Of a stretch of 27,276 nt of DNA, positions 1-27,276 are shown one piece after another. The notes beneath the pieces were generated by a model. That model was not told the origin of the DNA and searched no databases. It was given only the letters and a program-made list of their open reading frames with translations. Position 1 is the stretch's first letter. Each line of letters begins with the position of its first letter. The DNA is from Candidatus Diapherotrites archaeon CG08_land_8_20_14_0_20_30_16 (GTDB lineage Archaea; Iainarchaeota; Iainarchaeia; Iainarchaeales; 0-14-0-20-30-16), in NCBI GenBank assembly GCA_002779075.1, contig PEXK01000029.1, positions 1 through 27,276 of the forward strand. The letters are read 5' to 3'. Made by a program: the position numbers and the translations under genes.

Positions 1-2
1 AA

Positions 3-176
3 GATAGATTAGAATCTATAGTAGTTAATATAGAAATAGAACCACAAGTGTTTGCAAAAAACAAATATACAGCTATTACTTATTCATCTCTATCAGTACA
101 CAGTATGTGTGGAAGGACATATTCTCAAGCTGGAAATTACCGTTCTTGTGATTGGGGTGGACAAGGAGGTTGTTAA
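3..176 (+). CDS. C-terminal fragment of an unidentified protein (CDS enters from upstream of the window)
   Basis: Frame 3 is open from the window edge to TAA 174-176 (...YSQAGNYRSCDWGGQGGC*). No family recognised. Followed by a hairpin and a T-rich tract. Confidence 0.3.
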   Translation, partial: DRLESIVVNIEIEPQVFAKNKYTAITYSSLSVHSMCGRTYSQAGNYRSCDWGGQGGC

Positions 177-190
177 AGCAACCTTTCCTT
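163..190 (+). terminator. Stem-loop overlapping the stop codon, followed by a T-rich tract
   Basis: GGTTG(168-172)/CAACC(179-183) with an imperfect AAGGA/TCCTT extension. It sits at the end of the upstream CDS, about 230 nt before rpl3. Confidence 0.35.
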
Positions 191-417
191 AATTATAATT
201 AAAAATCAAATTCTATTATCAAATTATGAAGTTAGATTATTAGTTTATAAATCTTTCCTTCTATATTATTAATATATTATTTGAGTTGGGACTCAGATAA
301 GAAATTCGATTTCTTGATTTCAAGCAATTTTTGAAAACAGTTTGTAAAAAAAGTCTTTTTTGCATAACATCAGTTTCTTAATTGTATTATGTTAAGTATA
401 ATAAATAAGGTGTATAA

Positions 418-1425
418 GTGGGAAAAATAAATAAACCGAGAAGAGGTTCTACTGCTTACTATCCTAAAAAAAGGGCAGAAAGTATAGTCCCTAAGTTTAG
501 AAGCTTAGTAATGCCTAAGGACTCGCAAGATAAAGTTAAGGTGTTGAATTTTTATGGTTATAAGGTTGGTATGCTTCATGTTATGGGCCTAAATAAACAC
601 AAAGGTTCACCTTATCAGAACCAAAAAATAGCAATACCAGCAACTGTTTTAGAATTTCCATCAATTACTGTTTATGGTCTAAGATTTTACAATACTATCA
701 GAACAAAGAAAATTTGTTTGAAGGATTTTGTTTTTACATCAAAACTAAATAAACACATGCACAGAAGAATTACAGGAATAAACAGAGCTAAAGAAAAAGG
801 GGACCTTCTTAAAGGAATGATAGATTTTTTTGATGCTAATAAGCAAAATATAAAAGAAGTAGCATTAATTTGTCATACTCATCCTGAAAAAACAACAATA
901 GGAAAGAAAGCACCAGAAGTAATTGAGCTTTATCTTTCAGGCAAACCAGAAGAGCAATTGATATTTTTCAAAAATCAGTTAGGCAAAGACCTGGAGATTA
1001 ATGATTTTATTTCTGAAGGAACATTTGTTGATGCTAAAGGAATAACTATTGGAAAAGGATTCCAAGGTGTAATTAAAAGGTTTGGTGTCAAAAGAAGACA
1101 TCACAAATCTGAGAAAGGTGTTAGAAAAGTAGGTTCAATTGGTCCGTGGCATCCACCAACAATTATGAGCACTGTTCCAAGACCTGGACAATTAGGTTTT
1201 TTTAGCAGAGTGCAGTTAAATCAAAAGTTGTTAAAAGTATTAGATGCTGAACAAGCAAGTCCAAAACAAGGTTGGGAAGGTTATGGTGCAGTAAGGAACA
1301 AAGTAGCTTTGATTTCAGGATCAATTCCAGGACATGTTAAAAGGTTGGTTGCATTAAGACTGGCAATTAGAAAGCCTAAAGATATCAAAACAGATTTATC
1401 TGAAATAACAAATATTGTACTCTAA
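418..1425 (+). CDS. rpl3: 50S ribosomal protein uL3
   Basis: GTG start 5 nt after AGGTG. MGKINKPRRGS... N-terminus and FQGVIKRFGVKRRHHKSEKGVRKVGSIGPWHP core are typical of archaeal L3. Confidence 0.95.
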   Translation: MGKINKPRRGSTAYYPKKRAESIVPKFRSLVMPKDSQDKVKVLNFYGYKVGMLHVMGLNKHKGSPYQNQKIAIPATVLEFPSITVYGLRFYNTIRTKKICLKDFVFTSKLNKHMHRRITGINRAKEKGDLLKGMIDFFDANKQNIKEVALICHTHPEKTTIGKKAPEVIELYLSGKPEEQLIFFKNQLGKDLEINDFISEGTFVDAKGITIGKGFQGVIKRFGVKRRHHKSEKGVRKVGSIGPWHPPTIMSTVPRPGQLGFFSRVQLNQKLLKVLDAEQASPKQGWEGYGAVRNKVALISGSIPGHVKRLVALRLAIRKPKDIKTDLSEITNIVL

Positions 1426-1450
1426 ACAGTACAATTTATGTGTTAAAATT
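1422..1450 (+). repeat. Family B intergenic repeat, copy e (forward)
   Basis: CTAAACAGTACAATTTATGTGTTAAAATT. The rpl3 stop TAA (1423-1425) is the TAA of the motif core. A local hairpin ATTGTACT(1414-1421)/AGTACAAT(1428-1435) has loop CTAAAC. Confidence 0.5.
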
Positions 1451-1540
1451 ATATGTAGATTGTGCATTGGAAAATAGTATAATTTATATGTAAATATTAT
1501 ATTATAATTATATATTGAAAGAGATGTAAAAGGGATAAAA

Positions 1541-2347
1541 ATGGAAGTTAATATTTATAATTTAGAGGGTGCGGTTACATCAAAAACAAAATTGCCAAAA
1601 GTATTTGAAACACCTTATAGACCTAGAATTATTGAAAGAGCAGTATTGGCTGCAGAAAGTGCAAGAATCCAGCCAAAAGGGCCAAGTCATAGCAGTGGAA
1701 GAAATACAACAGCAGTTTATATTGGAAGAAGATCAAGACCAAATTCTTTAATGAATAAAGGAATTGCAAGAAAACCAAGAACAAAGAACAGACCACATTT
1801 AGTTGAAGGTACTGTTAAAGGAATTCCAGGAGTTGTTGGCGGTCCAAGAGCTCACCCTCCAAAACCAGGTGCTATTGCAAAAGAAGAAATAAATAAAAAG
1901 GAAAGAATATTAGCTTTGAAAAGTGCAATTGGTGCATTAACAAATAAAGAGTTGGTAGAAAAAAGAGGTCATAATTTTAATAAAGATTTGACTTTGCCAG
2001 TAGTTTGCGTTGAAGAGGTAGAAAAAATATCTAAAACAAAACAAGTCTTGTCCTTTTTGAAAAAATTGGGCTTAGATACTGATATTGAAAGAGCAAAAAA
2101 CAGAAAAAATATAAGAGCAGGAAAAGGTAAAGCAAGAAATAGAAAATATAAAAGAGCAAAATCAGTTTTGTTTGTAATATCAAAAGAAAAATTGCCACTA
2201 CAGAAAAGCGCAAGAAATCTAGAAGGCGTGGATGTTGTTGCATTAAAAAATTTGAGTACAAGAGATTTATGCCCCGGTGGAAGAGCAGCAAGATTAACAG
2301 TGTTTAGTAAAAGTGCAATTGAAAGCCTAGACAAAAGATTTAGTTAG
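1541..2347 (+). CDS. rpl4: 50S ribosomal protein uL4
   Basis: Position after rpl3. Archaeal L4-like sequence (RPRIIERAV..., GRRSRPNS..., IRAGKGKARNRKYK). Confidence 0.93.
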   Translation: MEVNIYNLEGAVTSKTKLPKVFETPYRPRIIERAVLAAESARIQPKGPSHSSGRNTTAVYIGRRSRPNSLMNKGIARKPRTKNRPHLVEGTVKGIPGVVGGPRAHPPKPGAIAKEEINKKERILALKSAIGALTNKELVEKRGHNFNKDLTLPVVCVEEVEKISKTKQVLSFLKKLGLDTDIERAKNRKNIRAGKGKARNRKYKRAKSVLFVISKEKLPLQKSARNLEGVDVVALKNLSTRDLCPGGRAARLTVFSKSAIESLDKRFS

Positions 2348-2386
2348 AGGAAAATTAGAAGTTTAGACATAAAGAAGGTTGAGAGA

Positions 2387-2641
2387 ATGGAACATACAAT
2401 ATTTTATCCTTTGATTTCAGAAAAAGCAGTAAGTATGGTTGAAACAGAAAACAAAATAATTTTTATAGTTAATCCAAAAGCAACAAAAGTGCAAGTAAAA
2501 AAAGCAATTGAAGAAACTTATAAAGTGAAAGTGGATAATGTAAATATTTTGGTGGATGCAAAAGGAAGAAAAAGAGCAATAGTTAAACTGAATAAACAGT
2601 TTAAAGCAAGCGAACTGTCAAGTAAGCTTGGCATGATATAA
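2387..2641 (+). CDS. rpl23: 50S ribosomal protein uL23
   Basis: 84 aa, IISPLxSEKA-like N-terminus (YPLISEKAVSMVE), conserved position between rpl4 and rpl2. Confidence 0.93.
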   Translation: MEHTIFYPLISEKAVSMVETENKIIFIVNPKATKVQVKKAIEETYKVKVDNVNILVDAKGRKRAIVKLNKQFKASELSSKLGMI

Positions 2642-2650
2642 GGTGTTAAA

Positions 2651-3370
2651 ATGAAAAGATTAAAGGTGCAGAGAAGAGGAAAAGGAAGTCCTAGATACAG
2701 GGCAAAGAGAGATTCTGTTGCAAGAGTAAAGTTTCCTTTTAATTATACTCAAAAAAAAGTTGTTGGTGAAATAGGTGCTATTTTGCATAATAACGGAAAG
2801 AGTAGTCCTTTAGCTAAAATTATTTTGGAAGATGGCAGTTTTTTTTATGTTCCTGCAGGTGAAGGAACTTATTTAGGTCAAAAAATAGAAATAGGAACAG
2901 GTTCAGCAGCAAATTTAGGAAATATTCTTCCTATAGGTGAATTATTTCCTGGTTTCCCAGCATATAATATAGAGAATATGCCTGGAGATGGTGGTTCTTT
3001 TTTTAGAGCTGCTGGTGCTTTTGGTGAAGTAATAGGCAAAGAAGCAAATATTGTTTATGTTAAAATGAAATCAGGGGAGAAGAAAAAAATAGATCCTAAA
3101 TGTTTTTGTATTGTTGGTGTTGTTGCTGGTGGTGGAAGAACAGTAAAACCATTTTGTAAAGCAGGCAACAAACATTTTTTAATGAAAGCAAGAGGTGGCA
3201 GAATATACCCAAGAGTAAGAGGTTATGCAATGAATGCAGTTGATCATCCTCATGGTGGTTCTGGTCACAATTCAGCAGGTAGACAAAAGGTAAAACCAAA
3301 GAAGTTTGGAGCACCTGGTCAAAAAGTTGGTTTTATTGGTGCTAAACGTACAGGCAGGAGAAAGAAATAA
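2651..3370 (+). CDS. rpl2: 50S ribosomal protein uL2
   Basis: NAVDHPHGGSGHNSAGR signature. SD GGTG 5 nt upstream of the ATG. Confidence 0.96.
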   Translation: MKRLKVQRRGKGSPRYRAKRDSVARVKFPFNYTQKKVVGEIGAILHNNGKSSPLAKIILEDGSFFYVPAGEGTYLGQKIEIGTGSAANLGNILPIGELFPGFPAYNIENMPGDGGSFFRAAGAFGEVIGKEANIVYVKMKSGEKKKIDPKCFCIVGVVAGGGRTVKPFCKAGNKHFLMKARGGRIYPRVRGYAMNAVDHPHGGSGHNSAGRQKVKPKKFGAPGQKVGFIGAKRTGRRKK

Positions 3371-3373
3371 TAA

Positions 3374-3411
3374 CCCATTAGACAGATAAATTTTGTGTGT
3401 TGCTAGGATGT
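3374..3411 (+). repeat. Family B intergenic repeat, copy a (forward); 5' arm of the long-range helix around rps19
   Basis: CCCATTAGACAGATAAATTTTGTGTGTTGCTAGGATGT begins 4 nt after the rpl2 stop. It is complementary to 3906-3943. Confidence 0.75.
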
Positions 3412-3420
3412 AAGTGAAAT

Positions 3421-3478
3421 TATGGTCCAGTTGCTAAATTTCTTTCAGAAAAATCAAGAAATTTACAACAGTTCCATA
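3421..3478 (+). repeat. Family A hairpin, copy 1 (decoy SD-ATG hairpin upstream of rps19)
   Basis: TATGG(3421-25)/CCATA(3474-78) foot, A29/A70 mismatch, and a 12-bp A/T helix 3430-3442/3458-3469 with one bulged C. Preceded by GTGAAATTATGGT, which resembles the real rps19 RBS GTGATATTTATGGT (3494-3507). Confidence 0.75.
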
Positions 3479-3502
3479 AAATAAAAAACAGATGTGATAT
3501 TT

Positions 3503-3898
3503 ATGGTAAAAGATTTTATGTTTAGAGGTTTGACTTGGGATGAATTGCTTAAAGCAAACCAAAGTACTTTAGAAAAAGCAATGAATGCAAGAGCAAGAAG
3601 ATCTCTCAAAAGATCAAAATTTTTGGATAAAAAAATAAAGAGAGCAATTGTTGATAATCTTCAAGGCAAAGCGCCAGAGAAGCCAGTAAAAACACATAAA
3701 AGAGATATTTTAATTACACCTGATATGGTTGGTTTGAAATTTGCAGTGTATGATGGTAAAGCATTTCAAACAATAGGAATAACAAAAGAAATGGTCGGTT
3801 TCCCTTTAGGAGAATTTGTTGAAACAAGAAAAAGACCAAAGCACAGCAAAGCAGGAATAGGAGCAACTAGATCTTCTAAACATATTACTAAAAAGTAA
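3503..3898 (+). CDS. rps19: 30S ribosomal protein uS19
   Basis: S19-like core (ITPDMVGLKFAVYDGKAFQTIGITKEMVGFPLGEF). Start moved from GTG 3494, which lies inside SD GTGAT, to ATG 3503. Confidence 0.94.
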   Translation: MVKDFMFRGLTWDELLKANQSTLEKAMNARARRSLKRSKFLDKKIKRAIVDNLQGKAPEKPVKTHKRDILITPDMVGLKFAVYDGKAFQTIGITKEMVGFPLGEFVETRKRPKHSKAGIGATRSSKHITKK

Positions 3899-3905
3899 AA
3901 GAAAA

Positions 3906-3943
3906 GTATCCTAGCAACATATAAAATTATGCTGTCTAGTGTG
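3906..3943 (-). repeat. Family B intergenic repeat, copy a' (inverted); 3' arm of the long-range helix around rps19
   Basis: Its reverse complement reads CACACTAGACAGCATAATTTTATATGTTGCTAGGATAC, about 30/38 identical to copy a. It begins 8 nt after the rps19 stop. Confidence 0.75.
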
Positions 3944-3957
3944 ATAATGGTGAAATA

Positions 3958-4611
3958 ATGAAACAAGCATATTATAAATTAAAAGGGAATGATGCTATTG
4001 CAAGAATGTATAATTGTCCAATTTCTTTGAAATTTTCAATAGAGTTAGCAAGGGAAATAAAAAGCAAGCCATACAAAAAAATATTGATATATTTAGAAGA
4101 TATAATTAATTTGAAAAGACAACTTCCACTAAAAAGATATAATCAGAATGTGGGGCATAGAAAAGGACCAAGTATTTCTGGTGTGAAATCAGGAAGATTT
4201 CCTGTAAAGGTTGCAAAACAATTTAAAAAAGTTTTGGAAATGGCAAAATCAAATGCAGATTACAAAGGATTAGAATCTGAGAAAAAGGATTTGATAATTA
4301 AGGGTTGTGTTGTTTCTCAGGGAATGAAAAGATATTCTTTCCAAACAAAAGGTAAAAGACGTTTGAGAAGAGATCAAACAACAAGCTTAGAAATTGTTTT
4401 AGTTCAACAAGGTAAATTTGTAAAGAAAATAGAACCTAAGAAAGAAGAGATCAAAAAAGAAGAAAAGAAAGAAGAAAAAAAGCAAGAGGCAGAAAAATTA
4501 GAATTAAAAGAAGAAAAAGATTCTAAACAAGAAGCCAAATTGACACAAAAAGAACAAATTGAAGAACAGAAAAAAATATTAAATAGAGAGAGACAGAAAA
4601 GACATGAATAA
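3958..4611 (+). CDS. rpl22: 50S ribosomal protein uL22 with a Lys/Glu-rich C-terminal extension
   Basis: Archaeal L22 core (ISLKFSIELAREIK..., GRFPVKVAKQFKKVLEMAKSNA). SD GGTGA lies 4 nt upstream. The last roughly 70 aa are K/E low complexity. Confidence 0.93.
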   Translation: MKQAYYKLKGNDAIARMYNCPISLKFSIELAREIKSKPYKKILIYLEDIINLKRQLPLKRYNQNVGHRKGPSISGVKSGRFPVKVAKQFKKVLEMAKSNADYKGLESEKKDLIIKGCVVSQGMKRYSFQTKGKRRLRRDQTTSLEIVLVQQGKFVKKIEPKKEEIKKEEKKEEKKQEAEKLELKEEKDSKQEAKLTQKEQIEEQKKILNRERQKRHE

Positions 4612-4630
4612 TAGTTAAATAGTGATATTA

Positions 4631-5596
4631 ATGATAGAAAAATATTTTGTTAAACAAGCAATCAAAAAATTAGATTTAGAGAGATTCTTTGAAAAGCATT
4701 TTGCAAGAGCAGGATTTAATTCATTGTATATTGTGAAAACACCAGTATCTACTAGATTAGTTGTTAGCGTTGCAAGACCAGGTATTGCAATTGGATATAG
4801 CGGAAAAGCAATTAAAGGAATAGGCCAAATTGTCGAAGAGAAGTTTGGAATAAAAAATCCACATATTGAAATAAAAAGTGTTGAAGATCCAGAATATAAT
4901 GTAAAATATATTGTACAAACAATAGTAAATGATTTGGAAAAAGGTATTAATTGGAAACAAGTGGCATACAAAGCAGTAAAAAGTCTTTCTGATATGCCAA
5001 TTATGGGTTTTGAATTGATATTTAAAGGAAAAATGATGTCTAAAGGTGGTAGAAAACAAAAGTATAGATTTGTTTCTGGATATTTGAAAGCCATAGGTGA
5101 CCAAACTAAATTGGTTAAGCAAACAATGGCTGCAGCATATACTAAATCAGGAGCAATTGGTGTTAGATTGAGATTAGTTCCTCCAAATACTTTGTTTCCA
5201 GATAAAATAGGCGAAAAAGAAATTTCTAATGCAATTAAAGGCGATGTTAAAAAGATTATTATTGAAGATCTAACACAAAAAGAACCAGAAAAAGAATCAG
5301 AGAAAGAATTAGAGAAAAAAGAAAAAGTTGTTGAATACAAACCAGAGGAATCAAAGAAAGAGGAAAAAAAGAAACCTAAAAAAGAAGAAAAAGTTGTTGA
5401 ACCTGAAAAAGAAGTTTCAAAAGAGAAAAAACAAGAAGTAATAAAAGAAAAAATTGTTGAACATAAAAAAGAAACTAAAGAAGAAAAAAAGGAAGAACCT
5501 AAAAAGGAAGAAAAGAAAGAAAACAAAGCAGAAACAAAATCAATAAAGAAGGATGAATCTTTACAGAAAGATGTCAAAACGATTGCAAAAAAGTGA
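4631..5596 (+). CDS. rps3: 30S ribosomal protein uS3 with a long Lys/Glu-rich C-terminal extension
   Basis: KH-domain S3 core (VKTPVSTRLVVSVARPGIAIGYSGKAIK...). ATG 4631 follows GTGAT (4622-4626). The last roughly 110-120 aa are a K/E-rich tail. Confidence 0.94.
   Translation: MIEKYFVKQAIKKLDLERFFEKHFARAGFNSLYIVKTPVSTRLVVSVARPGIAIGYSGKAIKGIGQIVEEKFGIKNPHIEIKSVEDPEYNVKYIVQTIVNDLEKGINWKQVAYKAVKSLSDMPIMGFELIFKGKMMSKGGRKQKYRFVSGYLKAIGDQTKLVKQTMAAAYTKSGAIGVRLRLVPPNTLFPDKIGEKEISNAIKGDVKKIIIEDLTQKEPEKESEKELEKKEKVVEYKPEESKKEEKKKPKKEEKVVEPEKEVSKEKKQEVIKEKIVEHKKETKEEKKEEPKKEEKKENKAETKSIKKDESLQKDVKTIAKK
5321..5461 (+). repeat. Degenerate in-frame tandem repeat inside the rps3 tail
   Basis: GAAAAAGTTGTTGAA at 5321 and 5387, and GAAAAAATTGTTGAA at 5447 (periods 66 and 60 nt). 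These encode the EKVVE/EKIVE peptide repeats. Confidence 0.7.
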
Positions 5597-5602
5597 TTAT
5601 AG

Positions 5603-5953
5603 ATGTCAAAGAAAACAAAAGATTTGAGAATATTGGATATTTCTGAGTTGAAAATAAAATTAAATGAAGCAAGAGACAATTATACTAAAGAATTAATGAA
5701 ATCAAAAACAGGGGCAAGAACAGATAAAGCAATAAGCCTTAAAAATTTGAGAAAAAATGTTGCAAGATTGTTAACAATTATTACTGAGAAAGAGTTAGTT
5801 GTACTTAAACCAGCTTCTGTTGAAAAAAAACAAGTAAAAAATACTAAAGAAATTCCAAAGGCAGAAAAGAAAACACAATTTATAGTTAAGAAAAAGCAAG
5901 ATAGCAAAGAAGAAATTAAAAAAACACAGTTAAAAAATCAGATTAAAAAATAA
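5603..5953 (+). CDS. rpl29: 50S ribosomal protein uL29 with a Lys-rich C-terminal extension
   Basis: LRILDISELKIKLNEARDNYTKELMKSKTG... is L29-like. The rps3 stop TGA (5594-96) is embedded in the SD GTGAT for this gene. Confidence 0.9.
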   Translation: MSKKTKDLRILDISELKIKLNEARDNYTKELMKSKTGARTDKAISLKNLRKNVARLLTIITEKELVVLKPASVEKKQVKNTKEIPKAEKKTQFIVKKKQDSKEEIKKTQLKNQIKK

Positions 5954-5971
5954 AGGGGGATTTGAAGAACC

Positions 5972-6271
5972 ATGACAGAGATATGTTCTATATGTGGATT
6001 ACCAAAAGACATTTGTGTTTGTGAAAAAATAAACACAGAACAACGCAAAATCTATGTTGTTGAAAGACATGTTAAAGGACCAATGTTTGTAACTTTGGTT
6101 TCAGGTATCGAATCTTCAAAAGATATTGAAGTACTATTGAAGGATCTTAAAAAGAAATTAGCTTGCGGAGGCACAATCAAAAAAAACGAGATTGTTTTAC
6201 AAGGAAAGCATAAAAAGAAAGTAATAGATTTCTTTGTGGGGAAAGGTTATGGCAGCTCACAAATCTCTTAA
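5972..6271 (+). CDS. sui1: Translation initiation factor aSUI1/eIF1
   Basis: CSICGLPKDICVCE zinc knuckle plus a SUI1 fold sequence (KKLACGGTIKKNEIVLQGKHKKKV). Usual archaeal position after rpl29. Confidence 0.9.
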   Translation: MTEICSICGLPKDICVCEKINTEQRKIYVVERHVKGPMFVTLVSGIESSKDIEVLLKDLKKKLACGGTIKKNEIVLQGKHKKKVIDFFVGKGYGSSQIS

Positions 6272-6527
6272 TGAAAAATTATTTGCTGAGGTATATCTAG
6301 GAAAGAAAATAAAAGTGATTGCTTCAAGTGATATGTCTAAACAAGGTATTGAGGGCCAAATTCTGGGTGAGACAAAGAATTTGTTTTTAATTGAAACAAC
6401 AAAAGGACAAAAAAAAATACCAAAAAAAGAATGTGTATTTGAAATAGAAATAAATAAGAATTTTGAAATGATTGACGGAAAAAATATTTGTTATAATATT
6501 GCAGAGAGAATTAAGAAATATGGTTAA
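6249..6527 (+). CDS. rnp1: RNase P protein component 1 (Rpp29/Pop4)
   Basis: YLGKKIKVIASSDMSKQGIEGQILGETKNLFLIETTKGQKKIPKKECVFE matches the Rpp29 Sm-like core. Conserved position before rps17. ATG 6249 is preferred over TTG 6234. Overlaps the sui1 3' end. Confidence 0.85.
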   Translation: MAAHKSLNEKLFAEVYLGKKIKVIASSDMSKQGIEGQILGETKNLFLIETTKGQKKIPKKECVFEIEINKNFEMIDGKNICYNIAERIKKYG

Positions 6528-6563
6528 ATGGAATGAAAATAAGGACGAATTTAGGTGAAAGAG

Positions 6564-6830
6564 ATGGAAAAAAATTATACTGTAAGGGGAGTTGTGTTTG
6601 AAGGTGTTGTAATAAGACAAAAAACATCAAAGACAATAGTAGTAAAAAGAAGTATTGTACAGTATATACAAAAATATGAAAGAAGTTTGATAAAAACTGC
6701 AAAATATGCTGTGCATGTGCCTGACAATATTACAGTTGAAGTAGGAGATTTAGTATTAGTTGGAGAAACAAGAAAAATTAGTAAAACAAAAAATTTTGTT
6801 TTGATGAAAGTATTAAAAAGGTGTGCTTAA
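6564..6830 (+). CDS. rps17: 30S ribosomal protein uS17
   Basis: S17 core (GVVIRQKTSKTIVVKRSIVQYIQKYERSLIKTAKYAVHVP). ATG 6564 lies 5 nt after GGTGA. Confidence 0.93.
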   Translation: MEKNYTVRGVVFEGVVIRQKTSKTIVVKRSIVQYIQKYERSLIKTAKYAVHVPDNITVEVGDLVLVGETRKISKTKNFVLMKVLKRCA

Positions 6831-6845
6831 AGATTAGGTGAAATG

Positions 6846-7244
6846 ATGAGAGCAATGAGTGCTGAATCAGTAAGAGGATTAGTTTTAGGCTCAAGAATGG
6901 AATGCAGTGACAACACTGGTGCAAAAGTGGTTTATATAATTAGCGTATTTGGACAAAAAACAGTAAGAAGACAAATACCAAGTGCAGGTATTGGAGATTT
7001 GATTAATGTAATTGTATTGAAAGGCAAACCAGAAATGATGCGAAAAAAATTTAAAGCAGTTATAATTAGAAGTGTGATAGGTATGCGAAGAGCAAATGGC
7101 ACAAGAGTCAAATTTGATGGAAATGCTTGTGTTATTGTTGATGATGATGGAGTACCAAAATCTACTGAAGTTAAAGGTGTTGTACCAAAAGAAGTAGGAG
7201 AAAGATTTCCTAAAGTATTAGGACGTGCAGCTTACGTAATTTAA
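6846..7244 (+). CDS. rpl14: 50S ribosomal protein uL14
   Basis: SRMECSDNTGAKVVYIISV... is L14-like. ATG 6846 is 4 nt after GGTGA and ATG 6843 only 1 nt after it, so 6843 remains an alternative start. Confidence 0.93.
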   Translation: MRAMSAESVRGLVLGSRMECSDNTGAKVVYIISVFGQKTVRRQIPSAGIGDLINVIVLKGKPEMMRKKFKAVIIRSVIGMRRANGTRVKFDGNACVIVDDDGVPKSTEVKGVVPKEVGERFPKVLGRAAYVI

Positions 7245-7272
7245 AATTACCCAATGAATTTGATGTGATATT

Positions 7273-7327
7273 TATGGTCCAGTTGTAAATTTCCTCAGAA
7301 AAATCAGAAATTTACAACAGTTTCATA
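7273..7327 (+). repeat. Family A hairpin, copy 2 (upstream of rpl24)
   Basis: TATGG(7273-77)/TCATA(7323-27) foot, A81/A19 mismatch, perfect 11-bp helix TTGTAAATTTC(7283-93)/GAAATTTACAA(7307-17), loop CTCAGAAAAATCA. Flanked by a perfect 17-nt direct repeat at 7260-7276 and 7333-7349. Confidence 0.8.
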
Positions 7328-7346
7328 AATAATTGATGTGATATTT

Positions 7347-7703
7347 ATGACTAAGAAAAAAGTTCAAAAAACAGATTTGCATATTTTGCATAAAAGAATT
7401 TCAGGACATTTATCAAAAGAATTAAGAAAAAAATATAAAAAAAGAGCTTTGCCTATTCGCAAAGGGGACACAGTAATGATATTGGTAGGAAAATTTAGAA
7501 AAAAAGCAGGAAAGGTTACAAGCGTAAATACAAAATTAGGAAGCATAAATGTAGAATCTATTCAAATAACAAAGAAAGATGGCAAAACAGCACCAATCAA
7601 TATTGAACCATCAAATGTTATAATTACAGAATTATATGTTGATGATGAAAGACGATATAAACATATTAAAGTGGAAAATAAAGGTGAAAAGAATGGCAAA
7701 TAA
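7347..7703 (+). CDS. rpl24: 50S ribosomal protein uL24
   Basis: KOW motif (IRKGDTVMILVGKFRKKAGKVTSV). ATG 7347 follows GTGATATTT. The GTG 7338 start in the ORF track lies inside the SD. Confidence 0.93.
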   Translation: MTKKKVQKTDLHILHKRISGHLSKELRKKYKKRALPIRKGDTVMILVGKFRKKAGKVTSVNTKLGSINVESIQITKKDGKTAPINIEPSNVIITELYVDDERRYKHIKVENKGEKNGK

Positions 7704-8400
7704 AGGACATAAAAATCGTCAAAAAAGAATAAGTTATAATGGTAGATGTCAAATAAAAAGAAAAGAGTTTGTTTGGACATTTAACCAGGCACCTGGACCA
7801 TATGCAAAAAATACTGGCGCAACTTTAGGAAGTATAATCAGAGATATTTTGCATTTTGCTGATAATTCTAGAGAAATAAAATACATTTTGACAAATAAAG
7901 ATTGCAGAGTTAATGGAAAAAGGATAAAAGATGAACACTTTCCATTAGGTTTATTTGATGTTTTAGAATTTAAAGATGTTGATAAAAGATATAGAATCTT
8001 TTTGAATAACAAAAATAAATTTGTTCTCAAAGATTTGAGCAAGGAAAAATTGTTTAGACCTTGCAGAATTGTTAGCAAGAAAATAATAACGGGTTCGAAT
8101 ATACAATTAGGTTTTGATAATGGTTTTTCTTGGATTTTGCCAAAGACTGTAAAAGCAAATGTTGGAGACACAGTAGAATACAATATAGAAAAAGCAAAGT
8201 TTGGTGAAATAACAAAGTTGCAAGAAAATGCACAAGTATATGTTGTTGGTGGACCACACGTTAGCAAAATAGGCATATTAAAAGCAATTGTAAAAGGGGA
8301 TGTAACAAAAGCAAATGAAATAACTGTTGAAAGTGAAGGAAAAACATTCAAAACAAGAGAAAAATATGTGTTTGTTATTCCAAATGATTTAAAATTATAA
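7693..8400 (+). CDS. rps4e: 30S ribosomal protein eS4
   Basis: MANKGHKNRQKRIS...PGPY... is S4e-like. ATG 7693 lies 5 nt after GGTGA. Overlaps the rpl24 end by 11 nt. The upstream in-frame extension from 7636 is rejected. Confidence 0.92.
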   Translation: MANKGHKNRQKRISYNGRCQIKRKEFVWTFNQAPGPYAKNTGATLGSIIRDILHFADNSREIKYILTNKDCRVNGKRIKDEHFPLGLFDVLEFKDVDKRYRIFLNNKNKFVLKDLSKEKLFRPCRIVSKKIITGSNIQLGFDNGFSWILPKTVKANVGDTVEYNIEKAKFGEITKLQENAQVYVVGGPHVSKIGILKAIVKGDVTKANEITVESEGKTFKTREKYVFVIPNDLKL

Positions 8401-8417
8401 ATTCTGATGTGATATTT

Positions 8418-9026
8418 ATGGCTGAACAAGTTAAAAAGGAATTATTACAAAAAGCAGTAGTAAAAAAAACACCAGCAAAAAAAATTGTTGAACAAAAAGA
8501 AAAAAAGTATTCAAATAAAAATAACCCTATGAAATCAGTTTCTTTGGAAAAAGTAATTGCGCACATCTGTACTGGAGAAACAGGCCCAAAATTAGACAAA
8601 GCAAAACAAATTTTGCAAATATTGACAAACAGAAAACCTGTTGAAACAAAAGCAAAAGTTAAATTGCCTAAGTGGGGTTTGCACCCGGGGTTGCCAATAG
8701 GTGTTAAAGTAACTCTTAGAAATAAAGATGCAGATGCTTTTTTGAAAAAAACATTGGAGTCAAGATCATTTGCTTTAAATAAAAAAAGTATTGATGATGC
8801 AGGAAATTTTGCATTTGGAATACCAGAATACATTGATATTAAAGGTATGAAATATGATCCGAAAATAGGAATATTTGGTTTTGATGTAATTGTTTCTCTG
8901 AAACGAAATGGTTTTAGAGTGAAATACAGGCATTTAAAAAGAAAGAATCTTAATAAAAATTTGAGAATAACGAAAGCAGAGACAGAAGATTTTTTGATAA
9001 AAAATTACAATGTAAAGTTTAATTAA
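8418..9026 (+). CDS. rpl5: 50S ribosomal protein uL5 with a Lys-rich N-terminal extension
   Basis: L5 core (LEKVIAHICTGETGPKLDKA..., GLPIGVKVTLR, FGFDVIVSL). ATG 8418 follows GTGATATTT. Confidence 0.93.
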   Translation: MAEQVKKELLQKAVVKKTPAKKIVEQKEKKYSNKNNPMKSVSLEKVIAHICTGETGPKLDKAKQILQILTNRKPVETKAKVKLPKWGLHPGLPIGVKVTLRNKDADAFLKKTLESRSFALNKKSIDDAGNFAFGIPEYIDIKGMKYDPKIGIFGFDVIVSLKRNGFRVKYRHLKRKNLNKNLRITKAETEDFLIKNYNVKFN

Positions 9027-9036
9027 TGGTGATTTT

Positions 9037-9171
9037 GTGAAAGATGATAAAAAACAGGTGTGCAAGTTTTGTGGTAATGGAAGAGCAGTTATCAGAAAAT
9101 ATGGGCTATACTTGTGTAAACTATGCTTCAAGGATCGTGCAAGAGAATTAGGATTCGAGAAGCTGGAATGA
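9037..9171 (+). CDS. rps14: 30S ribosomal protein uS14 (short zinc-type), 44 aa, GTG start
   Basis: Absent from the ORF track (under 60 aa). GGTGAT(9028-33)+TTT+GTG. Translation MKDDKKQVCKFCGNGRAVIRKYGLYLCKLCFKDRARELGFEKLE* has the CxxC...CxxC S14 pattern and sits between rpl5 and rps8. Confidence 0.85.
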   Translation: MKDDKKQVCKFCGNGRAVIRKYGLYLCKLCFKDRARELGFEKLE

Positions 9172-9180
9172 GGTGAACTT

Positions 9181-9570
9181 ATGAGATTAGATCCATATAC
9201 AGATGCTTTAACTCACATAAAAAATTGTGATTTTGTTGCAAAGTCTATATGCAATGTAACACACATAAGCAAATTGTTGATAAAGACTTTAGAAATCTTA
9301 GCAAAAGAAAAATATATTGTTGGTTTTGATGTAAAATCCAAAGCAGAAAAGAAAGAAGCAGTAGTAAAATTAAATGGTATGCTTACAAACTTAAAAGCAA
9401 TAAAACCAAGATATTCTATAGAATATAGAGATTTTGAAAAATTTGAAAAAAGATATTTGCCATCCCGAAGCGTTGGAATTTTAATTGTTTCAACACCAAA
9501 AGGATTAATGACACATATCGAAGCAAAAAAAGAAAAAATAGGTGGAAGATTAATTGCATTTGTTTTCTAG
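9181..9570 (+). CDS. rps8: 30S ribosomal protein uS8
   Basis: DPYTDALTHIKN... N-terminus and GILIVSTPKGLMTH C-terminus are typical of S8. SD GGTGA. Confidence 0.94.
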   Translation: MRLDPYTDALTHIKNCDFVAKSICNVTHISKLLIKTLEILAKEKYIVGFDVKSKAEKKEAVVKLNGMLTNLKAIKPRYSIEYRDFEKFEKRYLPSRSVGILIVSTPKGLMTHIEAKKEKIGGRLIAFVF

Positions 9571-9571
9571 A

Positions 9572-9612
9572 CACTAAACAATGTATTGGAAAAATAATTT
9601 TTGTATGTTTCG
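9572..9612 (+). repeat. Family B intergenic repeat, copy f (forward, with a longer internal spacer)
   Basis: CACTAAACAATG...AATTTTTGTATGTTTCG. The rps8 stop TAG (9568-70) lies in a preceding CTAGACA that is tandem to CTAAACA. Confidence 0.4.
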
Positions 9613-9624
9613 AAGTGAAAAGAT

Positions 9625-10155
9625 ATGAAAACAGAAATTAAAATACCAGAGGGAATAACAGTTAGTGTTAAAGACAATATTGTTCAAGTAAAGGGCCCAA
9701 AAGGAAGCATTGAAAAAGAATTTAAATCTAAAGTAGTGTCTATTAAACTTGAAAATAAAGAAATTGTTTTAGAAAGTACGAATACTAGAAGAAAAGTGCT
9801 TTCAATTTTGTATACTACACAATCTATTATTGAAAATTTGATTTCTGGTGTACAGAAAAAATACACTTACACATTAAGAGGGGTGTATTCACATTTTCCA
9901 ATTTCTTTAACAATGAAAGGGAAAACATTTATAATAAGTAATTATTTGGGAGAGAAAAACCCGAGAACTATAGAAATTTTAGATAATGTTGAAGTGAATA
10001 TCAAAGGAAAGGATGTGATTGTTACTTCTGTTGACAAAGAAAAGGCAGGAATCGTTGCAGGTATGATAGAAAATAATGCAAAGGTATTGAACAAAGATAG
10101 AAGGACTTTTCAAGATGGCGTATATATAGTCTCAAAGGGTGTGCAGAATGAGTAA
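9625..10155 (+). CDS. rpl6: 50S ribosomal protein uL6
   Basis: IKIPEGITVSVKDNIVQVKGPKGSIEKEF is a typical L6 N-terminus. Conserved position. Confidence 0.94.
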   Translation: MKTEIKIPEGITVSVKDNIVQVKGPKGSIEKEFKSKVVSIKLENKEIVLESTNTRRKVLSILYTTQSIIENLISGVQKKYTYTLRGVYSHFPISLTMKGKTFIISNYLGEKNPRTIEILDNVEVNIKGKDVIVTSVDKEKAGIVAGMIENNAKVLNKDRRTFQDGVYIVSKGVQNE

Positions 10156-10591
10156 TAACATAAAGAGAATGCCTGTATTTAGAGGTAGATTTGGCACCCG
10201 ATCAAAAAGAAAAAAGACAAACCCAAAATGGAATAAATGGAGATATCCTCGAGGAATAGATATTTCTTGGCGTAGAGGCGACAATCAAATGCCAAAGATT
10301 GGTTTTGGCTGTGACAAAAAAAGAAAAGCATTACACCCATCAGGTAGAAAGGAAGTTTATATTAGAAATTTAAAAGACCTACAGAATTTTATTGAAAAAA
10401 ATAAAGATATAAAAAATTTTATTTTTAGAATGGCATCAAAATTAGGTAAAAAGAAAAGAGAGGAAATAAAAAAGTTTTGTGATAAACACAAATTGAGAGT
10501 AATTAATATATTTGAGAAAAAAATAGAACCTGAAAAAGATAACATAAAAATAGTAAAAAAGAATGATGATGTAAAAAAGGTGTCTAAATGA
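10148..10591 (+). CDS. rpl32e: 50S ribosomal protein eL32
   Basis: WRYPRGIDISWRRG...IGFGCDKKRKALHPSGRKEVYIRNLKDL is L32e-like. ATG 10148 is preferred over GTG 10139. Overlaps the rpl6 end. Lys-rich C-terminal extension. Confidence 0.9.
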   Translation: MSNNIKRMPVFRGRFGTRSKRKKTNPKWNKWRYPRGIDISWRRGDNQMPKIGFGCDKKRKALHPSGRKEVYIRNLKDLQNFIEKNKDIKNFIFRMASKLGKKKREEIKKFCDKHKLRVINIFEKKIEPEKDNIKIVKKNDDVKKVSK

Positions 10592-11019
10592 ATATGAAAT
10601 CAGCTCGCAGAATTGTTGCAAGAAAAAGGGATGTTGGAATTAGCAGATTAAAAGTAGATTCTAGTGCTTTAAAAAAAATAAAAGAAGCAATAACTGGTTC
10701 TGATTTAGAGACTTTGATGAAAGATAATGTTTTCACAATTAAAGGCAAGGGCCAAAGTAAAGGTAGAGCAAGAGTATTAAAAGCAAAAAAAAGATTGGGC
10801 AGAAGAAAAGGAAAAGGAACAAGAAGAGGAACAAGAAACTCAAGAACTAAATTTCATGAAAATTGGATTAAAAAGGTTCGCGCTCAAAGAAAATATATTT
10901 TAGAACTTTCAAAAAATAAAAAAATAGATAAAGAAAAATATAGAGACTTATATAAGAAAATAAAAGGTGGATTTTTTAGAAGCAAAGGACACATAGATTC
11001 TTACTTAAGCAAAAAATAG
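10588..11019 (+). CDS. rpl19e: 50S ribosomal protein eL19
   Basis: KSARRIVARKRDVGISRLKV... and GRRKGKGTRRGTRNSR are L19e-like. ATGA overlap with rpl32e. Confidence 0.92.
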   Translation: MNMKSARRIVARKRDVGISRLKVDSSALKKIKEAITGSDLETLMKDNVFTIKGKGQSKGRARVLKAKKRLGRRKGKGTRRGTRNSRTKFHENWIKKVRAQRKYILELSKNKKIDKEKYRDLYKKIKGGFFRSKGHIDSYLSKK

Positions 11020-11038
11020 AAAAGTGATGTGATATTTT

Positions 11039-11524
11039 ATGACAGTATATCAAAGAAGAAGAGAAATGAAAACAAATTATGAAAAGAGATTGGCATTATT
11101 GAAATCTGGTAAAAATAGAGTTGTTGTAAGACTGTCAAATTTATACTTACATCTTTTGTATATAGAACATAACCCAAAAGGAGATATTACAAAGTTTTCT
11201 TTAACTTCAAAATCTTTAAAAAGTTTCTGTTGGCCTAAAGGCTATAGATCTTTACCAGCATGTTATTTAGCAGGGTTTTTATTTGGCAAAGAAGTAATAA
11301 AAAGAAAACTGGGAATAGAAGCAGTTCTAGATTTGGGTTTGCAAAATGCTTTTAAAAAAGGTAGATTATTTGCAGGTGTTAAAGGTATGATCGATAGCGG
11401 TTTGAAAATTCCTGCAAGTTCAGAGGCTTTCCCACCAGAAGATCGATTGAAAGGAAAACATAATAAAACTGAGCAGTTATTTAATACAGTAAAAAGTACT
11501 ATAGATGCTAAATTTGCACATTAA
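11039..11524 (+). CDS. rpl18: 50S ribosomal protein uL18
   Basis: RRREMKTNYEKRLALLKSGKNRVVVRLSN... is an archaeal L18 N-terminus. SD GTGATATTTT precedes the ATG. Confidence 0.92.
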   Translation: MTVYQRRREMKTNYEKRLALLKSGKNRVVVRLSNLYLHLLYIEHNPKGDITKFSLTSKSLKSFCWPKGYRSLPACYLAGFLFGKEVIKRKLGIEAVLDLGLQNAFKKGRLFAGVKGMIDSGLKIPASSEAFPPEDRLKGKHNKTEQLFNTVKSTIDAKFAH

Positions 11525-11550
11525 AGAAGATTATATGTTGGTGATATTTT

Positions 11551-12300
11551 ATGGCAGAGAAATTTAAGCAGGCAATGAGAAAAAGTCAGAGAAGAATAGA
11601 ATATGCAAAAGCACCAGCTGTTAAAGTAGATGATAAAGAAGCAATAGTTGAAGCAGTGCATAGAAAAAGAGTTAAGAAACTTCTTTTTGGCGAGAATATT
11701 GGAGATTGGCTGCCAAAAACAGAATTAGGAAAGAAAGTAAAAGCAGGAGAAATAAAAGATTTGAACGAAATTTTTGATAAAAATCTAAAAATTATGGAAC
11801 CAGAAATTGTTGATTTTTTTATAAAAGAAATAAAAGAAAAATTAATGGATACAACAAAAACATCTTATGTAAGAATGGCTGGTCGTAAATACGGTTACAG
11901 ATGTGCAGTTTTAATTGGCGATGGTTCTAGTTTTTTGGGTTTTGGAATTGCAAAAGACAAAGATAAATGGACTTCTGCAGGTAAAGCTGCAAGAATGGCA
12001 AGATTGAATTTAATAAGAGCAAAAAGAGGTTGCGGTAGTTGGGAATGTACTTGTGGTACAGGACATTCAGTTCCTTTTAATGTTAGTGGGAAAACAGGAG
12101 CATCAAGAATTACTTTAATGCCGGCCCCTTTGGGTACTGGTTTGGTTGCAACAGAAGTTGTAAAACCAGTGTTAGAGTTTGTAGGAATTAGTGATATTTG
12201 GTCAAGAACAAGCGGTGAAACATCAACAAAAATAAATATTATTCAAGCAACAATAGATGCTTTGAAAAGTACATTCAGAAAGGAGAAAACATCCCATTAA
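11551..12300 (+). CDS. rps5: 30S ribosomal protein uS5
   Basis: VRMAGRKYGYRCAVLIGDG..., ITLMPAPLGTGLVA. SD GGTGAT. Confidence 0.94.
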   Translation: MAEKFKQAMRKSQRRIEYAKAPAVKVDDKEAIVEAVHRKRVKKLLFGENIGDWLPKTELGKKVKAGEIKDLNEIFDKNLKIMEPEIVDFFIKEIKEKLMDTTKTSYVRMAGRKYGYRCAVLIGDGSSFLGFGIAKDKDKWTSAGKAARMARLNLIRAKRGCGSWECTCGTGHSVPFNVSGKTGASRITLMPAPLGTGLVATEVVKPVLEFVGISDIWSRTSGETSTKINIIQATIDALKSTFRKEKTSH

Positions 12301-12316
12301 ACAGACAAACGTTATG
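12293..12316 (+). repeat. Family B intergenic repeat, copy g (forward, 5' part only)
   Basis: CCCATTAAACAGACAAACGTTATG is 20/24 identical to copy a (CCCATTAGACAGATAAATTTTGTG). The rps5 stop TAA (12298-12300) is the TAA of the motif core. Confidence 0.5.
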
Positions 12317-12335
12317 CAAGATGTGAGGAATATTT

Positions 12336-12797
12336 ATGTTAACTGCAATAGTAAGAATCAGAGGAAGTGTTGGCGTAAGAAAAGAAATAAAAGATACTAT
12401 GAAGATGCTTTGCTTGACAGAAAATAATCATTGTGTAGTGTGTAAAGAAAATCCAGTTCTAACTGGAATGTTATTTAAAGTCAAGGATTATGTTACTTTT
12501 GGAGAAATAGATAAAATCACATTGACTAGTTTGATAAAAAAACGTGGTAGATTATTAGGCGATAAAAGAATAACTGATGAATGGTTAAAAACAAACAAAA
12601 TGACTTTGGATAAGTTAGTAGAACAATTTGAAAAAGATCCAAAAAGTGTTTATACTTTGGGATTAAAAAAAGTTTTTAGATTAAGCCCACCAAGCAAAGG
12701 TTTTGGGAAAGTAGGAATTAAATATCCGTTTGTACAAAAAGGCGCTTTAGGCAACAGAAAAGAAGCTATTAATTTATTGCTAAAAAGGATGATATAA
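12336..12797 (+). CDS. rpl30: 50S ribosomal protein uL30
   Basis: AIVRIRGSVGVRKEIKDTMKMLCL is an L30 N-terminus. Conserved position. Confidence 0.92.
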   Translation: MLTAIVRIRGSVGVRKEIKDTMKMLCLTENNHCVVCKENPVLTGMLFKVKDYVTFGEIDKITLTSLIKKRGRLLGDKRITDEWLKTNKMTLDKLVEQFEKDPKSVYTLGLKKVFRLSPPSKGFGKVGIKYPFVQKGALGNRKEAINLLLKRMI

Positions 12798-12798
12798 A

Positions 12799-13218
12799 AT
12801 GAGCGTGCGTAGAGCTAAGAAATTAAAGAAAAGATTAGGGGCTGGAAGAACAAGAGGCGCAGGAAATACTGAAAACAGAAGAGGTGCCGGCTCAAAAGGT
12901 GGAAAAGGATTAACAGGCAAGTTCGGACACAAGAAACAGCTGTTTTTTCATTTAATTGGTACAAAAATAAAAAATAAACCAGTAACATTTATAAATTCTA
13001 TAACCTTTAATGAAATAAACGAATATATTTACAAACAATTAAAAACAAAGAAATTAGCTGAGCCAGTATTACTTGATTTTTCAGAGGATAAATTTTTACA
13101 AAAATATAATAAAATTGTTTCTAAAGGTAAATTGAACTACAAAGTATCTGTTAAGAATGTTGCTTTGACAGAAAGAGCAAAAAAAGAGATTGTTTCAAAA
13201 GGGGGTTTAATTGAATGA
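12799..13218 (+). CDS. rpl15: 50S ribosomal protein uL15
   Basis: Gly/Arg-rich N-terminus (GAGRTRGAGNTENRRGAGSKGGKG). Position between rpl30 and secY. Confidence 0.92.
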   Translation: MSVRRAKKLKKRLGAGRTRGAGNTENRRGAGSKGGKGLTGKFGHKKQLFFHLIGTKIKNKPVTFINSITFNEINEYIYKQLKTKKLAEPVLLDFSEDKFLQKYNKIVSKGKLNYKVSVKNVALTERAKKEIVSKGGLIE

Positions 13219-14621
13219 GCTTTGCAAGTTTTATTTCTGCAATTTCCAAATTTCTCCCCTCTGTTGAAGCTCCTAAGGCTAAGCCAGGACTATCAGGAAG
13301 ACTTAAATATAGTTTTTTTGTTTTGGTTATCTTTTTTATTTTAGGAAACATAGCTCTTGTAGGACTGACTCCTGCTGCAGTTTCTGGATTGGGAATTTAT
13401 CAGATTATTTTAGCCAGTAATATTGGCACTCTTTTAACAGTAGGTATTGGACCAATAGTTGTTGCATCTATTATTTTACAATTGCTTGTTGGTACAAAAA
13501 TTTGGAAATTGGATTTTGGCAATCCGGAAGAAAGAGCACTTTTTTCAAGTACACAAAAGATTTTAGCAATAATTCTTTCTTTTTTTGAAGCACTGGTTTA
13601 TGTTCAAATTGGTTTTTTAACACCTCAAGCAGGAATGTTTTTCTGGGTTGTTTTGCAGGTCGCTTTAGGATCAATAGTTCTTTTATATCTTGATGAAGTT
13701 GTTCAGAAATATGGTATTGGTTCTGGAATAAGTTTGTTTATTGCTGGGGGTGTAGCAGCAGCAGTTATTTGGAGAGTTTTCAATCCTGTGAGTACTATTG
13801 GTTTGGGTCTCAAAATAGTTTCGGGTGGTGCAGCATTTGATTTTGCAACAGGTGCAGGTTTGCTTTGGAGATTCTTTGCAGAATTAGGAAACAGTTTGTA
13901 CACTGCATTAGTTCAGCACATATTTCCAATATTGTTTGCTTTGATAATTTTCTTTATTGTTATTTATTTTGAAGGGGTGTATGTAAACATTCCCATTACT
14001 ATGGGCAGGAGCTCCCAGTTTGGCAGATATCCTGTAAAATTCTTTTATGTGAGCAATTTGCCAGTTATACTAAGCGCTGCATTATTTGCAAATATTGCTT
14101 TGATTTATGCAATTGTTGAAAAAAAAGCAATTCCTTTTTTGACAACAGGTTTATTTTATTTAAGCAAGTACACAACCGCGCCATATGACCTCACGGAAAA
14201 TTTGTTTTTGCAGGGATTCGCTGGTCTTGGAGGGCAAATTCTTCAAGCAGTTATTTACTTGATATTACTCTCTATAGTATGTGTTTTCTTTGGTGTTATG
14301 TGGGTAAAAATGGCAGGTCAGGATTCAGAAGCTGTGTCTAATCAGCTCCAGAGAAGCGGAATGTTTTTGCCAGGCTTTAGACGTGATCCAAGAGTGATAA
14401 AATCTGTTTTGGATAGATATATTCCTACAATAACAATTATTGGCTCGATTTTTGTTGCTGTGCTTGCAGGATTTGCAAGTATTACGAATGCAGTTGGAAC
14501 AGGTATGGGAATACTTTTAACTGTTGATATTGTTTATAGATTATATGAGGAAATTGTTAAAGAACAAGTGAGTACAGATTCTGGACTGTTAACAAAATTA
14601 GTTAGTGGTATGAAACATTAA
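13215..14621 (+). CDS. secY: Preprotein translocase subunit SecY
   Basis: 468 aa polytopic membrane protein with SecY/Sec61alpha features. ATGA overlap with rpl15. Canonical position. Confidence 0.95.
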   Translation: MSFASFISAISKFLPSVEAPKAKPGLSGRLKYSFFVLVIFFILGNIALVGLTPAAVSGLGIYQIILASNIGTLLTVGIGPIVVASIILQLLVGTKIWKLDFGNPEERALFSSTQKILAIILSFFEALVYVQIGFLTPQAGMFFWVVLQVALGSIVLLYLDEVVQKYGIGSGISLFIAGGVAAAVIWRVFNPVSTIGLGLKIVSGGAAFDFATGAGLLWRFFAELGNSLYTALVQHIFPILFALIIFFIVIYFEGVYVNIPITMGRSSQFGRYPVKFFYVSNLPVILSAALFANIALIYAIVEKKAIPFLTTGLFYLSKYTTAPYDLTENLFLQGFAGLGGQILQAVIYLILLSIVCVFFGVMWVKMAGQDSEAVSNQLQRSGMFLPGFRRDPRVIKSVLDRYIPTITIIGSIFVAVLAGFASITNAVGTGMGILLTVDIVYRLYEEIVKEQVSTDSGLLTKLVSGMKH

Positions 14622-14622
14622 T

Positions 14623-14656
14623 ACACTAGACATGCCAATTTTATGTATGGCTATGG
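14623..14656 (+). repeat. Family B intergenic repeat, copy b (forward)
   Basis: ACACTAGACATGCCAATTTTATGTATGGCTATGG begins 2 nt after the secY stop. Confidence 0.65.
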
Positions 14657-14765
14657 TGTATTAAAAGATATTTTTGTATGTTGTGAAGGTGTATTTTTTA
14701 GTGTTATAGCCAATACAAAATCAACATATAAAACAAACATATATATGCTGTATAGTGTGATAGAA

Positions 14766-15215
14766 ATGGATTATGTGCCAGCTTTGATTGTAGGAGTTAT
14801 TTCAATTTTGTATTCTGCATTTTTATTTTCATATCAAAGATATTTGGATAAAAAAAATAACACAAAAGAAAAAAATGTAAAAATGAAAGAGATACAAGCA
14901 AAGATTTCTGATAATTACAAAACAAAGGATGCAAAAGATCCTGCAGTAGCAGAGGAAAACTCAAAATTGCAAAAAGAAATGATGTCTATAAGTATGGGCA
15001 TGATGAAAACACAATTCAAAAGTATGCTTTGGATAATGCTTTTAGGTTTAGTTGTTTTGTATGCTGTTAATCTTTTCAGATATGGCGGTTTTCCAATTGG
15101 TGGTTTTTGGGTATTCTCAAATGTTATAACTTGGTTTATTTTAATATCTTTGGCAGCAAACATAATCTACAAAATAATATTTTCACAATTAGATAAAAGA
15201 AATATGTTGAATTAA
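14766..15215 (+). CDS. DUF106/EMC3-TMCO1-like membrane protein (archaeal YidC/Oxa1-like insertase homolog)
   Basis: TM-coiled K/E loop-TM-TM layout (MDYVPALIVGVISILYSAF...KEIQAKISDNYK...MMKTQFKSMLWIMLL...). Canonical slot between secY/adk and rpl34e/cmk. ATG 14766 is 4 nt after GTGAT. The 41 upstream codons from 14643 overlap the repeat and are probably leader. Confidence 0.75.
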   Translation: MDYVPALIVGVISILYSAFLFSYQRYLDKKNNTKEKNVKMKEIQAKISDNYKTKDAKDPAVAEENSKLQKEMMSISMGMMKTQFKSMLWIMLLGLVVLYAVNLFRYGGFPIGGFWVFSNVITWFILISLAANIIYKIIFSQLDKRNMLN

Positions 15216-15223
15216 CAGCAAAT

Positions 15224-15253
15224 CAACACATAAAAAATATACTGTCTAGAGGG
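15224..15253 (-). repeat. Family B intergenic repeat, copy b' (inverted)
   Basis: Its reverse complement reads CCCTCTAGACAGTATATTTTTTATGTGTTG. It begins 9 nt after the DUF106 stop and directly abuts family A copy 3. Confidence 0.65.
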
Positions 15254-15308
15254 ATGTTTATGGCCAGTTATAATTTTCTCAATAAATCAAAAATTATAAC
15301 AGATCCCT
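15250..15308 (+). repeat. Family A hairpin, copy 3 (upstream of rpl34e)
   Basis: Perfect 11-bp helix GTTATAATTTT(15267-77)/AAAATTATAAC(15290-300), A66/A01 mismatch, C65-G02 pair, outer helix AGGGAT(15250-55)/ATCCCT(15303-08). Flanked by GAGGGATGTTTATGG (15249-63) versus the real RBS GAGGTGATTTTTATGG (15320-35). Confidence 0.7.
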
Positions 15309-15331
15309 AAAAATTAAAAGAGGTGATTTTT

Positions 15332-15661
15332 ATGGTAGCACCGGGAAAAAGAAATTTAAAGAAAAAATTTGTAAGAACAGTAAAAAGTACAAAAGAATAC
15401 AGATTTAGAGAAAAACCTAAAGGAGCATATTGTGCATTGTGCAACAAGAAGTTGCAGGGAGTGCCTAGAGGCGATTTAAGGAAATTGTCAAAAACAGAGA
15501 AAAGGCCAAGTGTTTTGTTTGGTGGAATTCTGTGCTCAGATTGCAGGGATTCTTGCTTTGACGATGCAATTATGTTAAAGACAGGACTGATCAAGGATTC
15601 TGATGTGTCTTTTAGCAAGAAACACTACGTAAAAGAAGCAGTAGCTAAGATACAAATATAA
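15332..15661 (+). CDS. rpl34e: 50S ribosomal protein eL34
   Basis: RTVKSTKEYRFREKPKGAYCALCNKKLQGVPR...CSDCR is L34e-like with a zinc ribbon. ATG 15332 follows GGTGATTTTT. Confidence 0.9.
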   Translation: MVAPGKRNLKKKFVRTVKSTKEYRFREKPKGAYCALCNKKLQGVPRGDLRKLSKTEKRPSVLFGGILCSDCRDSCFDDAIMLKTGLIKDSDVSFSKKHYVKEAVAKIQI

Positions 15662-15789
15662 ATAACATATATCAATATTATATATTGCTTCTAGCAAAGA
15701 TTATCAGTACGGGTAATCTAAAGATTGTTTTTTGGCTGACGTATAACCTTTTATTGAGGTTGCCAAACTTTTGTTTGTTAGTGATATTT

Positions 15790-16239
15790 ATGATTGTCGT
15801 TATAGCTTCAGATATCACCTATAATTTAGAGCCATTTGCAAAAAAATTGGCAGTGAGTTTAGGTGCAGTGTATAGAGCTTTGAGCGATGATTTTTTATTG
15901 AAAAATACAGGATTCTTTGAAGAACAAAAACAAGGGAAAATTGTTTTGATAGGGCAGGCAATTGCATCTAAGCTTAAAGTACCTGCATTGAAAATATATC
16001 TTAAAGAATCTGAAGAAGCAATAATTGCAAGGTTATCTAAAGAAAAAAAACTTTCTTTGGAACAAGCCAAAACAAAGCATCAAGAATTATTGAAAATAGA
16101 GAAAGAAAAAATAAATAAATTGTATGGTATTGATTTGAACAATTTAGAAATCTATGATTTGATTATGAGAATTGATAATTTAGATCAAAAAGCAATAATA
16201 AGTATAATTGAAAAATTTATAGTAAAATCTACACATTAA
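15790..16239 (+). CDS. Cytidylate kinase (archaeal Cmk) homolog lacking the P-loop; probable pseudoenzyme or decaying gene
   Basis: The C-terminal half resembles archaeal Cmk (KLYGIDLNNLEIYDLIMRIDNL) and sits in the conserved rpl34e-cmk-rpl14e slot. The N-terminus reads MIVVIASDITYNLEPFAKKLA where GxxGxGK(T/S) is expected. ATG 15790 follows GTGATATTT. Confidence 0.65.
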   Translation: MIVVIASDITYNLEPFAKKLAVSLGAVYRALSDDFLLKNTGFFEEQKQGKIVLIGQAIASKLKVPALKIYLKESEEAIIARLSKEKKLSLEQAKTKHQELLKIEKEKINKLYGIDLNNLEIYDLIMRIDNLDQKAIISIIEKFIVKSTH

Positions 16240-16240
16240 T

Positions 16241-16334
16241 ACATTAAACATGTAAATTTTATGTACTGCTAGGTTGTAAATTTCAACACATAATCAATCT
16301 ATAAAATTGATGTATAAATGTACTGTTTAGTGGG
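16241..16334 (+). repeat. Family B repeat, copies c and c' arranged as one self-contained imperfect palindrome (no gene enclosed)
   Basis: CATTAAACA(16242-50) pairs with TGTTTAGTG(16324-32), 9 bp including one G-U. Pairing continues imperfectly inward (GTA/TAC, ATTT/AAAT, AT/AT). An apical mini-hairpin is GTTG-TAAATTT-CAAC (16273-87). Begins 2 nt after the cmk-like stop. Confidence 0.65.
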
Positions 16335-16351
16335 CTGAAAAAGGGGATAAT

Positions 16352-16564
16352 ATGATTTTGGAAAAAGGAAGAGTTTGTATTGTAAGAAGAGGAAGAGATT
16401 TTGGAAAAGTTTGTTTGATATTAGAGGCTCCAAAGCAAAAAGATTTTGAGATTTTTGTTGAAGGTCCAAAGTTGAAGAAATGCAAAAAAAATGTATCACA
16501 TCTTTGGCCCTTAGATTTAGTTGTAGGAAGTGTAAAAGATATTGATAAAAAGGTGAAAATATGA
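16352..16564 (+). CDS. rpl14e: 50S ribosomal protein eL14
   Basis: KOW-like GRVCIVRRGRDFGKVCLIL and KKCKKNVSHLWPL. Conserved position after cmk. Confidence 0.88.
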   Translation: MILEKGRVCIVRRGRDFGKVCLILEAPKQKDFEIFVEGPKLKKCKKNVSHLWPLDLVVGSVKDIDKKVKI

Positions 16565-17190
16565 GTGATCCTGAAAGAAAAAATGCAAATGTACCTAAGG
16601 ATTCTAAGGATGCAAAAGAGCAAAAAAAAGAAGTTCAAAAAGGAGACTTTGAAAGGAAAATGGATAGTGTAAAAAAAGCAAATGTTAGTAGGGAAATTGT
16701 TAGAATTTCGGGTGTGGATTTAAATGGAAATTTGAGAATTGATAGAGCATTGACAAATATTAAAGGGATAGGTATAAGATCTGCAAAAGTTTTGTCTTTT
16801 GATTTTTGTAAAAAAGTAAATCTCCCACAAAATACTTTGTTGGGAAATATTCCTGCAGAAAATGATGAGATTTTAAGTGATATTGTTTCCAAATGTGAAT
16901 TACCATTTTGGATGACTAATAGACAGAGAGATATATACTCTGGCGAGAGCAAACATTTGATAGGCTCTGATTTGTTGTTCAATGTTAGGGAAGATAAACA
17001 AAGGTTGAGCAGGATAAAGTCTAGACGCGGAATGCGTTTGCAAGCTGGTTTACCTGTAAGAGGCCAGAAAACAAGATCAAATTTTAGAAGAAGACAAGGT
17101 GCAGTGGGAGTTATAAAGAAAACACAAATGCCTGGAAAAGCAGCACCAAGAGCACAAGCAAAACCAGAAAAGAAGGATAATAAGAAATAA
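16561..17190 (+). CDS. rps13: 30S ribosomal protein uS13 with Lys/Glu-rich N- and C-terminal extensions
   Basis: VRISGVDLNGNLRIDRALTNIKGIGIRSAKVL is the S13 core. ATGA overlap with rpl14e. Confidence 0.93.
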   Translation: MSDPERKNANVPKDSKDAKEQKKEVQKGDFERKMDSVKKANVSREIVRISGVDLNGNLRIDRALTNIKGIGIRSAKVLSFDFCKKVNLPQNTLLGNIPAENDEILSDIVSKCELPFWMTNRQRDIYSGESKHLIGSDLLFNVREDKQRLSRIKSRRGMRLQAGLPVRGQKTRSNFRRRQGAVGVIKKTQMPGKAAPRAQAKPEKKDNKK

Positions 17191-17202
17191 AGGTGACTAT
17201 TT

Positions 17203-17865
17203 ATGGGTAATCCAAAGCGTATTAGAAAGAAATATAAAAGTCCAAAAAGGCCTTGGAACAGAGGACGAATATTGAGTGAAAGAGATTTGCTAGAGAAATA
17301 TGGGCTTACATCAAAAAAAGAATTAAGAGTAATGAATGCAATTATTGCAAAAAAGAGAGATGCAGTTAAACAATTACTTGCTGCTGAACAAGAAGTTGCT
17401 GAAAAAGGAAAAAAAGCAATTATTGATTCATTGAACAGAATTGGAATAGTATCACAGGATGCAAACATGTCTGATGTTTTGGGATTAAATGTAACTGATA
17501 TTTTAGAAAGACGATTACAAACACTTGTTTGCAGACAAGGATTAGCAAGAACTGCTAAACAGGCAAGACAATTTGTATTGCATGGTTTTATTTCGGTGAA
17601 TGCTAAAAGAGTTAATGTTCCTGGGTATATTATGAAAAAAGAAGAAGAAAATACAATAGATTACTATATGGGAATTAAGCCAAAGGTTATGGATGTTGAA
17701 ATGAAAAAACCAGATCTTCACCAGAAGAAAGAGGAAACTGAGAAAGAGGAAAAAATAGGTTCTACACAGAAAGAGCCAGAAACAAAAAAAGAAGAAGAAG
17801 TTATAGAAGATGTTGTAGAAACTGAAGAAAAAGAAGAGGATGAAGTTCCTAAAGAATTGAAATGA
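17203..17865 (+). CDS. rps4: 30S ribosomal protein uS4 with an acidic/Lys-rich C-terminal extension
   Basis: MGNPKRIRKKYKSPKRPWN N-terminus, S4 domain (ARQFVLHGFISVNAKRVNVPGY). About 50 aa E/K tail. Confidence 0.94.
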   Translation: MGNPKRIRKKYKSPKRPWNRGRILSERDLLEKYGLTSKKELRVMNAIIAKKRDAVKQLLAAEQEVAEKGKKAIIDSLNRIGIVSQDANMSDVLGLNVTDILERRLQTLVCRQGLARTAKQARQFVLHGFISVNAKRVNVPGYIMKKEEENTIDYYMGIKPKVMDVEMKKPDLHQKKEETEKEEKIGSTQKEPETKKEEEVIEDVVETEEKEEDEVPKELK

Positions 17866-17876
17866 GGTGTTTTTTT

Positions 17877-18260
17877 ATGAAAGTTGCAATAGTTCATATT
17901 TATTCTACATATAATAACACACAGATTTTGGCAACTGATATTACTGGTGCAGAAACTTTAGCAAAATCAAGTGGAGGTATGTTAACAAAGAGCCAACACA
18001 AAGAAGGATCGCCATATGTTGCAATGAAAATGGCTGAGCAAGTATCATCAACTCTAAAATCTAAAGGTTATGAAAGTATTATTGTAAAAGTAAGAGCTGC
18101 TGGCGGAATTAGATCAAAGAATCCTGGTCAAGGAGCAGATGCTGCAATTACTTCTTTAACAAGAAGTGGTATGAATATATTAGAAATAGAGAATGTGACT
18201 CCTTTGCCACATGATGGTTGTAGACCAAAAAAGAAATTCTTGTCTAAGAAAAAACAATGA
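17877..18260 (+). CDS. rps11: 30S ribosomal protein uS11
   Basis: AIVHIYSTYNNTQILATDITGAETLAKSSGGM is the S11 core. ATG 17877 is preferred; ATG 17862 overlaps the rps4 stop and remains an alternative. Confidence 0.92.
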   Translation: MKVAIVHIYSTYNNTQILATDITGAETLAKSSGGMLTKSQHKEGSPYVAMKMAEQVSSTLKSKGYESIIVKVRAAGGIRSKNPGQGADAAITSLTRSGMNILEIENVTPLPHDGCRPKKKFLSKKKQ

Positions 18261-18298
18261 ATGTAAACAAATTTGTGAAATGTATTTTGGGTGAAAGA

Positions 18299-19069
18299 AT
18301 GTTAGTGAAATTTTTGAATAAAGATAGTTTTGATTATAAATTTCTCTTGCAGAATACAAGGAATGATTTAGTTAATGCAATTAGAAGAACTATTTTATTG
18401 CATGTTCCTGTGTTTGCAGTCAAAGAAGTATCAGTGTATAAAAATGAAAGTGTTATGCCTGATGAACTGTTGAGTCATAGAATTGGTTTGGTGCCAATAT
18501 ATACTGATGATGTTGATAATAATGATCATCATTTATACTTAAAGAAAACTGGAAGCACAGTTTATTCTGGCGATATAACTGGGAATTTGGAGATTCCTTT
18601 GAAAAATATTCCTTTAGTAGTTTTAAATGATAATAAAACTATTGAATTAGAGTTTTTGGTAAACAAAGGTACAGGTATTGAACATGTAAAGTATAGTCCT
18701 GCAAATGTTTTTTTTAATAATTCTGTTAGCTTAAAACAAAATGCAAACATAGATGATATTTCAGATATTTGCCCTGGAAATTTTTTAGAAAAAAAAGCAA
18801 ATAAAATATTTTTAAAAGAACCATATAATTGTGATCTTTGTAGATATTGTGAAGCTAAAACAAATCATGGTTTAGAATTAGTGATGAATGATAATGAATT
18901 TGTTTTCACTATTGAACCATTTGGTAATTTGGATTTGAAAACAATAATAAATGAAGCATCAAAATATTTACTAGATGAATTGACGGAATTAAAACTATCC
19001 TTTTCTTTAGAAAAGAAGAAGCAAGAAACAAAAAAAGAGCCAAAGAAAAAAAGAGTAAAAGAAAAGTAA
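18299..19069 (+). CDS. rpoD: DNA-directed RNA polymerase subunit D (Rpo3)
   Basis: NDLVNAIRRTILLHVPVFAVKEVSVYKNESVMPDELLSHRIGLVPI is a RpoD/Rpb3 signature. ATG 18299 is 5 nt after GGTGA; ATG 18257 (ATGA coupling to rps11) is an alternative. Lys-rich C-terminal tail. Confidence 0.9.
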   Translation: MLVKFLNKDSFDYKFLLQNTRNDLVNAIRRTILLHVPVFAVKEVSVYKNESVMPDELLSHRIGLVPIYTDDVDNNDHHLYLKKTGSTVYSGDITGNLEIPLKNIPLVVLNDNKTIELEFLVNKGTGIEHVKYSPANVFFNNSVSLKQNANIDDISDICPGNFLEKKANKIFLKEPYNCDLCRYCEAKTNHGLELVMNDNEFVFTIEPFGNLDLKTIINEASKYLLDELTELKLSFSLEKKKQETKKEPKKKRVKEK

Positions 19070-19128
19070 ATGCTTTTGCATTTAATGTTTATTTTGGGAA
19101 AGCATTACAATTTGCGAGCTTTAAATAG

Positions 19129-19154
19129 GTATGTTTGAGTGAAACGAAACATAC
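19129..19154 (+). other. Hairpin in the rpoD-tRNA spacer
   Basis: GTATGTTT(19129-36)/AAACATAC(19147-54), 8 bp, loop GAGTGAAACG. Confidence 0.5.
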
Positions 19155-19302
19155 TGAGCATGAACCGAGTGTTGTAAAGGCTTTTGACTTGCAACAAAGT
19201 GTATAAGATTCTGTACGAAGCGTACTTAATCATCTACACATTTTGCGGTTGTGTTATCGAGAGTATTATTGAGCAACTTGTTGCGAAGATAGTAGAAAGC
19301 GT

Positions 19303-19320
19303 CAACCGATTTTTCGGTTG
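19303..19320 (+). other. Hairpin 2 nt upstream of the tRNA 5' end
   Basis: CAACCGA(19303-09)/TCGGTTG(19314-20), 7 bp, TTTT loop. Confidence 0.55.
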
Positions 19321-19322
19321 TT

Positions 19323-19457
19323 GCAGGGGTTCCGGAGTGGTCAAACGGGCAGGGCTTAAGACAACCCTTTTCCGCTCACGCGCAAAAGCGTTGATGGAAA
19401 AGAAGTAAGAAACCCTGTAGCTTAGTGCTTTCGAGAGTTCGAGTCTCTCCCCCTGCA
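19323..19457 (+). tRNA. tRNA-Leu (anticodon UAA) with a 51-nt canonical-position intron
   Basis: Acceptor GCAGGGG/CCCCTGC plus discriminator A. Anticodon stem CAGGG(19350-54)/CCCTG(19413-17). Loop CTTAAG|A with TAA at 19357-59. Long variable arm TAGCTTAGTGCTTTC (class II). T arm GAGAG-TTCGAGT-CTCTC. No encoded CCA. Confidence 0.9.
19361..19411 (+). other. tRNA intron (position 37/38) with a bulge-helix-bulge splice motif
   Basis: Central 4-bp helix CTTA(19355-58)/TAAG(19406-09) is flanked by 3-nt bulges AG|A (5' site) and AA|A (3' site). Inner intron helix is CTTTTCC/GGAAAAG. Confidence 0.8.
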
Positions 19458-19490
19458 TCAATATGGCTCACGAAGTGAGAGCTATTGATG
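19456..19490 (+). ncRNA. Twin hairpin H1 (overlaps the last 2 nt of the tRNA)
   Basis: CATCAATA-TGG-CTCAC-GAA-GTGAG-AGC-TATTGATG: 8-bp outer stem, 3x3 internal loop TGG/AGC, 5-bp inner stem, GAA loop. Confidence 0.55.
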
Positions 19491-19512
19491 TATTTGAACG
19501 AAAGTGAGAATG

Positions 19513-19547
19513 CATTCAAATGGCTTTCGAAGAAAGAGCTTTGAATG
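19513..19547 (+). ncRNA. Twin hairpin H2 (paralog of H1)
   Basis: CATTCAAA-TGG-CTTTC-GAA-GAAAG-AGC-TTTGAATG has the same architecture as H1. Both stems differ in sequence but remain complementary. Confidence 0.55.
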
Positions 19548-19554
19548 ACTTTGG

Positions 19555-19577
19555 ATTAAATCCCAGTAGGATTTAAT
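19555..19577 (+). other. Perfect 9-bp hairpin
   Basis: ATTAAATCC(19555-63)/GGATTTAAT(19569-77), loop CAGTA. Confidence 0.5.
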
Positions 19578-19587
19578 GAAATGGCAT

Positions 19588-19612
19588 CTGTTTTCTTTTT
19601 TAAAGAAAACAG
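19588..19612 (+). terminator. Perfect 11-bp hairpin with an internal T-run (possible terminator of the tRNA/ncRNA unit)
   Basis: CTGTTTTCTTT(19588-98)/AAAGAAAACAG(19602-12), TTT loop. The T6 run at 19596-19601 spans the end of the 5' arm and the loop. Confidence 0.4.
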
Positions 19613-19686
19613 GACCCCCACAGATAACACCAATGCTTGCGAGCAAAAGGGGTTTGAAACAAATATTATATTTATGAGGGATAGAA

Positions 19687-20052
19687 ATGAAACATAAATT
19701 GTTGGATAATGTAAAAAAAGAATTGATAATTGAACTTAGAAAAAAAGGAAAACTTGAGAAAAAAGATTTTTTATTAGCTTTATCTCGAGCTTTGGATGTA
19801 AGCTCAAGAAGACTTTCAAGTGTGAACGTTTACAAGTTGGACAAACTTGCAAAGAAAAACAAAGATAAAGTCTTTTTAGTTCCCGGAGTAATATTAGCAT
19901 ATGGTTATTTAACTAGTAAAATAAAAATTTATGCATATAGGTATTCTAAAAATGCTTTAGAAAAAATAAATGAAGTAAAAGGAGAAGCAAAAACATTAAA
20001 TGATTTACTAAAAGACAAAGTTGAAGCAAAGGATGTAATGATTATTAAATAG
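19687..20052 (+). CDS. rpl18e: 50S ribosomal protein eL18
   Basis: 121 aa; N-terminal ...KKELIIELRKKGK... and the position before rpl13 are typical of archaeal L18e. SD GAGGGAT is 4 nt upstream. Confidence 0.85.
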   Translation: MKHKLLDNVKKELIIELRKKGKLEKKDFLLALSRALDVSSRRLSSVNVYKLDKLAKKNKDKVFLVPGVILAYGYLTSKIKIYAYRYSKNALEKINEVKGEAKTLNDLLKDKVEAKDVMIIK

Positions 20053-20078
20053 ATTAAATATGCAAATAGGTGATATTT

Positions 20079-20546
20079 ATGGTTGTTAAAACAAAGATGC
20101 AAAAAAAGACAAAGAAATTAAAAGAAAATGAAAAAATAGAGAATTATGATGCTAGTGGGTTGGTTTACGGAAGACTTGCCAGCATGTTGGCACAAAAATT
20201 GCTTGCAGGTTATAAAATAAATGTTTACAATGCAGAAAAGGTAGTAATAACAGGAAATCCAAAATGTGTTGTAACTGAATATTCAAAAAGATATGATTAT
20301 AGAGCAAAGGGAAATCCTGAGAAAGGACCCAAATATCCTAAGGTGCCACATTTGATGCTTAAATTAGCAGTAATTAAAATGTTGCCGAAAGGTGCAAGAG
20401 GAAAAGCACTTGCAAAAAATATTAAAGTGTATATTGGAAATGAAAATAAAGTGGATATTAAAAGTATAAGTTTAGCAAAGATGATGCAAGGTTTGAAATT
20501 TATAGAGTTAGGAGAATTGTGTAATAGATTGGGTGCTAAATGGTGA
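20079..20546 (+). CDS. rpl13: 50S ribosomal protein uL13
   Basis: YDASGLVYGRLASMLAQKLLAGYKINVYNAEKVVITGN is an L13 signature. ATG 20079 follows GGTGATATTT. Confidence 0.94.
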   Translation: MVVKTKMQKKTKKLKENEKIENYDASGLVYGRLASMLAQKLLAGYKINVYNAEKVVITGNPKCVVTEYSKRYDYRAKGNPEKGPKYPKVPHLMLKLAVIKMLPKGARGKALAKNIKVYIGNENKVDIKSISLAKMMQGLKFIELGELCNRLGAKW

Positions 20547-20550
20547 TTAT

Positions 20551-20603
20551 TATGGCCCAGTTATTATTTTTTCCTCAAAAAGAAAAATAATAACAGGTTC
20601 ATA
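20551..20603 (+). repeat. Family A hairpin, copy 4 (upstream of rps9)
   Basis: TATGG(20551-55)/TCATA(20599-603) foot, A59/A95 mismatch, 12-bp helix GTTATTATTTTT(20560-71)/AAAAATAATAAC(20583-94). Flanked by a perfect 14-nt direct repeat GTGATTATTATGGC at 20543-56 and 20613-26. Confidence 0.8.
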
Positions 20604-20621
20604 AAAAAGGAAGTGATTATT

Positions 20622-21206
20622 ATGGCTTTTGATAGAGAAAAAAGGTTTGAAAGATTTGGAAGAAGACCAGAAAAAGATTTTGAGCATAAAAGTTTCAATA
20701 AGTCTGAGGAGCAGACAATAGTGCCAAAAGAAAAACCAAAATTAGTAAAAATGCCAAAATCTTTGACTAGACCAGTAACTAGTAAAACAAAAAAGGGGAA
20801 AGTATTACAGGTAACAAGTAAAAGAAAAAGTGCAGTAGCAAGAGCAACTGTCAGATCAGGAAAAGGACGTATCATAATAAATAAAAAGCCGTATACCGCT
20901 ATTTCAAATAGATTTATTCTAGATCTTGTTAGAGAGCCACTTGTGATTGTTGAAAAACACAATAAAGATTTATTGGGTAAAGTGGATATTAATATTTTAG
21001 TAAATGGCGGTGGGGTTATGGGACAAATGCAAGCAGTAAGAAACTGCATTGCAAAAGCATTTGTTCAGTATTTTGATGATTTAGAGTTGACAAGAGAGTT
21101 TTTGGAATACGATAGATCATTTTTGGTTGATGATGTTAGACGTGTTGAATCCAAAAAACCTTTGGGACCAAAAGCAAGAGCTAAGAAACAACACAGTAAG
21201 AGATAA
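20622..21206 (+). CDS. rps9: 30S ribosomal protein uS9 with a roughly 60-aa basic N-terminal extension
   Basis: S9 core (VLQVTSKRKSAVARATVRSGKGRIIINKKP ... KKPLGPKARAKKQHSKR). ATG 20622 follows GTGATTATT. Confidence 0.93.
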   Translation: MAFDREKRFERFGRRPEKDFEHKSFNKSEEQTIVPKEKPKLVKMPKSLTRPVTSKTKKGKVLQVTSKRKSAVARATVRSGKGRIIINKKPYTAISNRFILDLVREPLVIVEKHNKDLLGKVDINILVNGGGVMGQMQAVRNCIAKAFVQYFDDLELTREFLEYDRSFLVDDVRRVESKKPLGPKARAKKQHSKR

Positions 21207-21218
21207 TGGGGTGGTTTT

Positions 21219-21413
21219 TTGTTAATACCTGTTAGATGTTTTAGTTGTGGTTTTCCTGTAGCAGAATATTATGAAACATACAAAGATTTGCTGTCTAAAG
21301 GGAAAAGTCAGAAAGATTCTTTGGACGGTTTGAACATAAAAAGATACTGTTGCAGGAGAATGATGATTTCAAACTATGATTACGTTTATGACAATTTGAA
21401 ATATCAGAAGTGA
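21219..21413 (+). CDS. rpoN: DNA-directed RNA polymerase subunit N (Rpo10)
   Basis: (M)LIPVRCFSCGFPVAEYYETY...KRYCCRRMMISN is an RpoN/Rpb10 signature. TTG start after GGGGTGG. Confidence 0.92.
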   Translation: MLIPVRCFSCGFPVAEYYETYKDLLSKGKSQKDSLDGLNIKRYCCRRMMISNYDYVYDNLKYQK

Positions 21414-21436
21414 GGATCTCATAAAAAGTGATATTT

Positions 21437-22621
21437 ATGTTTGATATAATCAAGTTTTTTGATAGCAGAGGGACACCAACAATTTGTGCTTACACAAAGT
21501 GCAAATCAGATATCATAACTAGTGTTGCACCTGCAGGAAAAAGCACAGGGTCACATGAAGTATTGACATATCCTATAATAAAAGGCATCCCAAATATAGG
21601 GCAGAGTTTTAAATTTTTCAAGCAAAATAAAAAATCAATTGAGCAGGCATTTGCTTTTGAAGAGCAAGAAGAATTTGATTCTTTTTTGGAAGAATTAGAT
21701 GAGACCCCAAATTTTTCTGATATGGGTGGAAATTTAGCAATTGCTTTGTCAATGCTTTTCTTGAAGGTTAAAGCAAAAGAACAAAATAAACAAGTATTTG
21801 AATATTTAAATCCAAAACCAAAATTAAATGATTTGCCAAAACCTTTAGGAAATTGTTTTGGCGGTGGCCTCCACTCAAATAATAAGATTCCTGTTCAGGA
21901 ATTTTTAGTCTTGCACAATAAGAAACTAATAAGTGATAATGTTAAACTGAATATTGATGTTTACAAAGCAATTGAAAAGGATTTGCATAAAAGAAAAATA
22001 TTTTTTGGTAAAAATGATGAAGGCGCAATAACTGCAAATATTACATTTAATGATGCAATAAATTTAGTTGAAGATGCAATTGATAAATTAGGCGAAAAAT
22101 CAAAATATGGTTTAGATGTTGCAGCAAGCTCATTCTATGCTAAGGGTAAATATGAATTTGAAAATAAAAAATATTCTGAAAAAGAATTTATATCTTTTTG
22201 GAATGATTTTTTGAAAAAACACAAAGATGTAGTGTATGTTGAAGATCCGTTCTTTGAAGATTCTTTTGATGCGTTTGCAGAACTGCAAAAGAAAACAAAG
22301 GCATTGATTTGCGGTGATGATTTGTATACTACAAATAAAGACAGATTTACTATAGGGGTAAAAAAGAAATCAACAAAAGCAATTTTGATAAAACCAAATC
22401 AAATTGGAACATTATCAAGAATGTATGAAACAGTTAAATTAGCACAAAAGAACGATATCGATTGTGTTATATCACACAGATCTGGAGAAACAAGTGATAA
22501 TACAATTGCACATTTAGCAGTAGGATTAAAAGGAATAAAATATATCAAAACAGGAACAATCTCTGGCGAGAGATTAGCAAAGTTAAATGAGCTTATATTG
22601 ATAGAGAAACTTATAAGCTAA
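21437..22621 (+). CDS. eno: Enolase (divergent, about 394 aa)
   Basis: DSRGTPT, AGKSTGSHE, VQEFLVL, DVAASSFY, VEDPFFEDSF, GDDLYTTN, LIKPNQIGT, SHRSGETSDNTIAHLAVGL and IKTG...ERLAKLNELILIE line up with enolase catalytic and metal-binding motifs. Canonical rpoN-eno-rps2 slot. Confidence 0.9.
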   Translation: MFDIIKFFDSRGTPTICAYTKCKSDIITSVAPAGKSTGSHEVLTYPIIKGIPNIGQSFKFFKQNKKSIEQAFAFEEQEEFDSFLEELDETPNFSDMGGNLAIALSMLFLKVKAKEQNKQVFEYLNPKPKLNDLPKPLGNCFGGGLHSNNKIPVQEFLVLHNKKLISDNVKLNIDVYKAIEKDLHKRKIFFGKNDEGAITANITFNDAINLVEDAIDKLGEKSKYGLDVAASSFYAKGKYEFENKKYSEKEFISFWNDFLKKHKDVVYVEDPFFEDSFDAFAELQKKTKALICGDDLYTTNKDRFTIGVKKKSTKAILIKPNQIGTLSRMYETVKLAQKNDIDCVISHRSGETSDNTIAHLAVGLKGIKYIKTGTISGERLAKLNELILIEKLIS

Positions 22622-22632
22622 TTTAACATATA

Positions 22633-22667
22633 CCTCAGAAGCTCTCCTATTCGGAGCCATTCCGAGG
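22633..22667 (+). terminator. Hairpin downstream of eno (unit 1)
   Basis: CCTC.GAA.GCTC...GAGC.TTC.GAGG, an imperfect stem-loop 12 nt after the eno stop. Confidence 0.45.
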
Positions 22668-22718
22668 CTAAACTAAATGAGCTTATATTAATTGAAAGTT
22701 TACTTAAGTAAACATATA

Positions 22719-22752
22719 TCTTGAAAGATCATCTTAGGATGTCATTCCAAGA
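22719..22752 (+). terminator. Hairpin downstream of eno (unit 2, paralog)
   Basis: TCTTG.AA..CATC-TTAG-GATG..TT.CAAGA. The outer stem differs from unit 1 by paired C-to-T and G-to-A changes. Confidence 0.45.
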
Positions 22753-22797
22753 CAAAAATTGATAAAATGATGTAGAAAAATAGAGAGAGGTATTTTT

Positions 22798-23466
22798 ATG
22801 AGTAAAGAATTGTTGGTGACTCCAGAAGAATATTTGAAATCAGGTATTCATATTGGTACAAGATATAAAACAAAAGGAATGAGAAAATTTATTTTCAAAC
22901 TAAGAAAAGATGGTTTGAAAGTGTTTTCTATTGAAACAATAGATGATAGAGTTAGATATCTTGCAAAATTTCTTGCAAATTATGATGCTGATAAAATTGC
23001 GGTTGTTGGAAGAAGGATTTTTGCACAAACTGCAGTAGAACATTTTTGTAAAATAATAAGTGCCAAGCCTTATATTGGGCGGTTTATTCCAGGAAAATTT
23101 ACAAATCCAAAGATTAAAGGTTTTTTTGAGCCACAGTTGATTTTTGTTATTGAATCTAACTTAGATAAACAAGTAATATGCGAGGCACAAAAAATTAATG
23201 TTCCTGTTGTTTCTTTGAGCAGTGCAAATAATAGTTTAACAAATATAGATTTTACTTTACCATGTAACAACAAAGGCAAAAAAAGTTTAGCATTGATATT
23301 CTGGCTTTTGACAAGAGAATATCAATTTGCAAAAGGAATAATAAAATCCAGAGATGATTTCAAACATAAAGCAGAAGAATTTGAATTTAGCGGTAAAGAA
23401 AAAATAATCAAAAAGGAAGAGGACCGAAGAGGTAGAAGACCATTCAGAGGCCGTAGAAAATATTAA
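22798..23466 (+). CDS. rps2: 30S ribosomal protein uS2
   Basis: EEYLKSGIHIGTRYKTKGMRKFIFKLRKDGLKVFSIE and IGRFIPGKFTNP are archaeal S2-like. Confidence 0.93.
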   Translation: MSKELLVTPEEYLKSGIHIGTRYKTKGMRKFIFKLRKDGLKVFSIETIDDRVRYLAKFLANYDADKIAVVGRRIFAQTAVEHFCKIISAKPYIGRFIPGKFTNPKIKGFFEPQLIFVIESNLDKQVICEAQKINVPVVSLSSANNSLTNIDFTLPCNNKGKKSLALIFWLLTREYQFAKGIIKSRDDFKHKAEEFEFSGKEKIIKKEEDRRGRRPFRGRRKY

Positions 23467-23471
23467 CTCTG

Positions 23472-23505
23472 CACATTAGACAGGACCATTTTATGTGTTA
23501 ATTTT
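23472..23505 (+). repeat. Family B intergenic repeat, copy d (forward)
   Basis: CACATTAGACAGGACCATTTTATGTGTTAATTTT begins 6 nt after the rps2 stop. Its 3' part (TTTATGTGTTAAWWTT) matches copy e. Confidence 0.6.
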
Positions 23506-23582
23506 ACACATTGATAGTGTATTGGAATTTTAATTTATATGTTGATTTTATGTCTTGATTGTGTATTGTAAAAGGGTTGAAG

Positions 23583-26441
23583 ATGTTAAATTATAATTTA
23601 AAAGAAGAGCAAGCAGTTATAGATTTTTGGACAAAAGAAAATCTAAGACAAAAATATCTGACAAAAAACAAACTATCCAAAAAAAGATTCTACTTTATGG
23701 ATGGCCCGCCATATGCAACAGGCAGTATTCATTTAGGAACTGCTTTAAATAAAATTTTAAAAGATGTTGCAATTCGTTATAAAGTCATGAGAGGTTATGA
23801 TATCTTTGCAAAAGCAGGTTATGATACTCATGGCGTACCAATTGAAAGTAAAGTTCAAAAAGCTCTAGACTTAAAAACTAAAGACGATATTGAAAGATTT
23901 GGTGTTTCTAATTTTATTAAAAAATGCATTGAGTTTGCAACTGAACACATAGATGATATGAACAAAGAGTTTTTGAATTTAGGATCATGGATGGATTATG
24001 AAAATGCGTATATTACTTTGAATCCAACATATATTGAAGCTCTTTGGCAGGCATTCAAAAAAGCTCATGAAAAAGATTTGTTGTTTAAGGGTGTGTATCC
24101 TGTACATTTTTGCCCTCAATGCGAAACTGCATTATCATTTAATGAAATCGAACATGCTAATTTAGAAGATACATCAATATATTTAAAATATAAAACTAGA
24201 GACAATAGATATTTGTTGATCTGGACAACTACTCCTTGGACTTTGCCTTCAAATGTTGGTGTTATGGCTCACCCTAATGAAGAATATGTTGATGTTCAGG
24301 TTGGAAATGAAATTTGGATTCTGGCAAAACCCCTATTGGAAAATGTTATGACAAAATTAGAAGCAGGCTATAGAATATTGAAAGAGTATAGAGGCAAGGA
24401 TTTGTTAGGTCTTAAATATGAAAATCCATTAGTACCTTTATTAAACATCCCAAAATTAAGCAATGCATTTAGGGTTGTTTTGTCAGATAGATATGTTACA
24501 ATGGACACAGGTACTGGCTTGGTGCATTGTGGTTCTGCACATGGTAAAGAAGATTTTGAAGTTGCTAAACAAACTGGTTTGCCAATTTATACTTGCTTAA
24601 ATGAAAAGGGCGTGTTTGGGAAAGAGGCAGGAAAATATAATGGAATGAGTGCAAGAGATTCAAATAAAATAATAATAGATGATCTGAAGAATTTAGGTTT
24701 TTTATTGTTTGAAGAAAAAGTATTACATGAATATCCTGTTTGCTGGAGATGTGATTTCCCTTTATTGCAAGTAGCAATGCCTCAATGGTTTTTACGGATT
24801 ACAGCAATTAGAGATCAGCTTTTAAAAAATAATGAAAGTGTTAATTGGCCCCAGCAGTTTGCCGCTTCAAGATTCAAAGATTGGTTGTCTAATTTAAGTG
24901 ATTGGCCAGTTTCAAGGCAAAGATATTGGGGAACACCATTGCCAATTTGGGTTTGTGATAAATGTGGTGTTTATGATGTTTTGGGCACATTTGATGAATT
25001 AGAATCAAAAACAGGCAAGAAAATTGAAAGAACAGTTTTAGGTGTGCATAAACCCGAAATCGACAAATATACTTATGCCTGCAAATGCAGGGGAACAAAA
25101 AGAAGAGTTCCTGATGTTTTGGATGTCTGGTTTGATTCTGGTGCAAGCTCATGGGGTGCATTGAATTATCCCCACGAAAAAGACTTGTTTGAGAAATTCT
25201 GGCCACCTGATTTAAATATTGAAGGGCCAGATCAATTCAGAGGCTGGTGGAATTCTCAAATGATTTTATCAACAATTTGTTTTGGTGAAGCACCTTTTAA
25301 AGCTGTTTTAGTACATGGAATGGTTTTAGATATTAATAAAAGAGAAATGCATAAATCTCAGGGTAACGCATTGAGTCCTAATGAGATAATAGAAAAATAT
25401 AGTAGAGATAATCTCAGGTATTACATGATAAAAAATGGCACTGGCGATGATTTTGCATTTGGTCTAGACTTACTGAAAGACTCCACAAAATTTTTCAATA
25501 TCCTGACTAATGTGGGGGCATATATGGAAACATATTTGAATGTTAATTTAGATACATTATCAAAAGAGCTTTCACCAAATTTAAAGTCAGAGGATTTATG
25601 GTTGATCTCTCGTTATAATTCCTTAAAAAAAGAAGTTCTCAATTATTACGATAATTATCTTTTTTACAAACTTGCCCCTATGCTAGAACAGTTTTTGGTA
25701 GAGGATTTCAGTAGAAAATATATGAAATTAGTAAAATCCAGGGAGGATAAAACAAATTTATCTTTGATTTTTGGTTATGTTTTTGGCGGCACATTAAAAC
25801 TAATGGCACCTGCTTTGCCACATTTAACAGAATATATCTACAAAAACTTCAACTTTAAAAGCATACATTTGACAAGCATAACTGATTGTGACAAAGATTT
25901 AATTAATTTAGAGTTGGAAAAAGAAATGGATTTGGTTTCAGATATTTTGCAATTGGGCCTTGGTTTGAGAGAACAGCAAAAACTTCGTTTGCGCTGGACT
26001 TTGCCTAAATTATTTGTGCTCTTTAAAAAATCAGATGTTAAAGTGAATAAATTAGAACCAACATTAAAATCTCTTTTGAATGTAGAAAATATAGAATTTG
26101 TAGATAAAGCAAAGGCGGATAAGGCAAAAAAACTTCCTTTTGCAGAAAATGACTTCATAAAAATATTTGTAGATACTAAATTCACTTCACAAACTAAGGA
26201 CCGATGGTTTGTTAGTGAGTTGCGCAGATACATTCAGGATGAAAGAAAGAAATTAAAGTTTACTCCGCAGGACAAAAAGAATCTATCAATTTCTGCAGAC
26301 AAACCCGCAATGAAGATCTTGAAGGATTGCCAAAAAGAATTTGAAAATGAAACAAATACAAAATTAGCTCTATATGAATTAAAAGACAATACTAATTCTA
26401 TTGAAATATTAGAACACAAAGTAAAATTCAACTTTTCTTAA
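23583..26441 (+). CDS. ileS: Isoleucyl-tRNA synthetase (952 aa)
   Basis: PPYATGSIHLGTALNKILKD (IleRS-type HIGH region), editing-domain motif TTTPWTLPSN, Cys clusters CPQCETAL / CWRCDFPL / VCDKCG, and a KMSKS-equivalent EMHKS. ATG 23583 is preferred over TTG 23559. Confidence 0.88.
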   Translation: MLNYNLKEEQAVIDFWTKENLRQKYLTKNKLSKKRFYFMDGPPYATGSIHLGTALNKILKDVAIRYKVMRGYDIFAKAGYDTHGVPIESKVQKALDLKTKDDIERFGVSNFIKKCIEFATEHIDDMNKEFLNLGSWMDYENAYITLNPTYIEALWQAFKKAHEKDLLFKGVYPVHFCPQCETALSFNEIEHANLEDTSIYLKYKTRDNRYLLIWTTTPWTLPSNVGVMAHPNEEYVDVQVGNEIWILAKPLLENVMTKLEAGYRILKEYRGKDLLGLKYENPLVPLLNIPKLSNAFRVVLSDRYVTMDTGTGLVHCGSAHGKEDFEVAKQTGLPIYTCLNEKGVFGKEAGKYNGMSARDSNKIIIDDLKNLGFLLFEEKVLHEYPVCWRCDFPLLQVAMPQWFLRITAIRDQLLKNNESVNWPQQFAASRFKDWLSNLSDWPVSRQRYWGTPLPIWVCDKCGVYDVLGTFDELESKTGKKIERTVLGVHKPEIDKYTYACKCRGTKRRVPDVLDVWFDSGASSWGALNYPHEKDLFEKFWPPDLNIEGPDQFRGWWNSQMILSTICFGEAPFKAVLVHGMVLDINKREMHKSQGNALSPNEIIEKYSRDNLRYYMIKNGTGDDFAFGLDLLKDSTKFFNILTNVGAYMETYLNVNLDTLSKELSPNLKSEDLWLISRYNSLKKEVLNYYDNYLFYKLAPMLEQFLVEDFSRKYMKLVKSREDKTNLSLIFGYVFGGTLKLMAPALPHLTEYIYKNFNFKSIHLTSITDCDKDLINLELEKEMDLVSDILQLGLGLREQQKLRLRWTLPKLFVLFKKSDVKVNKLEPTLKSLLNVENIEFVDKAKADKAKKLPFAENDFIKIFVDTKFTSQTKDRWFVSELRRYIQDERKKLKFTPQDKKNLSISADKPAMKILKDCQKEFENETNTKLALYELKDNTNSIEILEHKVKFNFS

Positions 26442-26494
26442 TTTCAACTAGCAAATATTTATAAACTTTTTTATGTTATTATATAAATTTTTAA

Positions 26495-26523
26495 TTTGTC
26501 AGTAGGGTTAGACCTTTGACAAA
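26495..26523 (+). other. Inverted repeat in the ileS-downstream spacer
   Basis: TTTGTCA(26495-501)/TGACAAA(26517-23) with an inner AGG/CCT, enclosing GGTTAGACC. Preceded by T-runs at 26468-73 and 26488-92. Confidence 0.35.
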
Positions 26524-26568
26524 ATTCACAGATATACATAAAATAAAATATCTTTTGGAGGGTATTAC

Positions 26569-27276
26569 ATGTATTTAAATAGAATTTTAGTAGTTTTTTT
26601 AGCAACTTTCGTTTTCTTCGGCTTTGCTTTTGCAGGCGTAGACTTAAGTGCAGGAAATATTGATTTTAATGATGCTACTGTTTTGTATGGGACAGAAACA
26701 GTTCAAATTACTGCAAATTATTCTAATATTTCTATAGATACAAATGCGGAGGGCTACAATGTCTATTTTTACATTAATAGTAATCTCGATTCAAATGTAC
26801 AGCATGATGAAAATCTGAATGCTGGCGATTCTAATACTCAAGATTATAATTGGACTGCTGACGAGATAGGAGATATAAATGTTTACATTTGTTTAGAAGC
26901 TCACGCGTTAGATGATAATGCAAATAATGATTGTAATCAAACAACCCTTCATGTTTATTCTGTTGATTTTAATGCAATTATATTATACACTTCAAATGAT
27001 TTGCCAGAATTAGGTGATTTCTATTTTGAATATCAAGCTCCTGTAACAATTGATTTTAATTTTGCAAACAATGGAGATTATAATGGTGATAATAATGCAG
27101 AGACTAGATTATATAAGGGTGCTACCTTTGATATGAGAAATACAACTTTTGAAAATTTATTTGTAGGTAATGTGGTTACTGCTTCTTTTGATAATTTGCT
27201 TCTTGATTGGGGAACTTATGATTTGAATGCAATTATTTGTTATGGAACTTGTGATGTGCCTGCAACTGATGTTAAT
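26569..27276 (+). CDS. Secreted or cell-surface protein, N-terminal 236 aa (CDS runs off the window), CARDB-like repeats
   Basis: Absent from the ORF track because it has no stop in the window. SD GGAGGGT is 6 nt upstream. Signal peptide MYLNRILVVFLATFVFFGFAFAG. Asn/Asp-rich beta-type modules (VDLSAGNIDFNDATVLYGTETVQITANYSN... and VDFNAIILYTSNDLPELGDFYFEYQAPVTIDFNFANNG) resemble CARDB-type adhesin domains. Confidence 0.7.
   Translation, partial: MYLNRILVVFLATFVFFGFAFAGVDLSAGNIDFNDATVLYGTETVQITANYSNISIDTNAEGYNVYFYINSNLDSNVQHDENLNAGDSNTQDYNWTADEIGDINVYICLEAHALDDNANNDCNQTTLHVYSVDFNAIILYTSNDLPELGDFYFEYQAPVTIDFNFANNGDYNGDNNAETRLYKGATFDMRNTTFENLFVGNVVTASFDNLLLDWGTYDLNAIICYGTCDVPATDVN

Follow-up and report, generated by a model that had tools for sequence, protein, structure and literature searches.

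Short palindromic repeats, possibly of REP/BIME or mini-MITE kind, beside stop codons in the ribosomal-protein cluster of a Diapherotrites-like archaeon

A repeat of 35-45 bp, here called family B, has been inserted about 12 times into the otherwise nearly gapless ribosomal-protein superoperon of an uncultured Diapherotrites-like (DPANN) archaeon. The best explanation, which we hold with roughly even confidence, is that it represents small interspersed repeats, akin to REP/BIME elements or mini-MITEs, that have colonised the spacers of this one species. Bacterial REP repeats, which it resembles, are to our knowledge not established in archaea. The window (the whole stretch of 27,276 nucleotides analysed) comes from a metagenome contig of 30% GC, and 2824 of its 27276 bases (10%) are non-coding. 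Family B is defined by the two-block motif CAYTARACAK-N3-AATTTTATRTRYTG. Its unit, of about 35-45 bp, consists of an opening tag (CA-YTAR), ACAK, three free bases (N3), a central A/T box (AATTTTAT), best read as TATA-like, and RTRYTG, to which fuller copies add an inverted tag, CTAGG-TG(TA). Because this inverted tag mirrors the opening one, the consensus is an imperfect palindrome. Units occur singly, in tandem or as tail-to-tail inverted pairs, and two sub-types, ending in TGCTAGG and in GTGTTAAWWTT, are both real, as had been proposed.

A position-weight scan (block 1 ACAYTARACAK, block 2 ATTTTATRTRYTG, gap of 2-22 nt) detected 10 two-block copies in the window, besides 1-3 degenerate ones, whereas 200 first-order Markov simulations averaged 0.055 and never exceeded 1, a contrast somewhat inflated by the derivation of the matrix from the copies themselves. 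The strict consensus of the original prediction, with up to three mismatches, gave 3 matches in the window against 0 expected. The first base of block 1 lies at 1419, 3375, 9571, 14623, 16241 and 23473 in forward matches, and at 3942, 14758, 15252 and 16333 in inverted ones. At least ten copies had been claimed from the sequence, and all ten that were listed were found in their places; the three inverted copies among them were confirmed, while a fourth, at 14716-14758, had been overlooked because the open reading frame downstream of SecY was over-called. The product of that gene is an EMC3/DUF106-like membrane protein (149-158 aa in relatives), and comparison with these places its start near 14766, the frame as called there being too long; adenylate kinase was rejected as its product. 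The window thus holds seven forward and four inverted copies, each of them non-coding or overlapping a stop codon, in spacers between co-directional or convergent genes only, and including two tail-to-tail pairs. The copies (c1 to c11) and two degenerate candidates are as follows.

1419..1472, forward (c1): sub-type GTGTTAAAATT; the motif's TAR serves as the L3 stop (1423-1425); the family's only strongly stable hairpin (z = -4.2 against shuffles) is that of the block 2 region; a second TATA-like repeat unit lies downstream at 1480-1520.
3375..3412, forward (c2): sub-type GTTGCTAGGATGTA; 2 nt past the L2 double stop; block scores 17.9/17.1; a relic SD and ATG, then a family A hairpin, lie 3' of it.
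3906..3942, reverse (c3): S19/L22 spacer; block scores 18.8/18.5, the highest of all copies; CTAG on either side.
9571..9612, forward (c4): 1 nt past the S8 stop; a 16-nt gap separates the blocks.
11517..11545, forward: candidate degenerate copy at the L18 stop, below the matrix threshold; the end of L18 reads CAC ATT→CAT TAA (His-stop), then AGAAGATTATATGTTGGTGAT.
12294..12323, forward (c5): the motif's TAR serves as the S5 stop (CCCATTAAACAG); block 1 scores 16.7, block 2 is degenerate.
14623..14660, forward (c6): 2 nt past the SecY stop; a palindrome with an 11-bp stem (TTAATACACTAG…CTATGGTGTATTAA); one strain SNP, inside N3 (14635).
14716..14758, reverse (c11): block 2 duplicated; immediately precedes the real start of the EMC3-like gene (about 14766); pairs with c6.
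15212..15252, reverse (c7): EMC3-like/L34e spacer; block scores 17.6/16.7; at its far end it runs into the EMC3 stop (AATTAACAG); a family A hairpin follows.
16241..16278, forward (c8): 2 nt past the Cmk stop (CATTAA-TA-CATTAAACATG); forms a tail-to-tail, BIME-like pair with c9.
16284..16333, reverse (c9): upstream of L14e; block 2 duplicated; block scores 18.4/11.6.
23473..23571, forward (c10): sub-type GTGTTAATTTT; 7 nt past the S2 stop; block scores 17.0/17.3; the span includes two TATA-like repeat units of about 44 nt, also present in the L3-L4 spacer.
26445..26490, forward: candidate degenerate copy, 3 nt past the aaRS stop (CAACTAGCAA…TTTTTTATGTTATTAT), with three strain-level SNPs.

Inverted copies reach block scores as high as those of forward ones and are conserved as well as they are, which shows orientation independence at the DNA level and suggests that the unit is recognised as DNA and not as sense RNA or a directional promoter. 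Forward copies, for their part, had been described as abutting or containing stop codons, and this holds at seven genes: at L3 and S5 the stop is the motif's own TAR, and elsewhere the distance from stop to CAY is 1 nt at S8, 2 nt at SecY and Cmk, and 7 nt at S2, while at L2 it is 5 nt from the first stop and 2 nt from a second in-frame TAA. The further claim that the gene's stop serves as the TAR in three cases stands for rpl3 and rps5 and fails for rps8, where the listed copy (CACTAAACAAT) does not contain the stop, the TAG sitting in a second, overlapping partial core (TTCTAGACA). A His-stop ending (CAT TAA) closes L18, S5, SecY and Cmk in this species only, no orthologue ending in His; the unit therefore provides the last codon and the stop, and thus supplies stop codons. 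The same ending recurs at two further loci (L035 and L123). Stop adjacency is partly forced, since the spacers of this lineage are tiny, and is found also where room existed: in the zf_Tbcl 3' UTR the unit begins 2 nt from the stop, although a relative offers a spacer of 24 nt.

Seven relatives, with SecY 70-84% identical, lack any copy in 119 kb of similar composition, and thus at every orthologous junction. In three of them (L005, L008 and L130) most matching junctions measure 0-18 nt (stop, SD and ATG), and some relatives have just 5-18 nt at junctions that carry units here, which shows that the units are lineage-specific insertions and the family restricted by lineage. A second locus of the same species (L046/L131) carries two tandem units, about 90 nt in all, from the zf_Tbcl stop to a terminator hairpin (TTGGGGnAACCCAA and a T-run), with a convergent gene downstream; a 72% relative (L135) keeps the hairpin behind a spacer of only 24 nt. 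Since the terminator is separate and conserved and the next gene convergent, termination at this locus does not require the unit, and no gene lies where the unit could promote it. Among the GTDB species genomes (596 Gb), a stringent 27-nt pattern matched exactly one place; it lies in a Diapherotrites MAG, and there a HIT gene stops with the motif's TAR, followed by the SD and GTG of the next gene. Single copies 2-6 nt past stops were found in further DPANN-like contigs (L035, L058 and L102), so that the distribution is patchy. Possible target duplications, all short, comprise CTAA/CTAA as a direct repeat (L102), CTAG/CTAG (c3) and TTAA/TTAA (L123), and TA…TA flanks surround c6, c8 and the first L046 unit (L046a); most are palindromic and hence ambiguous between duplication and inverted repeat, only the L102 pair being informative.

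How do these units compare with known systems? REP, BIME and REPIN elements are GTAG- or CGTC-tagged palindromes mobilised by RAYT tyrosine transposases (PMC3733652; PMC2817692; PMC3116915); GTAG-tagged bacterial REPs lie downstream of open reading frames in unidirectional or convergent spacers, often as inverted pairs, and the stop codon of the flanking open reading frame is frequently supplied by the tag (PMC3733652). Family B resembles them in its unit of 30-45 bp, in which a conserved terminal tetranucleotide tag precedes an imperfect palindrome, in its strictly extragenic position downstream of open reading frames as singles and inverted pairs, in being species-specific without counterparts in relatives, and in a YTAR that supplies stops as the GTAG tag does (PMC3733652). 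It differs in its archaeal host, REP/RAYT systems being described from bacteria, in its tag (CTAG, TTAA, TTAG or CTAA, neither GTAG nor CGTC), in being very AT-rich with weak stems, in a conserved part that takes in the loop (AATTTTAT), and in an apparently low density outside one operon. The original prediction's preference for a REP/BIME-like element over a plain promoter is thus partly supported, by extragenic placement between co-directional or convergent genes only, both orientations, inverted pairs, absence from relatives and stop supply. It is weakened by the lack of hairpin covariation, by most single units folding no better than shuffles and by a copy number that looks low outside the operon. 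The partner transposase that it envisaged did not appear: no RAYT, IS200/IS605, IS5, IS630 or other transposase was seen in the roughly 53 kb of distinct same-species DNA covered (about 63 kb with overlaps).

Correia elements of Neisseria (CREE/NEMIS) are small non-coding palindromic insertions, co-transcribed with genes and bearing TA-type flanks and promoter-like boxes, so that their insertion can create transcription starts. They and other promoter-carrying MITEs share with family B the palindromic gene-adjacent insertion, the flanks and the box, but Correia elements span 100-155 bp, contain an IHF site and end in inverted repeats of 26 bp, against 35-45 bp and imperfect terminal repeats of at most 10-12 bp here, and an RNase III-type processing context is not known in this archaeon. 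Archaeal MITEs, such as Sulfolobus SM1-SM4, derive from IS630/IS5-type elements, and transposition of the IS5 and IS630 groups leaves YTAR or TA at both ends (ISfinder family descriptions). Family B matches them in its archaeal host, its non-autonomous nature, its position in spacers and the YTAR or TA that bounds several units on either side; its units are, however, half the size of the smallest archaeal MITE described, and we know of no parent IS. MITEs in general are reviewed in PMC10969869.

As to how the units would move, we infer a putative sequence-specific DNA enzyme that would recognise both conserved blocks and place units at or beside YTAR tetranucleotides. With spacers of 5-18 nt, YTAR would mostly be the stop codon and its preceding base, and the tag would then replace or double the stop; such targeting would account both for forward copies that touch or include a stop and for the His-stop ending of several upstream proteins. 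The near-symmetrical unit would bring the A/T box 26-30 nt before the next start in either orientation, and may thus serve as a portable weak promoter. Against the REP/BIME or mini-MITE reading counts the saturation of N3 beside nearly invariant blocks, which resembles the outcome of purifying selection, acting in place on a functional site, more than that of a recent burst of copies. Counting in the same direction, typical MITEs exceed these units in length, copies are sparse beyond the ribosomal cluster (2 loci in about 26 kb, against 11 copies in 23 kb within it), strains 99.9% identical show no presence/absence polymorphism, and neither a transposase, in the roughly 53 kb of same-species DNA, nor covariation was found.

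A host cis-regulatory module, possible but rather doubtful, would make block 2 a BRE/TATA element, block 1 an upstream factor site and the copies internal promoters, possibly of a translation-apparatus regulon dividing the long operon into units that start at or near the next ATG. The genuine promoter spacers of the species, including co-directional ones of 29-30 nt directly past a stop, carry TTTAAATA or TTTATATA, which begins 27-31 nt ahead of a leaderless ATG, and the A/T octamer of family B, with AA ahead of its T-run as suits a BRE-like purine stretch, reproduces this geometry in c2, c4, c5, c7, c11 and L123, where it precedes an ATG, real or relic, by 26-30 nt. The caveat that the motif might be a terminator/promoter composite therefore stands: in about half of the copies the box spacing matches that of the organism's genuine leaderless promoters, so that promoter activity is possible. 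The free N3 between conserved blocks likewise resembles a protein-contacted site, and copies concentrate in the ribosomal cluster. Unlike archaeal BRE/TATA promoters, however, family B is found in either orientation and also between convergent genes (at L046/L131 and L058 there is no gene to promote), is not conserved at orthologous positions in any of the seven relatives, and has four well-conserved copies facing away from or antisense to genes. The box lies just 19 nt from the ATG in L102 and 60-120 nt from it in c1, c6, c8 and c10, window copies have G-containing boxes (TTTTATGTGT) that make poor TATA boxes, downstream SD sequences persist, and a symmetric unit inserted between stop and SD would give such spacing trivially.

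An element acting as RNA in 3' UTRs and between cistrons appears unlikely. Its hairpins, or long-range pairing between forward and inverted copies, would stabilise upstream mRNA, steer polycistronic processing or modulate translation termination and re-initiation, and bacterial REPs have been reported to play such mRNA-level roles. Forward copies, which begin at the stop codon, are certain to be transcribed, and the longest inverted repeat of the window (39 nt, 79%) is that of c2 with c3, enclosing rps19. The pairs c6/c11 and c8/c9 have the potential to fold back, stable hairpins are seen in c1 and c6, and some stems show G·U-compatible changes. Covariation is nevertheless absent (63% of cells paired, 61% in shuffles), single units apart from c1 fold no better than shuffles (most z between -0.9 and +1.3), and the hairpin register varies from copy to copy. 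Inverted copies are equally conserved though they yield complementary RNA with C·A mismatches, Rfam has no match even at E ≤ 1, and the internal loop of the c2/c3 duplex is a symmetric 3x3 one, not a bulge-helix-bulge.

Very improbable is an archaeal terminator or attenuator, in which the T4-T6 run past each stop would end or thin transcription and tune subunit stoichiometry. Every unit does have a T-run 15-20 nt past the stop, and at S2-aaRS the unit sits where a relative (L005) has a long T-rich terminator and a promoter; yet separate terminators lie beyond the units at the zf_Tbcl locus (the conserved hairpin and T8) and at L058 (T-runs), so that in these two places the unit does not act as the terminator, inverted copies give A-runs in the transcript, T4 is a weak signal, and relatives manage the same junctions without one. 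Finally, chance similarity of AT-rich or low-complexity spacers, for which the 30% GC genome and the weak c4 and c5 might speak, has practically no probability left, being refuted by the excess over simulation, by C, TA and ACA columns invariant across 14 aligned copies from at least four lineages, and by 0 matches in the 119 kb of relatives of equal composition.

The stretch holds an archaeal ribosomal-protein superoperon of 30% GC, with every gene on the plus strand, in the following order:

First part: L3-L4-L23-L2-S19-L22-S3-L29-SUI1-Rpp29-S17-L14-L24-S4e-L5-S14-S8-L6-L32e-L19e-L18-S5-L30-L15-SecY
After SecY: EMC3/DUF106-like-L34e-Cmk-L14e-S13-S4-S11-RpoD-[tRNA gap]-L18e-L13-S9-RpoN-enolase-S2-aaRS

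The names borne by SecY homologues include Candidatus Diapherotrites and Iainarchaeum, and the organism is therefore a DPANN archaeon; a 52.7-kb ENA metagenome contig and shorter JGI and Logan contigs are 99.9% identical to the window. S14, a small zinc-ribbon gene (~46 aa, CxxC…CxxC), occupies window 9036-9176 in the L5-S8 "spacer" and is uncalled in the gene table of the source contig. L22 and S3 (217 and 321 aa) carry long Lys/Glu-rich low-complexity C-terminal extensions (window 4400-4600 and 5260-5590), from which most direct-repeat families returned by the repeat finder (D1-D5) derive.

Fourteen copies of the family B repeat, 11 from the window (c1 to c11) and three from other contigs, were aligned (alignment A1). 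Block 1 reads (A/C)CAYTARACAK, with C, TA and ACA as invariant columns, and is separated by three unconstrained bases (N3) from block 2, A-ATTTTATRTRYTG. The tag is YTAR (CTAG, TTAA, TTAG or CTAA) preceded by CA, and is neither GTAG nor CGTC. A two-block matrix scan retrieves 10 window copies against 0.055 expected (200 simulations, maximum 1), so that chance similarity has a negligible probability; the copy at 12294 matches strongly in block 1 only. All the copies of the original prediction were found at their window positions by motif searches, and its forward copies, said to start 0-8 nt from the preceding stop, start at 0-7 nt. Four inverted copies were found instead of three, the additional one (14716-14758) being concealed within an over-called ORF, and the placement of the rps8 stop in the TAR of the listed copy needs a slight correction, as this TAG lies in an overlapping partial core. 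Within RpoN (window 21275-21305, minus strand), block 1 is strongly matched by CCTTTAGACAG (score 15.9), next to a weak block 2-like part; no other intragenic match scores high, and this one is probably due to chance.

The window copies all either fall within its non-coding DNA (2824 bases) or run over a stop codon. Their spacers are all co-directional or convergent, and the three divergent spacers of the same-species contig L131 contain none. Single units measure 33-45 bp and composites 95-145 bp. Two inverted pairs are arranged tail to tail (c6/c11, ~55 nt apart, and c8/c9, adjacent), c2 and c3 form a pair in neighbouring spacers 498 nt apart, a tandem pair occurs in the same-species contig L046, and the remaining copies are single. 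In the ~53 kb of distinct same-species DNA examined (~63 kb as fetched, overlaps included), 11-13 copies fall in the 23-kb ribosomal cluster against 2 loci in ~26 kb elsewhere. The 9.2 kb past the window and the remainder of L131 and L132 (~14 kb) hold no further copies, so most of family B, in the DNA seen so far, resides in the ribosomal cluster.

The superoperon was compared with that of six relatives (L005, L006, L008, L010, L012 and L130; SecY 70-84% identical, coding DNA ~75% nucleotide identity), and a second locus was compared in L135, for a total of 119 kb in seven relatives, in which no two-block copy was found. The junctions bearing family B in the window species are mostly reduced to 0-18 nt (stop, Shine-Dalgarno, ATG) in L005, L008 and L130, and empty sites occur at orthologous junctions in all seven relatives, a comparison made only between species at ~75% nucleotide identity. 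The strain comparison revealed neither presence/absence polymorphism nor mobility between strains. L18, S5, SecY and Cmk of the window end in His-stop (CAT TAA), an ending present in none of their orthologues, so that the final codon and stop of these genes were either replaced by the unit or added with it. At SecY and Cmk the tag is doubled (CATTAA-TA-CAYTAR-ACAT). Judged from these sequence comparisons, family B units are insertions. They also mislead gene callers: the EMC3/DUF106-like ORF was called at 190 aa, with 41 extra codons (window 14643-14765) that run in frame through c6 and c11 from an ATG within block 2. Since the EMC3-like protein of every relative has 149-158 aa and the N-terminus MD(F/Y)VPALI, the true start lies near 14766, and the extension is probably an annotation artefact due to the repeat.

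Other loci display the same stop-adjacent arrangement. In contigs from the same samples, a unit lies 2 nt past the stop of a membrane-protein gene ending in His-stop (L035), and two tandem units begin 2 nt past the stop of a small zf_Tbcl gene (L046/L131/L132). At the zf_Tbcl locus of the relative L135, the stop is followed by 24 nt and a hairpin, TTGGGGCAACCCAA, with a T-run; in the window species, ~90 nt of family B stand between the stop and this retained hairpin and T-run, and the next gene is convergent. The unit is thus neither a terminator nor a gene promoter at this locus, and is stop-adjacent despite spare room. A metagenome scan with a 23-nt pattern gave at least 93 distinct matches, mostly unrelated singles; among the matches listed, 11 were beside an ORF end and about six loci were useful. 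They include two other DPANN-like contigs with units 2-6 nt from the stop: one after aIF5A, with a convergent neighbour and a T-rich terminator beyond the unit (L058), and one after MCM, with CTAA on either flank (L102). A stricter 27-nt pattern had one match in 596 Gb of species-representative genomes (GTDB, a set from which the window species is absent), in a Diapherotrites MAG (L123) where a HIT gene ends at the TAA in CATTAAACAG (His-stop), and TTAA-TTGGTGATAAT-GTG of the next gene follows. A scan of viral contigs returned only six single, unrelated matches. Because of the copies in other lineages and the single match in 596 Gb, the motif is old, confined to this archaeal group, patchily placed, and multiplied in one species.

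REPs, small palindromic repeats with a tag, are seen as bacterial, and so are the domesticated transposases that go with them. A REP unit is an imperfect palindrome of 20-40 nt that forms a stem-loop, with GTAG or CGTC at one end; inverted pairs are common and regularly spaced, copies typically exceed 100 genome-wide, and the cognate RAYT (Y1/HUH) gene is flanked by repeats. MITEs are 50-500 bp long, with terminal inverted repeats, a target-site duplication, and a parent IS sharing the same ends. Bacterial REP/BIME elements are tagged near-palindromes found as singles, tandems and inverted pairs, amplified in a species-specific manner, always situated downstream of ORFs, where the flanking genes are co-directional or convergent and never divergent, and their tetranucleotide tag is frequently the stop of the flanking ORF (PMC3733652; PMC2817692, PMC3116915). 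Family B resembles them in its short, tagged units with a near-palindromic consensus, in their placement past the ends of ORFs in spacers that are co-directional or convergent but not divergent, in species-specific amplification, and in the stop codons derived from the tag; single units predominate, with a tandem and a few inverted pairs besides. It differs in the tag itself, YTAR rather than GTAG/CGTC, although the position of the tag and its supply of a stop are analogous. As regards MITEs, imperfect terminal repeats of 6-12 nt (CAYTAR…YTAGG-TG) exist in c2, c3, c6, c8 and the first L046 unit (L046a), and are missing or degenerate in c1, c5, c10, L035 and L058; the usual MITE size is reached by the composites alone, single units (33-45 bp) being smaller. 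The flanks are CTAA/CTAA in L102 (direct, and informative) and TA/TA around c6, c8 and L046a; those of c3 (CTAG/CTAG) and L123 (TTAA/TTAA) are palindromic and hence uninformative on duplication, and other copies mismatch. A mini-MITE of the IS5 or IS630 type would fit the YTAR or TA flanks just as well.

No transposase-like Pfam family was found among the called genes of contigs L001, L014, L131 and L132, and no IS was seen there. The ORFs beside copies outside the window encode aIF5A, Nudix, MCM, methyltransferase, HIT and PD-(D/E)XK nuclease proteins. A 400-aa ORF beside the L046 copies was considered as TnpB (IS200/IS605) and rejected, being a PD-(D/E)XK/Cas4-like nuclease conserved in relatives; a piggyBac-like resemblance (TTAA + CCC…) was also dropped, as the flanks are inconsistent. 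The REP/BIME analogy of the original prediction is the best available description, while membership in that class is not established, given the different tag and the unproven hairpin. We give about an even chance to family B being a REP/mini-MITE-like element, possibly with portable-promoter side effects.

The main competing explanation, a host promoter module, is unlikely, yet it has some appeal. In promoter-bearing spacers of the window species, TTTAAATA or TTTATATA begins 27-31 nt before a leaderless ATG, and two such spacers are only 29-30 nt long, co-directional and directly after a stop. Likewise, the central A/T box of c2, c4, c5, c7, c11 and L123 stands 26-30 nt ahead of a real or relic ATG. 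However, the distance between box and ATG is too great in c1, c6, c8, c9 and c10 and only 19 nt in L102, L046 and L058 have a convergent gene downstream, four copies are inverted, and such spacing arises automatically when a symmetric 40-bp unit lands between a stop and a Shine-Dalgarno sequence. Promoter activity is therefore possible, but the misfitting copies and the automatic spacing prevent it from explaining the distribution of the family. If the units were promoters, they would define, in a lineage of uncultured archaea, an upstream promoter element that is unusually explicit.

A function at the RNA level appears quite improbable. Written as CAY-TAR-ACAG-NNN-A / T-NNN-YTG-CTAG-G-TG, the consensus is imperfectly palindromic; 63% of its cells pair, versus 28-43% with slid partners and 61% in column shuffles (61 of 500 shuffles reach 63%). 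Hairpins fold in c3, c6, c11, L046a and L058 and in no others, in a register that varies by copy; the middle pairs of the stem exist in about half of the copies only. Single units fold no better than shuffles (z from -0.9 to +1.3), with the exception of c1 (-4.2), and alignment A1 contains no covariation above shuffles in the stem. The hairpin is accordingly treated as unproven. An apparent covariation of N3 (CAT/ATG, GCC/GGC, GTA/TAC, TAT/ATA, ATC/GAT) was dropped, because the formal count in A1 does not exceed that of shuffles and registers differ. Block scores of inverted copies (15.7-18.8 and 11.6-18.5) equal those of forward copies, which speaks against an element acting as sense RNA and against a signal with strict directionality, and Rfam 15 gave no match in the whole window at gathering scores or at E ≤ 1, tRNA included. 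A bulge-helix-bulge or circular RNA involving the c2/c3 duplex around rps19 was rejected, its internal loop being a symmetric 3x3 with no staggered bulges. A terminator or attenuator, as the T4-T6 run of the units might suggest, is very improbable, separate terminators being located beyond the units in L046/L131 (hairpin and T8, kept in L135) and in L058.

The blocks are nearly invariant beside a saturated N3 in A1, a contrast that reflects either selection in place, which would favour a role for the host, for example as a promoter or protein-binding site, or a dedicated recombinase that still recognises the blocks, as in REPIN-RAYT systems. In a broader and distinctly doubtful scheme, streamlined DPANN genomes would harbour "punctuation-targeting" mobile elements in the form of families A and B (family A being a separate hairpin repeat): B would integrate at the YTAR of a stop codon, rebuild the stop from its own tag and bring its TATA-like box to leaderless-promoter distance from the next ATG, and A would insert just past a start codon, duplicating 12-20 nt of SD+ATG, so that both could enter even a ribosomal-protein superoperon without breaking expression. 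If so, B would be the first REP-like system (tagged palindromic repeat and dedicated recombinase) in Archaea. The view of REPs as bacterial would be broadened by an analogue from Archaea whose tag differs, and such a system would offer a handle on how selfish or semi-domesticated DNA persists in very compact DPANN genomes, thanks to a stop codon, and possibly a promoter, that it brings along. The units also alter the C-termini of conserved proteins such as SecY, S5, L18 and Cmk.

Family A is a hairpin, CAGTTG-stem-loop-stem-CAACAG, with the tail NTNCATAAAAT, found at:

Window 3421-3480
Window 7270-7330
Window 15258-15316
Window 20552-20612
Same-species contigs: L014 19900-19982, L131 5655-5878, L035 990-1040
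Relatives: L006 (7 copies), L012 (5), L010 (1)

Family A copies always lie directly past a start codon, and the local SD, spacer and ATG (12-20 nt) are repeated after the element, for example AAGGAGGAATGATTATGCCA in L014, GTGATTATTATGGC ahead of S9 and TGATGTGATATTTATG ahead of L24. Its stems vary among copies with compensating changes and, unlike family B, it is common in relatives, where the junctions differ. It resembles either a palindromic element that targets start codons and makes target duplications of unusual length, or a translational leader, and may be more unusual than family B. In L010 and L012, many junctions contain AT-rich spacers of 27-39 nt resembling SD-spacer tandem duplications (…GATATTTAAGTTGAAGTGATATTTTatg), which may be excised family A footprints or independent spacer growth. 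Examples in L010 are:

439-471
868-897
4071-4106
5246-5284
9076-9107
12880-12918

The RpoD-L18e gap (19070-19686) contains a tRNA-Leu(UAA) gene (window 19396-19530), reported neither by ARAGORN (no tRNA in the window) nor by Rfam, and split directly 3' of the anticodon loop by a ~49-nt insertion (…CTTAAGAC|AACCCTTTTCCGC…GTAAGAAA|CCCTGTAGC…); L005, L006 and L012 have an intron-less tRNA-Leu at the same place. Several short hairpin-forming repeats (GCTCACGAAGTGAGAGC, GGCTTTCGAAGAAAGAGCT) follow it (window 19530-19660), and L005 has two ~70-nt direct repeats with CGATGAG/…CTG… boxes there (15434-15600); the repeats 3' of the tRNA may be C/D-box or other small RNA genes. The L34e-Cmk spacer (window 15662-15789), ~115-128 nt long, has its sequence kept in all relatives, including:

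L005 12197-12312
L006 12384-12498
L010 12285-12411
L012 12387-12510

It has no Rfam match and contains …TATATATA…, the stem TTATGAGTGCACATAAC and …TTTTTGGYTA…GGGCCAAACT…; as the only long spacer retained everywhere, it probably encodes a small RNA or forms a structured leader.

Follow-up and report, generated by a model that had tools for sequence, protein, structure and literature searches.

The hairpins upstream of rps19, rpl24, rpl34e and rps9 on contig PEXK01000029.1 of Candidatus Diapherotrites archaeon CG08_land_8_20_14_0_20_30_16 represent an undescribed small repeat element of tiny uncultured archaea, which sits at the start codons of genes and is not a ribosomal-protein leader. They are probably copies of a non-coding, non-autonomous unit that multiplies among translation-start sites in a narrow Diapherotrites-related clade of DPANN archaea. 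The element is multi-copy, is present or absent at orthologous junctions, has spread recently within genomes, forms tandem arrays, covaries in its stem and prefers ATGG starts. The window referred to below is the whole stretch of DNA that was analysed, 27,276 nucleotides of this contig, whose genome we denote G1.

Four copies in the window

Reading of the sequence at all four sites confirmed the hairpins at the positions given in an earlier note on this DNA, far above chance; all features lie on the + strand. In copy 1 (rpl2|rps19), the upstream ribosome-binding site (RBS) with its decoy ATG (3406-3426; ATG 3422-3424) is vestigial, a diverged repeat of 3491-3507 that is both imperfect and gapped (GGATGTAAGTGAAATTATGGT versus AGATGTGATATTTATGGT). 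The hairpin element (3419-3483) folds with -16.4 kcal/mol (z -5.1) and scores 69.5 bits with the covariance model and 63.9 bits with covariance model R2. Its CAG...CAG core (3428-3471) has an A·A mismatch as well as a C bulge and is followed by the 3' foot CCAT (3474-3477) and an A-rich tail; the sequence and the S19 gene call place the functional RBS (GATGTGAT) and the rps19 start codon at 3491-3507 (start 3503-3505). At rpl14|rpl24 (copy 2), the upstream RBS with its decoy ATG (7260-7276; ATG 7274-7276) is repeated exactly, over 17/17 nt, by the functional RBS with the rpl24 start codon (7333-7349; start 7347-7349; sequence, gene call and direct-repeat search). Between them lies a hairpin element (7271-7331; -18.1 kcal/mol, z -5.4; 78.9 bits) with its core at 7280-7320, a 12-bp stem GTTGTAAATTTC/GAAATTTACAAC and the foot TCAT at 7323-7326.

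Copy 3, at the junction of an EMC3-like gene and rpl34e, begins with an RBS-like AGAGGGATGTTTATGG and a decoy ATG (15248-15263; ATG 15260-15262), which share an 11-nt direct repeat of 91% identity (15253-63/15325-35) with the functional RBS AGAGGTGATTTTT and the rpl34e start codon (15319-15335; start 15332-15334; sequence and gene call). Its hairpin element (15257-15313) scores 70 bits, or 68 bits with R2, and folds with -13.2 kcal/mol at a z-score of only -1.9. The core spans 15265-15302; the foot is CCCT here, whereas strains L002 and L004, which are 99.9% identical, have CCAT, and the minimum-energy basal helix is GGGAU/AUCCC, not UAUGG/CCCUA. At rpl13|rps9 (copy 4), the upstream RBS with its decoy ATG (20543-20556; ATG 20552-20554) includes the rpl13 stop codon TGA (20544-20546) and matches the functional RBS with the rps9 start codon (20613-20626; start 20622-20624; sequence, gene call and direct-repeat search) over 14/14 nt. 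The intervening hairpin element (20549-20607; -15.9 kcal/mol, z -4.1; 78.7 bits) has its core at 20558-20596 and the foot TCAT at 20599-20602. The repeat search thus reproduced the two exact flanking repeats described before, at copies 2 and 4, and the flanks of copies 1 and 3 are imperfect, as had been said.

The z-scores refer to dinucleotide shuffles; for three of the four copies, none of 200 shuffles folded as well. The inverted arms were recovered by repeat search at all four sites. A covariance model built from the four copies, as had been proposed, finds just these four in the window, with 69-79 bits on the + strand (E ~1e-16 to 1e-18); their reverse complements score 27-39 bits and the next best match 18 bits.

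Architecture and covariation of the hairpin

The order of parts in a unit is the original RBS and ATG, usually 0-3 further bases, the hairpin core, a spacer, the foot, a tail and a second RBS with ATG. The core, 38-44 nt long, reads 5'-CAG-stem-loop-stem-CAG-3', and its opposed CAGs form a C-G pair, an A·A mismatch and a G-C pair. After a spacer of 2-3 nt comes the 3' foot YCAYAAA, which is complementary to the start-region TTTATGG and usually pairs with the decoy ATG of the old RBS; a short A-rich tail then leads to the second strong RBS and the ATG now used by the gene. Of 22 distinct sequences, 21 retain the A·A mismatch, the internal loop is asymmetric (2x2 or 2x3), and the basal helix is the least conserved part of the element in the alignment. 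The CTCA(R)AAA loop motif formerly attributed to the family is not kept in the copies of relatives.

Compensatory changes, reported previously for the stems of the four copies, are present there and extend to the 22 distinct copies. Changes on both sides of the stem occupy 34 cells, compared with 14.4 +/- 4.2 in shuffles, and 0/500 shuffles reach 34; the covariation score of 0.219 exceeds those of shuffles (0.129) and of slid controls (0.118 at most). Pair 15-48 is AU in 11 copies and GC in 11, and pair 14-49 is UA in 17 and CG in 5, with zero unpaired cells in either. The conserved A·A mismatch and this covariation indicate a constrained single-stranded structure, and the conserved asymmetric features imply that a single-stranded hairpin, of DNA or RNA, is recognized by some factor. 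Model scores differ about twofold between the strands, with 53-79 bits for the gene strand and about 38-39 or less for the opposite one, and E-values across copies (1e-10 to 1e-18) are separated from background by a wide gap. The reverse-complement strand folds at least as well (mean -16.4 versus -13.7 kcal/mol; 30 versus 11 G·U pairs), so that nothing points specifically to the mRNA strand, although its better folding may be no more than a result of the sense strand being A-rich; wobble counts in the alignment (G·T 14 versus A·C 23) are confounded by bulges.

The hairpin did not fit known motifs. Rfam gave 0 matches at gathering threshold over the whole window, and no paper describing a matching family was found, in line with the earlier note, which had recognized none. 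At E<5 (window 7240-7360; L113 20520-20740), Rfam returned noise only, namely miRNA, CRISPR-DR and rli61 with 12-18 bits where the thresholds are 47-160. On inspection of the alignments by hand, an AGUU/AGUU register of the archaeal bulge-helix-bulge (two 3-nt bulges on opposite strands and a 4-bp helix) can be drawn for copies 1 and 2; in other copies, the positions after ACAG vary freely (UU, AU, GU, UC, AUA, GUA) and are non-complementary. Also by hand, an L7Ae-binding kink-turn was rejected, as no copy has facing GA dinucleotides next to the internal loop and the core is CAG/CAG. A small ORF or translated uORF starting at the decoy ATG was likewise rejected: the median relative position of the first stop is 0.71 in frame 0 and 0.77 in frame 2, and the frame of the hairpin 3' arm differs between copies.

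Copies and empty sites in related genomes

Just outside the window, the same contig carries a fifth copy, which lies upstream of rpl7ae and is flanked by a perfect 22-nt repeat. In all, about 30 copies were found in five related Diapherotrites-like DPANN genomes. The additional copies number four in L112, three in L113, one in L235, at least 17 in L232 and L254, and one each in L171 and L189, with at least 17 on a single 38-kb contig (L232/L254). The CAG/CAG core, the foot and the position are held throughout these copies, which come from independent assemblies (ENA, JGI, NCBI, Logan). Element-bearing genomes differ from one another by about 25-33% in protein sequence, and among named taxa Ca. 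Diapherotrites/Iainarchaeum come closest, with 44-49% identity. The earlier note had staked its case on further copies and on covariation; the fifth copy, the copies in relatives and the covariation above shuffles bear it out. Broader scans yielded little. Among GTDB species genomes, the pattern CCAGTTR...YAACAGNTYCMTAAA, which is too strict for the relatives' variants TCAGTT and ACAGTT, occurred in 103 stretches, about the number expected by chance, and the model recognized none of the 80 that were fetched. A first metagenome pattern scan gave no matches, a looser second one gave three real loci (L171, L189, L120) among the 80 matches listed, and 18 pattern matches in viral contigs included no real one.

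The same motif precedes the genes for S19, L24, L34e, S9, L7Ae, S4e, L15, L29, L18, S8, S4, S2 and S28e. The link to ribosomal proteins implied by the four window copies is not supported, since the element is also found before Spt4, a DnaG-like gene and an unidentified first gene. An enrichment at ribosomal-protein genes was rejected: on the G4 contig, about 10 of about 42 ribosomal-protein starts and 1 of about 20 other starts carry the element, a difference that is not significant, and sampling is biased to ribosomal-protein operons. The sampled sequence is rich in ribosomal-protein operons, all on one strand. Every copy is co-oriented with the downstream gene and lies immediately upstream of its start codon, and ATGG starts are found in 20/25 element-bearing genes versus 13/36 window genes.

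At the orthologous junctions of L111, L233 and L234, the gaps measure 0-31 nt and contain one RBS each, so that the empty sites sought by the earlier note do exist; these three genomes gave no covariance-model match, and the element is absent from all junctions compared. In a tree of ten concatenated proteins, L112 (four copies) pairs with L234 (none) at 13% distance, and L113 (three copies) pairs with L235 (one copy). Which junctions are occupied varies from genome to genome. Within L112, the cores at L24, L15 and L34e are 100% identical, as are those at L24, L18 and Spt4 within the L232/L254 contig; in 20/27 copies, the nearest neighbour of a core is in the same genome, and cores cluster by genome and not by site. 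Tandem pairs occur at S19, L34e, L18 and S2, degenerate copies exist, and in one G4 copy the hairpin core is flipped inside normally oriented flanks. Several genomes carry the element at L7Ae (G1 and G4), S19 and L34e; at L7Ae, the flanks are each other's best match (0.85).

Origin of the flanking repeats

The RBS consensus GTGATATTTATG is also found at element-free genes (4622, 8409, 11039, 11551, 20070, 21428), and part of the similarity between flanks is therefore consensus. Even so, the 17 nt upstream and downstream of an element show an ungapped identity of 13-16/17 in seven copies, compared with a mean of 6.3 and a maximum of 13 among 496 pairs of ordinary window RBS regions, of which 0.8% reach at least 13. 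Flanking repeats are about 10-22 nt long, and up to about 36 nt in tandem pairs. A true duplication of the local RBS is seen at G1 L7Ae (22 nt), G1 L24 (17 nt), G2 L15 (15-22 nt) and G4 L7Ae (17 nt), whereas at G2 L24 and S19, G3 S4e and G4 S19b/L29 the downstream RBS is not a local copy but common to other element copies. Comparison of L112 with its sister genome L234 displays both situations: L15 and L34e duplicate the native RBS, whereas L24 and S19 keep the native RBS upstream and carry the L34e-type RBS AAAAGGTGAATATTT downstream. L232 contains mosaic copies, with the same tail joined to different hairpins and vice versa.

This comparison contradicts, for some copies each, both a simple fixed-length target-site duplication and the opposite view that the element always carries its RBS. 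As the flank is sometimes a true local copy and elsewhere an RBS that travelled with the element, homology-assisted copying fits better than a target duplication of fixed length; with flanks that vary in length and are not always local duplicates, no one classical transposition chemistry explains each copy. The UAUGC/GCAUA helix of G1 L7Ae had suggested that the foot is templated from the target as an inverted duplication, but at G3 S4e, G3 S19 and G4 L7Ae/L18 it keeps its consensus or mismatches the local sequence.

Of the three hypotheses that the earlier note left unranked, the comparative data support that of a small non-autonomous mobile or duplicative element targeting Shine-Dalgarno-ATG sites. 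This support comes from single-RBS empty sites in relatives, differing occupancy, identical copies within a genome and tandem copies; the regeneration of the RBS by a long target duplication applies only to some copies. New copies would arise when a resident unit is copied into another start site, with the shared RBS-spacer-ATGG sequence, and possibly base-pairing of foot and target, providing homology or a guide. The position of the junction would decide whether the new copy's RBS is a duplicate of the local one or that of the donor, and recombination between the flanking RBS repeats may lead to precise deletion or tandem duplication. Some factor presumably recognizes the single-stranded hairpin, as DNA or RNA, to judge from the conserved asymmetric features; the roughly 150 kb examined showed no transposase, recombinase or other mobilizing gene. 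A working RBS and start codon follow every copy, which makes an insertion at the start of an essential gene nearly neutral.

A more specific version is speculative, and we would not expect it to be right. Here the foot YCAYAAA would serve as a guide pairing with the RBS-spacer/ATGG of the target, so that a hairpin of single-stranded DNA or RNA enters precisely after the start codon; the element's own RBS and ATG would act as a repair kit, and the whole would form a new start-codon-homing class of archaeal mobile element whose enzyme recognizes the CAG/A·A/CAG hairpin. In a variant, hosts may have co-opted the element as a portable translational insulator that uncouples the cistrons of the ribosomal super-operon.

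Alternative explanations

A host function could equally account for the long-term retention, the covariation and the conserved mismatch, and the several sites filled in multiple genomes, together with the reciprocal L7Ae flanks, mean that part of the pattern could be due to ancient insertion, concerted evolution and loss. The most serious rival, which we nevertheless regard as improbable, is a host cis-regulatory translation module for which spread between sites is secondary. The foot could base-pair with the decoy start, so that the true start stays free, or with the true start, whose sequence is identical, and so sequester it. The duplicated RBS would then work as a decoy switch or anti-sequestor; otherwise, a common regulator would bind the hairpin. 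In each case, translation of cistrons inside long operons would be tuned or insulated. Consistent with such a module, covariation, A·A mismatch and internal loop persist across genomes of about 25-33% protein divergence, every copy directly precedes a start codon in the orientation of the gene, two divergent genomes carry the element at L7Ae, and the foot of copy 3 is complementary to the true start (repeat search). Partition-function folds predict a mean unpaired probability of 0.25 for the decoy ATG and 0.42 for the true ATG (Wilcoxon p = 0.036), a weak difference drawn from copies that are not independent. In about 6/27 copies, the true ATG is predicted to be more sequestered than the decoy, which makes competition for the foot physically plausible. 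However, three related genomes, including the sister of a four-copy genome, lack the element and have tight single-RBS junctions that are presumably fully functional. The occupied junctions differ between genomes, cores cluster by genome instead of gene, tandem and degenerate copies and one inverted core exist, the basal helix is the least conserved part, and a frame-specific uORF signal was not found.

Still less probable is an RNA processing or stability signal, either an endonuclease site or a 5'-end protection, that splits the polycistronic transcript into separately stable segments. A stable conserved hairpin on the transcribed strand inside operons, with an unstructured A-rich tail and then a strong RBS after it, agrees with this function, but absence in relatives and variable occupancy argue against it as they do against regulation, and the known archaeal bulge-helix-bulge geometry is unsupported, the would-be central-helix positions varying freely. 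As primary explanations, the cis-regulatory and processing hypotheses of the earlier note agree poorly with the absence from sister genomes and the variable and tandem occupancy, although either may describe a secondary role. Finally, chance, that is, AT-rich palindromes beside consensus RBSs without family relationship, could draw on a genome of 31% G+C in which GTGATATTTATG recurs at element-free genes, but is practically eliminated by the model E-values, the shuffles that fail to fold as well for three of four copies, the core, foot and position kept in about 30 copies from independent assemblies, and flank identity above the RBS background.

Implications of a probable mobile element at start codons

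No gene arrays in archaea are more conserved and compact than the ribosomal-protein operons, and few archaeal genomes are as reduced or as poor in mobile elements as those of DPANN. A mobile unit of the kind we favour would have found a route for selfish DNA into essential, tightly coupled operons at almost no cost, with as many as 17 copies in 38 kb; since a fresh RBS always follows the copy, even ribosomal-protein genes that are essential tolerate it. Gene calling is affected, as decoy starts create N-terminally extended or spurious ORFs, such as a 157-aa 'L7Ae' and ORFs of 35-36 aa. The occupied and empty junctions are natural experiments on archaeal translational coupling, and the compact conserved CAG/A·A/CAG hairpin offers a bait for a binding or mobilizing protein. 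If base-pairing between foot and start did the targeting, this would be a new principle of target selection.

Comparison with known systems

Like ribosomal-protein leaders, the element is a structured, covarying motif directly upstream of ribosomal-protein cistrons; unlike them, a single motif is found before more than 12 different genes, is missing from close relatives, occurs in tandem and has no Rfam match. We therefore rejected an autoregulatory leader, as the motif precedes many different genes and L111, L233 and L234 lack it at all junctions. The archaeal leader candidates are S15, eL15 and L4, and none is listed for the genes or the clade of the element (PMC7247131).

The comparisons with MITEs, REP/BIME, IS200/IS605, attC and RPE draw on general knowledge of their descriptions. 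Like MITEs, for example Correia/NEMIS of Neisseria and the SM MITEs of Sulfolobus, the element is short, non-coding and multi-copy, with inverted-repeat arms that fold as a hairpin and flanking direct repeats. It also shares with them presence/absence polymorphism between relatives, bursts of identical copies and co-transcription with neighbouring genes; its dispersed copies number about 30 in five genomes and none in three, with four versus none between sisters. Unlike MITEs, all copies sit at translation starts in one orientation relative to the downstream gene, and the flanks are long (about 10-22 nt), variable, made of RBS and ATG and sometimes donor-derived, instead of a target duplication of fixed length. 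The arms are inverted, but owing to their conserved A·A asymmetry they do not appear to be simple terminal inverted repeats. No parent IS was seen in the sequence examined, and we know of no cognate transposase.

A single imperfect hairpin with conserved mismatches and strand asymmetry is also typical of REP/BIME-RAYT and of the subterminal hairpins of IS200/IS605, and the strand-specific irregularities of the element suggest recognition as folded single-stranded DNA. In IS200/IS605, which move by single-strand HUH transposition with seamless excision, short sequences beside the foot of the hairpin base-pair with the cleavage or target site, reminiscent of the CCATAAA-TTTATGG pairing of the element. 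Unlike REP, it lacks a GTAG-type 5' tetranucleotide; unlike IS200/IS605, which produce no direct repeats, it has one hairpin per unit, no left-end/right-end pair, and flanking direct repeats. Its copies lie at gene starts and not downstream of genes, and the sequence examined showed no TnpA or RAYT gene.

Like integron attC sites, the element is an imperfect hairpin in which the folded single-stranded form and unpaired bases outweigh sequence, with GTT/AAC triplets in the stem and modular insertion next to gene starts. The attC order is RYYYAAC...GTTRRRY; in the alignment, the element has the triplets reversed (GTT in the 5' arm, AAC in the 3' arm), its RRRY/RYYY positions misfit, and extrahelical G/T bases, a cassette array and an integrase context are missing, so that attC was rejected. 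Rickettsia palindromic elements (RPE) are comparable as selfish palindromic repeats that are tolerated in essential genes of reduced genomes with function preserved. RPE insert in frame and are translated within the protein, whereas the element described here instead supplies a new downstream RBS and start codon.

Architecture and covariation of the hairpin element

The AT-rich window (30.7% G+C) covers an archaeal r-protein super-operon, L3-L4-L23-L2/S19 ... L14/L24 ... SecY-EMC3-like/L34e ... L13/S9-enolase-S2-IleRS. The sequence read at 3419-3483, 7271-7331, 15257-15313 and 20549-20607 (all +), upstream of rps19, rpl24, rpl34e and rps9, agrees with the four hairpins of the earlier note; their folds reach -13 to -18 kcal/mol (z-scores -5.1, -5.4, -1.9 and -4.1). 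A repeat search recovered the inverted arms and returned as exact the direct repeats of 17/17 nt (7260-76/7333-49) and 14/14 nt (20543-56/20613-26). A covariance model trained on the four copies found these alone in the window, at 69-79 bits on the gene strand versus 27-39 on the opposite strand, the next match scoring 18 bits. A distinct imperfect palindrome 3' of IleRS (TTATGTAAATTTTTAATTTGTCA...TGACAAAATTCACAGATATACATAA; window 26468-26545, +, corresponding to 12886-12963 of L108, a locus on the same contig) gave weak model matches on both strands and does not belong to the family.

All copies share one plan. An RBS, a decoy ATG and 2-3 bases precede a core, 5'-CAG-stem-loop-stem-CAG-3', in which the facing CAGs give a C-G and a G-C pair around an A·A mismatch. 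After 2-3 unpaired bases come the foot YCAYAAA, which complements TTTATGG, a tail rich in A, and then a second RBS, the true ATG and the gene. The proposed compensatory change in the stem proved real: among 22 distinct sequences, both partners changed in 10 of 19 pairs. Cells changed on both sides numbered 34, a value reached by none of 500 column shuffles (14.4 ± 4.2), and slid controls scored at most 0.118 for covariation, against 0.219 for the true pairing. Pairs 14-49 (UA 17, CG 5) and 15-48 (AU 11, GC 11) are never unpaired, and the lower stem occurs as GTTG/CAAC, GTTA/TAAC, GTCA/TGAC, ATCA/TGAT and ATCG/CGAC. Of the 22 sequences, 21 keep the A·A mismatch, although intrastrand 'palindrome correction' alone would erase it, which argues that a single strand is constrained in its folded form. 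CTCA(R)AAA, the loop motif of the original description, is not conserved.

The RBS consensus of this genome, GTGATATTTATG, also occurs at element-free genes, and therefore the similarity of the flanking repeats is partly mere consensus. The 17 nt before the ATG are nevertheless identical at 13-16 positions between the two flanks of the same copy in seven copies, against a mean of 6.3 and a maximum of 13 for 496 pairs of ordinary RBS regions; the repeats thus exceed the consensus effect. Between the window (15303-15312) and the 99.9%-identical strains L002 (2128-2138) and L004, two of eight differences in 10 kb affect the rpl34e copy, within its foot and tail. One turns CCCT into CCAT, so that the foot again pairs fully with the decoy ATGG; the other is a 1-nt deletion.

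Copies in the window genome and its relatives

The family extends well past the window. A fifth, more diverged copy lies 6.3 kb beyond it, upstream of rpl7ae (L108 19902-19964). On either side of this copy stands a 22-nt perfect repeat, AAGGAGGAATGATTATGCCACA, made up of the RBS, the ATG and five bases of coding sequence. The window sequence is contained in a 52.7-kb metagenomic contig (ENA ERZ27293347 k141_504300), and 99.9%-identical strains are present in assemblies from JGI and Logan. For its S3 and IleRS proteins, identity to the nearest named relatives, Candidatus Diapherotrites/Iainarchaeum, is only 44-49%; a handful of MAGs reach 61-88%.

The same operon was fetched from seven related genomes, anchored on S3 and IleRS homologues. 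G2 (L112) carries four copies (S19, L24, L15, L34e), G3 (L113) three (S19, S4e and an L34e variant) and G5 (L235) one (S4e). In G4 (L232 and L254, one 37.9-kb contig) at least 17 copies occupy 11 start sites, as tandem pairs at S19, L34e, L18 and S2 and singly at L29, L24, S8 (degenerate), S4, L7Ae, S28e and Spt4. Among the matches listed in a metagenome pattern scan, one copy precedes an archaeal DnaG-like gene and one an unidentified first gene; with Spt4, the DnaG-like gene contradicts the implied r-protein specificity. In the relatives L111, L233 and L234 an improved covariance model found no element, and their orthologous junctions (0-31 nt, one RBS each) are the empty sites that the earlier note had proposed to look for.

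Gene callers start at the decoy ATG at L113 8840-8950 and at L254 13492-13965 and 18939-19046, which yields spurious ORFs of 35-36 aa and a 157-aa 'L7Ae' with an extended N-terminus (121 aa elsewhere). At L113 ~20570-20715 (EMC3-like/rpl34e) the element (CAATCG.../...CGACAG, foot TCATAAAA) carries a ~95-nt branched, G+C-richer loop insertion. Folded in full, the variant reaches -48.6 kcal/mol (z -5.0); an Rfam search gave no match. It may represent either an insertion nested in the element or a parental form of greater length.

Elsewhere in the window, an intron-containing tRNA-Leu(UAA)-like gene lies at 19323-19457 (+; GCAGGGGTTCCGGAGTGGTCAAACGGGCAGGGCTTAAGAC, ~50-nt insert, CCCTGTAGC...GTTCGAGTCTCTCCCCCTGCA). 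ARAGORN and an Rfam gathering-threshold scan of the window did not detect it, the sole signal being a weak tRNA-clan match (tmRNA model, 21 bits); an intron-less homologue occurs at L254 ~6071-6155. The 74-aa ORF 19184-19408 is spurious because it overlaps this gene. Several further short hairpins, such as ATCAATATGGCTCACGAAGTGAGAGCTATTGATG and TTTGGATTAAATCCCAGTAGGATTTAATGAAATGG, lie in the long spacer behind the tRNA gene (19460-19660).

Probable mobility and a possible role in RNA

On balance, we regard the element as primarily mobile or duplicative and not as an r-protein leader. In a tree of ten concatenated proteins, L112 (four copies) is sister to L234 (none) at 13% distance, and L113 (three) to L235 (one). 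Cores are 100% identical at three separate junctions in L112, and G4 likewise has three such junctions. The closest match to a core lies within the same genome, not at the same site, in 20 of 27 copies, and the S4e hairpins of the sisters L113 and L235 are quite unlike. ATGG starts are found in 20 of 25 element-bearing genes versus 13 of 36 window genes, suggesting sequence-directed targeting of (T)TTATGG, and tandem copies fit each unit regenerating a target. Some sites, chiefly L7Ae, are occupied in two divergent genomes with homologous flanks; old insertions with concerted hairpin evolution coexist with recent spread. No mobilising gene was seen in the ~150 kb examined.

A decoy or anti-sequestor function at the RNA level is possible. 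Both start regions, decoy and true, are possible pairing partners of the foot, and in partition-function folds the decoy ATG is on average less accessible than the true ATG (mean unpaired 0.25 versus 0.42, p = 0.036), but the order is reversed in about six copies. The covariance model tells the strands apart, the gene strand scoring higher. The reverse complement folds better on average (-16.4 versus -13.7 kcal/mol; 30 versus 11 G·U pairs), which may reflect the A-richness of the sense strand alone; as modelled, thermodynamics do not favour the mRNA strand. A search for a frame-specific ORF signal across the element found none. At L254 9164-9226 (enolase/rps2, G4), the core of the first tandem unit is inverted (CTG...CTG, T·T instead of A·A; opposite strand 42.7 versus 31.6 bits), with foot, tail and RBS normally oriented.

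Apparent target duplication and a proposed route of spread

The suggestion of a mobile or duplicative element with a long target duplication was essentially right as to mobility, given the differences between sister genomes and the clustering of cores by genome; the duplication is not uniform. L112 is most informative when set against L234, its empty sister. At L112 L30/L15 the native RBS-start AAATGATGTGATATTTATGGTT stands on both hairpin flanks, and at L34e both flanks match the native RBS as in L234; in each case the target seems to have been duplicated over 15-22 nt. At L14/L24 the upstream flank is native (AGGGATATTTATG) and the downstream flank, AAAAGGTGAATATTTATGGTTAC, is identical to that of the L34e copy; target and element have just ATATTTATGGTT in common, and the S19 copy has the same downstream RBS. 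At L24 and S19 the RBS travelled with the element.

In G3 the upstream S4e flank is native, because the L24 stop codon lies inside it; of the 13 positions before the ATG, 7 differ between this flank and the downstream one. In G4, a 31-nt tail plus RBS is common to copies whose hairpins differ, those with identical hairpins differ in their tails, and the units of tandem pairs have foot, tail and RBS in common, the hairpin not. The bases between decoy ATG and CAG are usually the gene's own second codon (CCA in L7Ae, CA in L18, AGA in S8, GCA, GTT), and in two Met-Thr genes (window-genome L24, G4 L29) the donor's GT(C). The position of the junctions thus varies within the region where donor flanks and target resemble each other. 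The native leader directly 5' of the element at L232 12030-12075 (rpl14/rpl24, G4) contains a tandem duplication, ATTTAATACAAGGTGAA x2, which suggests slippage or recombination activity around element sites.

We infer spread by homology- or foot-guided copying plus a hairpin-binding factor. Such homology-assisted copying could proceed by template switching, or an excised unit could recombine where RBS-spacer-ATGG offers microhomology. If the two flanking repeats recombined unequally, a copy would be lost precisely or gained in tandem, and gene conversion among copies would add mosaicism. A dedicated enzyme may instead make long staggered cuts, but donor-type flanks would then require later conversion events.

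Comparison with known elements

No Rfam family matches the element, and a full-text literature search found no description of one like it. The archaeal r-leader candidates S15, eL15 and L4 (PMC7247131) are unrelated to it. We file it as a small non-autonomous hairpin repeat, MITE/REP-like; it is set apart by sitting strictly at start codons and by always being followed by an RBS plus ATG.
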